This document shows positions 1 to 64,000 of a stretch of DNA of 64,000 nucleotides, one piece after another. The stretch covers positions 2,418,001-2,482,000 of the forward strand of contig NW_026250403.1 of the NCBI RefSeq assembly GCF_024521635.1. The letters are read 5' to 3'. The DNA comes from Tricharina praecox. Taxonomy: Eukaryota. Below the pieces are notes generated by a model. The model was not told the origin of the DNA. It saw only the letters and a program-made list of their open reading frames with translations, and did not search any database. Position 1 is the stretch's first letter. Each line of letters begins with the position of its first letter. A program made the translations under genes and the position numbers.

Positions 1-659
1 CAAGTAACTATGAACGCGGTTGACCCGATATGCAGCCAAGATACAGTGAGCAAAAGAAATCGCGGATATTTTCACCAACACCTCCTAGTGGTAGTGCTGG
101 TCTACCTCGCAGAAATTGGTCTTTGTCCGCGATCCAGGGCGTAGCAGCTCCGTCCTCTGAAGATAGTACAGACGGAGTCCTTCGGTCGTCTCTAGGGAAC
201 ATTGAACAGAGGGGATTTGATAATGGGACATCGTTGAAGATGGACCGGTACTGGGACTTGCTCGGTTTGGGCAATGCCGAAGCATCGGCTTTCCAGGCTG
301 AGGGATACAGGTCATTCATACCATTCGACATCCCCAGGGCTGGCCGGGCGGTGGGCGGGCTCGCGGTCGATGCGGTAACGTCAAAAATGATAGCGTGAGT
401 ACATACCTGACTTACCTACATACCTTACTTACCTACATACCTCATATACTCTATGACTCGTATCGAGGATTGACTTTGAAAATCACGAACAGCAGCGTTG
501 GGCCTCAACCAAAACTTACACAAGCTCGCCCTAACTTTATTACAGCTCGAGGTAATAAAGATGGGATTGTCTCCTTCCTCTTCGCTACCTGTCCCTCAAT
601 TATTCCACTGTCCCCCAATTATTCCACTGTCCACAACCACGACTGAGCAGGACTAAATT

Positions 660-2137
660 ATGGCTGCAGTTTCGGAAACCTCTCTTACGGGCCATCCGGT
701 CTTTCCAGATACCTCTTCGCCATCGAGGATTCTACGCCTTGAGGCTGCAAGCAGTGAGTGCTACTGAATTCTGAATATTATGCGCGGGGTTGCTGAATAT
801 ACTGGTAAGATGACTGGACCGATGTGGCGATTGCGCCAAAAGACTCGGCCTTGCGGGACAGATTCACGGGCGAAGAAGTGAACCACATGGGTGCTTCGAA
901 CATTTCTGTTACCTCCGAGTCCGATTTGAAGGTTGACGATGCAACTGTCGACGAAGCGTCCACCTCAGAAGCGCCCACCGTCGATGCCTCAACATCCACT
1001 GCTAGTCAAGCCATAACGATGGAGACCCCTTCGGATGGGGCCTACCCCATTCGTGGCGAGCAAATTCCTGCTCCTCAGCGTGTTGACAATTTGAATCCGG
1101 TGGCGGCTTCTTTTACTCCGAAGCGCAAAATGCCACAGATTTGGCAGACCCAGTGTCGCTGGACGGTACCCCCAGATGACAACGGCAGAGGAGTTGACAA
1201 TTGTCGGTATGGTCGGAGATGTAACTTCGGACATCTTGGCGAGGAGTACTATGAATACCCAGGGCTCAAGCAGTCGTTCACCAATGGAATGAATACGACC
1301 CTCAGTGCGAGAATCTATGGCCATAATTCAACTGCCATGTTCAATCCACGTCCTTACCACGTTAATAGTCGACCTTTACAAGCAAGTTCAGCCAATATTG
1401 CTAGGGGACCTACAGGATACTATGGAGTGCCGCAGTACTATCCGAGTCCCCCAATCACGACCTATCAGCAGTATCCCACTGCCGGGCCCTCTTATCGCGA
1501 TGTACAGCCCGGCATTCAGCAGTACCCGGTCCCGAACTTCATACCCTTCACTACACAGCCTGGAGGCAACCAGTATCCCTCCCAGTATCCCACTCCGAAC
1601 ATGGTCTGTCACAATGCCCAGTCCACAGGTCTCCAGTATCCCGTCCCGAATGGTCTGCGCCCGGATACACCATCGGAAGGCGTGAACGGCGGGCAGGATG
1701 CCCAGAACACCTCGCCGGTAGCACCGTCGGAAGGCGTGAGCGGTGGACAAGATGCCCAGAACACCTCGCCGGTAGCATCAAAAACGACTGTTCCCGAAGC
1801 AGTGGAAGATTGGTCGGGCCCATTGATTGTACACTCGCCCACTCCTCGCCGTCCCCTCGGTCCAGCCGTGAGATCTCCTGCGCGTGTAAAGGCACTCGCC
1901 GATATGCGCAGAAAAAAGAATGGAAGCGATGACAGTCAATCCACTTCCTCTGGGGTTACTAAGAGCCCTCCAGAGTCATCCGGGGAGACGACCGACGAGA
2001 GCGAGAGTTCCTCCGAGGACGCGAAGAGCCAGAGTTCCTCTGAGGATGCGAAGAGCACGATTTACTGCGAGGATGCCAAGAACGAGAGTTCCTCCGAGGA
2101 TGGCAAGGCCGCGAAGGATTCCGAACTTACCACTTGA
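660..2137 (+). CDS. Low-complexity protein with one CCCH-type zinc-finger-like motif (exons 660-753, 810-2137)
   Basis: ATG at 660. An intron GTGAGT(754)...AAG(809) joins in frame to the 437-aa ORF. Motif CRW-x13-CRYGRRCNFGH. 54-bp tandem duplication (PSEGVxGGQDAQNTSPVA) at ~1670-1777 and SSEDAK repeats at the C-terminus. Confidence 0.7.
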
Positions 2138-3375
2138 CGTTGACGAGTGCTTACGGGAATGACTGAAGAGTTGCATCGCCAGCTTCCTCACCCGTGGCTT
2201 TACGATTTACGATTTTCCTTCGACTCTCCCCGCCTGGTTTTACCTATTATTTTCTGCCTTTGGGCATTATTGTTTCGAGTTTTTTTTTACTCTCTTTAAT
2301 GATGTTCAAGTGCGACAATCTTGTATCCTAGCCTCTAATTTGGTTGATTTGTGATGAGCACACATGCTCAGGATGATGGATCAGGAATTTGCGTGTTGCA
2401 ACTTGCAGTTTTTTGAGGTTTTCAATGGGGGATTTTGATGGTACTCAGCTAAGAGTCAGAGAGGGAAACGAATGGGCTTTGTCTCTTTGTTCTTTTCTTT
2501 GCAGTTTGTCTGATGAGGGCTCGATTTGTGAGTCCTCTGTTTACCGTCGATTAATTGAGGACATAATTCACGAATTTGTTACTTGTGTGAGATTATTCGG
2601 CCATTTTTTCTGGTGACCTTCCAAGGAGTACCGTATGCGCTTCACATTGGTGCGCACTGCACAAGCTCCGCGCCGAGGCCTCGTATGGACCTGCGTACAT
2701 GCTCAAAGTTCGAGATGCCCTAGTCAAGACTTTTACAGACCGCGTCATCTAAGACTATAGTAGAGTTCGGGAGTCGTATGCACCAAGGACTGGAAGGTGA
2801 TCGAAGTGTCTGCCCTACTAAAAGTTTTAAGTGGTCTCGCTCGGACGACTTTTTTTATAGTCTTTTTTTGCTAGGAGACTTACTTACGTGAGGAGTAAAG
2901 CAAGATACTGTCGATCAGACCAATTTCGGCCAAGATCCAAAGGATGGACGAGCAGAGTTCGGAAGACTCAAGTTCGTCAGGCCGGCAAGAGACGAGTGAG
3001 ATATTGTGGATGACTGTGCCTAATAGGGATGAAGCCCATCACGGCCCACTAGTCCACGCCGTTTAAGGAATCCACGGAACGATGTTACAATGTCACAATG
3101 TCGCAATGTCCAGAAGCATAGTATTGAATCGTAGAGCTCTTTTTTTCTTCGATTCTTCGAATTGATATAAATAAGTGCCTACATACAAGTTGCATACCCA
3201 GATCATGCCCGCCCCACACACCACCCCCACTCCATCCCCTTTTATATGCAGAGCAACAGAAACGCCAACAAGCCAATGCGCCAGTTCAGATGTAGATGAT
3301 ATAAGCAAGACACAGTTGTAACGCCGACCCCGACATAGGAAATGATGAATGCGAATGTGAATGGAAGAATGCAGA

Positions 3376-3658
3376 TCATATACCACCCGCGCCTCCTCCC
3401 CCTCCCGCGCTTCCTCCGCCGCCGCAATTGCTCGTGTTCACAGCCATGACCCTCGTAACCTCGCCTTCCAACTGGCAACCCAGCGCCCCCAGTCGTTGCA
3501 ACAACTCCGCCATCTCCTTACCCCCGCACCTCATCCGCTCAACCGAGCATTCGAGCGCGTCCACCCGCCTCTTCAGCGTGCGATTCGCATCCAGCAGTCT
3601 ATCCACACTGCCGGCGCAATGCTCGCACCTAGCCTGGGGCTTATCTCCATCTCCCACC

Positions 3659-3689
<31 letters not shown>

Positions 3690-4707
3690 CCCTATCCCCC
3701 TCACTCCCCCTGCGTTTCTTCAGCTCCAACCACAGCCCCTTCTCAATCCTCGCGGCATTGCCGACAATACGACACCACTGCCCGCCGCTAGCATGCAGCT
3801 CCACCCGGGCCTCATCGCGCTCCCTTCGCAGCTCCTCGACGGTCTCCTCGAGCATTTCGATATTTGCCACCAGGCGCTCGCGGTCCAGCGCGTTCTGCTC
3901 GTTCTCGTTCTCGAACGCCAGCATCTTCTTCTCAAGGGTCTCGGCACGTTTCTGTGAGCGCAGGAGCGCCGCTGACAGCTGCGTCGCGTCTTTTTTTAGT
4001 GTCTCGTGCGTGAGCTTCAACGTCACTGTGCTGCTGCTCCCCCCGCCGTTTGTCAGGCCTGGGGTCTGCGCTAGCGGCGGTCGGGTGGCGTCAACGGCGG
4101 CGGCACCGGGGGTGCCGTGCGAGGGCGGGTGCCGCGATAATACCTCGACCCGGGTGTGCAGCGTGGTGTACACGGCCTCGAGACACGCGCCGATATCGTC
4201 CAGAGTCGGGAACTCGGGCATGGACATCTTTGATGTGGCAGGTTTGGACGGGGAGTGTTGTTGCGGCGGGGCCGTGGCGTCGAGGTGGTTGCTGAGGTCT
4301 TGCACTACATTGTAGATTTGGCTGACGATGCCCGAGAGGCTGTAGGCGGTCGGGTATGCGAGGCGGCGTTGGTAGTGCGTGCGCTGCGGCTGCGTGGGAT
4401 ACGGTGGTGCCGCCGCCGTCACGGAGTGCGACGGTATTGACGGTGGTGTCGGGATCGGAGGCGGTGGGAGGTCCGATACTGAGTCGGCGTGAGGACGCTT
4501 GTTGTTTGCGTTGCGGAGCGGCGCGAGGGTTGTCGGCGAAGAGTGGGTGTAGTCATAGGAGCCCGGAGGAGAGAGTCCAGCATAGACCGAAGGCGGGGGA
4601 GGCGGCGGCGGTGGTGGAGGAGGAGGTGGAGGCCGTGGAGAAGATGAAGGCGCGCGACGCCCGGTCATGCGCGGCGGTGTCTCCCATATTCGATGAGGAG
4701 TTGGCAT
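3376..4707 (-). CDS. Hypothetical protein with Pro-rich N-terminus and C-terminal coiled coil
   Basis: 443-aa ORF with coding-like codon usage and a heptad-rich segment (LKKDATQLSAALLRSQKRAETLEKK...LEETVEELRRERDEA). Confidence 0.75.
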
Positions 4708-7700
4708 ACTCCGAGCGGCCGTGGCTGGTGGTGGTGGTGCCGCTGTAGATAATTAGATTATGGATACAGGCACCTAGCACCTTTTTTGCGACAAGCCGGA
4801 GGAGGTGGACACTGATAGATTTGTACCGTCACGCCGAAGAAGAATCTATATACACTGGGGGGCGAGGTATATAGATATAAGGCGGTTATAAGGGCGGGAC
4901 GGAGGGTGGGGTTGATTCGAGTGGCCGAGAGACGACGCCACAGCGGGAGAACCACGGAGATAACGATTCGGAGCGGCTGGGGCGGGCAAAGCAGCGAAGG
5001 GCGTCTTACTTAAGTATGTAAAGCGACAGATGGGAGGGCAGGATAACGCAGTGAGGATCGGCGGAGAAGAGCACGTGTGGAGTGAAGTGGTTTTGATTAT
5101 CTCAGTGAGTTTTCAATAGCACGGCGTAGTGGTGGTGGTGGTGATGATGCGGCTTTGCTGATGAAGAGGAGGAGGAGGAAGAAGGAGATGCGGACCGGGG
5201 GGTGGGGACCAATCCGCGCTAAACGGAACACCCAGAGTGCTGGGATTTGCTAGCCGGTTGGCAAAGACGGCAGGAGAGGAAGAACGAGAACTTCGAGAAG
5301 GTGATGGCGCTGGCCGGAACGATTGTTGGGCCCCGGGCGGGGCAGGAGCCTCGGAATATAAGCACGACGGCGGCAACTAGAAGCACGGAAGTCCGCAGGG
5401 CCTTGCAGCAGTTGCTTGGTGCATTCGGTACTTTCCAGCGCCACTGCGACAACCCCACCACCAATACTATTTACTAGAATACCGTACTACTACTCTGTAC
5501 TACTATCACCACCATCGCCATCACCACCGCCACTCAGCTTGCGCCAGAGTTCGTCATGAGCCTCGCCTCTACTCCTTCGCCTCCTCCGTCGCATCCACCG
5601 CTTCGTCAGCCAGCATCCATCGGCCTCGAAAAGGAAGCACACATAGAGTAAAGTACCTCCTCGCCCATATCCTACCCTTCCCCGCAGATTAATGGTGCCA
5701 GCCACTCTATCATACTCTCCATGTCATCCTCGCACTCTCCGCCGGACTCTCGCCATCCCACCCTGCCTCCCCAGTCGTTGCAGCACGATGCATGCGCATG
5801 CGGTGTTAGGGCTGCACACATTCCGGTAACTATCTGCACTACGGGTCGAAGCTCCTTTTGGAAAAGGGGTTAGGTAACGCAACTCTGCGCTTACAAAAGC
5901 CGCGCCAGCGATGACATCCCCCGCTGCTGTCCGCCGCCACCAGCCTAGTCATCCGGCCTTCAGTCACCCGACAGTCGTGGCCGGCCGAGTGTGCGATTGC
6001 GAGCGCGGCGTGTTCTCTCCAGCTAGAGCGAGGCTCGGTCGTGTTCGTGTGTTAGTTCGAATGCTTTGGCATGTGTGTGCGCGCCCCCTCTCCCCGCTCG
6101 GAAGATGGCAACGGGAGCCGACGCAAGTGGCGGCAATGCCGTACGCGTGTCACCCCCTTGATTACTACTCCGCCTCGATTCTCAGCCCTACAGAACTACA
6201 CCCTCCAATACAGAGTGCTTGCCTCATCGTACGCTTGGCCGTATCGCACCTCGTAATCACTCTGCGGACAGCACTGCGATGCTTAGTGCACCGACCGCGC
6301 TGGCTGGTGGCACCGTCTCCCTCTGTTCGGTGAGCCGTTGGTACCTTACATCGCCGAAACACGGTTCTGACACCGTCCGCAAAACGTTCGGCGGATTCGA
6401 TTCCTGGTTGTGTCACTTCGGTCGAGTCATCGTGACGGACCCGGTTACGAAAACCAAAAACCACTGGGCTTCGATGGTCCGTCTTATGCTTGGAGCACAT
6501 GGATATCCTGCCAGATTGAAGGGATGCGTATTAGGTCACTCTGTGCATGCTGACTGTTCGCTTAACGTGGAGAAGAAGAAGAAAGTCCCCTTCGCATTCG
6601 ATTCGCTAATGGAAACAAGGTCGGGTGAACTCACACAAGCTTACGGGCCATGGTCTGGTGGCCCCATAACCCTGCGCCCACCAGAATGGGAGCTAGCTGG
6701 TTCACCCCGTACGGGAGATTGGGGGCTTTCGATCCCTATTGGCTGAGTTCTCGATCATGAAGAGTGTGATACCTCTCTGTCAGTTCTATTTCATTGGCTC
6801 TCACTCGCTCTGAGAGCCGCACTGCCGTGTGCTGACCAAAGTGGTTCGGGCCCCAAGGCAACCATCCATCCATTCGGATTCCCAGTTGCTCGAGGAACGT
6901 TCACACCGGGTTGTACCATGCAACACCTGTCAGGCCGCAACCGTTTTCGAGGCGGGCCGTCTGGTGGCTCGCTGCCTCCCTCCCGCGAGTCTCAACCCGC
7001 CATTCGGTTCAGGACGAGATTTGCATAAGCGCATATATATACGGACCACCAAGCTAGCATCTGGCGGGTGGTGGTGATGGTGGTGGTGGTAGTGCAGCCA
7101 TGGCCGTGTTGTGCTGAACGTTAGTACACGCCTGGTTCGAACTAAACCCGAGTTTTCTATCTACCTGCATGCGGAATAATCATCGCCACTAGAGCACGAT
7201 GGAGACGGCAATCACGGCAGATGGTTGCGCTGCACAACCCGCTGCCCAATGTCTTCCCGAGTGGTCCATATATCCGCGGCGACATGCATCCTGAGCCGTA
7301 AAGTCTCCGCACGGAGTCATATCAGTGACCAACAGCGTGCGGGCGGGCGATGCCGATGCCCCCCCATCTCCACCCGGAAGCGGCCAACGAATGATCAAAG
7401 CCCATATCCTCGTCGACCCAAGTTCTTCACCGCGCATGTGGCCCCCGCATGCAAGCAATGTTTATGCCAGGCGAGCGCTCACTTGTTTCATGTTTGTCCA
7501 GAAACGCCCGCTGGAAGATCGCTCGCCGGAACCTGCCGTGAGCTCATATGGCGCTCGACCAATAGGTTAGCTTCCGATGATGGGTCTGCAAGAACGAGCA
7601 TCAGTAATCAAGGCGTCAACTACCCCTGCTTGCACAGGAAGCTCACTAATCATCGGCAGCAGGCCATAATCGGCTGCCTACATACATATGTGCGTGGCAG

Positions 7701-10700
7701 ACATGGAGTAAGTTGGGCAAGGATGCGTTGGCTGGTCGATCGTGGTGATGGGGGGGAGGGGGGGGGGACGAGATTTCGAGTTCTGTGATGTCAGGAATTT
7801 GGGGAGAGGAACTGCTGGTGACAGACGGACACCCCCAGGGTTGCCGGTTGATACGCAATGGTTTATACTACTACTTTTCCGTGGTGTGTAATTTCTCGAG
7901 GAGTTTTGTTATTTTGGGGCAAGAACCTAGGTAGGTGAGTACTTTGCTGACACCTCAGTCCTCTGGGTGACAGAATGCCGACTCACTCAGCATTCAAGTC
8001 ATGGTACGCGCATAAGGTAGAGATTATCATCGAGGGTATACCTACACGGTTACTAACCTCACTCCCGTGCAAACCGGTTCAACCAATCATGAAAAGCGAT
8101 CCTAACCGTACCCTGTCTGCTGAGTGCTTGCTTGCTTGCTCCAGCTGCCTTGCCCGGTTTGCGCAAAAGGCATGAATCATGATGCCGATACGCGCAGGGG
8201 TTCGCCTTGCCTCCATCGCCGATTCTGGGCCGACTCGCATCCGGTGACAATCTCGATTCTCGACGGCGCTGGTGCGGAGTATACGTATCAGGATTCAAGA
8301 TTCAAGATTCAGAGGTTGGGAAGGGTATTCAGTGATGTGTATGTCTGAATGGGTCATTGATGTAGCGTTCACGCCACCCCCAGGATCGCTTTGTCATTGG
8401 AGATCCTCACGTTGCCGCACTTTGGGCTTGGAGGGCGTAGCAAGTCATCGAGAAGTCAGGTGATGGCCCATGGGAGGTCACGCGGACTGAATCATGATAT
8501 GTCACTCGAGAGATAGTCAAATTGGCGGAAATATTCTACGACCGCGTGCAAGTAAGCGATGTAGACATCCGTAGACATCGTGTATTGCATGCGTATTGAG
8601 ATTCTAAAAAGCGAACAGCTAACAGCTGGGCCAGAAGAACGGGGGCTGAATCGAAATCGTCAGCCTCTAAGCTGCGCCACACTGCCCAGCGACGGTTCAG
8701 CACTTTCAACCGTACACCTATTCAGCCCCTCCAGCACTCCCAAATTCACAATGACTATTTCCACACGCTTACATACAACGAATTCTGTCTCAGCCCCCCC
8801 TGAGGCTGAACTCCGTGGGTCTCCGTCTCTCCGTCTCGAGAGGGTAGCATATTAGTCCTATCGAGACCCAGCAAGTGCACGTTTTGGACTGTCACGAGAA
8901 TTAGGTCATAGACTCGGAAGTTGGAATCATCCCAGTTATCGATAACGCACTTGGATCGTCGTCGGGGATGAATGATTTGCTGTTGCTGTTGCTCCCTGAT
9001 CCAGCTATCAAGCAGGTTTTCTTATATTACATGCCCGTTGCATGAGTAGGTGGGTAATCATATATACATCCCACCTGAAGTGTCCGGTAATGGCCATTGG
9101 AACTTAGCCAATGGCATTGCACACGACAGTAATTGTCTGAGGTCTCTACCAGGCGGCCCGCTGAGGCCAAGGATAGTAGGATACTAACTTACTCCATACG
9201 ATGATCGCCCCGCTGAACGAATGCCAGCCGTGCTGTACTAGGTAGGTATACGATCAATACCGGCACTTCATTCAAATTTCGAGCTCACTGAACGTGAGTC
9301 GTGACTGTCCTTGATGTGAGATTGCTGGAGCCTGGAGCCTGGAGCATGCTGGAAGCTGCAGTTTGCGAGGTAAACTGTGATACGACCTGCGACCTGCGGG
9401 TCGGCGTTTCCTGCGTGAGATCCTCCGGCCCCGGCCCCGGCTCCGATGATGATGACTGTGATGACAGTGATGACACCGGTGCCGGTGGTGTCTTACCTAA
9501 CACTAGGCAATTGGATTAGGCAACCACCAAGATTGGAGTGCGGGGGTAGAAGTAGTGTAACTAGCTGGTAAACATGGTGATTTACAGTGCGTGTGGTGTC
9601 TAAGATTATGATGGCCGCAAGGAAGTGGCGTGGCTTTTTTTTGGAGGGAGCGTTTCATAATTCTGTATCCGGCCGTGTTCGGCCATGAAAGCTTTAAGTA
9701 CATACTCCGCTTCCTAAATCGACCAGACACCGAGGCATCTGATGATAATTCTGATCTGATCGATGGGGTTTATACTAGTGGTGTGAAATGGCGTGGGCTT
9801 TTTTTGTTTGACCATGATTCATACTCGCAGTGAACCTGTAGAGATTATGGCGGCCACGTATGCGCAGTCCAAATCACTGGCTCGGGACGGCAGTGATAGC
9901 CTCGCCGTCCACCATTCGCCTGGGCCTGGCAAAATGGCGTGGCTACCTATCATTGGCGAATTAGATGAGAATTCGATGTTGCGAGTGAGAATCCGTGAGG
10001 ATGTATTTATGCATCCAGAAGATATGCGAAGGCAGGAATACGGCTAGGCCTACAGAAACCCTCTACATACTGGAGATTTGTCTCACTTTCACTAACGAAA
10101 ACACCGCATGACTGTTGGGGCCTCCTGTGCATTACCTCAGCAACACGAAGGGACCCCGGCAAACGTGGATAAATAATTGCGCCGCTTATGTAGCGAGATC
10201 GCCCGAAGATCCAAATACGCCGGCAATCATTGTCGTAGGGCCGGTATTCGGTCAGGCAAGTGGCCACCACAGCTGATCCGCAAGTGCTATTGTGCTCGTG
10301 GCCATTCAATGTTTGCTGGCGTGAATCCTTGCCATGATAACTAACCGAGAAGGTTGATTACAACTCGACGTCGAAGCGGTGCCATGCCGTGTCACTATAC
10401 TCCGGATACTCCGCAACCGCCGCACTCTACTCTAGGTACTCTAGAGTAGGTGCTCTACACTGACAAGGGAGGGAATTAACTAGCCTTCAACCATGCGAAT
10501 CGCATAGCTCACGGTAGCTGGGGCGAAACGAAACTGGCCAGGCTGTAGGTGTTACTAACGACGTTACGTTACGTGTAGAGTGGTTATCCCGGAAGCCCGA
10601 CTGTGATTACATACTTGCAACATACTCGCACAATACTCGCAATCCCCGCCTCGCCTCGCGTCTTTGCTCGCTTCGGCCTCGCTTACCTGTTGAGGGTGAA

Positions 10701-11254
10701 TTTTTCATTTTCCACAGGCCAACTTCCAGGTGAGATTCTGGTCGCTTCTGCACGCTGAGTCGTAGGGCTTATCGGGCCTTCTACTACATACATGCCAGGT
10801 AGGTAGACGTGGGCTGACGATCGCCGTTGCTGACGGGTGGATGGTTCTTCGTACCTATGCATACTGAAACTTATTGTCGAACTTCAAGTCGTTTATATAT
10901 CTACCGTGCTCTCCATAGTTGCCATCATCATCGAATTAAACCATTACAATAAAAGTTGTCCACGAAGCATAATTGTCTCTTGCGAGTGAGAACATGTGAT
11001 GAAGTGGGGCTCGGATTTAGTCTGTATGTAGAAGCGTTTCGTCTTCCATGCGGGGAGGGTTAAGTGGTGAGCAGGAAGGTTTGACTCGAGTGGAGGGATG
11101 GGCGGAGAGCAATAGGGAACCGGTATCGAGCTCGTGGCCAGCGGTCGCCGGTCGGTATGTAATAGTCGGGTGGAAACCTATCTTTAATCTGCCATGATCT
11201 ACTCGGCCGAATCTCACGATGATTAATCCAAAAATAACAGCGGCGTGTGATAAC

Positions 11255-11392
11255 CCCGTGCCAAACCGGGCTCGAACCAAAAACCTTCACCACCCCCGGT
11301 GGGTGGCTTGGAAACCCCGATAGTAGGAGCGGTGTCCTTGTTAACTCCGCCGGGTGCGTGACCGCTAGGCCACGCGGGTTTTTTCCGTGCTG
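11255..11392 (-). mobile_element. Divergent copy of the tRNA-derived SINE-like/Pol III element
   Basis: Minus strand reads gcacggaaaaaacccgcgTGGCCTAGCGG (A-box)...ggggtttccaagccacccacc...gggtggtgaaggTTTTT followed by GGTTCGAGCCC (B-box-like). Both ends are shared with the copies at 26.1 and 37.0 kb. Confidence 0.5.
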
Positions 11393-11819
11393 TAAACTTA
11401 CTACGCGCGCTTATGAACCCGTCTGGGCTCTGCTATGTTCTAACCCAGCGACTCAGCAGGAGTGTTATTACCCACTACCTTATCGACGAACTTCATATCG
11501 TGTATACAGCTACTGCGCTCTCCATAACTGCCATTATTAAGCATATGATCTCGACACATGCGTGCGTACTCATACTGGCTGAGCTTCGTAAGGATGACTA
11601 TGTACAGCTGCTGCACCCACCATAGCTGCCATCATGAAATTAGACATGTCGACGAAGGATTATTTTCTCTCGCGAGTGAGGATTTGTGATAAACTGTGGT
11701 TCGGATTTATGCTAGGAAAGCCTTCCGTTTTCCATGATCGAATCTGCTACTATAGAGCTCCCCTCTTAGCAAAACAACACAATGGTCGCCGTCGAACCCG
11801 CCACCACCGCCCTCCATAT

Positions 11820-12045
11820 GCATAAAATGCAGAAACCTCGAATCCAATCGAACCCGGAGCATGGGTTGGAGCCTGGCCGTCAGCCACTTGCTAAGTCCCA
11901 AGTTCCCATTCGTCGGCCTTTTCGTTCCCGGAGAACCCTTTTGTGTACCGGACACCACCTGATATCGATGGTGATTTCCTGTACCGAGCTTGGCGACAAA
12001 CCCATTGCCTAGGAACCATAACGCCGCACCGAGTGATTATTCTTG
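11820..12045 (-). mobile_element. Degenerate non-LTR (Tad1-like LINE) RNase H fragment
   Basis: Minus-strand translation ITIDIRWCPVHK..GNEKADEW (frameshifted), the RNase H WxPxHxGxxGNExAD motif. Confidence 0.65.
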
Positions 12046-12392
12046 TCACGCCACACGCCGCTCGACGAAGGTCGGAAAGATCAAGAGGTGATTATAATTC
12101 TATTATTGCTGAGCTGACAACACATAACCGTGACATAAAGCAAAAACAAAGTACGTTATTCCGTCTCACACAACCCTTCAACATATAAAACCCTCAGACA
12201 GGCACATCCATGATCCCCGCCACTTGCTCGAATAGCCCAAAGACAAAACCTCCTGCCCCACTACTCCGAGAAAAAGTCATTGGAAACCCGAAAAGAAAAG
12301 TGGTAATCGTACAGAATGATTGTGGAGAAGGAAGGTCGAAGATGGAATCTGATCCGGCGCACTATCATAGATACTAAGGGTCCGGCGAGCAC

Positions 12393-12588
12393 TTAGCAGA
12401 TGGTGCACATGTGGTCTATTAGAGTATCGGTCGTCAGCTACTATTGAAATTTGATCGGGACTATTGAGGGAGGGAGGGATGAGAGGTAATTAACAGTGGC
12501 CCGGGGGTTGTCCATTGTGACCGGGAGCAGCGGGAGTGTTGCCTTCCTCGGAGGTAGCAGTGGAGACGATTTGGATGGATGGCTGCAT
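12393..12588 (-). CDS. a-factor-like CAAX pheromone precursor, copy A: MQPSIQIVSTATSEEGNTPAAPGHNGQPPGHYHMCTIC (exons 12588-12495, 12415-12393)
   Basis: 79-nt intron GTTAAT...GCTGAC...TAG (weaker donor than B/C). The spliced ORF is 38 aa and ends in CTIC*. TATAAA at 12715-12710. Confidence 0.8.
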
Positions 12589-14100
12589 ATTGACTGGGGT
12601 AGGTAGGATAGCGAGGAAACTGTTGTGAGTTGATGGTTTGTATTGGTCTTGAAGGCGGATTGCTGGCTGGATGAGGATCTAGATAGAAATCAGGAGGATA
12701 GGCTCGTCCTTTATACACAATTTTCCTGTATGCAGACGAAGCTTCAAGCGTTTCTAGTAGGCTTGGCTAACAGCCGCTCCGCCAAACGAAATCCGGTACT
12801 TTGGGCCACATGGTGGCGGTCTGGCGGGCTTGGACTGTGGCGGACATGAACTGTGGCGGGCTTGCGATCGTTGTCAACTGATGGTGCCGTTTCACGTTTG
12901 TTCTAGAATATTGGTCGCGTCCGTCATGTCAGACGCGATCTCCGCTTCCTTCCTAGTTGCGGACTGGCGTGTAAAAAGAACAATCGCAAGACTTTCCATG
13001 CGGGATGTGCATAAGTAAGGTGACAGTCTTACGAGCTGTCGGCCACCAACAACTAATAATAGTTGAGGCTAAGTGGGCTTCATATGGAGACCCGCGCGGA
13101 AAACGGGGCGTGTAACTTGGCGATTGTCCCCTCGAGAGAATCTAGTAAGCGAGTCAGATGCTGTGATGCCCCGCTTATGTGCACTTCATGCTCACTCACC
13201 ATTGAGATCGGCGGTTGCAGCGGGAACCGGGACGGTTTTCAGTTACTACTGCGCATAGAATCACGTGATGATGCTGTGAAAATGCTCATCGATGACCAAC
13301 TCGACAGGAATAGCCTCACTCTTCTCCCAGATCTCGGAGCAATGGTGACTGTTCTTGCGGTGGCGCATGTTTGTAGTGGAGCCCAAGACCGGGTTTCCTA
13401 CTGTCCTAGTCGAAAGGAGATAGATAAAGGATAGATGGATCTGCCAGTCAACTCTTAAGGGAGTGAAACAGGACCGCAGACGGGAAAGAGCCTTGTAGGT
13501 ATGTAATCTGAGGCTTCTGGATCCATCATCTGCTACATACATACTCGCATGTTGCCATCCCGAATCGAATCAAATACTGTGCTTCATGTATGATGTCCGA
13601 CGATCGCGGTTGTTCCTGAGCCGCCTCAAGCTCGGCAGTGCGGGACCCCGAAGGACGGTGTAGGGCAGAAACATGAGTACGCACGTTCAAGCCACGGAAA
13701 CGCCTCTGGAATCGGTGCGGTCACCGGTACCATGTGAGATACATCATGCCGCTCGGAGTAACCGCTCACTTGGAGCTAGCGTATCCATCCGGCCATGGTG
13801 CGTGCTGCAATACATACATAGCCGGGGGTTTGCCGGCCCTCTGTCTGTCTTTCTCTAGGCCTTCAAGGTTCTGAGGACCTAGGAGCGAGATCGAGTCCTG
13901 CTGGAGGTGTAGATCTGCTGCTGCGGGGCTTCAATTCAATTCTGATTCCTGCATCTTTCCCAGACCTGCAGTGCGCCAAAACTGTCGAAGGCTCGGTGTA
14001 AAGCAGGAGCGAAGAGTACAGCTCGTTACCAAGCGGCGGGCGAAAAGTTCGTTGTGAAGACGAGATGAAAAGTTGAGAGGCTATGATGCGAAATCCTAAA

Positions 14101-14277
14101 GGTGGGGCCGGAACGAGGCTGTGGTACGCAATGTGGAGCCGGAGCAAGGCTACAGTACATCGCGAAAGGTGCGTCGGGGCGAGGCTGTGGTGCGAATGGC
14201 GGTGCCGGTGCAGGTGGGGCCGGAACAAGGCTGCAATACCGTACATTATGTACGCAACGTGGGGCCGGAGCACGGCC
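14101..14277 (+). repeat. Degenerate minisatellite (gtggggccggaac/gcaaggctg core, ~4 copies)
   Basis: Recurring gtgg(g/a)gccgga(a/g)c motif visible in the sequence. Confidence 0.6.
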
Positions 14278-14652
14278 ATACCTTTATGTATAAACCAAAA
14301 ATGATCACATCACGAGCCTAGTGGCTGGGATATATGGTTGTGTATGCACGCTCTGTTACCTATTTGGAGGTCCCTGTGCACACTCTTCAAACACCGGTGC
14401 CAGCAGCCCATAGCCCATAGGTAGCCAGCAAGAACGCAAGTATTCATAATGCCTCAGAGATCATCGTCACACCGGAGGGGGATGAAGAGGGCGGGGGATG
14501 TTGTTCAAAACGACAACGTCGATGCTAGTACACATCAGACGGAGGGTGGAGATCCAGCTACCAAAGAAGTCCGACGCAGAAGTGGTCCGTGCAATCGCAG
14601 AGAAAGAACCGCTAGATTATAGTGCTCTCAGACACATACGTCGTCTACTATT

Positions 14653-14737
14653 TCCGAGTGTCCGGGTGTCCGAAAGTCCGAGTATCCGATAGTCCGGCGA
14701 GTCAGGGGGTCCGAGTCCGATTCCGAATCCGAATCCG
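14653..14737 (+). repeat. Phased TCCG array (6 copies at 8-bp period, then 5 at 6-bp period)
   Basis: TCCG at 14653, 14661, 14669, 14677, 14685, 14693, 14710, 14716, 14722, 14728, 14734. Confidence 0.75.
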
Positions 14738-15347
14738 CATCTGAACTCCTCCTCCGTCATCGCGATTGTGCCACAGCGGGTGCAACGGGTATGTACCTAA
14801 ATACATAGCGAATACATACCCACCCCTCAACATTCTCCTCCCCTCCACCCCTCCACCCCTTCACCATCTCCACCACCTCCATGGAGCGGAGGAGTGAACA
14901 TATTGTTCCACCTATCAGTACCTATACATAGTGGTGGTTGCTGTCGATCCCGAGAGGGGGCCCGGCGGGGCGGTGAGGGGGTCGTCAATTTTATTTCGCA
15001 AGCTGCCTCTCTACATACTAGGTAGTCGGCTGTGGCGAGCGCTTCAAGGAAGCCGAAACATTTCTTTCGAGCTCCTCACGGTGGTCACCGGCGCCTGGGA
15101 GACGGGCAGAGATTTCTCCACGGCGTCATGCGAGCTCACTCTGCTTGGCACATATGGATTAGCGCTATCACGTGAATTCATTGGTTCTCGCAGCGGACAA
15201 GTTTGGGAGGAGTGAGTAGAACCGCAAGTCGAAACAGAACATAAATTGACTAGTTGTAGTCTATGTATTCCGTGATCTCCTTCGCCCATGATAAAGAAAC
15301 CCACCAAAAACAACAGTTATAACACCAAAAATCATGAACTCATCGAA

Positions 15348-18300
15348 TCAGATCGCCGCCTTTGCTGTCCTCAGACTCTCCAGCACAATACCCAAGCCCT
15401 CCCCCATCCTCCAGACTCTACTAATTTCCCTCATCGTCTCCGTCGCCGCCTTCAATACTCTCTCAGGACACGTACAGATATTCCCGACCCCCGCCAGGAC
15501 GATCCTCCTATCGCCGCCACTCTCAATCCACTGCGCCGCGTCCTCGTCCAGATCGATATCGAGTCTCAGCGTCCCGCCCTCGCCCACTCCCCCCTCAAGG
15601 CCCTCCAGGTTCGACACCGACGAGGTTTCGCTCGCTCCCTCGCCCCCGCCGGTATACTTTCCATATGCCCAGAGGATCAGCGCGGCGTACAGCAGCAGGA
15701 TCGACTCGTGGAAGCCACGCCCGGGATAGCGGCGGATCAGCTGGAATACCCGGCCAGCGTGGATTACGGCGACCCGCGCATCGCGACATGTCTCGGGACT
15801 CTGTATCCATTTCGCCAGTTCCCGCCGTGCTTCTATGAGTGCTGAGGAGGTGGCGTGGAGGCCGGCGGACGTGTAGAGTGTGCGAAGCGGGGTGTAGAGG
15901 AATATGTGCGTCATGGAGATTGAGACTGCATTGTGTACCGATAGAGATGAGTCGACTTGCAGGGAAAAGCATTGGCTGAGAATCGTGAGACATGCGTCGG
16001 CTTCCAGGCGCCAGAGTTGGTTGCCGTTCGCCGTCGGTGGTGGTCGCCTATATGCGTGGGTATGATACTGCTTTGCGTCCCACGCGGTGCGGAAGACGGC
16101 ATGGACTAGCACAGACTTGACAAATTCACCACTGCGACGTATTCCCGTATCGTTACCAGCATAAAGGGAGGTCAGAGCCTCTTTGAAGGTCGGTGCAGGT
16201 GGGGGTCCTGGGATAACTTAGTATGGGCTCATACGGAGATAATAGAGGTATACCTTTTCCTCGTGAGGGCACAAAGAGATTTCTCCACGCGGACGCAGTC
16301 GGGGCATCCCAGAGCGGTTCATCTGACGGAAGTCGACTCTGCATCTCTACCATATTCAGCAGCGGTTGGACATCCGAATGCAGGGCGTATTCGCAGTCGA
16401 GTAACCATATCGCATATCCCGCACGCCGCCGTTGTTCGTCCATGACCCATATCCGCCACTTCTTTTCCAACGTCATATCCGCCGTGAGTTCCTCGACATT
16501 GATGGTATCCTTGAAGCATCGTTTCCGACGTCCCACCGTTACTGGCGCGTTTCGACTTGTCTGCCCGACCTCGACGTGCTTCTTGCTCCCGGAATAAACC
16601 ATGTTGAAGTGATCCAACGTGAAGGTCTGCACCAGCCACAGCTTGCGGACAACGCAGGAATCGTGTTCCAACTGCAAAATAGCCGTTAGTACAAAACACA
16701 CCACGGCGTCACGGGCAAGCTTATGTACCGTCAACTGTATACTCCGTCTCAACAGTTCCTGAAGCGCAATTCCACATGCCACCGCACCCTCCACACGGGA
16801 ATATCTTGCCCCAACCGACGCCACAGCTAGCACCAAGATCCAGTGTGTGGAATCTGCAGTCGGATCGAAAGTTGGCTTGTGTAAGAACGGAAGGAGTGGG
16901 TGGAAATATTCCCAATAAAGCTGAATGAAAGCGTTCAACACGTTGAGCGGTGGTATGACTGCATCCGAGATGGGTGTCCAGGTATATGAAGATTGTGTGA
17001 TCTTCAACGCCTTCTCCAACTGATCACGGAACCCCTGACCGACCGGTGGTACGTGTGCAAGGTCTTCCTCCTCGTTGAAGAGCTCGTCGACGTCTGGCGG
17101 CATCAGAGGGAAGGAAATATGTCCATCGGAAAGTCTGGGCTCGGACCAGTCGGTACTGCACATCCTCGATGCTTCGGTAGCGGGAGATGCTGCTCGGGAG
17201 AATGCGATAGAAGGACTCGGTGAAGCCGGAAGATTCGTCCTCTCAACCATATCATCACTTTCTGGCCCGGTTGAATATCTCGACCCGCCCTCGGTGCTCG
17301 AAACCGACGAGCTCTGATTCTGCTCGCTTTTTTGGTGGTGGTGGTGATAGTGACTATGGTGTTGCTGATGCGCCGGCGGCTGGGGCTGGTGCGCCTGCAT
17401 TGGTTCTTCGAAGGTGGGAGGAGGCAAACTCCGAGGCGTCAGATTTGACAGCGTGCCCTCAGCCCCGGGGGTTGGAACGTAGAACCCTATGCTTCCCATC
17501 GAGTTGTCCGCATGGAGGAGATCGTGGGTATCCACAGATGCCCGCAGAATATCGTCGCTCATCGTTGTGTCCCCACCCACCGTAGTCCAATCTAGAAGAA
17601 AGTCCAACGGTTCCAACTCCTCCTGGAATAGTGCTTCTAAGTCGGCGAACGAAGAATCCGTCATGCCACTTCCGGGAGTGAAACTAGTAGCCAAGCTGTT
17701 ATGCTGCTGATTGGGATACGGCTCGAATAGCTGCTCCAGTTCGGATAACGGCGGCGCATCATGCATCTGCTGGTCGATTGCCCGTGGAAGGATAAGCCCT
17801 AGTTGGGCGCTTCTCATTCCATGATCGGAATTGTCGCTCTCGTGCTCACTGTCGTTAACTCTTCCAGGATTCTGCAGCATCATGTCCGGATTTACCGCGC
17901 CTCCAAGTTCGTCCATGGTGTTTCCATTATTGTTTTCTAGTCGTGATACCAGCCTGTCGTTAGGATTCACGGTTCGGAGGATACGGTCCGGGGTGATTCT
18001 CATGTTGCCATAGTACTGGGAGCCAAAGCCAGAACCAGAGCCAGCCGCGGCTGGTACCCCTCCAGGGGAATACATGGAAGCGTTGCCCGGGTTTGAGCGG
18101 CGGCGTCTCGGTAGACGTTCGTGGTACTCACAGCCTACTTTCCGGTCTTTGCATCGGAAACACGGAGTTCTTCCGTCGCAGCGAACCTATCGATCCCAGT
18201 CAGCTACACGGACCCGCTAGAAGGTTTTTTTTTGACCGGGGGTGTAGCTTTCTCATTGTTATACCTTACTTCTGAAACAATTGTGACATGCTTGCTGAAC

Positions 18301-18985
18301 CCGTGCGGCATTGCTTCTCTGCTTGGCCTTCTTGGTGCCACCGCCTTCATGATTAGGGCCCGGGTGGATGGTGAGATGCCTATTGAGGGTGTCGCTGTGG
18401 AAGATGGGTTAACCATTAAGATGCACCGTGCAAGACATTCTGCCGTTGCCATCTGTAGGCGATGTATGGAGAGGTATCGAAGGGATTGGGTTGGTGTGGC
18501 ATGGCATGGTATGGTACATACCTTCGAGAGAATCTCTTCCCGCAGTGAGGGCAGGCGAATGGTTTCTCGGCGGTGTGGCAGCGTATGTGTCGGGTGAGAT
18601 GCTAAACCGAAGCCCAGCCGATCACATCGGCAACAGTTATTCTCAAAGGACTGGAAAGGAGGAAAGCGGGGCAGCATGCCTCTTGGCGACCGAACGTATC
18701 TCCGCAGATGCCGCAGGTGATTCCGGGAGCGATGACGGGCAGGGTAGGTCGGGTATTCGCGTTGGTGGCGGGCGGCGCCGGACTTCTCTCGGTAATCGGA
18801 CGGCCGAGTTCGATTGCGGCCGCGAAGGGACTATTGCTCGGAATCCGGAATTGCACTTCGTCGTGCACGTTGGCTGTACATGATGTATGGCTGGCAGGTG
18901 ATTTTTCCGCCTCCCCCTCCTCCCCCTCCTCCTGCTTGCCTCCCGTTATCGTAGCTTCCGGTCGAGAATCGGTATGGAACAACAT
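15348..18985 (-). CDS. Transcription factor with two C2H2 fingers, a Zn(II)2Cys6 cluster and a fungal-specific TF domain (Cmr1/Amr1-type architecture), multi-exon
   Basis: Spliced translation gives [49 protein letters not shown] and [28 protein letters not shown]. Downstream [21 protein letters not shown] and [16 protein letters not shown]. The start codon is uncertain. Confidence 0.9.
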
Positions 18986-21274
18986 GGTCGCAACGTGCCG
19001 CAGATCCAGCTTGCTCCACAGGTCCGGATGTGGGGGTGATGGGTATTTACATCTTTGCTGCCAGATTACTGCGTAGGAAGGTGCCGTGGAGGTGGGGAGC
19101 TGCGGCCGTTGAGGCCGAATGCCAAAGCCAGAGGCGGTAAGATTTGAGACACTGCTGTATGTAAGTAGATATGTCCGATATGTGCTCTGGACGTGTGTAG
19201 GGGTTGGGGCTTCCTTGTCGAGGCGCGTGCTTTGGCCGAGGTCGCGGAGACCAGCAAGACGGCCAGAGACTGACTGACCAGCACCGTGCTGCTATTGGTG
19301 GATTCTTGTACGTCGGAGGCATCACGGCATCACATCCATGTTGCATGCTGTGAGTGCGGCCGGCGTCATGCGGAACGGCCAACGCGCGAGCATCGCATCG
19401 CATCTAGAGTGGAGTAGAGTATATGTATGTATTTGCATAGTGCTTCTCCACACGTCTAGCTCGCTTCCCCGCATGTCCCACTTCCAAAGGCTGTTGCCGG
19501 ATCCATACATATCCACATCCACGCGATCCGTGACGCGGACGATCGCCCGCCGCGGCGGTCCCCAACCAGGTTCACGAATAGAGTGTGTCCGACGCATACA
19601 TACTAGGTAGACTACTACTAATGGGGTCGGGCCTTTTCGCATGGCGGCTCACTCAGCCCAGACTTTCTGGCCTCGGCCCTTCGTTTTCAGCCCCAACCCC
19701 AAACGTCTACCCCAAACGTCTACATGCTATATTGTCGGACTAATTCCGTCCCACGTGGAATCGGCGGTTGAAGATGTTCCGGCCGCCGACTCCGACCCTG
19801 GCCATAGTTACCAAGGCATAAGTCCCGACCCCGGCCATACTTAGACCTAGGTCCCGACCTCCGCGCGCCGACGTCAAACCATACCCTTCCTCCTCCCTCT
19901 TTCTTTCTTTCTGCTACACACCTTTTGTCTTGTTACCGAATAGTTACTCAACGGCGTACTTGCTTGCCGACGTATGTACTACATACCAGGTATGTACAGA
20001 TTTGAGTATTCTGTCTTGTATCGTATTTGCCTACTGTGTATACGATCAATCAAAGGGGGCAGGATCTGTGGTGGCGATATGGCACTGAAAACGGTCGTAT
20101 TTCTTGGAAAATACCTACTGGAGAGGTGCTTCGGTAGCGCTCTGTTTTTACATCACCATCGCGGCCAAAATGCTTATCCACCATCCACTATGTTGTAGAA
20201 ACAATCGACCATGCGTGGATCAGGTACCATATCGATACTGTATCCTACCCCACCTTGATTATACAGTAGCCACTAAACACCCGAGTATGTACGCCCCTTC
20301 AGGCCTCCAAGGAGCAGTGTCTTAGATCGGACATTAATTTAGAGCTTGATAGACAGCAACTCCTAGCTTATATTCTATCTGCCTAATCAATGGATATCGA
20401 TTGGATCTATCGATACACCCCGGCGTTTTAGTGATAGGTATCGCGTAGAAACCCATCAGGGCAAGCCAGGGCGGAGGTACATACATTTTACATATGATCA
20501 TACATGTCTGAGAGTGATTCCACACCCTTGACTCCGCTAGGTACCTATCATACTGACTCTGCTGCAACCTCAGAGTTGTTACATACATCACGTTGACTCG
20601 CAGGCTTGAGTGTATGTACTCGTGTCTCTGCCCCGGCCATAAGTGGCCGAGCTCCAGACTTCCAGTGAGCGAAAGCCCCCCCTACCCCGGGGTCGCCGCA
20701 CTGCCGAGCTTGAGGCGGCTCAGGAACAACCGTGATCGCCGGACATCATACATGAAGCACAGTATTTGATTCGGGATGGCAATATGCGAGTATGTAGCAG
20801 ATGATAGTTCTAGAAGCCTCAGATTACCTACGCCGCACCTTCTCGCGGCTTCAGTCGCGTTTCCAAGTTTCACTCCCTTGACTGGCATATCCATCGACCA
20901 TTTATCTTGATTCTCCTTTCGACGAGGACAGGAGGAAGCCCGGTCTTGCGCTCCACTGCAGACATGAGCCACCGCAAGAACTCAAGCCTGTTGCCATTCC
21001 CGCTGCAACCGCCGATCTCAATGGTGAGTGAGCATGAAGTGCACATAAGCGGTGCATCACAGCATTTGACTCGGTTACTAGATGCTCAAAAAAAACAGTA
21101 TTGGTCGCGGTTAATTAGTGTGAAAGGCTTTTAGAAGGGTGTGAGGAAGGGGTAGAACCGCGCGTGTCTCCATATGAAGCCCGCTTAACCTTAGCTATTA
21201 TTAGTTGTTGGTTGCCGACAACTCGTAGGACTGTCGTCTTACTTATGCACATCCCGCTTATAGAAAGTCTTGCT

Positions 21275-21553
21275 ATTGTTCTTTTTAACCGCGAGTCCGC
21301 GACTGGGAGGGAAGCGGAGGTCGTGTATGACATGACGGACACGACCAATATTCTAGCACAGACTTGAAACGGCACCATCAATTGGACAACAATCGCAAGC
21401 CCGCCACAGTTCATGCCTACCACAGTCCAAGACCGCCAGACCGCCGCCATATGGTCCAAAGTACCGGATTTCCTTTGGCCGAGCGGCTGTTGGCAAAGCC
21501 TAGATTCTAGAAACGCTGAAGGTTCGTCTGGAAAGAGGAAAATTGTGTATAAA
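21275..21553 (+). promoter_or_regulatory. Putative pheromone-gene promoter: HMG-like ATTGTT/AACAAT, PRE-like TGAAACG, CCAAAG-N11-CTTTGG, TATAAA
   Basis: ATTGTT 21275-21280, TGAAACG 21365-21371, AACAAT 21388-21393, CCAAAG 21456-21461 / CTTTGG 21473-21478, TATAAA 21548-21553. TATA and PRE-like motifs are conserved in copies A and C. Confidence 0.5.
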
Positions 21554-21695
21554 GGACGAGTCTATCCTCCTGGTTTCTAGATCCTCATCCAGCCAGCAAT
21601 CATCCGTCTTCAAGACCAATACAATCCACTCACACTCACAACACTTTCCTCGCTATCCTACCTCAGTCGCTATCCTACCTCAGTCAATTATCAAA

Positions 21696-21881
21696 ATGCA
21701 GCCATCCATCCAAATCGTCTCCACTGCTGCCTCCGAGGAATCCAACACTCCCGTTAACAATGGAAACCCCAAGGCCCACTGTTAGTTACCTCTCATCCCT
21801 CCCTCCCTCAATAGTCCCGATCAAATTTCAATAGTAACTGACGACCGATAATACCTAGACCACATGTGCACCATCTGCTAA
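21696..21881 (+). CDS. a-factor-like CAAX pheromone precursor, copy B: MQPSIQIVSTAASEESNTPVNNGNPKAHYHMCTIC (exons 21696-21780, 21859-21881)
   Basis: Start context CAAAATG. 78-nt intron GTTAGT...CTGAC(21838-21842)...TAG(21858), the first AG after the branch point. 35 aa ending in CTIC*. Confidence 0.88.
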
Positions 21882-22241
21882 GTGCTCGCTGGATCCTTAG
21901 TACCTACAGTGCGCCCGATCAGATTCCATCTTCGACTTTTCCTTCTCCACAATCATTCTGTACGATTAACGCTTTTCTTTTCGGGTTTCCAACGACTTTC
22001 GCGGGGTAGACTGTAGTGAGGCAGGAGGTTTTGTCTTTGGGATTATTCGAGCAAGTGGCGGGGATCATGGATGTACCGGTCTGATGGTTTTATGTTGAAG
22101 GGTTATGTGAGACGAAATAACGTACTTTGTCTGTTTTCGTTATGTCACTGTTATGTGTTGTCAGCTCAGCAATGATAGAATTATGACCACCTCTTCATCT
22201 TTCCGATCTTCGTCGAGCGAGTGGCATGACAGGAATAAACA

Positions 22242-22460
22242 CCCATTCACTCTCACGACCACTCACACAGTACGAGTCTCTGCAAAATCCACTCATCAAT
22301 CGTCTGCAACGTCCCATTCACTCTCACGATCACTCACACAGCACGAGTGTCTGCAAAGTGCCACTTACTCTCACGTTCGCTCACCAATGGTCTGCAACGT
22401 CCCATTCACTCTTCCGTCCACTCACTCTGCACGAGTCTTGGCAACGTCCGATTCACTCTG
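22242..22460 (+). repeat. Imperfect tandem array (cccattcactctcacg..cactcacac..cgagt.tctgcaa units)
   Basis: About 5 degenerate units starting exactly where cassette B homology stops. Confidence 0.7.
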
Positions 22461-22675
22461 GCGCGTAGACGAGAAATCCCCGGTGGCATGGAAATCGCTA
22501 CGACCTCGCCCGCAAAAAAGAGGGAAGGTTGGCAATCTAGGTATCTCGAGAATTTCCCGCTTGGAAACGCCTGTCGGCTACCTAAGCTGTTCCTAGGTCT
22601 CTCGAGTTTCCTCATCGTCTCGCTTTCCCTCCCCTCGCCATCGGATCGGTAGGCGTGGAGGTATCTTGATCTTTC

Positions 22676-23200
22676 TAGTGATGGGCCGGACCGGAACAGA
22701 TCTTGTCAGACCGTCCAGTCCGGACTGCAGTCCTGACCGGACTATGTCGAACACTGGAGGTACATATGTAGGGATTTATCATTTCGTTGCAGCTGTGGTT
22801 CATTGCAAAAGTGAGTCGCGGTGATGTTGATATTCGTCCACGATGAGACTTCCCGGTAGAGGAACCGATTATAGTAGCTCATCGCCCAGGTGTTGAGCCG
22901 GGCGGGATTGACTGCAACATCATCCTCTCTCGTTTCGGCGTATCTCCTTAGGTTGGCTGCTGTTGCAGCATCAAATTGCACACGCCTGCTCGTGGGTGGG
23001 CTTCGTATGAAAGTAACAAACTTGGTCGCCACCATCTCACGTTCATCGCTATTCTTTTTTTTTGTTTAATCAGTAATTTCTGGCGCGTTTGTCGCTATTC
23101 CACGCTATGGGAACGTGTTCATGATTACTCACTCGGAGCTCGAATGACTGTGTGTGATGTTAAACAAGTGTTGACACCTTGGAATGTAGCATATTGCCAT
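22676..23200 (-). mobile_element. Degenerate hAT-like transposase remnant with a possible terminus
   Basis: FVTFIRSPPTSRRVQF...DVAVNPARLNTWAM..NRFLYREV..W resembles the hAT IRSS.RR..F...D..TRWNS...M..R motif. TAGTGATGGGCCGGACCGG at 22676 resembles a hAT TIR start. Confidence 0.45.
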
Positions 23201-23904
23201 GACCTAGGTCGCAAACAATTACTGGTTAAATAAAAACAAATCTTGGAATGTAGCGGTGTTTGCTAAAAGGCAAACTTTTGAGTCGCGGCTAGTGCGCTAG
23301 AAGTGATTGCTTGGAATCCACCCACTTCACTTATAAAACCCTCCTTTCCTCCTAACTCTTCCTCCCTTTCTCCTCTCTCCTCCACTCATTAAATTCTTCT
23401 CCTTATTTCTCATCGGGCACTAATTGTTGATTCACGGTACTGACCTAGGATTAGTTTAGTCAACATCAGGTTTTTCAACTACTCAGTAAGTCCTCTCTCT
23501 TTCCTCCACCTCGTCGCAGCTTGATACTTACTTGTCTTCTTTATTCATCAACAGGGCTTAGGTCTTCCGCCGAATACTACCCCTTCCTTTCTTCCACTGG
23601 AGCCCGAGCTCATACCTCGAGGTGTGTCGTTCTTTCTCTCCCCCCCCAACTTTGTATTTCCAGGATAACCTTACAGAGCTGTCCTGCTCAGCCGTAGCAG
23701 CGAGGAACTGAGGGATCCGTGCAACTAGTTTACATAGTAGACTGTTGTAGTCAGAGACGGATCCAACCCTCGAGGCTGAGCAGAAAACATCCAAGGACGG
23801 GATTTTCTCTTGTGCTGCCGGCAGAAGTTCTTTCCCCCTTCCTCCGGGGGTCCAAGTCGGTCAAGACTCGACTTGCCAACTTGCTCGCGTTGGATGGCCC
23901 CTGA

Positions 23905-24248
23905 CGGGGAAGAAAAAAATAAGAAGTATAACTTGGTTTACTATCCCCCCAAGTTATATGCGGAGGTTTTCTTCCTTTGCTGTGAGTCTGTGACAGCAAA
24001 GGTCTTTCCTCCTGGTTATGCATGTGTGAGAGGCAAGCATGGCCAAGGCCACCTCTCCGAAACCCGGGGACAGACGGTTTCGGACGAGCAAATAAAAAAA
24101 CTAAAGAAGTATAACTTGGGCTACTGTTCCCCCCCCCTAAGTTATACGCGTATAACCTAGTTTACTAACCCCCCACGTTATACGCGGAGGTCTTCTTCCT
24201 TTTAAAGTTGAAAGGTCTTTCGTCCGGCCACGTATGAGAGGCATGCAC
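23905..24248. repeat. Local duplication containing three TATAAC-N-GTTATA stem-loop units
   Basis: Hairpins at 23927-23958, 24109-24147 and 24147-24186. Perfect 16-bp palindrome GTTATACGCGTATAAC at 24141-24156. Confidence 0.75.
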
Positions 24249-24517
24249 GTCCATTGGCCAAAATTTTGCTGCTCTGGCCGCTGTGCGAGACAACGACATT
24301 GACTTGGTGCACGGGTTGTCGTTTGGGCAATGGGGAAGTTCGGAGATTGTATGGACAGAAGATGCGGGAGAGAAGGAGAGAGAGAGATTCAGAACAGGAG
24401 ATTGTACTGACTGTCTTGTGTGACAGAGATATGAAAGAGTGGGCAACATGGCCGGTTTATATAGAAAGAAAACATGAGATATAGTGCCATACAGTTCCCG
24501 AGTTACTTGGTAGTATA

Positions 24518-24690
24518 CTGTACTGAGCTTGGTGATAAGCCCATTGCCTGCCACAACGCCGCACTGAGCGATTATCCTGCTGGCACGCTGGTAGTTCACA
24601 GCGGTAGGCATCAAGGATATGGGCAGTGTAGGTCTGCGAAGATCTTCAATTATCACTCGATAGGAAGCTCGATGCAACTTGCGGAGTGGA
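24518..24690 (-). mobile_element. Degenerate LINE RNase H fragment related to those in cassettes A and C
   Basis: gagcttggtgataagcccattgcc...aacgccgcactgagcgattatcctg matches ~11985-12045 and ~35015-35080. Minus frame contains LKIFAD. Confidence 0.5.
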
Positions 24691-24927
24691 GTAGTGCAGG
24701 CTGTTGCCCAGTACATCGATGTTTGATCCTTTACCTATGACATCAGCTTCGTACACCTGAGAGGAAACTTGGGTTTCATGTAACGCAGGCCTCTGTTCCA
24801 TCCCAGTGGGCAGAATTAGCCATCTTTATTGCCCATACTTGTACAAGGTATGTATGCTGGGGTCTTTACATCCACCACGGTGGATCAAAAGTCATGACTC
24901 GCTTAATTCAATCTTCAATTCACTCCT

Positions 24928-25404
24928 CTAATCTACCCACAGACCGGGCATTTTATGCTCCGGTTCCTCCTGCTCCTCCTGCTCCTCCTCCACCTCCTCC
25001 TCTCCTCCAGCACCTACTTTGACCCAGATGCTCTCGGCCGCACGGCTGGGCGCATATCCCCCTTCGTTCTTCAACGGATCGAGCCGGAGGCTCTTGTCCT
25101 CCTCGGGGCCACCGTACTTCTCCCCGAGGTGTATGCAGCGGCCGAGGGCCCAGCGCAGCTGCTTCTGGCGCTCCTTGAGCTCGGCGCGCAACTTCTCGTT
25201 CTCGGCGATGCTGATGCGGTCGGCGATCTCGGAGTTGTGCAGCAGGGACTCGATCAGGCGCCGCGCTCGTAGCGACTTGGCGGGGGCGGACGGCGGACGC
25301 TCTGGGAGCGGGGCGCGCGTGCTGGCCATATTAGCCTGGGTGGCGCTGGTAGCCGCGGTGGTGCTGGGTGTCTTCTCCGCCTTCGGCTGCGGCTTCTTGG
25401 TCAT
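24928..25404 (-). CDS. Orphan coiled-coil protein, paralog 1 (ancestral 5' end disabled)
   Basis: 158-aa ORF; the core ARRLIESLLHNSEIADRISIAENEKLRAELKERQKQLRWALGRC aligns with 37751-38077. C-terminus KMPGLWVD. Confidence 0.6.
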   Translation of the reverse strand: MTKKPQPKAEKTPSTTAATSATQANMASTRAPLPERPPSAPAKSLRARRLIESLLHNSEIADRISIAENEKLRAELKERQKQLRWALGRCIHLGEKYGGPEEDKSLRLDPLKNEGGYAPSRAAESIWVKVGAGGEEEVEEEQEEQEEPEHKMPGLWVD

Positions 25405-26089
25405 GCCCGAGGGCTGCAGAAGTTTGGGTGGCGAGGGGGTCGAGGGGCGCGGTCTTGGTGGGGGGCTAGGGCGACATGGTTTATTGGTATTTCTGTTGTC
25501 GTTATTGTTATTATTGTCGCTTGTGTGAAGAGTTGTTGTTGGTAATGTGTTCGCTGGATGGATGGTGGGAAGGGAAGGAAAGGAAAGACGGGAGCTGTGG
25601 CTTGGTGGGTTGGTTGGTAGAAAAGATGAGCTCTGAGGGCTGGTGGAGCGATTAAAGCATTTCAGTCTTGCGAAAGTGGGATACCTCCTCCCGCGCTAGC
25701 GTGAAGAAATTATCGCCAAAATCCACCTTTGCCGCGATTGTCGGATTACTGCTAACCATAAATCATCACTCGGTACGTTCTCCGGCGCAGTTGAAGTGGC
25801 AAATTTGGGTCCAGGAGCTACTGGTACAAGAAATAGAGAGAGAGAAAGAAAACCGAACTTGGACCCGCTACCGCACCGAATGTTCCGAGCACCTACCACC
25901 GGTCCTCTGAACGGCTGGTGGACCCACACTCATCACACACGTCTTTATTCCTCCCCTCCCTCGACGATGAAGTTCATCGTATGTATGTAGGGGTCCTCAG
26001 CTCCACAGCCGGCAACGCAATTGAGGCGTATCACGTGATTCGCATTAATACTACCGAGTGATATCTACCTAGTGCTCCCTCCGTCACGC

Positions 26090-26252
26090 CAAAAACAAAA
26101 ACCGTCACCACCCACGGCGGTGGGTGGCTTGGAAACCCCAAGAGCTGAATACAAAGATCTTTCACCTGGGTTGAACCCAGAACCTTCCATCAGCTCCCCT
26201 CGCCGATTGCGTGGTCTAATGGTTTAGGCCACGCGGGTTTTTTTCCGTGCCG
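26090..26252 (-). mobile_element. tRNA-derived SINE-like/Pol III element
   Basis: Reverse complement of 36931-37093; B-box GGTTCAACCC within a CTGGG/CCCAG stem; T-run terminator. Confidence 0.55.
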
Positions 26253-26825
26253 GAAACATGAATTTGATGTTTATAAGGTAGTGGGTGCCCCGCCTTTGCA
26301 AGTGCTTTGCTTGCACTGAGCAGATCATAATTGAACCTCTCGCCTTACAAACGGCCAAGCAGAGCACCTACTCTACTCCAGCGTCCACTCGGAGGGAATC
26401 ACAATGACGTGCCGGTATCGCAGCCACCGCCTGCGCGATTCTTGAACTGCCCAACTGCCCGGTTTGTGCTTGCCGCCCAGGCTTCTTTCTGTATATTTGC
26501 TGTGTGGAGTCCAATTCGTCACACTCCCACTCCACCTCTCAATCAACTTACTTGGGCATTGCGTTGATTCATTATTCGGCGAGGTCAGTCGCTTAAGATC
26601 ACCTGAGGAGATGGCATTCGGACGTGGTCATTTCCAGCGCTTGTGTTTTCGAAAGCACTTGGGACTTTGGCAGTCGGTTCAATGAAGCCTCTGACCACGA
26701 TCCTGGATGCGCAAGAAATACAGACACAGAGGATTGGATGAAAGGCTAGTTTTGGGCCAATAGTCAGGAATTTGGGTTGAATATCTCAACACGCAGATTA
26801 AATTCCTCATCCATGATATCTTGTT

Positions 26826-27809
26826 CTACACGGCCTTGTTCGCCATCCCCGAAACGTCCGTGTAAACATCGAACCTCCTCTGCGTCCCGACCGGGATCCC
26901 GCTCCTCACCTCCGCGATCCTCTCGGGCATCAACTCGACCATCACCGTCTCCTCCCCGGGCCCCGCCTTCTCCATGACCAATCCGTTCGGGTCAACAACC
27001 ATACTCTCGCCCCACGCCACATATCCCGTTCCTTCCAGCTCCCTGGCCGGCGAGCACATCGCAACCCACACCTGATTATCGACGGCCCTCGCCCTAGCCA
27101 ATAACTCCCAATGCAGCGGCCCGGTGGTCATATTGAACGCGCCGGGGTAAACCATGGCGAACGCGCCCCTCCTCGCCGCGATCATTGCCATCTCGGGAAA
27201 GCGCACGTCGTAGCAGATGCCAACACCGACCTTTCCGTAGGGGGTTTCGACGAGCGTCAGCGCGTCGCCCGCGGTCAGCACCTCCGACTCGCGGAAAGTG
27301 ATTTTGCCCGGGATGTCGATATCGAATAGGTGGACCTTCCTGTGCTTTGCGAGCAGCGCGCCGGTTGGGGAGAAGATCAGCGAGGTGTTGTACAGCTTCT
27401 CGGTCGCCGGCTCCAGCTCGGGGATCGAGCCCGCGATCAGGTGGATCGAGTGCTCCTTCGACAGCGCCGAGAGGTGGTTGTAGCTCTGCGATTCGCTCCG
27501 TGCGCTCGCGCTCGCCGCCGTCTCGAGTGATGGCAGTGCCTCGGCGTACTTGGGGAAGTGCTCGCAACCGTACGGCGAGTTGAAGCATTCCGGCAGGACC
27601 ACGATGTTGGCGCCCGCCTTTGCGGCCTGGGCGACTTTTTCCGAGGCACGAGTGAGGTTCGCGGTTTTGTCGCTGCCTAGGGTTCTTGCATTGCCGGGTT
27701 AGAGCCGAGTGTGGGGAGACATGGAATGGGATGAAAGGTTACCCGTTTTGAGCTGGATCAGGGCCAGCTTGACTGGCTTCAAGAGAGGGTTGGGCGGTGC
27801 CGTCGACAT
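26826..27809 (-). CDS. NIT3: Omega-amidase (nitrilase family, NIT2/yeast Nit3); intron 27742-27677
   Basis: LPECFNSPYG, KHRKVHLFDIDIPGKITFRESEVL, GICYDVRFPE (E-K-C triad), PGAFNMTTGPLHWELLARARAVDNQ. Confidence 0.93.
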
Positions 27810-28249
27810 TTTTGTGCTGGTGAATAGTAGGGATGAGGTGGTTGTGAGGAGTCGGCGGATCATGGGGGGAATCGAAGAGAGATTGTGGAACTCCGGTAGC
27901 TAAGCTGTGGTTATGGTGATAAAGGTCCGGGGTCGGAGTTTCAACAGCGGGGTAACGTCATAGTTGGTCTTGGCCAAAGTGATCGATTGTGAAGACATTC
28001 TAACCATTCTTAGCTACAACTATATAGAAAACAAAGTACTCCAGACACCCCTACAGATGACCCCATTCCGAACGCTCCATGTACAAAAGAAACCTCTCGC
28101 CGCTGTAGAAGCAAGATGTAGAAAATAAGTAGATGCGAAAAAATATCCCTGCCGGGGAAAGAAAGAAGAAAAACATTTACTCCAAAGCTCCCCCAATCTG
28201 CTAAGCCCACCCACCGAAACAAAACACAATGCCCAACAACAGTATCTAA

Positions 28250-30070
28250 TCAGTGGGATGAGGAGGTAATGCTGAACCGCCTCGAACCACTCCCAGTACT
28301 CCTCTTACTCTTCAAGCCACTTGAATAGCTAAGCTTCCGCAGCTTCTCCTCCAAGCTCCCAGGCTTCACCTCCGCAAAGCTCAAGCCCAAAGCGTCCTCG
28401 CTCACAGGCGAGCTCTGTCCGAAATATTCCTCTGTCCATCCCGGAAAGTTCTCTTCGCCCTCCACGACGACGGTGTGCATGCCGCAATGCGGGAGTTCCT
28501 CGTCGGTTATCCCCAGCACGAGCTTGTACAATTCCTTCTCGATGCGCCGCGCAGTGGGCCTAAGTACGGGATCCCGCTGTAGCATATCCCGGCAGACGTT
28601 GAGACAGCCCAGGAGCACGTTGTCGTGTTTGTCTTTCGCCCGCTTCTCGATGCTGTCGAGCCAGCTGTCGACCTGGCCCATGTTGGCGTGGAAACTCGCA
28701 TCCGGAGGCGCCGATTCCCTGGGTCGTCGGTTCTTGCACGAGCGGTGCGAGGCAAAGGCCGAGCTCTTGCGCTTGATATAAAATGTGAGGATTTCAACGT
28801 GGATGCATGCCAGAGAGAATACGTCGCTGTTCCAGTAGTCGACTTTTGTGGGGCTCCTCCATGTTCCGACGTGAACCGATTTCTCGAAGACCGGGGAGGA
28901 GGGCGGCGATTCCTGCGACGAATCGGATGGACGGCGGTCGGTTGGACGGTAACGCACTCGATTCCTCCCGGAGATGGTAACACCTTGGGACTGTGTTGTT
29001 TCGTGGCATGACATCTTCCGCTTCCAGAGCTCGGGCGCGCCATACTCGTAGCGTTCAACGTCCGTGACGGCCTGGGAAGCTTTAGGATCGAACGACTTGG
29101 AATTGCCGATATCGGCAAGATAGATCTTGTTTGAACCGTCGACAATGATCCCGGAAGGTTTGATGTCCCCGTGGGCAAGCCCTTCTTCGTGAAGGTAGGC
29201 AAGGGCTTCCGAGAGGCAGTGCATCCAGTCAATCAGAAGCAGTTTCCGGCGGTCTTTGGAAAGCGACTTGTACGTGCTCGGAGGGTACTGAATAAACGCT
29301 TTAAGGCTCTGGTCGACCGTCGGAGAGAGGATGATGTAGCCAAGGTCGTGCTGGGTGTAGGTTGCATAGATGGCGCCGATGTGAGGATGTGTTATGGAAC
29401 TCATGGCTCGGATCTCGTCCATGAATGCCTCGATCGAGATGTGAGTGGAGGATGCTTCCTCAGCGATGGGTACTCGCCGCCGGGAGTAGTAGATGTCTCG
29501 CCGCCGTGGGAGGTAAACCTTTTCGATTGCCGACTGCGACCTCGCAGCTGGGATGCGGTTGAAGATGACTTCCAAGGGGACAATCTCGTCCTCGCTGTAA
29601 TCCACATGCGTTCCCGGCTCGAGGTCCCGGACCATAAACAACTGCTGTTTCTTGGAGAACTTTTTTTCCATCCCGGGTCCCAGTGTTAGCTGTGCTAGAC
29701 TCTCCTGAGAAAGCGGCAGATCGTCGTCATCCCAGGACCCATCGATCAGGTCGAAGATCTTCTCCGGACAGCCGATTTCTCCAAGTAACAAGAACAGTTT
29801 CTTCGTCTTCTTGACGATCCACTCTCCGTAGGTGCATTCGGTCAATCCTTCGCCAAATTTCAACTGGTCATCCAGTCGTTTCCGTAGGGAGGAGTCGGGT
29901 ATCTGCCGACGGATGTAACCGTGTGTTACTGTTGTGGCGATCTTCTCGTCGTCCCAGAAAGTGGACGTCAACACCACCGGCTGGGGTAGCCCCGAGTTTC
30001 CCGTGTATCCGCCATACATTGCTGAAAACAAATCGTATCTCTGAGTGTCGATGTTCCCAAGCTGTGCCAT
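28250..30070 (-). CDS. Fungal protein kinase-like protein, probably a pseudokinase
   Basis: 606-aa ORF with HPHI, LAYLHEEGLAHGDIKPSG, LADIG, YGAPE, SDVFSLACI, DPVLRPTA. Confidence 0.88.
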   Translation of the reverse strand: MAQLGNIDTQRYDLFSAMYGGYTGNSGLPQPVVLTSTFWDDEKIATTVTHGYIRRQIPDSSLRKRLDDQLKFGEGLTECTYGEWIVKKTKKLFLLLGEIGCPEKIFDLIDGSWDDDDLPLSQESLAQLTLGPGMEKKFSKKQQLFMVRDLEPGTHVDYSEDEIVPLEVIFNRIPAARSQSAIEKVYLPRRRDIYYSRRRVPIAEEASSTHISIEAFMDEIRAMSSITHPHIGAIYATYTQHDLGYIILSPTVDQSLKAFIQYPPSTYKSLSKDRRKLLLIDWMHCLSEALAYLHEEGLAHGDIKPSGIIVDGSNKIYLADIGNSKSFDPKASQAVTDVERYEYGAPELWKRKMSCHETTQSQGVTISGRNRVRYRPTDRRPSDSSQESPPSSPVFEKSVHVGTWRSPTKVDYWNSDVFSLACIHVEILTFYIKRKSSAFASHRSCKNRRPRESAPPDASFHANMGQVDSWLDSIEKRAKDKHDNVLLGCLNVCRDMLQRDPVLRPTARRIEKELYKLVLGITDEELPHCGMHTVVVEGEENFPGWTEEYFGQSSPVSEDALGLSFAEVKPGSLEEKLRKLSYSSGLKSKRSTGSGSRRFSITSSSH

Positions 30071-33000
30071 AGGGTTTCGATGTAGGATGAGGAAGTGGGG
30101 GAGGGCGGGGGGGCCAGGGTCGTGACTCGTGAGGGCCGGGCTGTTATAATAATAAGGACACTGCCTGCGTAGATATTGATATCTATCTATCGGGTGGATC
30201 CGTCACGCGCTTGAACACAAGCGCCACGCCGATAAATATCCGTAGATGACGGTTTACAAGGGATGGTCGCCGGCTAGGTCTCCGAAACCGGAGTGGTCAT
30301 TCAACAAGTGCTGATAGTCCTCTGGTAGTAGTGGTGTTAGTAGATCCCGGAAAGATGTGCAGCCCTATCTTGCGGCTCACCTCTTGAGCCGAGGAATGGA
30401 TGACGCGAGGGAGGGGGCGTCTTCGGCTGGTTCGTATTGAAAGTGAGGTTGATGAGCGAGGTGAATCGTCTGTGATTGATGCTTCGATTGTGCAAACCAG
30501 AAGAAGGGAAGCAGCAGCAGCAGACAGTCCAGAATATACGGGGTATGTAGTAAAAAGCACGGACTCAATCCTCCGTGCAGAGGCCGGCCGACGGTTGATA
30601 TTTGGCAGAGCATAGAACCACCTACTAGCCCGCCGGGCACATGCCTGACGGATTCCGTACATGTGTTGTGCGGTGATCCGCGATAAGAACGTTCCTGTCA
30701 GAGCGCCAATACAACAGGCTGGATACCTACTCTATGGTTACGGACGGGGTTACAGGGATGGAGTATTATTTCGAACTCTGGAGTTTGGAGTATTTACTGA
30801 AGCTGATAGGTTGACAAGTACACTGACCATCACAGCCCCTTCCACTTCCGGTTCCCAACACGAGCCTATCACGACCGGAATCCCATAGTAGAATAAAGTA
30901 GAGCCCCGAATGCGATTGCTTTGTTTTTGTTTTCTTTTTGATATGCTGAGACCCTGGGGAATGAGGGGTATGCAAGTAGGAACGGCTCACTAACGCAATG
31001 GCCGGTTTCGTTGTGTCCAGACTTCAGCTTGCCATTTCACTGCGAGTCATCAGCCATCACATCGCATCTCACCCGCGTAGAGCACAGTACGGGCCTCCCC
31101 TCCCCCAATAAGGTTCCGTCGATTCCCCCGCCAAGAGGGCTTTGAGTGACCGTAATCCCGGGAATTCGGTGTCCCCCCTCAGATGCCCCCCTTAGATCCC
31201 CCTCCCCCCACACCAGCTCAGCCGACTATGTTTACACGGCGGTATTGGCATCTGGAGCCCCCCCCACAATATGGACACAGTATAGGTAGGCAGCCAGACT
31301 GCGATCGACGAGCCTGGGTGCCCGGTGATAGGGGAAACCGAAGCTGGCGATTGGCTCCGATTTGATTCCGATTCATCCGAACCATATCGTGGTTCATGCT
31401 CCATTTTCCCAGGCAGTGAATGGTAGGTAGGCAAACCTGGTAACTAACGGGCCACCACGGCGGTAGGAAAACGGCAGTTTGGATGGGCGCGTACCAGGCA
31501 GAAACCAGAGCAGCCAGGAGTCGCGGGCGGGCGGGGGGCCCATGTACCGGTAGATACCGTACCGTCCTCGAGGACCGTATGTATGTGCTCTGCGTATATA
31601 GGCATTCGAGAATGTCCGTTCTCGTATTTCGGTATATAGTAGATAGTACGGTATACTCGGTAAGTAGAGTCTCTAAATTCAGTTTGTCAAAAGTCTTTCT
31701 CAATAGATTGCTGGGGGGTGGGGGGAGTTGGGCCGGGAAAGCGTGGGGTAAGAGTAGAGTAGATACACACATACAAGCACGAACCCTGAGGACGGCCATG
31801 GAGGGTTGCTCGCTCGCTTGCTTACTTGCTTATCTCTGTGTCGCCACCCAGAACCAGTAACTAAGGCGGCCGAGTTCGCCTACTACTCTACTAGTAGTCG
31901 GCGACGTCCTACGGTGGAGATTTGGGTGAAGGTGAAGAGTTGGGGCGCAGTCGAAAAGAAGAAGAGAAGCTTTGAAACCTGCTGTGGGAGGTGGGAGTGT
32001 GCGACTGCTGACTTAACGATGAATGACGAGGCGCTTTGGGGTATGGACAGTGGACAGCCGTGTCGCGTGGCGCGTGGCGCGAAGGTTGTTTACGGCATCT
32101 TCCCTTTCTCCGAGGAAATACGGTTCCTAGCGATAATTATCATACATTAACTGCGACGTCCCCCCCAGAAGATATCTCTTCGACGTGCATGACTGAAGCG
32201 AGTTGTTTGGATCCCATATCGATCGATAACCACCTATTGCGAACATTCCATCTCTCTTCTACATACAACCGACGACTCCCCTCCGACAGCCAGGCCAGCC
32301 AGCCAGCCAACGCGAATGAGCCGTGATGTCTACATAACGAACAGCTAACCAAGTACCTATCTATAATCTACATACCTATTCCAGCTGCGGACTCGCAGCC
32401 AAGCCACGCACCTCCGACTTCGCCGAACAGAACAACCAGTGGCACTAGCAACAGAACCGCATTATGCATTGCAGCTCACACAGTGGAAGAAGAAGCAGAA
32501 GAAGAATAAGAAGAAAGAGGAGAAGAAGGAGAAGAAGCAGAAGGAGGGGAAGAAGGAGAAGGAGGAGATCGAAGCCCTCAAAGCAGAGTGCAGTGGGAAA
32601 TATGATACGGGCGAGACCATATTTACGTAGGTATGCACACAGAGGGAACCGGGCATACTTGCTTGCTTTCCTCTGATATCGTTCCATCTTTCGGATTGCG
32701 ACCTCACAACGTCGTATCATATCGTATCAGAATTCTCACCACTTCACCGGCGGCGATCCAGGATGACATCGTCATTACCGGCGTCGGCCACCATTCCGAT
32801 ACTATGTATGATATGCACATAAGTACTTCCGTAGTTCTGGTCTAATTCGCTCTTCATATCTAGGTAGATAGGCGGCAGGTACCGGTACGTACGTACTATA
32901 CACATATAGCCCCGTGAATCGTGATGGCCCAGGCTCTCTGCTACCGAATTCCTGGCAGAGTTCTCGGGCTTTCCGCGTGGTTCCGTCCGAGGGGCCGAAA

Positions 33001-34644
33001 CAAACTCAGGACGGAGCGCGAGGCTGTATGTACCAGTATGTACAGTACATACATCATATGTGAATCCCGGATTCCCCACGTAGAACAGATGCACGTTTTC
33101 GTGGGGAAAAGCCGGCCGGTCGGCCATGCAGGGTGCAACTAAAGCTCGACTACTCTACTCTACTAGTTAGTACCTAGTGCAGGCAAACCAGATTGTTGGA
33201 GTCAGCCTCCAGCCAATTCCCCAAGAAGGGAAAAAGCATTCAATCTTGCCGCGTATCAAGAGCTGGCTCTTGAGACGACGGCAGGTTCGATGGTCAATCC
33301 GTTCGAGAAATCTATCGTGACGTCCGCTGCCAAGAGAAACATCGGATCCAACCTCCGGTTGCATTGCGTTCGAACTTCGCAAGCCTCCTCGTCCGGCGGG
33401 CTGATTACATATCCCATGCATACAGTTATCCGCCAGGCATCATCACTCGTCCATCCAACGCGGCCGCACGGCCGGCCTCTAAATCCCGGAAGCTGCTCTA
33501 CTGGATTTAAGTGTGAGCTCCGCGAACTATATCGACTCTATTATAGACACAGCCCAATGCGGAAAAAACAAACCCTTTAAAACGCCAAAAAAAAACGCAG
33601 CACTCGTCCGCGAGCGAGCTGCACAGGGGAGGATTCCCCTTTTGTGAACCATGAGAGATAACTTTGGGGATGATCGCCGGCACCGTGGGAATAGGTATAT
33701 GCCATCCCACGCACGCTACTACCTAGTAGAGTAACCCCGATCCCACGGTACCGAACGAACATGTCCAGATAACGGAGTCGAAGCAAGTGAACCGCTCAAA
33801 AAAGAAACGCAGCTTGTGCTTTTTTTGTTTTTGTTTTTTGCTTCGGGATGGGCCGCGGCGGTGGAAAGGGTGCACCGCGAATCACCAGTCCGGCCGGTTG
33901 GATCATGGGGTATCACGCGAGAAGGTCGGGGAGATCCGCCGCCCACGACTAGTAGTAAAAACGAAAACTATTTCGAACCCAGTCGGAGGGGGCATGGGAG
34001 ATGGGGGTCTTCCGTGAGCTTGTCATCGGGCGGTTCATGTGTCGTGGCAGGACTGTGGATGGGAAAAAAGTACATATACACGCCGTCAGTCTTCCATAGG
34101 GCCGAATAGAGTAGGTACGAGCATGATCAAACCCCCCCACCGAAAAAGAAAAATGAAAGTAAAAAATGATTCAAGTACCGGTCAATACTCTACATATGGT
34201 CTTCATGAGCCGGCATACGTTGCGGACGGACGGGCGGATGGACGGGGTTCTGGAATCTAGATGCGCTTAACGTGTGTATTTTCGATTTTTCCAGAACCTG
34301 ACTGAAATTTTTTGATATCTCTCCCTTCTGCATGGTCCGCTGAACTCTACCCGCTCCCCTCCGAGCAAGACAAGACAATGGTTCCCGTCGAACCCGCCGC
34401 CGCCCTCCAATGCCTCCATATGCAAAAAATGCAGAAACCTCGAACCCAATCGAACACAGAGTAGGGGGCCGTCGGCCCCTTGCCAAGTCCCAGTTCCCTT
34501 TCCTCAGTGGTTATGTAGAACACGTGAGCACCGACGAGTGAGAGTATCAGCAAACGACGCGCGTAGATCCCAAACGCGCAGACTATGATCAGGGGAGGTG
34601 GCGAGGAAGTGTTGTTAGTTTGATCCCCAGGGTACACGTCTGGT

Positions 34645-35075
34645 TGACTCGTCGTCCACTGGAGGTACTGGCCGGTGAGACACTGTTCTGCTTCATCTGG
34701 TAGAACCTCGAATCCAGCCGCTTAGAGGCCATGATGGCCAGGAACGGGTCCGGTCTCTAGCTACATTTTCTGCCGAACCGGTACTTCTTGTTGGTGACTC
34801 GGGCGCCGGCCAATGCTTTGGCTTCTTTCCACTTGCTTTACGTGATGCCTCGCCTCAGGTATGCGAGTTACGGAGGTGGTAGCGGTCTGGTGCCTTCCAC
34901 TCCGTGAGCGATGGGGTTGCCAGCTGCCAGTTTGGTCCATTCGTCGGCCTTTTCGTTCCCGGGAACCCTTTTGTGTACCGGACACCATCTGGTCTCAATG
35001 GTGGGCTCCTGTACAGGGCTTGGCGACAAACCCATTGCCCATTGCCCACCATAACGCCGCACTGAGTGATTATTC
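34645..35075 (-). mobile_element. Degenerate Tad1-like LINE ORF2 3' fragment (RNase H and downstream region)
   Basis: TIETRWCPVHKRVPGNEKADEWTKLAA, followed by ASKRLDSRFYQMK..CLTGQYLQW with stops and frameshifts. Confidence 0.8.
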
Positions 35076-35425
35076 CTGTCACGCCACACGCCGCTCGACG
35101 AAGGTCGGAAAGATCAAGAGGTGATTATAATTCTATTATTGCTGAGCTGACAACACATAACCGTGACATAAAGCAAAAACAAAGTACGTTATTCCGTCTC
35201 ACACAACCCTTCAACATATAAAACCCTCAGACAGGCACATCCATGATCCCCGCCACTTGCTCGAATAGCCCAAAGACAAAACCTCCTGCCCCACTACTCC
35301 GAGAAAAAGTCATTGGAAACCCGAAAAGAAAAGTGGTAATCGTACAGAATGATTGTGGAGAAGGAAGGTCGAAGATGGAATCTGATCCGGCGCACTATCA
35401 TAGATACTAAGGGTCCGGCGAGCAC

Positions 35426-35615
35426 TTAGCAGATGGTGCACATGTGGTCTATTAGAGTATCGGTCGTCAGCTACTATTGAAATTTGATCGGGACTATTGA
35501 GGGAGGGAGGGATGAGAGGTAACTAACAGTGGGCCTTGGGGTTTTCATTGTTAACGGGAGTGTTGGATTCCTCGGAGGCAGCAGCAGTGGAGACGATTTG
35601 GATGGATGGCTGCAT
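35426..35615 (-). CDS. a-factor-like CAAX pheromone precursor, copy C: MQPSIQIVSTAAASEESNTPVNNENPKAHYHMCTIC (exons 35615-35528, 35448-35426)
   Basis: CAAAATG start; 79-nt intron GTTAGT...GCTGAC...TAG; 36 aa ending in CTIC*; TATAAA at 35737-35732. Confidence 0.88.
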
Positions 35616-36930
35616 TTTGATAATTGACTGAGCTAGGACAGCGAGGAAAGTGTTGTGAGTGGTTTGTAATGGTCTTGAAGGCGGATTGCTGGCTGGATGA
35701 GGATCTAGAAACCAGGAGGATAAGCTCGTCCTTTATACCCAATTTTACTCTATCCAGACCTATCCAGACGAAGCTTAAAGCGTTTCTAGGCTTGGCCAAC
35801 AGGTCATCGGCCAAAGGAAATCCTGTACTTTGGACCATATAGTGGCGGTCTGGCGGGCTTGGACTGTGGCGGGCATGAACTGTGGCGGGCTTGCGATTTT
35901 TGCCAATTGATGGTGCCGTTTCAAGTTGGCTAACAACCGCTCCACCAAAGGAAATCCGGTACATTGGGCCCATATGGCGGCGGTCTGGCGGGCTTCATAT
36001 GGAGACCCGCGCGGAAAACGGGGCGTGTATCTAACTTGGCGACTGTCCTCGAGAGAGAATCTGGATCGCTGAAATGAGCCCCCAAGGTCGAAATTCCTAG
36101 ACACTTCAATACGTCCTCTTTAGTTAGATGGTGTGGGATTCGGGGGATTCTATCCCTTCCTCACACCTGTCTAAAAGTCTCTCACACTAATTAACCGCGA
36201 CCAATACTGTTTTTTTCGAGCATCTAGTAAGCGAGTCAGGTGCTGTGATGCCCCGCATATGTGCACTTCATGCTCACTCACCATTGAGATCGGCGGTTGC
36301 AGCGGGAACGGAGACTGGGTTCAGTTACTAGTTATTGCGCATCGAAACTACCCCATTGTGCGATACATGCTTACCAATGACTAACTCCATAAGAATTCCG
36401 AATAGTCTGGCCCTTCTCGCAGCTCTTAAAGATCTCGAAGACTTCGGAGTGTTGACTGTTTTTGCAGTGGCGCATGATTGCAGTGGAGCTCGAGACCGAA
36501 TATTCTACCCGTCAAAAGGAGATAGGTAAGTGGCCGATGGATATACCAGTCAACTTTCAAGGGAGTGAAACGGGACTGAGGCCGTGAGAAAAAGCGGCGT
36601 AGACAATCTGAGGCTTCTAGATCTGCTATACAGTACATAATCTCATGTTACCATCCCGATTCCAGAATCAAATACTGTGCTTCATGTATGATGTATCATG
36701 TCTGTCAATGTACATATGTACATCGAACGTGACGAGGATACCGACGGCGACGAGCGAGCTTAGTTACCAGTAAAACACGCACGCAGATCCCAAAGGCGCA
36801 GAGGCTCTAAAAGGGCACAATTGCTCAACTGGCGTTGATAATATATGGCTTTCAAGAGCTCTTTCAACGCAGGCAGCGTTGTTGTGCTGGAGCCGCACGC
36901 ACCACTTTATAGACATCGAATTCATATCTC

Positions 36931-37093
36931 CAGCACGGAAAAAACCCCCGCGTGGTCTAATGGTCTAGGCCACGCAATCGGCGAGGGCAGCTGATGGAAG
37001 GTTCCCGGTTCAACCCGGGTAAAAGACCTGTGTATTCAGCTCTTGGGGTTTCCAAGCTACCCACCGCCGTGGGTGGTGACGGTTTTTGTTTTT
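36931..37093 (+). mobile_element. tRNA-derived SINE-like element or Pol III ncRNA (~150 nt)
   Basis: A-box TGGTCTAATGG 36953-36963; B-box GGTTCAACCC 37007-37016 in a T-arm-like stem; 3' hairpin acccaccgccgtgggt; TTTTTGTTTTT terminator. Confidence 0.6.
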
Positions 37094-37184
37094 GGCGTGA
37101 CGGAGGGAGCACTAGTTAGATATCACTCGGTAGTATCACGTGACAAGGCTTGACGCTTACGCTGCCCAGGGGGTCCATGTTCGG

Positions 37185-37187
<3 letters not shown>

Positions 37188-37216
<29 letters not shown>
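37188..37216 (+). repeat. (TC)n microsatellite
   Basis: Direct observation. Confidence 0.9.
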
Positions 37217-37219
<3 letters not shown>

Positions 37220-37750
37220 ACCGGTAGCTTCTAAACCTAAGCATACCACTTTATCTCTCTCCATGTAGATCATTCTAGTGAATCACCTCCACCAGTCCTT
37301 CCCACATTTTGATGTGTCCTTATTGTCTTCGATATCCGCCGGGAATACATACAATCTCTATTCACAGGCCGAAGAGCTTGCTTCAGACTACTCCATAGTA
37401 GCGAAACCTCCCACTCTCGCAAGATTGAAGCCATTGTCACCAAAACCCACCTTTGCCGCGATGTCGTAGTACTGCCGACCATGGCACATCACTCGTTTTC
37501 CCTCTCCTTCCCTTCCCTTCCCACCATCCATCCACCATCCATCCATCCACAGAACACTTCACCAACAACTCTTCATCTTCACACAAGCGATCAACAACAA
37601 CGACAACGACGACGACGACAAAAATAACAATAACCCATTTCGCTGCAGCCCCCCACCAAGACCGCGCCCCCCTCGCCACCCAAGCTTTTGCAGCCCTCGG
37701 GCATCGTCAAGAAGACAAAGACCAAGAAGGAGAGGACTCCCGCCGCCACC

Positions 37751-38077
37751 ATGGCGGCCACCAAGACCACCCAGGCCACCACGCGTGACCTGCTCCCCGA
37801 GCGTCGGTATTCTCCCACCGCCAAGTCGATACGTGCGCGGCGGAAGATTGAGTCGCTCGTGCACAACTGTGAGATCGCCGACCGCATCAACGTTGCCGAG
37901 AACGATAAACTGCGTACCGAACTAAAGGAGCACCAGAAACAGCTGCATTGGGCCCTCGGCCGCTGTATTTTCCTCGAGGAGATGTACGATGTCCCCAAGG
38001 AGGGGCAGGAAGTGCAGGAGGAGAAGGAGGAGATAGAGGAGCCGGAGCAGAAAATGCTCGGTGTGTGGGTTGATTAG
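37751..38077 (+). CDS. Orphan coiled-coil protein, paralog 2 (frame open from ATT at 37637)
   Basis: GCCACCATGG start at 37751; aligns with paralog 1; ends KMLGVWVD. Confidence 0.6.
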   Translation: MAATKTTQATTRDLLPERRYSPTAKSIRARRKIESLVHNCEIADRINVAENDKLRTELKEHQKQLHWALGRCIFLEEMYDVPKEGQEVQEEKEEIEEPEQKMLGVWVD

Positions 38078-38349
38078 AGGAGCGAATTGAGATTGAATCA
38101 AGCGAATCATGACTTGTGATCCGCCGTGGTGGATGCAACAACCCCAGCATACATTATGTACCATGTACAAGTATAAACAATAAAGATGGCTAATTCTGCC
38201 CACTGGGATAGACAATATACAGAAATTAAGCATATATTAACGATCTGCCTATATAATATTATAAACTTTCCAGCTACAAGTATAATCTTCTATCCAGCGA
38301 ATCAAATATAGCGCGCTCCTCCCATCGGAATCCAGGGATTACAAGTCGA

Positions 38350-39539
38350 TCACAAGTCATCCTCCAGCGGGCTCTCACCCTGCGCAGTGCCCAGCAAGCT
38401 CTCAAACTGCAGCTTGTACCACTCGACGTCCTGACGGTTTCCCATCCACTTGGCGAAGCCCAGGGGCTCAGTCCACTGCTTCGAGAACGGATCCTCAGCG
38501 GCCAGCTCCCTCCTCGTCGACGATCCCGAGGCGGTCTGGTACTCGTCGCTCATGATCCAGCTGACGAACAGCTTCGCAGTCTCGGGCATCTCAGTGCTGG
38601 CAAAGATGGCGCCGGTCTGCGCCCACGACATGTAGCGGTCCGCCGGCTCCACCGTGTGAATGTTCTCCTCGCCGGTTCCGAACGAGCAGAAGGTGATGGA
38701 CACGGGCGAGGCGGGGTTGGCGAGCATTGTGCCGGGGGTCGTGCTGCCGCGAACCCACGTCACGTTCTGCGCCATCAGCGACGTGAACCAGCCCCAGCCG
38801 TACTTCTCAATGATCAGCGCGAAGAGGTACGCGATCGCGTCGTCGTCGTTCGGGTACGTGAGGACGATCTTGTCCTTCCATGCGGGCAGCAGGAAGTCGG
38901 TGTACGTCGTCGGGATCGTGGTGTTCAACGGGCGCTTGTCGGAGTTGAAGACAATGTTGCCGAACGAGACTTTGCTCCTGTTAGCTACTCGCTCACGGGC
39001 GACAGGGGGAGAATAGGTAACGCACTGAAAAAGCCAGCATAATAGTATCCCTCGCTGTCCTTGACCTCATTGTAGATGCTCTCCCATGGCTTCGCCTTGT
39101 ACGACATCAGGCGGCCTTGTTCCTTCCACCGCGGGAAGTCGTGCAACGTCTGCAGGAACGCAATATCGTATATATCTTTACCGGTCTCAATGAAGGCACG
39201 GTCCGTGTGGCTGTCGTGATATTTGGACACGTCCACCGTCAGGTTGATCGCGATGCCAGGGAAGGCTTGCATGAATGCCAGAGCGGTGGCATTGGATTTC
39301 TCTGGGTATTGTGTCAGCGGAAGAGCACGCCAGCGCCGTCACGGAGCGATATGTAAAGTACCGTCACCACCCCAGGCCACCTGGAGTGTCTTGCCCTTGG
39401 ACTCCGCTAAGGCTGCGGAGTAGATCTCGTCGATGCTGCGGGTTTCGACTCCGGTATCACGAGCTTTGGGCGCGGCGAGTGTTGGTAGGGCTAGCGAGAG
39501 GACGCAAGCCAGGACTGCAGGAGTTTTCCAGAACTGCAT
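38350..39539 (-). CDS. Secreted ABC-type Fe3+/thiamine substrate-binding-protein-like protein (3 exons)
   Basis: Signal peptide MQFWKTPAVLACVLSLALPTLA; DVSKYHD, LQTLHDFPRWK, LTYPNDDDAIAYLF, WVRGS, AKLFVSW. Introns 39361-39302 and 39025 to ~38970. Confidence 0.88.
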
Positions 39540-41092
39540 TGTTGGGATACGTGCTTGATTGCGACGAGTGATTGAGGGGAAGGCGGGGTGAGGATGTATG
39601 AATTGTCGGAATGCTGGACGCTCGAAGAAAAGAATGCTTGAGGATTCGGGGCCGCAAGGCCGAGTTTATCTACTCAGTACCAGAGCACATACCTACCATG
39701 ACGGCGCCGAGAGGATCCTTGGCCTCTCCCTATTGATGCCCAAGAGATACTAAAATGCAAAAGTGCATCACGCCCGGTACCTGGCTACCGCATGAAATCA
39801 AGTTAGCCAACGCCAAGTTCCAACCGGGCGCGGGAAACCGAGCTCACCAGCAGTGGTATTCACATCCAGGTACCCATCGGACGTCTCTGCTACTCCCTAT
39901 GCGTGCAAGCGGGGTGACGACGACTCACCTTGGCGGACCTCCGCGCTTTGGGTTTTGCGTTTCTCAGCATCGCGGTAGAGGTTTATAAGCCTTACAATTT
40001 TCACGCCGAAAAGAAGATCGCAATTTGGCGGAGACTAGGGGCCCCGCGGGTTGCTTATGGGCGTAGGTATCGGGGTAGAGCGGATACCTAGCGTATATGC
40101 GCACCGGAGGTTGCCATATTTCGACCTGGTTCGTCGGACCGCAGCCGGATGATCAGTGGCCCCCTTAGTTTCGATGCGGCGCCTTCCGGCAGCCGAGCCA
40201 ATCACATAACGATGGAGGTGAGGAGCACAAAGAGTATTCGGCGGTAGGGGCTGCAGCACAGGACACTACGGCATCATACGGATTCATGAGTTCTTGGTAC
40301 CTAGAATACCTAGTTGAAATCCGGGAAGATTTTATGGATCTGGACCTCTGGGGGCCAACTGCCGGTATGTAGGACTCAACATATGAACGGAAGAAGCACC
40401 GGCTTTTCTTACCAACATCAAGGGAACAGCTCTTTCTTCCACTCCTAGAAAACATCATTTTTTTGACGAGCCCCTTGAAATGCGCTCCTCTGTAGGGTAG
40501 AGTTACATGGTGTTCCCCGACGGATCCAGGGTCAGAACCTTAAGTGGAATAGAGCCGGTCTTCTTGCTTCAGATAGAGTTCTAGGTAAAATAGACTTGGT
40601 TTACTGTATGTATGTAAGCCCCCGATATGTCGATTATCAATCCCGTCGAAACACGGCGTTTGGCTGTGCGCTTGCGTCGGAGTTTGTGGAGCGGGTTTGT
40701 CATTCACGCGGAGAGGCAGGGTTCGGGTTCCTACGAGAGCCACTAGTAGAAAACCCCGACCGGCGAAGCTTCAACTGCCCGAGCTCAAGAAATCCGAACG
40801 AGAGAACCTTCTATCGTATATCTAGGTATATCACGCCATACCATCGAACAGGAGAGAAGTTTCACTCCTGCAAGCGGAGACAAAAGCTGAAAAAAAAATA
40901 CGCGAGAATACACACGACAGCCAAGAGCTTCGGCGCTTCGCGCGTTGAGTATTGATATTTCGCGTCTTATTGCCTGTTCCGATGCCACTGCTACTTTCCT
41001 ATGTCCTTTTGCATCGTCGCGCGCATACAGCCTTCATGGCCTTCGTGGCTGCTTAGCATTGTCCCTGGCTTCTCACCAGAGTCAGCCTCTTT

Positions 41093-41150
41093 AACCTTCA
41101 GCCTTCAACCTTCAGCCTTCAACCTTCAGCCTTCAACCTTCAGCCTTCAA
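41093..41150 (+). repeat. 7-bp tandem repeat (A(A/G)CCTTC)n
   Basis: Direct observation, about 8 units. Confidence 0.85.
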
Positions 41151-41529
41151 GTCCCCAGCCAAGTCCGGCGACGGCTATCCTCGCATCCTCTGTCTGAGGC
41201 CTGGCTTCGCCGGCCTCATCTCGTCGTCTACACGAGCCCGTTTCCCTTATACGCAGTCTCTTTCCCATTTTTCTCGTATCATTACATGAATCAAGCCAAG
41301 TTCTTCTCTCAGTTTCAACATTGAAGCTCGAGCTCGGCATGCCTATATGTAGTAGTAGAGACACGCACTTCCGCTCCGTCCATGATAACTATCGAGCTCG
41401 ACGGGCCATCGCATACTCACCGCGGACTTCTGGCCAGTTCAGTTGAACGCCGGTTCCACCGTCTACGTGCTCCGAGCTCCGTGAAACAATCCGCGAGGCC
41501 TCATAACCAAGTACCCATCGACGTACATG

Positions 41530-41880
41530 GAATGCGGCAGTTACGCATTTAGCTTAAAAACGTCACTCCTTAAATGCGGTGGATAGGTAGATAGCCTAAA
41601 TGTGGCATTAGATGCGGCAATAAACGCGGAGGTGTCGATAATTGCGGCAAATAGCAATACTTGCGGATGTCACTAAATGCGGTCATAGCATTAATTGCAG
41701 TATAATTCTGATTCACTAATTGCGGCAACGACACTAAATGCGGCATAATCAATGCGGAGGTGTCAATAATTGCGGTAAATGGCAATACTTGCGGATGTCA
41801 CTGAATGCGGTTTTGATATTAATCGCGCTACAATTGTAATTCACTGATTGCGGTAACGCCACAAAATACAACTGTCTCTA
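41530..41880. repeat. Array of (A/T)TGCGG motifs with a 128-bp direct duplication; probable DNA-transposon terminus
   Basis: gcggaggtgtc at 41626 and 41754; more than 10 WTGCGG motifs; ends in ...ACTGTCTCTA. Confidence 0.65.
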
Positions 41881-43289
41881 CCACACTGTCCTCCCCATGG
41901 ATAACCCGCTAGCCTCGCTGTCCTTTGCTCTCTGACATTCTCTGGTCTTCCTACTACAGCCGGTACGCATCGTTGTCCTGTGCCGTCCTACATTAGGTAC
42001 TATCAGGCCTGCCTCGCCGCGGATACCACATTGTCCACGCCATGTTCGAAGAGCCCGCTGTTCTCGCTGTGGATAATCTGATTGCCCCGCCGTGGATATC
42101 ACGCTCTTGTTGCAGTGGATACTACGTGATGGAGTGATGGAGGAGCTGTCGGCGAGAGGAGGAAGTGAAGGAGGGCTCGTGTCGGCGGGAGAAACGAATG
42201 CAATCAATAGTAAGCATTAACGATAGTAGACATCAAGGCTGATGGGCATAAAGGCTGGTGGGCATCAACGTTGGCGGGCATCAACGTTGGTATCTGGGCA
42301 TCAACTTCAGTAGGTATCTACATTATATATTGGTAGGCATCCCCACGAACACAGAAGGTTATCCCTCAGACACACGTTGACAGCCCATCACCTCCCTCTT
42401 GCCCTCCTGTCTGGTATGACCTGCCTCAGTTTCTCAGTCAGCTCCTGGAACCGGAGGATAACTCGCTGTGCGCCTCGGTAGACACAGACACAATCCCGTG
42501 ACTCACGAAGTAGCACTCGACCAAATTCCGAGACTGGTCCGGATTTTACCACGACTCAGTACGGTATCGGCTTGTCTTGATATTATGCAACAGCTACGAG
42601 CTCTGTAGGAGCGATGGAGGATCTCGGCTCGGTTCGGGCGGTTTCCCGGCCTCGCAGATTGCGCCGAACTCTCTGATAAGCACAGGCGTTGGTAGGACCA
42701 TGGCTGGAGAAGACAATGAGGGCCAAGATGAGAATAGTTGAGTGCATTTATATGCTAGCAAATAGTTGGAGAAAATCCCCCTCAGGCCGGGCACTTTGGT
42801 GCGTGGTGGGTTGCGAAACGAAGTGTGCACGTAAAACTGCTGTGGCCGAACACGACCGAATACTGAATAATGAAGCAAACAAACCATCAATGGCAGTTGA
42901 GCTAGTCATTATCGTGTGCTTTCCTTGGTGCTCTGGGAATCTTTTCCTGTTACCAGGCAGCGGTAGCGGTAAGTAGGTTGGTAAATTGAGCCAACCAACT
43001 GGACTGTATACAAGATTTGGAAGAGTGGGTATCCCCCGGATTGTAGCCGGCTGTGAGGCAGATGGAACCAGCGAAATGCTTATTTCTGGCCGCGCCCACG
43101 ACTACATGGGCAGGGCAGAGTCAATTCTCTTCAGTTTTATAATTTTTATATAATGAGGGATAAATACAACGATCATGATATCAACCCAAAAGAAGGAAAA
43201 AAAAGGCCCGTTCCCAAGCCATTCCACCAACAACTACAACATTTCACCCGCATGCAAGCACCTCTCTTTCTAAAACCACCAAATTCTAG

Positions 43290-45230
43290 AGGCATGAAGT
43301 TTTTTAAAACAGTTTCGCTTATCGCTAAGACAGGGTGGCTTGTAACAGCCTTTACAGGCCCAGTGAGTTTTGGGTAAGTTATCGGATACACCCCGTCCTC
43401 GGTGTTTCCAGCGGCACAACCAACTAGTCTGCCGCGTATCCAGGTGTATTGGGGTATAATCGCAGCCACAGTGAAGGTCCGGAGGCAGAGTCGAGTCCTA
43501 CGTTACTCTAACAGACTTTTTTCCGGTCGGTTTCGGCGTTTTATTTTTTGACGAGAACGCGGATATCAGCTTCCATGCACACTACATACGCAACTCTTTG
43601 TGGCTGATATCAGGAGTACCTTCGATGTCGGAATAGATGAGGTATGCATTGGTGAGCATCGCATCGAGCGCCCAAAGAAACATAGGCGACCAAGTACGAA
43701 ACGATGTGAGCTCGGTGTTGTAGCGACCTCGCTGCTGGTCGGCAATATCAAAACCAGCCATATGATCGCTGTAGTCCTCAAAACAAGCAGGCATCGGCAG
43801 CTCCTCCTCTTGATCGTCGTCATCGCTAAATTCTTCCGGTGCCTTCTTATCATTGGTGCTCTTCTCTCCAGGTCGCTTGAGATTACGAACGGTCTCGGCG
43901 TCGAGATGGTGCGCGGTGGTCAAGAGCGTGGCAGGACCTTGGTCGAACCAGACCAAAGCACCAACCTGCTCTCCGAAGGTTGGATCGGAAACAACTACGG
44001 GTTCGAGGAGTCATAGTCGTACTTCGCAACGTCTTGCTTCGGGATTTTAAGTTCGGCGGGGAAGCTAGCGGAGCTGGGACGCACGGTACCGCAACCGCCC
44101 ATCTGGAGGTCATGACGTAACCTTCCAAGCAAGGGAATTGTCGCATAATAGTTATCGAGATGGACAATCCAGTATCGCGAACGTGGAAGCGTCTTTAGAA
44201 GATGGAAAGCAACCTCCTCAGTCGCAGTAAGGTCTTCGATAGGCTGGACGGGGTCGGGTCCTGCTTGGTTCGAGGTCGGAAGGAAATCCCAAATTTAACC
44301 CTGGTCTGCAAGACAATGGAACTTAAATCCGTGCTCCATAGGCTCGCCCGGCATCGTGTAGGTATCCGGTGTCCTTCCAGTACAGAGAATCATGGCTTGG
44401 CCAACTGCAATATTGCTCGATGGTAGTCTGTACGCCTGCGCACCTGCTCTCAACTGTTTGAGAAACGGATCGACTTCCGCATGCCATAGGCATCTTCCCG
44501 AGTTAGTCGAAAGCTCAACACTTGGCGAACAGACATGGAAATGTCTCGTAATCTGCTCGAATCGGTATTGGCTCATCCACTCGGCAATGCGATGTTTGGG
44601 ACTAAAACGGTCTTGCTTCCAATAGTCGGCAACCGTTGGCGAACAATGCACACCTATATACACCACCATCCCTAGCCAACAACCAATCTCGTCCGCTGAA
44701 ACGTCTTGCCATGCCCATCCACCAGACTTCTGGCTTTCTCCCCCTCTTTTCTCCTCCGCATATACGTTGATGTGGTTGGATAAAGTTTCAAGAAGGGTAG
44801 GTGTCAAGAAAAGTTTAAAAATGTCGATAGGTTGAACGTCCTCAAGGTCTCGGATAGCCGAGGGTAGAGTATTTTATGCCTTGTGAGGGGATTGCGGAGG
44901 AGGCATTGGGTGAAACACAGGGTATGGCGACTGATTTTGGGCGGCCGGTAGGTGACTTTGTTGGTTCGATTGGAAGGGCGAGTGATTTTCCGTGAGGAAA
45001 GTTTTTTCGCAGGTGCTGTGCCCTTTACTGGCTGCTGTGCGCTGGATAGGGTTATTGACATCTCGGTGTCATCGTCCGAAGAGCTGGGATCAGAATGGGG
45101 TTTTGCTGGCCGCTGACGAATGTTTCTTTCCGATACGTTGGGTGGTTTGATCTCTAGGTGGCCCTCCAAGTTCTGTCTTTTATACCTATTTCTGACCACG
45201 TCAAGACAATTGGCGCACAGCACTGACTTT
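43290..45230 (-). pseudogene. piggyBac-family transposase pseudogene
   Basis: WQDVSADEIGCWLG, MSQYRFEQI, IAVGQAM (first catalytic D lost), GFKFHCLAD, LDNYY, MAGFDIADQ, and a C-terminal CKGCYKPPCL..RNCF Cys-rich domain. Multiple stops and frameshifts. Confidence 0.9.
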
Positions 45231-45255
45231 GGCTACTTCAGACACAATAGAATAA

Positions 45256-45582
45256 ACGGCAAACGTCTAGAATGCCATAGCTTTGGAAAAAGTCTATTAT
45301 GCCATAGTTTTTTTGACGTTCGTCTATTCGATAGATGATGATTCAAGAAAGAAGAAGAAGAAGATCCCGCAGGGCCTAGCTTAAGTCCCTTTCTTCCGTT
45401 GGTCGACCCCGCCATGCCCACTAACGTTGATGCGCACTACTAACCACATTCTTTTCATCCCTCTCGCCGACAGCTTCTCCATCGCTCGCCATAGTTTGCG
45501 TGGTGGTAGGTTTGAGACGTCGAAAAAACTATGGCATAATAGACTTTTTTCCCAAAACTATGGGATTCCAGACATTTGCCGT
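45256..45582. mobile_element. MITE-like element with ~65-bp terminal inverted repeats
   Basis: 45256-45319 (acggcaaacgtctagaatgccatag...gtctattatgccatagttttt..gacgt) is the reverse complement of 45517-45582. Confidence 0.8.
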
Positions 45583-47227
45583 AGAAGAGATCCACTTCAT
45601 TGGTGAGGGACCACAATAATGTCATTGCACTGCTACCGGTATCTTTGATGGAGTCCGAATGGCCAAGCTGATCGGCTCAGGTTGCCTATTTGAAATTTCT
45701 GCGGTCCAGGGGAAAAGCCAAATGATGAAATGATGAAACGACGAACTCACCGAGCGAGGGCAACATCACACCCGAGAAGCATATAGTTGCCGGGGCGCGT
45801 GCTTTGAAACTATGTAGTCTCTAGAAGCACTGGCTGCCTCGCAACAACAGTGACCACAACCAGCTGCCGAATGTACAGCTGCCCTCAGATATATGCTTCT
45901 GGCTTTGGCCGTAATCACCGAAGTCTTGCATCACCGAAGTCTTGCGCGTTTCCCTGCTGGGGGTCTCGAGCATATAATGGCATTGTGACTCGCTTTTGCT
46001 GTCGATTTGAATCTCCAGCGATGAACGCGCTTTGAGCGACGTATGCCGCATGATGCATCTCGTGAGTGCACTGAGCGCAAGTCGCCATACGGCATGATTG
46101 CGTAGCTTGAGATTGAGTTTCGAGGGGAATTCGATAGGACGGGAAAGCTGGTGTAAGACCCGGAAGTCAATCGGTTCGCTAGCGTTCGAGATACTCTCAC
46201 CACCACCACTATCGCTTCAGCTTGCGTGTAGGTTGGGCAGTTTTGATGATAACGGTGGAAATCCGCTCGCTCGTAAACTGGTTGAGAGCGGCAAGAGCCG
46301 GAAGAGCGGGATGTCGAATATTTCAACAATCAGACGAGACACCGCGGCTCTTGAAACATAGGTAGATAAGAGCGGTGGATTCTGAACTTTGTATTGGACA
46401 CTAATATCACGGACCCCATGGTTCCGAAGCTTTGCAAAGGAAAGCCTAATAATCGGGGTAGGCAGTGCCGAACGAACGAACGTCATCCCTCCATCTGTGA
46501 CTGCGCTCACAACTGTACTTACTACGGGTGCGGCGGGCTGATGTGAGGGTGGTGTGATGGCCGTGTGAGGGACTAGAAAAGAGGCCCTAGGAACATGAGG
46601 GATGTGCCAACGTCGGAGTGGTAAACTCCCATTCACTGCCTCCTCGATTCCGATCACACGCAATCTTGCTCTCGCTTGAAGAGTGACGAGAGTTGCCACT
46701 TGAGCTACACTTTAGGTCTTGAGCGGAGTGAGAGCGGGCTACGAAGGCAAGTAATGATCTCCGGTCCTTGTTGTTGCCCATTTCCCAAGCTCCGCGCCCT
46801 GACGATTGCCACCATGTTTCTCAGCAGCAGCTCCAACACCACTCTGAGTACTTGACATCTCAATCCGTATCCTCAAATTTCGTGAGTTTCTTCTACTATT
46901 TTATCAGTGCGCAGGCTGATTGACAAATAGATTCAACTTCAAGCCATCGGCGCCGGGCTCTATCCCAGCTCATCCATAGCGGAAGTGGCAACCTCATTCC
47001 CCGATTCCCCCCGTGCCACGCAGCCTCAGAGTACACTGTCCTTTCAGACAGCTGGCAGTCGCCCATCCTCGTCGACGCAAAACACTTTCTCGGACGTTGC
47101 ATCGAACCCACCATCCTAGCAGACGATTGACCGGTGGCCACGCACCCTCGTTGCCGCGATACACTTCCTCGAGCAAATTCAATGCGCGGAGCCCGCCGAC
47201 ATTGCAAGTTGCTGGTGTTTCTCCATA

Positions 47228-47684
47228 TGGTTATATTGTGGTTTCTGAGCTCGTAAAACACTGAGATTTCTAGAGCGGAACCTCTACTTTGTCCTCCACC
47301 TCGGAAGGGACGAAAACGTAAATCGGCATCAAACCTTCGATACCAACAGTCCACACCCGCAAGCGATTTAGCTATTCATTTCTCCGTCAAAGCGCGAGTG
47401 CTCTGGGGCAAGGGTGTTGAGGATATTGACCGAGTGACGGAGAAAAGAATAGCTAAATCGCTTGCCGGTGTGGACTGTTGGTATCGAAGGTTTAACACCT
47501 CGTTTCCGTTTTGGTCCCTTCCGAGGTGCAGAAGAAAGTAGAGGTTCCGCTCTAGAATTGAGTTGCTCTGTAGAGAACTCGCAGAGAACTCGTCGCTGGG
47601 AGGGTGGAGGGCATCGCCATCGCGTTCGGTAAAGAGTATGTACGGTTGCTGTGTTCTACGAGCTCAGAAACTACAATATAACCA
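47228..47684. repeat. Foldback/long inverted repeat
   Basis: Arms ~47268-47388 and ~47434-47558 pair around a ~45-nt loop. Outer arms 47228-47261 and 47651-47684 also pair. Confidence 0.9.
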
Positions 47685-50600
47685 AGTTTACAACCGTTGA
47701 ACTATCCGTGCTAAGACTGTGGAAACAGTACAGTACCTACCCCTCTCTTGATTCATGATATGACAACCGCTTTTTTTCACTGACGTTGCCAGAAACTTCG
47801 CTACAAGAGCCACAGATTTTCATCACCACTCGAAGGCACAGTTTGCAAGATGGGAAGCAGAGTTCAAAGAATAGCGGAGGCATGCAAGAGAACCGAACAG
47901 TGACCGGGAAAGTGATGAGGGAGAGCTAGGTTGAGAAGGTCGGGCGGAAGAACATCTTACTAAAGGGTGCGCAGGAGCGGCAATTGCACACCAGCGAGAT
48001 TGACGTTCTCAAGGAGGAGGAAGGGGGATCATACAGGAGCTGGGAGGAAAGTTGGACCTCTTGTTGGCGTATATTGCGAGGTAGTCTCAGTAAACCTGAA
48101 TCAGCTTCTGTATGGGAGGCAGTACATACACAATCAAACCATTCTGTTAAAAATGGCAAGTATGTGCGCACAGATGGTGGAGAAACCCACCGTTGAACGG
48201 CACGTAACAGGGCAATTTTCATCTCCCCCTCCGCCTCCGCCAGTGATAACGGAGCATTAATTCTCCTAAATCCCCCACTAGCCACCAGCAAGGCGCTTTT
48301 TCCATTCCATCGCCGAATACCCGCATTGCTGTACAAAGGTGCGCCACACAGCCCCAGTTATGAAGAGCAAGTGTTCCGCTTCCGATGCGTATTCCCGGAC
48401 GCCACACACGAATGCACTACCGTATTGATCGAATCCCTTGTACATATGTCTGATAAACACCAAGTCGAGATCGGTCCCGCCCTTCGGAACCTCAAGGTAT
48501 AGAATACCAGCTAGGCTTGAAGCCGCTTGCTAATTGGAATTCTGAGGGGCTGTCATCATCATCGATGGCAGGAGTTCGGCAGCCGCAACAACAATCGCGT
48601 CTGGAGTTTTCCCCCACAAGTGTTGCCATCCCGGAGACCTGTGTCTTAGAACCCCGCAAAACCTTAAGACACCAATTGCCAGTCCCTTCCCCGCAAAACG
48701 AACGGGTGGGGCCGTATCTACTAGTAAATACGGAATTACGGAATTAGGTGTCTACCGGGTACCCGTGATGATCTTTGTTAGGCTGTAGGGAGCTCCGAGT
48801 GGAGAAACTGCTGAGAACAAGCGGTAGTTGACACGAGAAGACGGGAAGACGGGAAAATTGTGTACTATAGTGTTCGAAGCCACAATTGCAACCACAACTG
48901 GTTTTGGGGTACGAGATAGGTAGACCGTCCCTATGAAGACAGCAACTCGGTAGCTGGCTGAGTAATAGCCGCCAGTATTTCGTGTCGGAGACCAAATGTA
49001 TCCCACCAACTGCGACTCACACTAACATGCCAATCGTATCGGCGTTGATTTGTCGACAGCGCTGAACAAGTGGCAAGCGGTGGCACTTGACTGGTACAAG
49101 AACTTACCGCTGCTACAAGTATGTAAGCAGTTAGTGTCGCACTTCGAAATCCAACCGTATCTAAGTGCAGTATGTAGGCTTGCCGTCAGCCGTTGCTGCG
49201 GAGCGGGAGGAGCTTCTCTCACAGTCCCTAGCCCGATGCTCATTGCTAATACATACGCTGGATCACTCGATGCAGCATACCCAGATAAAGTGCAAGGGGC
49301 CTTCAATGTGAAATATGACCGTGCATAGTGCAGGGCTGGAACGCCGAAACTTCGCCGAACTCTAGATGACTGGTTGGATGGGCGACGCACCGATCCGGAG
49401 TGCAATAAGTGGTACCACGTGCTTCCCGTATGCGATGGAGGGATGAGGGAGGGAGGGGAGGGAAGCTGCAACTCGAACTTCGAACTGTTAGCCATCAATA
49501 GATGTCCTTTTCCGTTTGCCCTGTGCCCCACTTTTCCTTCCGTCGAAGTGGTGCGATGCGTGTTTCTCCCCCGTGGCCGCAGATACCTATCGACGCCTCC
49601 CTAGTGCGCCCAGCAAGCGAGACCCCATGTAGAGTAAGTAGCCCCTCAGCTCTCCATCCGATTGCCTTTCCCAGTTCTGTGACGATCTCGCCCCCCCTCC
49701 GCGTCGCTCACGGATCGAGGTGGCGGGCGCTGTCGGGATCGCTGCAGACTAGGATGCGGAAGACGGCGGCTAGGTGAGGGCATCTCCGCTCGAAGCGAAC
49801 GCACCGCCAAAAGTAACTTAGGCGCAACAGGCGATGATCCTGGTTCATGGTCACCGGCAACAACCGTTTTCGCCCTCGCCCTCCGTCGTCGTTGCCGTCG
49901 GGCTCGGGCTCGGGCCCACAGACGTCTCCAGCCACTCCCACATGCACGACATCGGGTTCGAAACCGCAGCGCTCAAAACGGCCAAGAAAAGCACCCCCGC
50001 ACCCACCCCCCTCCCACGCCACCCCCTCCCGTAGTGGTGCGCGGCGGGTGCGGCGGCCGGGCGGCGTTCTAATGCAGACTTCTGTACGCAATCGATACAT
50101 ATCGGAGTCGGCAGTTGCGTTCTAGTTATTCTTCCTGGCCTCGCAGTATGTAAGCGCGGAAACACCGCGCGCCCGACCGCCGGACCCACTGGCCCCATTC
50201 GGCCTCCCTCTGTTGCACCTCAGCTGGCCACGGGTTGAACGCCGCCGAGTGGAACATATCGTCCAGGGATTGTTGCATGGCAGAAAAGAGACGAAAAACA
50301 AACTACGGTGGCCACATTGGTGGGGCCTCATTCCCGTATGTTTCGGACATAGGTACTATGTATGATACCTACATTATGTACTTCGATAACACTATGTACT
50401 ATAGATACGCGATTTCCTACGGCCAAACCGCATCCATGGTTCTCACCCACCTACTCTACTCTAGAGTAGCAGTTACCGGTAACTGTTCTGCTATCACAGC
50501 ACAACCCGCATCGGGACCACCGGTACCGAACCCTAGGTCACGGTACGCGGGTTCCACAGCCCAAAGATCCCCAGTGCCGATTCTCGATCGAAGCCCGGAA

Positions 50601-50866
50601 AGGACTGCCCCTACCATCACCGAATCACAGCGATGCAGACAACGGTGCAGCAGCCATACGCTCGAAGCGCTACATACTACATACTACATACTACAAGCGG
50701 CTTTCCACACCAACACTCCCACCCCTTACTGCTGTCGCATACTTGCATGTGTTTCTCTCATGTCGCTGGCACACGGATTTACGCAACCCGCATCTGACCG
50801 CACCACCACTGTCACATCCACCATCACATCCACATCCACATCCACATCCACATATCCACCACCTCA

Positions 50867-51490
50867 ATGGCACACAACATAAGAGCAGCCTCCCGACCCG
50901 CTTCGATCCCCACCGGCCACGCACCACCAACACCACCACAATCACCGCAATCAGCACCCTCACAACCTCCCAATCCTCCCAACCCTCCCTCCAAAATGCC
51001 AACAGAAACGCTAAACACTTCAACCAACCTCTCAACGCAAGCGCACATCACCTCACTCTTCTCATCACTGCAAGACCCGATCTCATCGAGCATACTACCG
51101 ATCAGTACGCGGCGACTGCGCGCCAAAATGCGAGGCTACTCGCCGCACTGCGCCGACCCCAGCAGCAGCAGCGCCGTGAGCTCGCCGACGGGATCGACAT
51201 CGAGCACCGGCAGCGCGGCCACCGCCGCCTCCTCCGCCTCCGCCGCCTCCCACTCCTCCCACTCATTCTCGTCGTCCGCGGGCACAGTACGTGTGCCGAT
51301 CTATACCAATTGGGTCTTTGTCACCAGCGCGGAGGTCCTAGCGCGCGCGGGCGAGGGCGAGGAGGAGGCAGAGCCGCCGAATGAGGCCGCCGGTGGAGGC
51401 ACAGCTGGCAAGAGCGGCGGCGGGTGGACGAAAAGGCAGTACCGCATCGAGAGCGAAAAGCTGAGGGGGAAGGAGTGGGTGTTTCAATGA
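50867..51490 (+). CDS. Small Ser-rich hypothetical protein (start 50867 or 50996)
   Basis: 207-aa ORF with coding-like composition, CAAAATG at 50996, and an ordered C-terminus RVPIYTNWVFVT...WTKRQYRIESEKLRGKEWVFQ. Confidence 0.55.
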   Translation: MAHNIRAASRPASIPTGHAPPTPPQSPQSAPSQPPNPPNPPSKMPTETLNTSTNLSTQAHITSLFSSLQDPISSSILPISTRRLRAKMRGYSPHCADPSSSSAVSSPTGSTSSTGSAATAASSASAASHSSHSFSSSAGTVRVPIYTNWVFVTSAEVLARAGEGEEEAEPPNEAAGGGTAGKSGGGWTKRQYRIESEKLRGKEWVFQ

Positions 51491-53177
51491 GCATGTGCTT
51501 GATTGATTGACTGATTGATTGATTGTGCTTCGCATGTCTTTTTTTTTAATCTGTGTGCAGCGAGCGAGCGAGCCCCAGCCCATGTACATCATATGAGCTG
51601 TGGTGGCTCGTCTCGGACATCGAATCTTTTTCTTTTACATCTTTTCTTTTCTATGTATTCCCTTTGTTTCGTTCGAACTGCATGGGACGGTGTATAGGTG
51701 TATGGTTGGATTTTGGGGGATACTCTAGGCTGGGCTGGGCTGGCGTTATTTTATTTTTATTTTTTGTGAAAACTGCCTGGTCCGATGGAATGGTGGCAGT
51801 CAGCAGGCAGTCGGTGTGCGGATGATGGCTGGCTGGGGGCGTGGAAACGGGATGGGGATGGGAATGGGAATGAATGGAGTTTTCTGCTGATACACAAACG
51901 CCGTGTGAATTGTGATGGCGATTGTGATTGTGATTGTGATGTTTTGCATGTAGAACAAGCTCCAGGCTTCTCCTCCACCTCCACCTCCTCCTCCGTGAGC
52001 AGAGTTAGTGTAGGCATCCTAATAGCACTCCACATGACAAGTTCGGGATCCGCCTACCTACATGCTCTTTCGCACTTATACCCGCCGTTTCCGTCGGATC
52101 GAGTTCAATTTCAATTTCAAAGCTCCATTCGACCCTCGACTTTAAGGCCACCCGAATCCCGACCAATTACATACAGGCGGTAACTACCAGCCTCACGCCG
52201 TTGAACCGTTTTTTCTTCTTCCCTTTCCTCTTTCTTTCTCAACGCAACGCCCTGCTAATCCGCGACTGCCCTGCAGCTTGTGATACCGGTATGTACTATG
52301 TATGATATGTAGAGTCCCTATGTAGAGTAACTATGAATGATCGAGTCATGGTTTTGGGGGTCCGTGCGTCGCTGCCTGCAGGAATATCAAGAGGAATTAA
52401 CGGTGGTCGGGCGTTGCTGGTCCGGTTGGGACTTTGGGGACGGGGGACGGCGACGGGACAGTCCGTGGCAGCGGTTTCTGACTATGATTTGGAATGCGGG
52501 AGACACAAGGCGCAGTGTACGGTACGGTAAGAACTCGATTGATAGTCACTCAGATATTGCGGCGGGTGGGGTCCGGTTGGTTGTCTGGCTGCCTGTTTGT
52601 CTGTCTGGCTGGCTGGTGGGATACCTATCGTGTGCAGACATCCGTCCTATCTACAGTCTACCCGCTGGTAAAACTCTATCTCGCGGTGCACTTGTCACTG
52701 TCATCCTAACTTGCACACGCTAGAAGGAAGGTCTGGATGCCGCCCCTTACATCCCCTATCCTCCATCCCCTATCCTCTATCCCCCATCCTCCATCCTCCA
52801 TCCTCAACGCCAGCTTCGGACTTCTGGCAGCTAACTAGCGTCAAGGCTGGCCGACTGTTGTTGGAAGAATCGGATGGTAGATACTCTACTCTATAGATGA
52901 CTCTTGCTATAGCTATCGCTAGAGTAAAGGAGCTACCCTGCCACTGAGTGATACTGACTGACAGCCTAGAGACTATGATACCTAGTGGATGTGGTATGCA
53001 GGGCGAGGGAGGGTCGGACCCCAAGTTTCATTCAAGTATGCTACCTACTATAGGTAATCACGTGACGCGTGTGGCCGCGATACGCGGGGCTCTCCGCACA
53101 TCGGATCGACATTGGCAACGGACACGGAGATATCAGACCGGGGGTGCGGGCCACCGCACTCTACTCTAGAGCCATTG

Positions 53178-53718
53178 TTACTGCTGCTGATTCTGTGTCT
53201 GTGCGAACCCCCCCTCAGCGTCCTTCGTCGCTCTCGCCTCCCAGCCCTTCCCCCTGCGCCTATCGCCGAGGCCAAAGCCGGTACCGGACGCTCTGATCGC
53301 CGTCAAGAGCTCCTTCCCGCCGTCCTCATCGCGCACCACGCTCTCCGCGCGCGCAAGGTAGTCTTCGTGCTCCTTCCCCGTCCATCGCCCCACGTCCTCG
53401 ATCACGACCGCTTCGATGTGCGAGATATGCAGCGGCGAGGCGATCTTGACCGCGCTGGCGGCGGTGGCCGACGCGAACAGCGCGTGCACCGTCGGCGTGA
53501 AGGTTGATGTTGCCGAGGGGAACTGCGGGGTCGTTAGTGGGGGGGTGGGACGGGGAGGGGAGGGGGATGCTACGCACGCGTAGAGCTTTGAAGGCCGTTA
53601 CTTGGCCGAATTTTTGCAGCGCTTTGAGCACCTGGCGGGACTCGGTGACGTTTTTGGGGGGCGGCGAGAGGCGGAGGGTCACTGCAAGCGTGGAGAGTTG
53701 GGTGATCGTGCGTGACAT
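53178..53718 (-). CDS. Hypothetical protein with degenerate RRM-like N-terminus, possibly mitochondrial (intron 53577-53523)
   Basis: LRLSPPPKNVTESRQVLKALQKFGQVTAFKALR is joined in frame by a GTGCGT...CTAAC...CAG intron. Confidence 0.7.
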
Positions 53719-53956
53719 TGGGGGCAAGTTGTTGAAACGGAACACGCGTTACAGACCGCGGTTGAGTACCTGTACTACCTTTGCATGCCGACGCACCCCT
53801 AACCCTTCAGTCACCCCGAGTCACTGCTGTCACCGCCTTTTCTGCACTCAACGCCTGACTCCAAACGCCTGACTCCATTATCCAATCACTCCTCTATCAA
53901 AAGGCTGGCAGCAAAGGTTGGCAGCAGAAAACGAAAAACAAACCCCCATTTCAACG

Positions 53957-56900
53957 CTAAACCGCCTGTTGGTCCGCGTCCTCCCACCATTCCATCCCAT
54001 TGACCTCAGTCCACCTCGTTCCCCACGACTGTTGCAAAAGACTAACCCTCGCATCTCTCCCTCGCCTACCGCCGTTACTGAACACTTCTGCCGATCTCGC
54101 CGTTGTGTTTCTCCTAAGTGCAAAAACCAATGCCACCGTCATGCCACAAGTCAACGCCGTGTAGACAGCTAACCCGGTACGTACCAAACCGGCGTCCTCC
54201 AAACTAGCGCTAACCCCAACCGCCATTGCGGCAAACAAAAATGCAATCCCGTGGAAAATTGCCAGACCGGAGCTGAGACAGGGATGCGACGTTGTAAAGC
54301 TCTCGTCATATCGGTGGAGGCTGGCCGGTAGTTGTGTTCGGTGCTGATGTGTCGTCGAGTTCGATAGCGACCCAGACCCCGGTGTAAGAGCGGGTTCTGG
54401 AAGATCGGATATGTCGAAATTGTCCATCATCATGTTGTAACACTCTGCGATGACCATGGCACCGGAAAATGAGACAACCGCTGTAAAGAATACAGGGGCC
54501 ATGAAGTGAACCGGGGGCCCCGCGGCCGAAATGGTTAAGGCGATACTCGCCATTGGTAGCAGAATAGCACCGGTCCAGAGTACGGCTCGGAAAGGATGTT
54601 GTCCAACATCTTTATGACCGTAATTATTGTTGTGTATCGCTACACTCGAACGATGTCGGAAATTGGAACGATACAGCTTGCAGAGTTGAGTTGGAATAAC
54701 AAGTAGGGCTCCCGCGGCAAGCGCAAAAACCGCAAGGCCAATGTCAGTAGTGGCGAATCCGTAGGTTGTGGTAATAAGCGACGACAGGAGCTAAAGCGAG
54801 CTGTCAGACATTATTCAACCCGAGAACGCGGACACGAACCATCATAACCAGCATGAGATAGCCAAAGACCCATCCAAAGTACACTGCGATGATCAAGAAG
54901 CCCTTTTGATGGAGCATCTTCCAAGTCAATACCATGCCAGCCCAGACCTCCTCCCACCAGTATTCCGGCGAAGTTCCAAACATGACCAGCTTGAGTTCTC
55001 CTCTTTCTGTAGCTCCCTTAGCGGCGGACCGATGTTCTGGTTTGTGGGTCATTTTCCACGGTGGTCGAACTTCCGGCGCTACAACGACCAAGACCAGAAC
55101 GAAGCCGGCAAGAATCATGACTGTCCAGAATCCCCAAGCAGGATCCGTGGCGTCAACTGTTATCTTTCCGAATAGATACCCAACAGCTGGAGATGCGACA
55201 AATAGCCAAGTGAAGATACCAATCCACGCCCCCGTCCTCACACCGGCATCGCCCCCGGGAATATTGTTATACACGTTTTGACCTTCTATGGGGACGGGAC
55301 TGTTGTAGACTACGCCGCCGCGACAGCAGGCTCCAGTGTCAGGGCCAAACAAGTCGAGGATCGTCGCCAGGGAATTCATGAACGCAAATCCAAGCACTAT
55401 CCCAGAGAAACTACGAAAGAAAAGCAGGCAGACAACATAGGGTTGCATTGTAAACGAAACGCTTGGTTGGACGGTATGCGGCGGTAGCGATAACGCCTGC
55501 GGAAGCTGCAATGGAAGCATAAACGCAATCGAGAGCAAAAGATAAGGTTTCCGTCCGTGTAGTAAGGGCAGCGGCCAAAAGAACAGAGTAGGAATGAAAA
55601 GGCCGAGAAAGAACATTGAATTGCCCAAGGATGCCACCCGCGGAGTGATCTGTAAGTGCTCCTGTATCCTAGGGAGCTCTGCCTAATAGCTTCCGATAAT
55701 CCATCCGTTTAACCCCACCACCGCACAGGCAACGCTAGCTGTGAATCGTTTGCTCCAGAGATTCCACTCCCATCCGCCCTTGTATCTTCGTGGTGCACAA
55801 ACGACTGCAGCCTCGGCAGGCCTAGGAGGCCCGAATTCGAGTGACATGTCCGGGCGAGGGAGACGGACCAGAATGATCTCGCCATTCTCTCCGACTTCCA
55901 TGCGAAATTGCTGCTCTAGGTTCCCAGGAACCGAAGCTCTAGCGATAGATCCTTCCCGACTGTATCCTTTTATGGCTCTGGTTGAAGCCATCTCGGAAGC
56001 AGAAGTGTTCTGCCGGTTACTATTCCATGCGCTTTCCCGCTCAGACTCCTGCATATCGATAGATTCTTCCCGACTGTAACCTTTGATGGCTCTGGTTGAA
56101 GCCATCTCGGAAGCAGAAGTGTTTTGCCGGTTGCTATTCCATGCTCTTTCCCGCTCAAACTCCTGCATATCGATGAATGGAATAGGAGAGCGATGATGTT
56201 TCTGTCGAGACCGCCCTTTTCCGTTGCGTTCCGACGTTCTCCGACTTGAATGCTCCCAGTTTTCCGAAGACACACCTACTGAGCTTCCAATACTGGCGTC
56301 CTGCTGAATTACTTTGGTCCTTGAACGTTTGGGCTGATCTTCCGTGAGCTCGCTCGAAACATCCTCCGAAACCTCCATTGGCAACCCCGAAACCTGCACC
56401 GGTATCTGTTCCGACATGGACTCTCTCGTCGACTCTCTTGTCGAGTCCTTCATCGAGCCCTTCATCGAGTCGTTCACCGAGTCGCGCATAGACTCCTGTG
56501 CATGCTCCCGCATCTGTTCTGGCTCCGGGCCCGCTCTCTGCTCCGGCATCTTCCCTTCCGGCAAATCAATCTCTTCTTGAACATAGATCGACTCCGGGGC
56601 AGTCACGGCGGGATCTGTGCCCTCGAAGACGCTCAAGAAGCTTTCATGCGTGCTTCCCTTGGCACTCCGTATGCTCCTATCGCGCTGATCCAACGCCGAG
56701 TGGGAGCCTTGGACGGCTCGTCCGGCAATCTCCAGTGCCTGATTCAACATCTCTTCCAGGTCGCTGATGATCCTCGTGAACGATGGCGCGGAATTTGGAG
56801 TACCCAAGTTCTCCGTAGATCCCATCATGCTGCGAGATGAGTGGTGGATGTTGGCTCGGATGAGATCCGCCACGCTTGATTCGGCTTTGGAAAGGTCGGA

Positions 56901-58332
56901 TTGCACGTATGCTTGGTGGAGCGTTAACGGGGAGCGCTTCACAAGGTGTGGGTCCGAGTCATCGTAGGACGATAGGGCTGCAAAGGTGTCTGTCGAATAC
57001 TTACCACTGTACCCAAGGGGGGCATCTTCGGGGTGTTGAACCGAAGGACTTCTCGTAGGAGCTCCCTCATGAGAGGTTGACACTGCTTTAGAACCATATC
57101 GTTGCTCTGTGTATTCATCATAGTCGAATGAACTCGCGTTTCCACCAGAAATGGTTGCCGTTCCGAGTGCAATCTCCTCCTCCGGAGTGGAAGCTCCAGT
57201 GTGCCCAACAATTGATTGGTTTGGTTTGTCTGCGTGTGTAGAATGCTCATACTCGTCGGACCCAAAGTGATCGGAGGTTCCCATAGAAGTTGGTGACGCT
57301 TGTGATACGGTAGGACTGGTAGCAGCAGTGATTCCGATGAGAGGTGGTGGAGTGGCGATGGTGTTTACGGGTGTATCTGCATCCCGTTTTACCGGCGAAC
57401 CAACATGGAGAGGCCGAGCGAAAAGGTCCGGAGAATGTGACGACGATCCACTGTCATACAACACCCTGGTGACCGGATCTCTCGTATTACTGGGAGTTTG
57501 CTGTGTCTTTCCCGTGCCACCGCCGTCCGACGTATCGTGCTCTTCTCCTCCGCCACCTGCTTCCTCTTCATCCTCCGACGACTCGACGAGAGCTTCAACG
57601 GCGCTTACACCTGATGCCGCAGGCGAAGGCGTCATTTTCCCCAGACTTCGGTGCTTATTCCGCATTGGAAACCCGAATGGAAGCTGCGTCTGTCCAATAT
57701 CCGCAGGAATGGACGCATGCGAGAAATGTGGGCGACCAAGGGCGGGGCTGTATTCCCTGACAATCGAACTAGCCACCGTCTTCTGGACAACACTTCCTAC
57801 TCGAATAACTGGCTCGAGGTCCAGCTCCTCCGATGGCTCGTACCTATTGTCGTCATCTCGGGGTAGGAGATCTCCGCTTTCGTCGGACATGGCTGAGGAT
57901 TTTCGCTGGCCGTCAAGGGCTCCCGTGCCCCCGCTGTCCCCAATCCCGTCTCTTCCATCCACGTAGTAGGGTGACGCGGCGCCGGCGAGCCCGTGGGTCC
58001 GTGTCCGCTGATTCTCGTTTGACCGATCTGCACCTCCTCCGTCGCCGTCGTCCTCGCTATTGTCCTCGTAGCCGTTATCGCTTAACGTGATCAGAGCCCG
58101 AACCCGACTGTACAGAGATAGACCGGCGAGCTCTAGGGCTCCTGGGGGTGAACGACTTCCAATCGATGTTTTGGACCGGCGCTGAGAGCTCACCGTTAGA
58201 TAGACTCTCAATCCACGGGAGGGGGGTGCTCCGACAACGTACATGAAGGTCTTCGGTCGTCAATGGTAAAGAAGTCTGGAGTTTTGGAGGAGGAGGAGGG
58301 CGGGGAGGAGCAGATTGGGGCCGTATGTCCAT
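53957..58332 (-). CDS. Large MFS-domain protein (~1421 aa, AMD1-like architecture) with in-frame premature UAG at 55685-55683; exons 58332-58243, 58181-54840, 54790-53957
   Basis: Both introns are canonical and in frame. A long disordered N-terminus is followed by MFS helices (FFWPLPLLHGRKPY, WGFW, APEVR). The frame continues directly across the TAG. Confidence 0.85.
55945..56175 (-). repeat. 114-bp (38-aa) tandem duplication inside the MFS gene
   Basis: IDMQE.ERE.AWNSNRQNTSASEMASTRAIKGYSRE occurs twice; gttgaagccatc at 55981 and 56095. Confidence 0.9.
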
Positions 58333-60838
58333 AACAATATTCCGTGTTTAGACCATTTGCGTGAGGGGATAATAATAGGGATAAAAATGGGCACGGTTGA
58401 AACGAGTGTGATGGCACGAGGATATGGATGGCTATGGATGGATGCGGGGAGGTGGTTGCATTGCGGTGCGATCCCATCCGGCAACATGCATGGATAGACC
58501 GTCATGCAGCAGCACTCGTCTGCTCCTATGGAACAGCGAAATCTGTACTAGGTATATGGATGTGGGATGACAATAATCGACTGCAGAATAGTGTGCTTAC
58601 TCGGCTCCTGGCACGTCTGTAAACCAAACTTAGAACTTTCCAACATTCCATGGTGGTGATATTGCTGGAATATTCCAGTCCATCGCACGCTGTTGTTGAT
58701 TGTCCGCGGATTCTTTTCCAAAATAGGTACATCAGTACATCAGTACCACAGCAAGTATGTAGATACATTATTCCGCTTTGCATAATGCACCGCCAAACTC
58801 CTCCATTACGATCAGCATCCCCATTCACATTTGCACCGGCAGTAGTCATCTAGAGACCGGTCGAGGCAGGGCTCTTCAGGTCGACGAGTCCTGGACCTCC
58901 AACTTCGGGACAGTGCTCGTTCTGAGTGGTTGTCTATTACCTCTTTGGCCCAGCTATGTATCAAGTGGCCTGTTTTAAACGACCAACTGAACTGAAAAGG
59001 AGTGGGTATTCAAGAGCCGCAACGAGATCACGACCGGGGCCGAGTGATGATTTGCGCACCCGGTGGCCTCGGCCGGCACAGTCCGCACTGTCCATGGAAA
59101 ATCCCAAAGCTGCAGTGTACAATTGTGGCCGATGGTATGTTCGTCACCAGCGTACTACCAACGCATATCTAAACAAGCCTCGATTATGCCTTTCCACAGG
59201 CCAGTCTCGAACTATGTAACCTCGTTAGCCGCCTGCAGATTGAAGGATCCACGGTATTCGTAGCGCATTATGCCTTCGCAATAACGTATTGCATGTGGGG
59301 GGATATCGGACTAGCCGACGGCGTGGGATAAAGGTGGACTATACATCTTAGACAAGCCAGACAGCGATCGACCGGTAGCAGAAAGGCGTTTTCGAGGCGA
59401 GAAACCCAACCGGATGCTTAGATACCTATGATATCGACTGTACATATTTCCAGCCGGTAAGTCTGCGTCCTCCGCCCACCTGTGGATTCGAGGTGCGGGG
59501 GAGTGTGGCTTGACTTGAACCAATAGTTAGCACGGCGGCTAATATATTAGCCTTGACGGGACAGCCAAAAATAATACATACACTGACAGACACATAAACA
59601 TAAGCCCAACAGTCAACTGGCGTTTGCCCGTGACTTCCGAAGCGATTATACGGGTTGCACGGGAAGATAGGCTGGGCAGGGGGCCCACCATGTACTCTCG
59701 ATGTTTACCACTATTTCCAGGGCAGTTTGGCGAGGCCGTCTGCTTTGAGGGTTGCTGGTTGGCGATGGGAGGGGGGCCTTGCAGATATTGTTTTCCGCAA
59801 GGATGGCACCGTCCCAACCGAGACACCCTGTGGTTAGGGGGACACCCTGGGCCACCATCTCGCGATTCTGCTCGAAGAGAAAGAGAACGTCAGTTTATGC
59901 TCGCATACGGCCTTGCTATGTATTGTACGTTCATTCTGCTTGGTATCTGTTTGTTTGATGATTGATGGCAACTTGCAAGGCCATTCTGCTTAGTAAGAAA
60001 TACTTGGAAAACGCGCACAAGATACCCTGCGCGTACCGAGTGACTGGCATGATTTGTTCGATTCTGACTGTAAACGATAACTATTCCGTCCAAAATCTCC
60101 GTCTTTTCTCCTCAAGTAGAGGAGAACGGAAATACGGAGACTTCACGGTGCTGAAAAGACAAGCGGCTCAAAGTTAGGTGTCAAATTCGGGTCGGCTCAA
60201 GCTTGAAGTATCCACAGCCGTACGACTTATGTACTGGGGTTTAACATGCGCAGAAGGTCAGCATGCGCATGAGAGTACCAGCAGCAGCATCAGCAAGCTC
60301 AAACATCGGCTGAAATGTGGCGGAGTCGCTGTAGTACATACTACTAGTAGCAGGAACCTCTGAGCCACACTCATATGCAGACGCTGGGTCATTCCCAGAG
60401 TGGTGGCGCCTCTCCGTATGTATCGGCACAGAGAGACACGGCCCCCAATCGAGAAGATTGGTATTGACAGATGGGGATTTGTACCTGCAGCAACCGGAAG
60501 TCCACATATCGGCATAGTAATCACTAGACCCTTTGCGATTTAGGCATCCAAGGATACTCTACATAACCAACCCATGTCAGCGCTTCCGCGCCAACAGATC
60601 GGGAGTGGGCCAAGTCCACGGTAAGTCGGTGTGTCGATTCTTATAACCATGGCCGCCTCTCCTGCCTCCCTACAGTTACGGTTGAAGAGTTGTCAAATCT
60701 CTGGGAGGGGAATACACACGACAGCGACAGCCAGAGGGAAAACGAGAATCCATGAATTCCAGAACAACAACCAGTTCAACATCGAAGTCGAATCGGTAGT
60801 CGAATCGGTAACTGGATATCGGTCCGGTCAACCATACA

Positions 60839-62142
60839 ATGCAACGGCCATACACAGTCATTCGAAGCACCACGTTCCTTATTGTCCCGCGACAAGACTA
60901 CACCGGTCTACTCACGGATCGAACAACTTTGAGGACAGCCGCAATCACTCTTGCGGACGGTGTTAAAACGCAATTCTCCTACGAGCAGCATTTCTCGACC
61001 GGAAGTAATGCTCCCTGCTCTGCACTGCACTGGACGCTTGCTAACCATCCGACCCTTCAGCTTCGGACGCCGCAAACCAAGAACCAGGGCCATCGTCCGG
61101 GCTCATCATCGGATTGAGCGTTGCGCTGCCCCTACTCTTCATCATGATTTCTGCGCTGGTCTACTTCGTCTTCCGCCGACGACGCCGACGGATGCAAGCT
61201 GCCAGAGCTCGAGAAAGCCAAAGGTCTTCAACATCGAAGACCAATAAACAATCTCCCAACTCATCAACCAACTCCAGTTGGCGGTCCTCCGACTCCTCTT
61301 CGCCACGGTATCCCCGCAGCGCCTCACCACCTCCTCCCACAATACACCTCTCTCCAGTGCCAGAAGCCCGGGGCCGAGCAAAATTGGTAACGATAACCAG
61401 TAATCGACCAGCCCTGCTTGACCGGATTCCCAATCGCAGTGACCCGGGCACTCCGCTCGCCGAACTCGAATCTCCCGGCTCGATAACCGATGGCGGCGAC
61501 CGGCTCACCACGATGTCGACACTCTTCAATAACCGCAGATGTACCCTCCCGCCGCTTCAAAACATCCACATCGAGCGCGCCAACACACGGCGCTCCTCCG
61601 TGCAAATGCCCTTCACCCCCAACTCGATCCAATCACGACCGCACAGCCCCGACATGGTCAGCGCCATGGCGGCCTCCCTCCAATCCTCGCCACTCGTAGT
61701 ACCTCGGCCGCGGTCCTCCTCATTCAACTCTGGCCCTCTCTCACCCACCCACTACCTCCCCCCACAATCCCGCAGCCCAAGCAACCTCTCCCGCGGCTCA
61801 CTACTTTCCGCGCCCTCTAAGACCCCGCCCATCGCGTCAATGTCCACGGGCGGCAGCAGCAGCAGCGGCACCTCATCCACCCCCCTCCAATCCTCGTCCA
61901 CCAGCGGGCACTTCTCATACGGCTACCAATCAGAGTACCCAGAAGTGTCTGGGCCGCCCCAGCCACCGATCCCACTGGGTATCGATAATCGACAGAAGGA
62001 GTTCCGGCTGCTCGCCGAAGAGGAGCGGCTGATCCGTGAGCGCGTCAGGGCTACAGAGGAGCTCATCCGCCTCAAGAATGAGGAGGCGAGGATACTCGAT
62101 CGAAAACGTCAGCTTGGCATCGCGTCCCCTGCGAGTAGATGA
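60839..62142 (+). CDS. Single-pass membrane protein with Ser/Pro-rich cytoplasmic tail (intron 61005-61060; 5' end uncertain)
   Basis: GLIIGLSVALPLLFIMISALVYFVF-RRRRRR (TM helix plus stop-transfer); C-terminal short coiled coil. Confidence 0.75.
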
Positions 62143-62932
62143 TGCAGACACTCACACACCCACCCATCCTACACGGCGACGACGGCGGCAGGGCGGAAAA
62201 CCAAAGCCTATGAAAACCTCTCTCCACCGGTTGCAAGAGCGACTCCAGATGGCGAGCGGAGCCATCGCGTTGATTACCCGCGCAGGGCAGCGAGGCGCGC
62301 CCACACAGTAGAGGAAATTCCAGCTGTAGTAACTACCAACAACGATGACTTCAGGTAGAGGGGGGGCTTTGGGATGTTTCCTACACAAAAAACATAAAAA
62401 AGACATCCCTTTTCGTTTCTATTGTACATACTTGATCCGATTATGAGTTGAAAGAAGCACTCCAAATGCAATGCATCTACATACATACACAGATAGTTAG
62501 TTACCATAGCAGTTATCATAGTAGTTATCATAGTAGTTATTTACTCGTTCCTGCCATCTGCAGCTGTTCCCTCCACTCCCGCAGTATTCCATGGGGGTCA
62601 GGGGTCAGGTCAAGGTGGAGGGTGGGGAATCGCTGGTTGACCGGCGATGGACCAACAGTTGGCCGGCGGTGGAGGTGGTGGTGGCAGTGGTGGTGGTGGT
62701 CATGTGTGGGGCCAAGGTTGCTGCCTGCTGCCTGGCCCTGATATATTGAGGTGGTCGGACCGGGGGGCATGGAGAATTCGAATTGCCCTTCCGGGCCTAG
62801 ACCGCGCCGTCATCGGTGAAGACGCGGGTTATGATCCCACATACTCCATAGCACCAGCACATAAATATTCCTCGCCGGCCGACGTGATGGCGAACTGCGC
62901 ATTCCCCCAGCCTCTTCGTGCCGGATCGCGAG

Positions 62933-62958
62933 CGAGAGAGAGAGAGAGAGAGAGAGAG
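62933..62958 (+). repeat. (GA)n microsatellite
   Basis: Direct observation. Confidence 0.9.
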
Positions 62959-63527
62959 CGAAGAACTAAGGGGCTCGTAATTGTGAAATGAGTTTTACGA
63001 GGAGAGGCGAGTGAGCGGCTGTGATTATGCGTGCGAACGATGGGAAAGTCCCCCGCGCCCCCAACCCCACACAGCCACTATCCAAGCACCCCAGCTTCCA
63101 TCGCAACATCCCCAAAGTCTCGTATGCACATTGTATATACGTATTGCATTTCAATCATATAAACCGTGTACACGAGCCGTATATGCCACATCACATCACA
63201 TCACATCACATCTCTCCTACCAAACAAAAATCAAAATACAACGATGTGTCGATGACGAGACAGAAGAAGTAAGAAGTAGAGATCTACGACATCAGAAAGC
63301 AAGTAAGGTAGGCAAGCAAACGTTTAAACAAAAGACGGGAAAGAAAGAAAAGAAAAAGAAAAAAGACACCCATAACAATTGATCCAAGTTCATAGAAGGC
63401 AATAACAAACTCCACGCCAGTCCGTTCAGTACATGAAGCCAGCAGTAAGCAAGAAGGAAACCAAAAAAGAGAAAACTGAAAAAGAAAAAAAGCGAGAAAC
63501 AAACATCCCAATATCGCATCATCGTAT

Positions 63528-64000
63528 TCACCGATGCTTGTACTTGTCCTCGCGAGCGCGCCTCCTCTCGGGCTCCATCGCATTGCCGACTCCCATCAAC
63601 GTGCGCCCAACAGCCTCACTGACGCCAATGACAGGCCTGATGACCGCCCTGGGAGCGGCTCTTGCGACCGCGGCTGCAACACCTCTCGCATCCCCCCCCT
63701 CCGCCATCTCGGCTGGCAATGTGAGGATCGCGTCTCTAGCCTCTCCGAAGTTACGTCTCAGGGACCTCGAGGCACCGCGCAATCCTAGTACAAAACGTGA
63801 GTAAATCCCCAAGTAATAGATGGGGATGGATGGACAAACCTTGCATCACACTCTCAGGCTGGTCAGCATACAGCGAGACGATACGTTCGCTGTCGGGCTC
63901 GTAGTCGTCATCCCCAACCTCAACCACAGCGTAGTTTTCGCTGCCACCAGAGAGCGCGCCTTCCGCGCTTTGCAACAACGCCTGGGTTCCAACTGCTACC
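63528..64000 (-). CDS. ATG2: Autophagy protein Atg2, C-terminal part (truncated by window edge, one intron ~63838-63785)
   Basis: GTQALLQSAE...SLYADQPESVMQG|LRGA...RAAPRAVIRPVIGVSEAVGRTLMGVGNAMEP..R...EDKYK matches the Atg2 C-terminal domain. Confidence 0.92.

Follow-up and report, generated by a model that had tools for sequence, protein, structure and literature searches.

Candidate intron-split CaaX micro-genes for a-factor-like pheromone precursors in Tricharina praecox

In the present study, three paralogous cassettes of 1.6-2.3 kb were analysed in a window of 64,000 nucleotides (the whole stretch of DNA under analysis) from the pezizomycete Tricharina praecox. Each of them holds a predicted two-exon micro-gene, and we propose that these are probably genes for the precursors of a farnesylated lipopeptide mating pheromone of this fungus, of the a-factor-like ppg2/mfa-1 type. 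The observations made here are confined to the anatomy of the genes and to how far it stands out statistically, and the micro-gene arrangement was found to occur more than chance would produce.

Anatomy of the micro-genes, their introns and promoters

The duplicated units around the micro-genes were delimited by self-BLAST of the window and alignments: cassette A at 11757-13650 on the minus strand, cassette B at 20688-22245 on the plus strand and cassette C at 34353-36694 on the minus strand. Cassette C is a mosaic, B-like in its promoter and exon 1 and A-like from the intron onward, and therefore the three copies represent only about two independent lineages. In copy A, exon 1 (12495-12588, minus strand) has 94 nt, that is 31 codons and one base, and is followed by a predicted intron of 79 nt (12416-12494) and by exon 2 (12393-12415), which completes a Tyr codon and encodes HMCTIC and the stop. 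The corresponding parts of copy B on the plus strand are an exon 1 of 85 nt (21696-21780), a predicted intron of 78 nt (21781-21858) and exon 2 (21859-21881), and those of copy C on the minus strand are an exon 1 of 88 nt (35528-35615), a predicted intron of 79 nt (35449-35527) and exon 2 (35426-35448), the second exon again carrying the CAAX box and the stop. All three lengths of exon 1 leave one base over in threes, which gives a phase-1 intron in every copy, and the acceptor and the 23-nt exon 2 are invariant among copies A, B and C. The coordinates given for three two-exon micro-genes in the preliminary description were exact on re-check. Its peptides of 35-38 aa were likewise reproduced from the predicted splice, with products of 38 (A), 35 (B) and 36 (C) aa which begin with MQPS and end with CTIC and the stop.

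The introns had been called canonical, and this holds for their lengths of 78-79 nt, their branch site and their TAG acceptor; the donor is GTTAGT in copies B and C, but GTTAAT in copy A, which departs from the GTNNGT consensus. In all copies, TAG is preceded at 17-18 nt by the branch site CTGAC, which is the sole CTRAY motif at least 8 nt upstream of the acceptor in the predicted introns; copies A and C have an additional CTAAT only 3 nt upstream of it. With either of two earlier AGs as acceptor, the intron would shrink to 34 or 54 nt and lack an upstream branch site. Like the donor of copy A, two native introns of the window have no G at +5. The CN-hydrolase gene of the window contains a 66-nt intron (GTAACC..CTAAC..TAG), which comparison with the annotated T. 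praecox protein confirmed; the gene product and the NCBI protein of this pezizomycete are 100% identical. A Zn2Cys6 gene contains, by reading, a 78-nt intron (GTATAA..CTGAC..TAG) whose removal restores the Cys-x2-Cys-x6-Cys motif. Judged by their sequence, the predicted micro-gene introns fit the intron style of this genome.

The upstream TATA box of the preliminary description was found in each copy as TATAAA, at -127 in A (12710-12715, minus strand), -148 in B (21548-21553, plus strand) and -122 in C (35732-35737, minus strand), with no ATG in between. The predicted start codon is thus the first ATG past TATAAA in all three copies, 122-148 nt downstream of it, and the leader between them is pyrimidine-rich (0.60-0.63 C+T). 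Further upstream, about -300 from the ATG, a promoter block common to the three copies starts with TGAAACGGCACCATCA, which matches exactly at 12879-12894 (A, minus strand), 21365-21380 (B, plus strand) and 35908-35923 (C, minus strand), whereas 0.03 matches were expected. The 7-mer TGAAACR occurs in the window at chance frequency.

Distinctiveness against chance, divergence of the copies and rival explanations

A segmentally duplicated non-coding stretch, possibly an old gene-neighbourhood remnant, might carry the succession of ATG, ORF, intron and CaaX as a coincidence copied along with it. We regard this explanation as unlikely, and it has evidence on both sides. When both strands of the window (128 kb) were scanned strictly for two-exon CaaX micro-genes, copies B and C and nothing else were returned, while 60 windows simulated by an order-1 Markov model gave a mean of 0.08 per window and reached two in only one case. 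This rate, equivalent to about 0.002 in a stretch the size of a cassette, speaks against coincidence; extrapolated to a genome of tens of Mb, the same rate would yield tens of such models and so favours it. With a looser donor rule, all three copies were found against a simulated mean of 0.67, and 5 of the 60 simulations reached three. Single-exon ORFs ending in Cxxx and a stop numbered 16 in the window, none of them with a strict CaaX box. We also simulated neutral drift from copy B, with substitution and indel rates taken from the A-B flanks; only 910 of 20000 runs (4.6%) left the ATG-intron-CaaX model intact, and 2103 of 20000 did so with substitutions only, which also speaks against coincidence. 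Furthermore, C occupies the first, second and third codon position of copy B 7, 13 and 21 times in 35 codons (p=0.003), with similar values in copy C and p=0.06 in copy A. This periodicity lies exactly in the predicted frame and extends to exon 2, where by reading all six non-ATG codons have C in the third position; windows of 102 nt as periodic as the micro-gene numbered 0 of 1159 in the cassette flanks and 47 of 18258 across the whole window. Both the periodicity and the position of the start codon behind the TATA box in all copies argue against a non-coding origin.

The divergence of the copies is more favourable to a non-coding origin. The duplication covers the full unit and thus extends beyond the ORF, and A-B identity in exon 1 (88%) is about that of the flanks (89-91%). 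The differing codons in exon 1, seven between A and B and one between B and C, are all replacements with no silent change among the eight. Over most of the peptide, purifying selection is therefore not discernible from the paralogue comparison. It had been claimed that indels in exon 1 occur only in multiples of three; the gaps are indeed of 3 and 9 nt, and the flanks have gap runs of 1, 2, 4, 5, 7, 10 and 17 nt in addition to those of 3 and 6, but the argument is weak, since the 3-nt indel sits in a CTG/GCT trinucleotide repeat, where slippage keeps the frame with or without selection. Gene conversion has evidently acted on copy C, as its mosaic structure shows, and could alone account for the identity of exon 2 and the intron. 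Finally, neither an annotation nor an orthologue in three metagenome relatives was found. The closest of these is a metagenome contig with a CN hydrolase 88% identical and a syntenic kinase, whose 18.7 kb contain no cassette, and no strict CaaX micro-gene was found near the syntenic gene in it or in two further metagenome relatives (73-74%).

The micro-genes might instead be real and expressed in a role other than mating, as another prenylated micropeptide, as an unspliced peptide of 29-32 aa ending in His-Cys, or as a non-coding RNA with a functional conserved 3' region. The promoter-like and coding-like features leave the function unspecified, the CaaX box occurs beyond pheromones (PMC10569646), and a stretch of about 350 nt past the stop equals or exceeds the gene in conservation, with 100% identity between A and C over 349 nt. 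That conserved stretch is unlikely to hold a further coding exon, because it has frameshifting indel runs of 1, 2 and 5 nt. To our knowledge, essentially all known prenylated fungal proteins of 20-45 aa are pheromone precursors, which argues against a different micropeptide, and an unspliced reading passes over a canonical intron that delivers a CaaX box and stop seven codons later. We consider a non-mating role rather improbable. The last alternative is a non-autonomous transposable element, or a fragment of one, with an incidental ORF, and to this we give very little credence. The dispersal of three copies over 23 kb, in both orientations, and a piggyBac-type transposase fragment at 44295-44873 of the window would suit such an element; the ends of the copies, however, are ragged and non-coincident with no terminal repeats seen at the shared ends, inspection of the cassette revealed no transposase-like ORF, the substitutions have no RIP-like excess of transitions (ts/tv about 1), and BLAST against 80 fungal metagenome loci gave no match.

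Returning to the pheromone precursors, three of the differences lie among the ten residues up to and including the CaaX Cys, and the predicted mature peptides would therefore differ among the paralogues, which is also a point for the non-mating role. Several replacements cluster in the six residues ahead of the invariant His-Tyr-His-Met-Cys tail. By manual codon count over the stretch that runs from the Asn through the stop, B and C are identical at 13/14 positions and A and B at 11/14 (79%), the latter lower than the 85% cut-off for mature-region identity of Srikant et al. In the yeast systems, pheromone paralogues encode identical or nearly identical mature peptides. It is doubtful, in our opinion, that these are lipopeptide pheromone genes with three different mature peptides and that diversifying selection has acted on the identity of the pheromone inside a single ascomycete genome; if true, this would be a small multi-pheromone repertoire of a kind otherwise known from basidiomycete mating loci.

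The proposed pheromone precursors and their significance

An X residue of Cys is compatible with farnesyltransferase and is unusual among ascomycete pheromones; our literature search returned no paper joining 'CTIC' with 'CAAX'. The published operational criteria for pheromones of this type are a short precursor with a C-terminal CaaX/CPAX box, together with more than one gene copy, or homologues in related species with a conserved mature region, and an Asn located 5-20 residues ahead of the Cys (bioRxiv 10.1101/2021.09.28.462209). The predicted precursors of 35, 36 and 38 aa are within the range of very short precursors (about 20-65 aa), and three homologous copies lie in the 64-kb window. 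Given the predicted splice, Cys-Thr-Ile-Cys stands directly ahead of the stop in all three. An Asn-X pair occurs 10 residues ahead of the Cys (Asn-Gly in A and B, Asn-Glu in C), and copies B and C have a second Asn 8 residues ahead of it. No signal peptide was seen by eye in the three precursors, whose N-terminal half is hydrophilic and rich in Ser, Thr and Glu. A Pfam-A profile search with the three unspliced exon-1 ORFs (29-32 aa) gave no family at E up to 10; the Pfam pheromone models are clade-specific, and for this reason, and because unspliced ORFs were the queries, that result says little.

By analogy with yeast a-factor and with ppg2/mfa-1 of Sordariomycetes, from which we infer transcription, splicing, all processing and the mating role, the following pathway may be proposed. 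Each micro-gene would be transcribed from its own TATA-box promoter, and the phase-1 intron of 78-79 nt would be excised, joining the final T of exon 1 to the AC of exon 2 as a Tyr codon and putting the seven-codon exon ending in Cys-Thr-Ile-Cys and the stop in frame. The resulting precursor of 35-38 aa would be cytosolic. Its CAAX Cys would be farnesylated, the last three residues would be cut off and the new C-terminal Cys would be carboxymethylated, and the N-terminal extension would be trimmed, plausibly after the conserved Asn 9-10 residues ahead of the Cys. The lipopeptide would then leave the cell by a Ste6-type ABC transporter and be perceived by the partner through its Ste3-type receptor.

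The Pezizomycetes include truffles and morels, and control of fertilisation limits their cultivation. The predicted precursors provide a concrete candidate, defined by sequence, for the lipopeptide ligand of the Ste3-type receptor in a pezizomycete. The view that the a-type pheromone is uncharacterised in this class agrees with the literature searched, in which no a-factor-like pheromone is reported for it. According to one study, a-factor-type pheromones within Pezizomycotina are known only in Sordariomycetes and, putatively, Leotiomycetes, and both types of pheromone receptor are conserved across Ascomycota (PMC10569646). For Pyronema confluens, the pezizomycete model, pheromone genes were reported as not found (PMC3778014). 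For such genes, which ORF-based pipelines miss, the succession of a phase-1 intron and a 23-nt CaaX exon provides a search template. If the candidate proves false, it warns how convincing a chance CaaX micro-ORF in a duplicated segment can look. Overall, the interpretation as genes for an a-type mating lipopeptide finds partial support in the anatomy and in the published criteria, but an intron-split CAAX pheromone gene as such is not new, with precedents in Schizosaccharomyces pombe and in Yarrowia MFA4 (bioRxiv 10.1101/2021.09.28.462209).

Comparison with known pheromone systems

The precursors of S. cerevisiae MFA1 and MFA2 resemble the predicted T. praecox precursors in their length of 36-38 aa, their CAAX box, their Asn cleavage site and the presence of at least two copies, and according to the preliminary description the N-terminus of Mfa1 is MQPS. 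These genes differ in being intronless and in their CVIA box, and their mature peptides differ from each other by one residue. The a-factor-like precursors of Sordariomycetes have 21-26 aa and are usually single-copy, and we know of none among their genes that is split ahead of the CaaX box. Those of N. crassa (mfa-1), S. macrospora (ppg2), P. anserina (mfp) and M. oryzae (MF1-1) are likewise short, with a Ser/Thr-rich N-terminus, no signal peptide and an aromatic residue close ahead of the CaaX Cys. They are shorter than the present candidates and have boxes of the CVVM/CVIM type and a Gly-Tyr motif (PMC10569646), unlike the His-Tyr-His-Met-Cys tail with X = Cys in Tricharina.

The putative a-factors of Leotiomycetes (the family of B. 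cinerea BCIN_13g03330) came from a homology-free CaaX/CPAX filter, are usually unannotated and unproven in function, and share with our candidates the Ser/Thr-rich N-terminus and the polar a1 residue, which is Thr in the candidates as in the most frequent CTVM and in CTIL, and Ser in CSIM; at 45-64 aa they are different in length, and they are conserved in at least 111 examined species (PMC10569646). In contrast, the T. praecox candidates have 35-38 aa, are multi-copy and have an intron ahead of the CaaX exon.

The M-factor genes of S. pombe, mfm1-3, are three in number. They also form a small multi-copy family of genes for short CAAX precursors, and these genes contain an intron (bioRxiv 10.1101/2021.09.28.462209). 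They belong to another subphylum, have no detectable sequence similarity to the Tricharina set and are proven in function, whereas the latter are candidates from sequence. In Yarrowia lipolytica, MFA1-4 are likewise several dispersed copies, of which MFA4 was hidden from ORF searches by an intron whose canonical splice signals are typical of the species, and its recognition followed the route taken here (bioRxiv 10.1101/2021.09.28.462209). The mature peptide of the Yarrowia genes is fully conserved among copies and species, their variation is mostly synonymous and their deletion abolishes mating, whereas the Tricharina paralogues differ by replacements.

Anatomy of the predicted genes

When read on the coding strand, the same small unit was found at all three sites, namely copy A at 12588-12393 (minus strand), copy B at 21696-21881 (plus strand) and copy C at 35615-35426 (minus strand), and re-reading of these sites bore out every coordinate and number that the preliminary description had assigned to the three micro-genes. 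Each unit is headed by a TATAAA box, followed by 122-148 nt of pyrimidine-rich, ATG-free leader, and the start codon lies in a good context (ATCAAAATG in copies B and C). The open exon 1 measures 94 nt in A, 85 nt in B and 88 nt in C, and the predicted intron 79, 78 and 79 nt, respectively. This intron begins with GTTAAT in A and with GTTAGT in B and C, and in all copies its TAG acceptor has a CTGAC branch motif 17-18 nt upstream; an extra CTAAT in A and C is too near the acceptor to serve. Exon 2 is 23 nt long and identical in the three copies. In the predicted splice, the last T of exon 1 is joined to AC to give a Tyr codon, after which the frame reads His-Met-Cys-Thr-Ile-Cys-stop, and the spliced products would comprise 38 (A), 35 (B) and 36 (C) aa.

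The predicted introns were compared with two hand-checked native introns of this genome; automatic harvest from ORF junctions was too ambiguous for statistics. Alignment of the neighbouring CN-hydrolase gene to its annotated protein gave one 66-nt intron of the form GTAACC...CTAAC...TAG. In the Zn2Cys6 regulator, we read a 78-nt intron (GTATAA...CTGAC...TAG) whose removal restores Cys-x2-Cys-x6-Cys at the start of the zinc cluster, a reading that fits the Pfam match, which has its start in the downstream exon, at position 11 of the model. Thus, the length, branch motif and acceptor of the micro-gene introns match those of native ones and, since G at +5 is absent from both native donors, the GTTAAT of copy A is not disqualifying.

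Comparison with chance and organization of the cassettes

Both strands of the window were scanned for an ATG ORF running into a GTNNG[TC] donor (strict rule), with a CTRAY branch motif 8-45 nt before a YAG acceptor, an intron of 45-130 nt and a product of 25-60 aa with a strict CaaX end. Copies B and C alone passed the strict scan, and relaxing the donor rule admitted copy A but nothing else. The chance expectation, obtained from 60 order-1 Markov simulated windows, was a mean of 0.08 models per window for the strict rule and 0.67 for the loose one. A strict CaaX was present in none of the 16 single-exon ORFs of the window that end in Cxxx-stop. Furthermore, when the 186-nt gene of copy B was mutated under neutral drift, to see if a copy without function would stay intact, at the substitution and indel rates of the A-B flanks, any ATG-intron-CaaX model was left in 910 of 20000 trials (4.6%). 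In copy B, the nucleotide C occupies codon positions 1, 2 and 3 in 7, 13 and 21 of the 35 codons (p=0.003); the bias is similar in copy C, and in copy A p=0.06. Equal periodicity was seen in none of 1159 cassette-flank windows of 102 nt and in 47 of 18258 such windows across the whole window, real genes counted in. Taken together, the CaaX scan, the drift simulation and the codon-position bias make real, translated and spliced genes the best reading of the predicted micro-genes. A Ste12-like TGAAACR motif occurs once per cassette about 300 nt upstream, but the window holds 16 such motifs against 15.2 expected, and it was discarded as evidence.

Self-comparison of the window placed the micro-genes inside duplicated units of about 1.6-2.3 kb, cassette A at 11757-13650, cassette B at 20688-22245 and cassette C at 34353-36694, with a three-way similarity that sets in about 300-330 nt before the ATG and reaches about 350-500 nt beyond the stop. 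The flanks of A and B are about 10% different. Copy C is B-like in exon 1 (98.8%) and in the promoter (91%), and from the intron on it is A-like (98.7-100%), with 349 of 349 downstream nt identical to A; the switch falls at the junction of exon 1 and intron, or close to it. The mosaic shows that recombination or gene conversion has taken place between the copies, and recombinant copy C indicates gene conversion among the paralogues. In effect, the three copies count as two independent lineages. Frameshifting indels separate the copies outside the micro-ORF, the cassettes share no second ORF, and neither an Rfam family (10000-40000, E up to 1) nor a tRNA was found in the cassette region. Transitions are not in excess among the substitutions between copies and hence there is no RIP signature; the transition/transversion contrast of exon 1 with the flanks was not significant (p=0.18).

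A block that is invariant in the three cassettes lies about 0.6-0.7 kb upstream of the ATGs, at 13176-13226 (minus strand), 20997-21047 (plus strand) and 36258-36308 (minus strand). The searched block is 51 nt long, extends to about 88 nt by alignment and contains a perfect 58-nt short-intron signature, GTGAGT...CTGAC...TTACTAG. On its 3' side A is unlike B and C, and on its 5' side ORFs are broken in copy-specific ways; the block may be a copied remnant of a neighbouring gene or an unrecognised exon.

A second inverted duplication, 24797-26288 versus 36895-38212 (74-90% identical piecewise), adjoins cassettes B and C on opposite sides, and from this placement the region has been rearranged, not merely duplicated. 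This duplication had no Pfam match, and a paralogous gene pair was rejected there, as the longest ORFs of the two copies are without protein similarity. A fragmentary ORF at 44295-44873 (minus strand) has a match to the piggyBac-type transposase family DDE_Tnp_1_7 (E = 1e-28) and is evidence that a DNA transposon has left a relic about 9 kb from cassette C. Three short tandem repeats were located: a unit of about 80 nt occurs 3 times at 22221-22459 (downstream end of cassette B), one of about 128 nt twice at 41606-41867, and one of 114 nt twice at 55940-56174. The 114-nt repeat falls within an 858-codon open frame on the minus strand (55683-58259) without Pfam match.

Host, relatives and database searches

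The CN hydrolase of the window matches the Tricharina praecox protein in NCBI, from a 3.2-Mb contig, with 100% identity; among named relatives, the proteins of Sphaerosporella brunnea (80%) and Trichophaea hybrida (78%) come next. These matches place the fungus among the pezizomycetes of the Pyronema group, and the host supposed at the outset was correct. A degenerate pattern of the first nine codons gave no stretches in a scan of metagenomes without T. praecox. Syntenic metagenome loci were sought through the CN hydrolase (585 stretches matched, 530 confirmed and 80 kept), and the three cassettes had no BLASTN match in the 80 kept loci. Three of these, with 88% (L001), 74% (L002) and 73% (L003) identity, were looked at closely, and neither motif scans nor strict one- or two-exon CaaX scans gave anything in them. 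In the nearest relative, L001 (5463-8733, soil/root metagenome), the kinase and the hydrolase have 78% and 88% protein identity; past these two genes there is no likeness to the window and the cassette is not there. The side of this gene pair that holds cassette B in T. praecox is occupied by unrelated sequence in L001, so that the cassette neighbourhood is lineage-specific or rearranged. Three soil metatranscriptome runs had no contig at 85% likeness over 21000-23000, a result with no bearing on expression.

The protein-level queries were the unspliced ORFs of 29-32 aa. All three were without an exact entry in the protein collection and without a Pfam match, and a search with an unspliced ORF gave no usable ESM Atlas match. 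A phmmer search of the 32-aa ORF against 1.84 billion representatives returned 2 matches (E up to 0.001) to proteins of more than 1200 aa, and these were judged low-complexity noise.

Interpretation and known pheromone genes

Identity between A and B is 88% in exon 1 versus 89-91% in the flanks, so that exon 1 is no better conserved. A and B differ at 7 codons, each time with a change of amino acid and never silently, and the sole B-C codon difference is also amino-acid-changing. Such replacement-only differences are compatible with neutrality or diversifying selection and give no evidence for purifying selection. Signs of constraint are confined to codons 1-11, the splice signals and the final nine codons, and CTG/GCT repeat slippage accounts for one of the two in-frame exon-1 indels. 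A chance ORF within a duplicated non-coding segment would suit this pattern; set against the scan, the simulation and the codon-position bias, we regard it as unlikely. Two further points count against the pheromone reading: the X = Cys of the CaaX is unusual, and within the 10 residues that end at the Cys, the predicted mature regions of A and B are unlike at 3. A genuine micro-gene with a role other than pheromone seems quite improbable, and a fragment of a mobile element highly improbable. The best available reading is that the three micro-genes are probably lipopeptide pheromone precursor genes, a judgement based on gene anatomy and statistics. The boldest reading, and a doubtful one, is that each paralogue specifies a pheromone of its own and that diversifying selection acts on them.

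According to Wilson et al. (2023, PMC10569646), a-factor pheromones in Pezizomycotina were previously known from Sordariomycetes only and their genes are mostly left unannotated; a Leotiomycete candidate of 45-64 aa, with a CTVM end in most and a Ser/Thr-rich N-terminus, is presented there as the first beyond Sordariomycetes. For the pezizomycete Pyronema confluens, Traeger et al. (PMC3778014) report that pheromone genes were not detected. In the main texts of open-licence PMC papers and bioRxiv, we found no published report of an a-factor-like gene in Pezizomycetes, and in the same two collections no paper combined 'MQPS' with 'pheromone' or 'CTIC' with 'CAAX'. If real, the candidates would give Pezizomycetes their first described family of lipopeptide pheromone precursors. 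According to Srikant et al. (2021, bioRxiv 10.1101/2021.09.28.462209), multiple copies are typical of farnesylated pheromone genes, an Asn-X cleavage site lies 5-20 residues upstream of the Cys, and pheromone genes concealed by introns are noted in S. pombe and for Yarrowia MFA4. The gene layout predicted for the T. praecox candidates has precedents in fission yeast and Yarrowia.

Follow-up and report, generated by a model that had tools for sequence, protein, structure and literature searches.

The Pezizomycetes are the class of the truffles, the morels and the fire-following cup fungi, and their mating biology limits both cultivation and population studies. The question raised by the present locus, a 64-kb window of the Tricharina praecox genome (the whole stretch of DNA that was analysed), is whether it holds genes for a lipid-modified mating pheromone of this class, and, if so, how many different peptides such genes would encode. 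In Pyronema confluens, a member of the same family (Pyronemataceae), the genome paper of 2013 (Text S2) reported both receptors, including the Ste3-type one, together with homologues of the processing proteins Ste24, Rce1, Ste23, Ram1 and Ram2, and the BLAST searches of that year found no pheromone precursor gene. Literature searches, non-exhaustive, turned up no paper describing a lipopeptide pheromone from a pezizomycete.

Three paralogous two-exon genes, named A, B and C, lie within a cluster of about 23 kb in the window (Table 1), and their structure and copy number are seen directly in the DNA. A phase-1 intron of 78-79 nt interrupts a Tyr codon between its first and second bases in all three copies, and only once this intron is removed does a CaaX box, C-T-I-C followed by TAA, come into frame (3/3 copies); the unspliced ORFs each run into a stop two codons into the intron and have no CaaX end. 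In copy A the branch-like CTGAC lies 17 nt ahead of the acceptor. The precursors obtained by scripted splicing are all shorter than 100 residues and have in common the C-terminus H-Y-H-M-C with the C-T-I-C box and its prenyl Cys; each has a single CaaX box, internal CaaX repeats being absent, and on reading the longest hydrophobic stretch is I-Q-I-V, i.e., there is no secretion signal. The 23-nt exon 2 has three perfect copies in the window (0 mismatches; 0/100 shuffles matched), which bears out the identity of this exon at the DNA level proposed in the initial annotation. Two further stretches, the opening 29 nt of the coding sequence and a 48-nt part of the intron, also recur without change in all three genes. 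The positions first assigned to the feature, 12402-12540, cover only part of gene A, which extends from an ATG at 12588 to the stop given in Table 1. Two internal AATAG sites were considered as alternative acceptors and rejected: both lie upstream of the branch-like CTGAC, the first would leave an intron of about 37 nt, judged too short, and the second (57-nt intron) gives a translation without the CaaX end.

Table 1. Positions of the three gene copies and associated features in the 64-kb window
Feature	Position	Strand	Details
Gene A	12393-12588	minus	precursor of 38 residues (splicing by coordinates, script)
Gene B	21696-21881	plus	precursor of 35 residues (splicing by coordinates, script)
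Gene C	35426-35615	minus	precursor of 36 residues (splicing by coordinates, script)
Copy A exon 1	12495-12588	minus	94 nt; ATG 12586-12588; 31 codons + 1 nt
Copy A variable part, A-specific	12500-12555	minus	within exon 1
Copy A 9-nt tandem duplication, inserted columns	12519-12527	minus	within exon 1
Copy A intron	12416-12494	minus	79 nt, phase 1; donor GTTAAT; acceptor TAG
Copy A exon 2	12393-12415	minus	rest of Tyr codon, H-M-C-T-I-C, TAA; stop 12393-12395
Copy B exon 1	21696-21780	plus	28 codons + 1 nt
Copy B intron	21781-21858	plus	78 nt; donor GTTAGT; CTGAC; acceptor TAG
Copy B exon 2	21859-21881	plus	same sequence as exon 2 of A and C
Copy C exon 1	35528-35615	minus	29 codons + 1 nt
Copy C intron	35449-35527	minus	79 nt; donor GTTAGT; same as copy A intron from +6
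Copy C exon 2	35426-35448	minus	same sequence as exon 2 of A and B
Duplicated block around A	11757-13643	minus	limits approximate
Block partner, B	~20696-22219		inverted; approximate
Block partner, C	~34353-36662		direct; approximate
A=C identical tract in A	12044-12489	minus	446 nt, longest A=C run
A=C identical tract in C	35077-35522	minus	446 nt
TATAAA, copy A	12710-12715	minus	127 nt upstream of ATG
TATAAA, copy B	21548-21553	plus	upstream of B ATG
TATAAA, copy C	35732-35737	minus	upstream of C ATG
TGAAACG heptamer, copy A	12888-12894	minus	at -306
CN-hydrolase intron	27675-27740	minus	donor GTAACC; branch site CTAAC

The explanation that fits these features best, and one that is rather probable, is that the cluster consists of three paralogous, intron-split genes for lipopeptide pheromone precursors of the a-factor/M-factor type. 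The gene model of a three-copy precursor family of this type is well-supported by the sequence, and it is by analogy with yeast that we infer transcription, splicing, each processing step and the pheromone function of A, B and C. The spliced mRNA would then be translated into a cytosolic precursor of 35-38 residues, in which the Cys of C-T-I-C would be farnesylated, the last three residues removed and the Cys methyl-esterified; Ste24 together with an Axl1/Ste23-type protease would subsequently remove the N-terminal part, the cut probably falling behind an Asn. The resulting lipopeptide of 8 to 18 residues, ending in H-Y-H-M-C(farnesyl)-OMe, would leave the cell through a Ste6-type ABC transporter, and the partner would perceive it by means of a Ste3-type receptor.

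The number of different ligands predicted depends on where the N-terminal cut falls. In known ascomycete a-factors, according to the Srikant et al. preprint, cleavage occurs after an Asn, before an aromatic or uncharged residue and 5-20 residues from the Cys, and the proposal that the Tricharina precursors are cleaved after Asn agrees with this rule of thumb. The Asn-X sites of all three precursors sit 8-18 residues before the Cys and thus inside the range of 5-20 given there; A has two candidate sites, with products of 10 or 18 residues, and B and C have four each, with products of 8, 10, 11 or 15 residues. The 10-residue peptides listed in the initial annotation, GQPPGHYHMC (A), GNPKAHYHMC (B) and ENPKAHYHMC (C), were confirmed by the scripted splicing; all three differ at this site, and the peptide from C would begin with a Glu, which is atypical. 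Cutting after the Asn that follows an acidic S-E-E stretch in all three precursors would likewise give three different products, here 15-18-mers. A cut after the last Asn would yield the same 8-mer from B and C, so that the possibility that processing at another site gives identical peptides would apply to this pair, but A has a Gln at that position and stays distinct. Among the last ten residues, compared between three paralogues of one genome, B and C agree at 9/10 and A and B at 7/10, A differing from B/C at 3-4 of these residues ahead of the CaaX tail. Counting back from the prenyl Cys, the first differences between A and B/C are met 6 and 7 residues away, and at least two products are therefore predicted for any peptide of more than 5 residues. 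The prediction is thus of at least two mature peptides at any Asn site and of three at most sites, so that the three distinct pheromones originally proposed hold for most cuts, but a cut of B and C at the last Asn of each would leave two.

How the copies came to differ can be followed in a three-way alignment of the ~2-kb duplicated blocks, in which substitutions were counted per aligned nt. Between A and B there are 31/284 in the promoter, 9/113 from the TATA box to the ATG, 0/33 in codons 1-11, 10/52 plus a 9-nt indel in the remainder of exon 1, 6/78 in the intron, 0/23 in exon 2 and 33/342 in the 3′ flank. A and C differ at only 1/79 in the intron and 1/350 in the 3′ flank, as had been noticed at the outset, and B and C at 1/52 in the remainder of exon 1 and 32/342 in the 3′ flank. 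The 446-nt tract of A=C identity extends from intron position +6 to 349 nt beyond the stop and starts right after the sole A/C intron difference (A in copy A versus G in C, at +5); across it, copy B differs at 55/455 alignment columns. In exon 1 the partners are exchanged: B and C are separated by 1 substitution in 85 nt and a 3-nt indel, C having an additional GCT codon and a GGA>GAA change (Gly>Glu), and from 17 nt before the ATG through the exon this codon and the one G>A are the only differences. At a divergence of 9.4%, a likeness of at most 1 change in 85 nt has P = 0.002.

This mosaic pattern is seen directly in the alignment, and because C has one tract in common with B and a different one with A, it has the hallmark of gene conversion between old duplicates. 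That the copies have undergone conversion is clear on this evidence, and the 446-nt A=C tract reads as a recent conversion tract. A segmental duplication would have produced copies that became ~10% diverged and subsequently exchanged tracts: intron, exon 2 and 3′ flank between A and C, exon 1 between B and C. A would have retained a differing sequence immediately ahead of the common C-terminus. On this account at least two peptides are predicted, one of the A type and one of the B/C type, with a third if cleavage of B and C falls ahead of the Gly/Glu position. The suggestion that copy A might be a chimeric allele was right as to the mosaic, for which the support is strong, but it is C, and not A, that has tracts in common with each of the other two.

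The differences of copy A itself are open to two readings. In exon 1, A and B differ by 10 substitutions, all of them non-synonymous (Sd 0, Nd 10, over 23 synonymous and 82 non-synonymous sites), and pN, at 0.122, is about equal to the non-coding divergence of 0.097, so that the rate of change in A is no higher than neutral. A had been described as diverging sharply only near the mature region, and this is not so: the differences (10 substitutions in 52 aligned nt and the 9-nt insertion) span codons 12-30, though their density peaks in the last six variable codons. The insertion is, on reading, an in-frame tandem duplication with two 9-nt units that are 7/9 alike, of which B and C have one. 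The excess of changes in the variable part of exon 1 (10/52 nt) gives P = 0.026 before correction for scanning; the densest 30-column window of A-specific changes contains 7, at the last variable codons of the exon, and 1829/20000 shuffles reach the same value, i.e., the clustering is not significant after scanning. The evidence for diversifying selection is accordingly weak, with P about 0.03-0.09, and the idea of a ligand diversification concentrated in the signalling part stands as suggestive only, with the 10/10 non-synonymous changes in its favor and the neutral-like pN and the shuffles against it. As far as the sequence goes, the data on A fit selection for a distinct ligand and also relaxed constraint on A.

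The second of these readings leads to the alternative that survives best, namely that the cluster has only one functional ligand, A being a decaying or poorly spliced copy whose 3′ half was recently overwritten by C; B and C, if cut after the last Asn, would release the same 8-mer, and there would be no ligand diversification. This alternative is a real, if clearly lesser, possibility. It would explain why the donor of A, GTTAAT, with an A at +5, looks weaker than the GTTAGT of B and C, why 7 nt are deleted directly before the ATG of A, why the copy-specific substitutions in the 5′ half number 25 in A versus 10 in B and 16 in C, and why the pN of A is what would be expected without constraint. 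The Glu that follows the 10-mer Asn in C, set against the aromatic or uncharged residue of the rule in the preprint, also favors cleavage at another site. However, the frame, start, CaaX box and stop of A are all intact and its sole coding indel is the in-frame 9-nt duplication; the first 33 nt of its coding sequence show 0 changes relative to B (P = 0.035); and the 446-nt conversion tract ends 6 nt into the intron, short of the peptide-coding exon 1 of A, which was left untouched. The weaker-looking donor has, moreover, a parallel in the one annotated intron of the window that was verified, that of the CN-hydrolase gene (Table 1), whose GTAACC likewise has no G at +5, which implies that such donors are used in this genome (n=1). 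Copy A genuinely encodes a different peptide, and the ligands may also have diverged in function.

A more radical alternative, that these are not pheromone genes and that the sequences represent small prenylated peptides of some other role or a fortuitous ORF in a duplicated non-coding segment, is quite improbable, and it has to be weighed against the constraint on the reading frame. Codons 1-11 and exon 2 together have 0/56 nt changed between A and B versus 79/817 in the non-coding flanks (P = 0.003); for the 23 nt of exon 2, zero changes at the 9.7% A-B non-coding divergence give P = 0.096, not significant alone. Although the flanks are ~10% diverged, 3/3 copies retain the ATG, the CaaX box, the stop and a canonical intron that preserves the frame, both coding indels are in frame (3 nt and 9 nt), with flank indels on reading mostly not multiples of three, and a TATA box is present at each copy. 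The length, Asn sites and copy number, moreover, match those of known lipopeptide pheromones. What can be said for a non-pheromone role begins with the first 50 nt of the intron, which are as invariant as the coding ends, so that gene conversion may account for part of the conservation of the latter and could even explain it, homogenisation by conversion being a process that can mimic purifying selection. CaaX ends, according to Wilson et al. 2023, are not exclusive to pheromones.

It also has on its side that no orthologue or annotated protein was found in the protein searches. With an exon-1 query lengthened to 40 codons, no candidate relative appeared among proteins of 22-70 residues; no annotated protein was found for the three genes; and degenerate patterns scanned against metagenomes, one for exon 2 and one for the N-terminus, had 0 matches each. 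When a profile was built from the three unspliced exon-1 ORFs, it gave 2 matches at E<=0.001 among 1.84 billion representative proteins, both repeat-like proteins of 134-135 residues that were judged unrelated. Rfam (gathering thresholds) and a tRNA scan of the 64-kb window returned 0 matches each, and the strings of the predicted peptides gave 2 chance matches in the literature. Among the sequencing runs found to contain the stretch there is no RNA run. The contigs from sequencing runs over the stretch (X1, 4; X2, 1; X3, 0; X4, 0) are of low depth, DNA-like and unspliced; one of 283 nt is unspliced over 12269-12489 and then jumps to copy B, which identifies it as an assembly chimera between repeats. 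These contigs say nothing on expression either way.

That the differences all fall in a discarded pro-region, so that three genes would make one identical mature peptide, is highly improbable: the last eight residues are the same in all copies, and the Schizosaccharomyces paralogues encode one peptide with variation in the prosequences (Seike et al. 2019, PMC6342294), but the nearest differences lie too close to the prenyl Cys, no Asn lies closer to it than 8 residues, and an identical product would have at most 5 residues, the lower limit of the range in the preprint.

If the three genes do encode lipopeptide pheromone precursors, they can be compared with several known systems. According to Seike et al. 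2019 (PMC6342294), S. pombe has three intron-bearing mfm genes and S. octosporus six, dispersed short precursors with one CaaX end from which a single 9-residue farnesylated and methylated product, the M-factor, is made. The Tricharina genes resemble mfm1-3 and So-mfm1-6 in being multi-copy, intron-split and short, with a single CaaX end; by eye, the B/C peptide and two M-factor sequences moreover have P-K at positions 3-4 and a Y..M-C end in common, a likeness too short for statistics. The same paper gives one identical mature peptide per set for 453/453 S. pombe genes and 6/6 S. octosporus genes, with variation in prosequences and introns, whereas in Tricharina copy A differs, the first 11 codons being invariant and the variation lying beside the mature C-terminus. 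Schizosaccharomyces also belongs to a different subphylum than Tricharina.

The a-factor precursors of S. cerevisiae begin with Met-Gln-Pro, as do those of Tricharina. MFA1/MFA2 and the other Saccharomycotina a-factors, as covered in the Srikant et al. preprint, are likewise small CaaX precursors encoded by multi-copy genes, multiple copies being usual for lipopeptide pheromone genes in yeasts, and the N-terminal cut after Asn is made there by Axl1/Ste23, following Ste24. Their genes, however, are mostly intronless, unlike the intron-split Tricharina copies, and in them the mature region is most conserved and the N-terminal part varies, the reverse of what is seen in Tricharina.

Within the Pezizomycotina, the a-type precursors, such as those of the Sordariomycete mfa-1/ppg2 type and the putative Leotiomycete a-factor, also have a short, S/T-rich N-terminus and a terminal CaaX/CpaX box (PMC10182648, PMC10569646); in these two papers, multi-copy a-factor genes are given only for Cryphonectria (2 copies) and Huntiella (up to 7). 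The Huntiella genes, as described there, are intronless and have internal CaaX repeats, whereas those of Tricharina have an intron and one CaaX box each, which places them apart from the multi-CaaX repeat type of Trichoderma HPP1 and Huntiella. A Gly-Tyr next to the CaaX Cys is common to Sordariomycete and Leotiomycete a-factor candidates in Wilson et al. 2023; the H-Y-H-M-C end of Tricharina has the Tyr but not the Gly-Tyr.

On this comparison the cluster probably adds a new member to the a-factor/M-factor kind, and in the Pezizomycetes no such genes seem to have been described. Krappmann and co-workers are said to have described, in 2025, an a-factor-like pheromone of Aspergillus fumigatus, which may bear on the novelty of the Tricharina genes. 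The intron-aware gene model provides a query and a search recipe for relatives, and the cluster is a natural test case of whether lipid-modified pheromones, invariant in fission yeast, can diversify within one genome. A stronger proposition, that T. praecox makes two or three farnesylated pheromones from one cluster, with selection keeping the A ligand distinct against conversion, and that these genes share common descent with M-factor, is, taken as a whole, doubtful. If it were true, the intron-split layout and the P-K...Y-x-M-C likeness would point to a lipopeptide pheromone gene traceable by descent across the Taphrinomycotina/Pezizomycotina split. Basidiomycetes have several different farnesylated pheromones per genome, with the genes beside receptor genes in the mating-type locus, and T. 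praecox would offer an ascomycete counterpart of such multi-pheromone systems; its ligands might then pair with more than one Ste3-type receptor specificity, or one of them might have a non-mating signalling role. Unlike these basidiomycete loci, the present window has no receptor or MAT gene among the Pfam matches to its 129 ORF translations.

Upstream of the genes, TATAAA is found 122-148 nt ahead of the ATG in each copy (Table 1), and no upstream ATG was seen between this box and the start on reading the sequence and the alignment. A heptamer, TGAAACG, which we take to resemble the pheromone-response element of yeast Ste12, lies further upstream in A (Table 1) and at -331 in B and -308 in C; because the promoters of the three copies have a common ancestry, it is a lead only. 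A 45-nt promoter element occurs once in A (12763-12807) and twice in C (35792-35836 and 35926-35970), 80-91% alike, and by alignment also in B; on the gene strand it has inverted arms, CCAAA-N13-TTTGG, and could be a regulator site.

Among the 129 ORF translations of the window, 7 have Pfam matches, to a fungal Zn-cluster factor, a kinase, a CN-hydrolase, an MFS fragment, piggyBac-like transposase fragments and a solute-binding-like domain. The CN-hydrolase, of 305 residues across one 66-nt intron, is identical at 305/305 to a Tricharina praecox protein at NCBI, which places the window in T. praecox or a near-identical strain. Its next matches are a JGI protein (88%), Sphaerosporella brunnea (80%) and Trichophaea hybrida (78%); the 88%-identical protein is encoded on a 41.6-kb JGI contig (P0003) that might be syntenic. 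The Zn-cluster factor ORF matched only itself in a homologue search. The solute-binding domain of an ORF at 38353-39066 (minus strand), SBP_bac_6 (E 3e-8), is of bacterial type, though the genome is fungal, and two ORFs at 43585-44873 (minus strand) match a piggyBac-like transposase (DDE_Tnp_1_7, E 1e-28 and 2e-4), probably a degenerate transposon. A second duplicated segment lies near B and C (24850-26319 and 36864-38154), inverted and with arms 72-91% complementary; its ORFs have no Pfam match, and the copy at 37.4-38.1 kb falls into several frames. The B block is followed immediately, at 22221-22459, by three direct repeats of ~80 nt that are 63-80% alike, and two tandem 114-nt repeats, 93% alike, occupy 55940-56167 inside an 858-codon ORF without a Pfam family.

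Follow-up and report, generated by a model that had tools for sequence, protein, structure and literature searches.

A conserved in-frame TAG in an AMD1-type transporter gene of Tricharina praecox, a candidate site of sexual-stage A-to-I mRNA editing

The window analyzed here, the whole stretch of 64,000 nucleotides of Tricharina praecox DNA (Pyronemataceae, Pezizomycetes; NCBI taxonomy), carries on its minus strand a gene of 1421 codons that is interrupted by one internal stop. The gene model (58332-58243 / 58181-54840 / 54790-53957) contains this TAG at 55685-55683 as codon 863, in the context TAT-TAG-GCA (sense strand ...GGA AGC TAT TAG GCA GAG...), between the residues ...GWIIGSY and AELPRIQ. 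Six public sequencing runs carry the gene, four of which (X1-X4) were compared with it as Logan contigs; X2 and X3 are RNA, as judged by spliced joints, and their tissue of origin is unspecified. The features of the locus are:

58243-58332, minus strand: coding exon 1, 30 codons, starting with the ATG at 58332-58330; X2 and X3 contigs join 58243 to 58181
58182-58242, minus strand: intron 1, 61 nt, GT..AG; joint 58181>58243 seen once in X2 and once in X3
54840-58181, minus strand: coding exon 2, spanning the disordered N-terminus, the internal TAG and the MFS domain's first half
55943-56174, minus strand: tandem duplication, 114 nt x 2 (38-aa repeat); TRF, 2.0 copies, 94% matches
54843-55721, minus strand: MFS_1 match (PF07690) on the readthrough translation; E 6.9e-11, profile positions 4-223
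55671-55694, minus strand: possible GG.AGCU/AGCU.CC stem with a 9-nt loop holding the TAG; consensus fold -6.1 kcal/mol
55683-55685, minus strand: in-frame TAG, codon 863; the candidate edited adenosine is 55684
54791-54839, minus strand: intron 2, 49 nt, GTTCGT..CTGAC..TAG, phase 0; predicted from sequence, with the joint 54790>54840 in X2 and X3
53957-54790, minus strand: coding exon 3, with the remaining half of the MFS domain; 277 codons, then the terminal TAG (53959-53957)
54114-54184, minus strand: optional intron inside exon 3, 71 nt, GT..AG; one X2 contig, shorter side 28 letters

The internal TAG ends a stop-to-stop frame of 858 codons and is followed in the same phase by a frame of 292 codons (54804-55682), 281 of which are exonic. 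Across the six frames of the window, which hold 48 open reading frames of at least 150 codons, this is the only case of two such frames split by one stop. The original prediction, which placed the TAG at codon ~863 in the context UAU-UAG-GCA, at the end of the first TM helix of a ~1421-codon gene, was right on each of these points. It had further taken the 277-aa ORF (53957-54790) as the same-frame continuation of the gene; a same-frame ORF does follow the TAG, but the 277-aa ORF lies in a different frame and is joined through the 49-nt intron.

When the TAG is read through, the translation from 55901 matches PF07690 over residues 61-353 (E 6.9e-11). The MFS domain in the C-terminal half was matched with E 5.5e-11 and 6.9e-11, above the gathering score. 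The readthrough match begins 12 residues ahead of the TAG and spans it, and the TAG falls at the end of TM1, the first TM helix of the domain. A Pfam search of the N-terminal 858 aa upstream of the TAG returned no family. The first 862 residues of the model are identical, letter for letter, to the public T. praecox protein BZA05DRAFT_20139 (P0122); the public annotation simply stops the protein at the TAG and truncates the gene to 862 aa. As for the start of the gene, the ATG at 58244, the earliest in frame within the long ORF, was rejected because it overlaps the 5' splice site of the 61-nt intron (58242-58182) that is spliced in X2 and X3; the true start is at 58332.

Two further features of the locus were observed. 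The 38-aa repeat lies in the disordered N-terminal region, and the translation of a related metagenome contig (L003, see below) has it in a single copy. Splicing of the optional intron at 54184-54114 shifts the frame and swaps the last TM helix and the tail for 12 residues; its 5' splice site is not kept in L003, and its splicing is probably a minor or cryptic event.

The public runs allowed the TAG to be followed in both DNA and RNA. Three GT-AG introns are removed in these RNA contigs (the 49-nt and 61-nt introns in both X2 and X3, the 71-nt intron in X2 only), and the joints show that the two runs hold transcripts; in X4, from soil, the 49-nt intron is unspliced, which identifies this run as DNA. 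The TAG is read with more than 31 letters on either side in X2 record 10 (55649-55987, RNA) and in X3 record 16 (55535-55958, RNA), the latter being a haplotype with four differences elsewhere. It is also read in X4 record 25 (55665-56001, soil DNA), a haplotype with 15 SNPs, which was not counted as bridging the site since one side measures only 18 letters. The X1 contig ends at 55681, and 55682-55979 is uncovered in that run. The TAG is present in four independent data sets (the assembly, X2, X3 and X4), which excludes the sequencing error that the original prediction had named as one way of explaining it. An intron removing the TAG, the other such explanation, is excluded for the RNA seen, as the spliced contigs of X2 and X3 continue straight over the TAG, with no joint there. 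The gene is transcribed and spliced, and the TAG is genuine and retained in the spliced mRNA. All 120 homologs found align across the site with conserved flanks; the column is occupied in 119 of them and is a gap of one residue in the other.

A second species with the same stop was found via the fast-evolving N-terminal region. Its protein (P0123; 59% identity by BLASTP, 66% by phmmer) also ends in ...GSY, and its DNA is represented by the metagenome contigs L001-L003, which differ from each other at 0-1 bases over 4350 nt. All three contigs carry the same TAG, at the same codon and in the same context. In L003 the downstream frames (292 and 276 aa) are unbroken, with the 49-nt intron at the same place and of the same length. 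An exhaustive phmmer search with the 862-aa product, in a library holding one representative per 50%-identity cluster, gave 13 matches, among which P0123 was the sole other protein ending at the TAG codon. A block of 24 nt that holds the TAG (55671-55694, minus strand) is identical in both TAG-bearing species and ranks third-longest of the 703 identical runs in the coding alignment of the window with L003. The surroundings of the gene are syntenic as well: 53226-53750, 51032-51485 and 63312-64000 align with L003 at 67-82% nucleotide identity, and neighboring genes are shared.

Comparison of the window with L003 shows how the part of the gene behind the TAG has evolved. Over 557 of the 558 downstream codons, dS is 0.81 and dN 0.107, giving an omega of 0.132 (bootstrap 95% CI 0.10-0.18), against an omega of 0.285 upstream of the TAG (778 of 832 codons, gapped codons dropped). 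Exon 3 considered separately shows 80% amino acid identity and an omega of 0.125, and at the nucleotide level the exons are 75-83% identical and the introns 57-67% (intron 1 57%). Past the TAG, neither the T. praecox gene nor its L003 counterpart contains a further stop or a frameshift, and there is one codon-length gap. Among the TAG-carrying T. praecox haplotypes, all three downstream SNPs are synonymous, an outcome with a chance of ~0.014 (405 synonymous versus 1269 nonsynonymous sites), small as the number is; upstream, five SNPs are synonymous and nine nonsynonymous. The apparent pseudogene thus proves to be under strong purifying selection downstream of its stop, and relaxed selection, which the original prediction had named among its possible refutations, is excluded by the omega of 0.13 at a dS of 0.81 and by the lack of a second stop. 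Over the 22 codons that separate the TAG from the next Met, the differences fall 2/1/6 by codon position and 2 of the 22 residues are changed, a pattern which shows that translation continues directly past the stop rather than restarting further on. The low downstream omega, the frame free of further stops and frameshifts and the TAG common to two species together indicate that the downstream half is translated and that the gene is not a pseudogene. That the conserved stop is bypassed, and that the full-length 1421-aa protein is still made, is strongly supported by these substitution patterns.

The protein resembles F. graminearum AMD1, a large MFS-domain membrane protein needed for ascus maturation. 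FGSG_10094 of F. graminearum PH-1, reached via the 90%-identity cluster of a Claviceps homolog and equated with AMD1 in the paper describing that gene (PMC5496914), is 35% identical to the Tricharina protein over 317 aa of the MFS domain (E 4e-57). The homologs range in length from 623 to 1900 aa, and AMD1 has the architecture of the Tricharina protein, with the MFS domain at the C-terminus behind a long stretch free of domains. In a tree of 41 rows, from which ~90 non-Pezizomycete matches were left out, the two TAG sequences are sisters (SH-aLRT 100), next to a Tyr-bearing clade that includes Wilcoxina (83). The Pezizomycetes form a clade (100), and FgAMD1 groups with Claviceps (100) within a Sordariomycete/Leotiomycete group, in agreement with the species tree. 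The end branch of T. praecox measures 0.07 versus a median of 0.1, that is, without rate acceleration. Membership in the AMD1 family, as originally proposed, is thus borne out by the identity over the MFS domain, the shared architecture and the tree, and on these sequence comparisons we identify the gene as the T. praecox ortholog of F. graminearum AMD1.

At the column of the TAG the 120 homologs have Ala in 86 cases, followed by Gly (11), Phe (7), Tyr (4), His (4), Arg (2), Asp (2), Ser (2) and Thr (1), with one gap. The original prediction had proposed a comparison of orthologs for TAG or TGG at this codon; TAG was found in L001-L003, and Trp in none of the 120 homologs. The simplest history would be one TAY-to-TAG change in the common ancestor of both species. 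The Fusarium stop lies elsewhere in the gene: the TAG of FgAMD1 (FGSG_10094 / FGRRES_10094 / PSC04) is at nt 631-633, codon 211, and is reported to be 97.6% edited in perithecia at 8 dpf (PMC5496914). With a stop at codon 211 in the N-terminal part of one protein and at codon 863 in the other, the two stops are of independent origin, as was anticipated for the event that the two sites should differ.

As judged from the two-species comparison, selection demonstrates that the stop is bypassed, not the route by which this happens. The most probable route, to which we assign a probability of roughly 0.6, is A-to-I editing of the UAG to UGG in the sexual stage. On this reading, the UAG that the genome encodes as codon 863, where TM1 ends, arose once from a Tyr codon (TAY) and has been kept since. 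During apothecium development the middle adenosine would be deaminated, turning UAG into UIG, which would be read as Trp; without bypass, translation would stop past TM1 and yield the 862-aa product. The site would then be of the premature-stop-correction kind known from Sordariomycetes. That the bypass works through RNA editing, and that it is confined to the sexual stage, we infer; this is plausible but unproven.

Editing is favored because conserved in-frame TAGs are edited in the AMD1 family and in ~70 other Fusarium genes, because sexual-stage editing with stop-loss sites has been reported in Pyronema confluens, because edited TAGs need not derive from Trp codons, and because the flanks of the site fit Fusarium preferences at five of six positions and the TAG lies within the conserved 24-nt block. 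The matching bases are -2 U, -1 U, +1 G, +2 G and +4 A, when compared with the flanking-base preferences of editing described for F. graminearum (PMC9600606), rules that may not transfer since Pezizomycete editing is said to be of independent origin (PMC10776026). Against editing, none of the 120 homologs has Trp at the TAG column, and the +3 base is C, which is disfavored in Fusarium, and the -1 U and +1 G are uninformative because they are automatic in every TAG. The local fold at the TAG is weak and no better than that of shuffled sequences (z 0.66), covariation is impossible in the consensus fold of the two species since the block is identical, and the TAG, with a probability of being unpaired of 0.95-1.00, is not distinguished from 20 other exon UAG triplets (median 0.92).

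In the RNA contigs of both X2 and X3, position 55684 reads as an unedited A, which neither excludes nor supports editing because contigs drop minority variants and the tissue is unspecified. X2 differs from the window at no position in any listed piece, and the differences of X3, given for the sense strand, are G>A, C>T, T>C and G>A, none of them A>G.

The main rival to editing, itself rather unlikely, is programmed readthrough, in which a near-cognate tRNA would decode the UAG at a low rate, sufficient to supply full-length transporter, and the RNA would stay unchanged. It explains why the TAG is conserved, why the downstream part is under purifying selection and why the first codons past the stop evolve as coding sequence; it is compatible with the A that both X2 and X3 read at 55684, and could use the conserved 24-nt block as its signal. 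A purine following the stop, as is found here, favors termination and counts against readthrough. The known fungal case shares with ours a conserved stop that is bypassed for a longer protein, but differs in stop identity and context: its signal is UGA-CU(A), and UAG in place of UGA is reported to reduce readthrough (PMC4207609), whereas the site here reads UAG-GCA. The extensions described in the same source are short targeting signals (PMC4207609), whereas the one here would be a domain of 558 codons. The window contains no tRNA genes, and therefore no sign of a suppressor tRNA there.

A stage-specific alternative splicing event that excises a short in-frame intron bearing the TAG is very improbable. 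In-frame GT..AG pairs spanning the TAG do exist (by eye, for example, of 72, 69, 60 or 57 nt), and alternative splicing of a stop-containing intron is mentioned for FgBUD14 (PLoS Pathog review). However, no joint is seen at the TAG in X2 or X3, the 5' sites are poor (GTGGTG, GTGGGG), and such an intron would cut out a part of TM1 in which the 120 homologs are collinear and conserved. We give equally little credence to the production of two separate proteins, the 862-aa protein and an MFS part made independently, whether through internal initiation or by way of an internal promoter. The annotated public protein does stop at the TAG, and a product truncated in this way would finish immediately behind a TM helix, but the 22 codons from the TAG to the first Met evolve as coding sequence (2/1/6), and the MFS profile match crosses the stop. 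A separate product would be left without TM1. Least probable of all is a decaying pseudogene or an assembly error, a reading suggested by a nonsense codon inside an otherwise conserved domain and already contradicted by the recurrence of the TAG in four independent data sets and in all three second-species contigs, by an omega of 0.13 at a dS of 0.81, and by the absence of frameshifts, a second stop or rate acceleration.

Editing of the Tricharina TAG would have its closest parallel in FgAMD1. Both genes have a long domain-free N-terminus, a C-terminal MFS domain and a single in-frame TAG in an otherwise intact frame, and both are mis-modeled by gene predictors, through a false intron in Fusarium and through truncation in Tricharina. 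They differ in the position of the stop, which lies far upstream of the MFS domain in Fusarium but at codon 863, in TM1, in Tricharina, and in that Fusarium has Thr at the column of the Tricharina TAG. Furthermore, editing has been shown in Fusarium, whereas the Tricharina site is known from sequence and from unedited RNA contigs. Pezizomycetes are not mentioned in the main text of the AMD1 paper (PMC5496914). More broadly, restorative A-to-I editing has been described in Sordariomycetes for PUK1 and 71 PSC pseudogenes (PMC10776026). The Tricharina gene resembles these in its genomic TAG, its intact and selected downstream frame and the conservation of the stop among species, as well as in a stop that lies one change away from a non-Trp codon (PMC10776026). 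According to the same source, the premature stops of F. graminearum all arose within Sordariomycetes, and two fungal classes evolved mRNA editing independently, the editing of Pezizomycetes having an origin of its own (PMC10776026).

Within the Pezizomycetes the nearest system is that of a related apothecial fungus, Pyronema confluens. The genus Pyronema belongs to the same family as Tricharina (Pyronemataceae). In P. confluens, 2772 sites are reported that were seen only in sexual development, 149 of them stop-loss (PMC5381528); the main text of that paper contains none of the motif or structure words searched for. A literature search found no paper pairing Tricharina with RNA editing and, among main texts as distinct from supplements, none that reports correction of a premature stop in a Pezizomycete.

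Editing-corrected stops are central to the debate on whether fungal editing is adaptive, and have hitherto been traced only within Sordariomycetes. If edited, the Tricharina TAG would be a convergent case, at another codon of a gene already known to need editing and in two Pezizomycete species, and it would offer a ready test site for the Pezizomycete editing machinery. One may go further and picture the AMD1 transporter as having been UAG-gated twice, at codon 211 in Fusarium and at codon 863 in Tricharina, with the Tricharina gate also switching between two proteins, a doubtful proposition that we put forward tentatively. If such a switch were true, the unedited spliced message would give an 862-aa protein with one terminal TM helix, tail-anchored and with a function of its own, and the edited message would give the full transporter. 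Similar genes elsewhere are probably mis-annotated in the same way as this one (862 aa).

The public annotations of FgAMD1 itself conflict, with lengths of 1314, 1346, 1271 and 220+1006 aa within the F. graminearum cluster. These discordant models are consistent with predictors that treat its internal TAG differently. In the N-terminus, the motif F.R..SDLE..L..AL.IA is common to residues 489-516 of the Tricharina protein (P0001) and residues 118-145 of the homolog in Claviceps africana, of the Hypocreales (P0120), in surroundings that are unalignable, and from its sequence the motif may represent a functional element of the AMD1 N-terminus.
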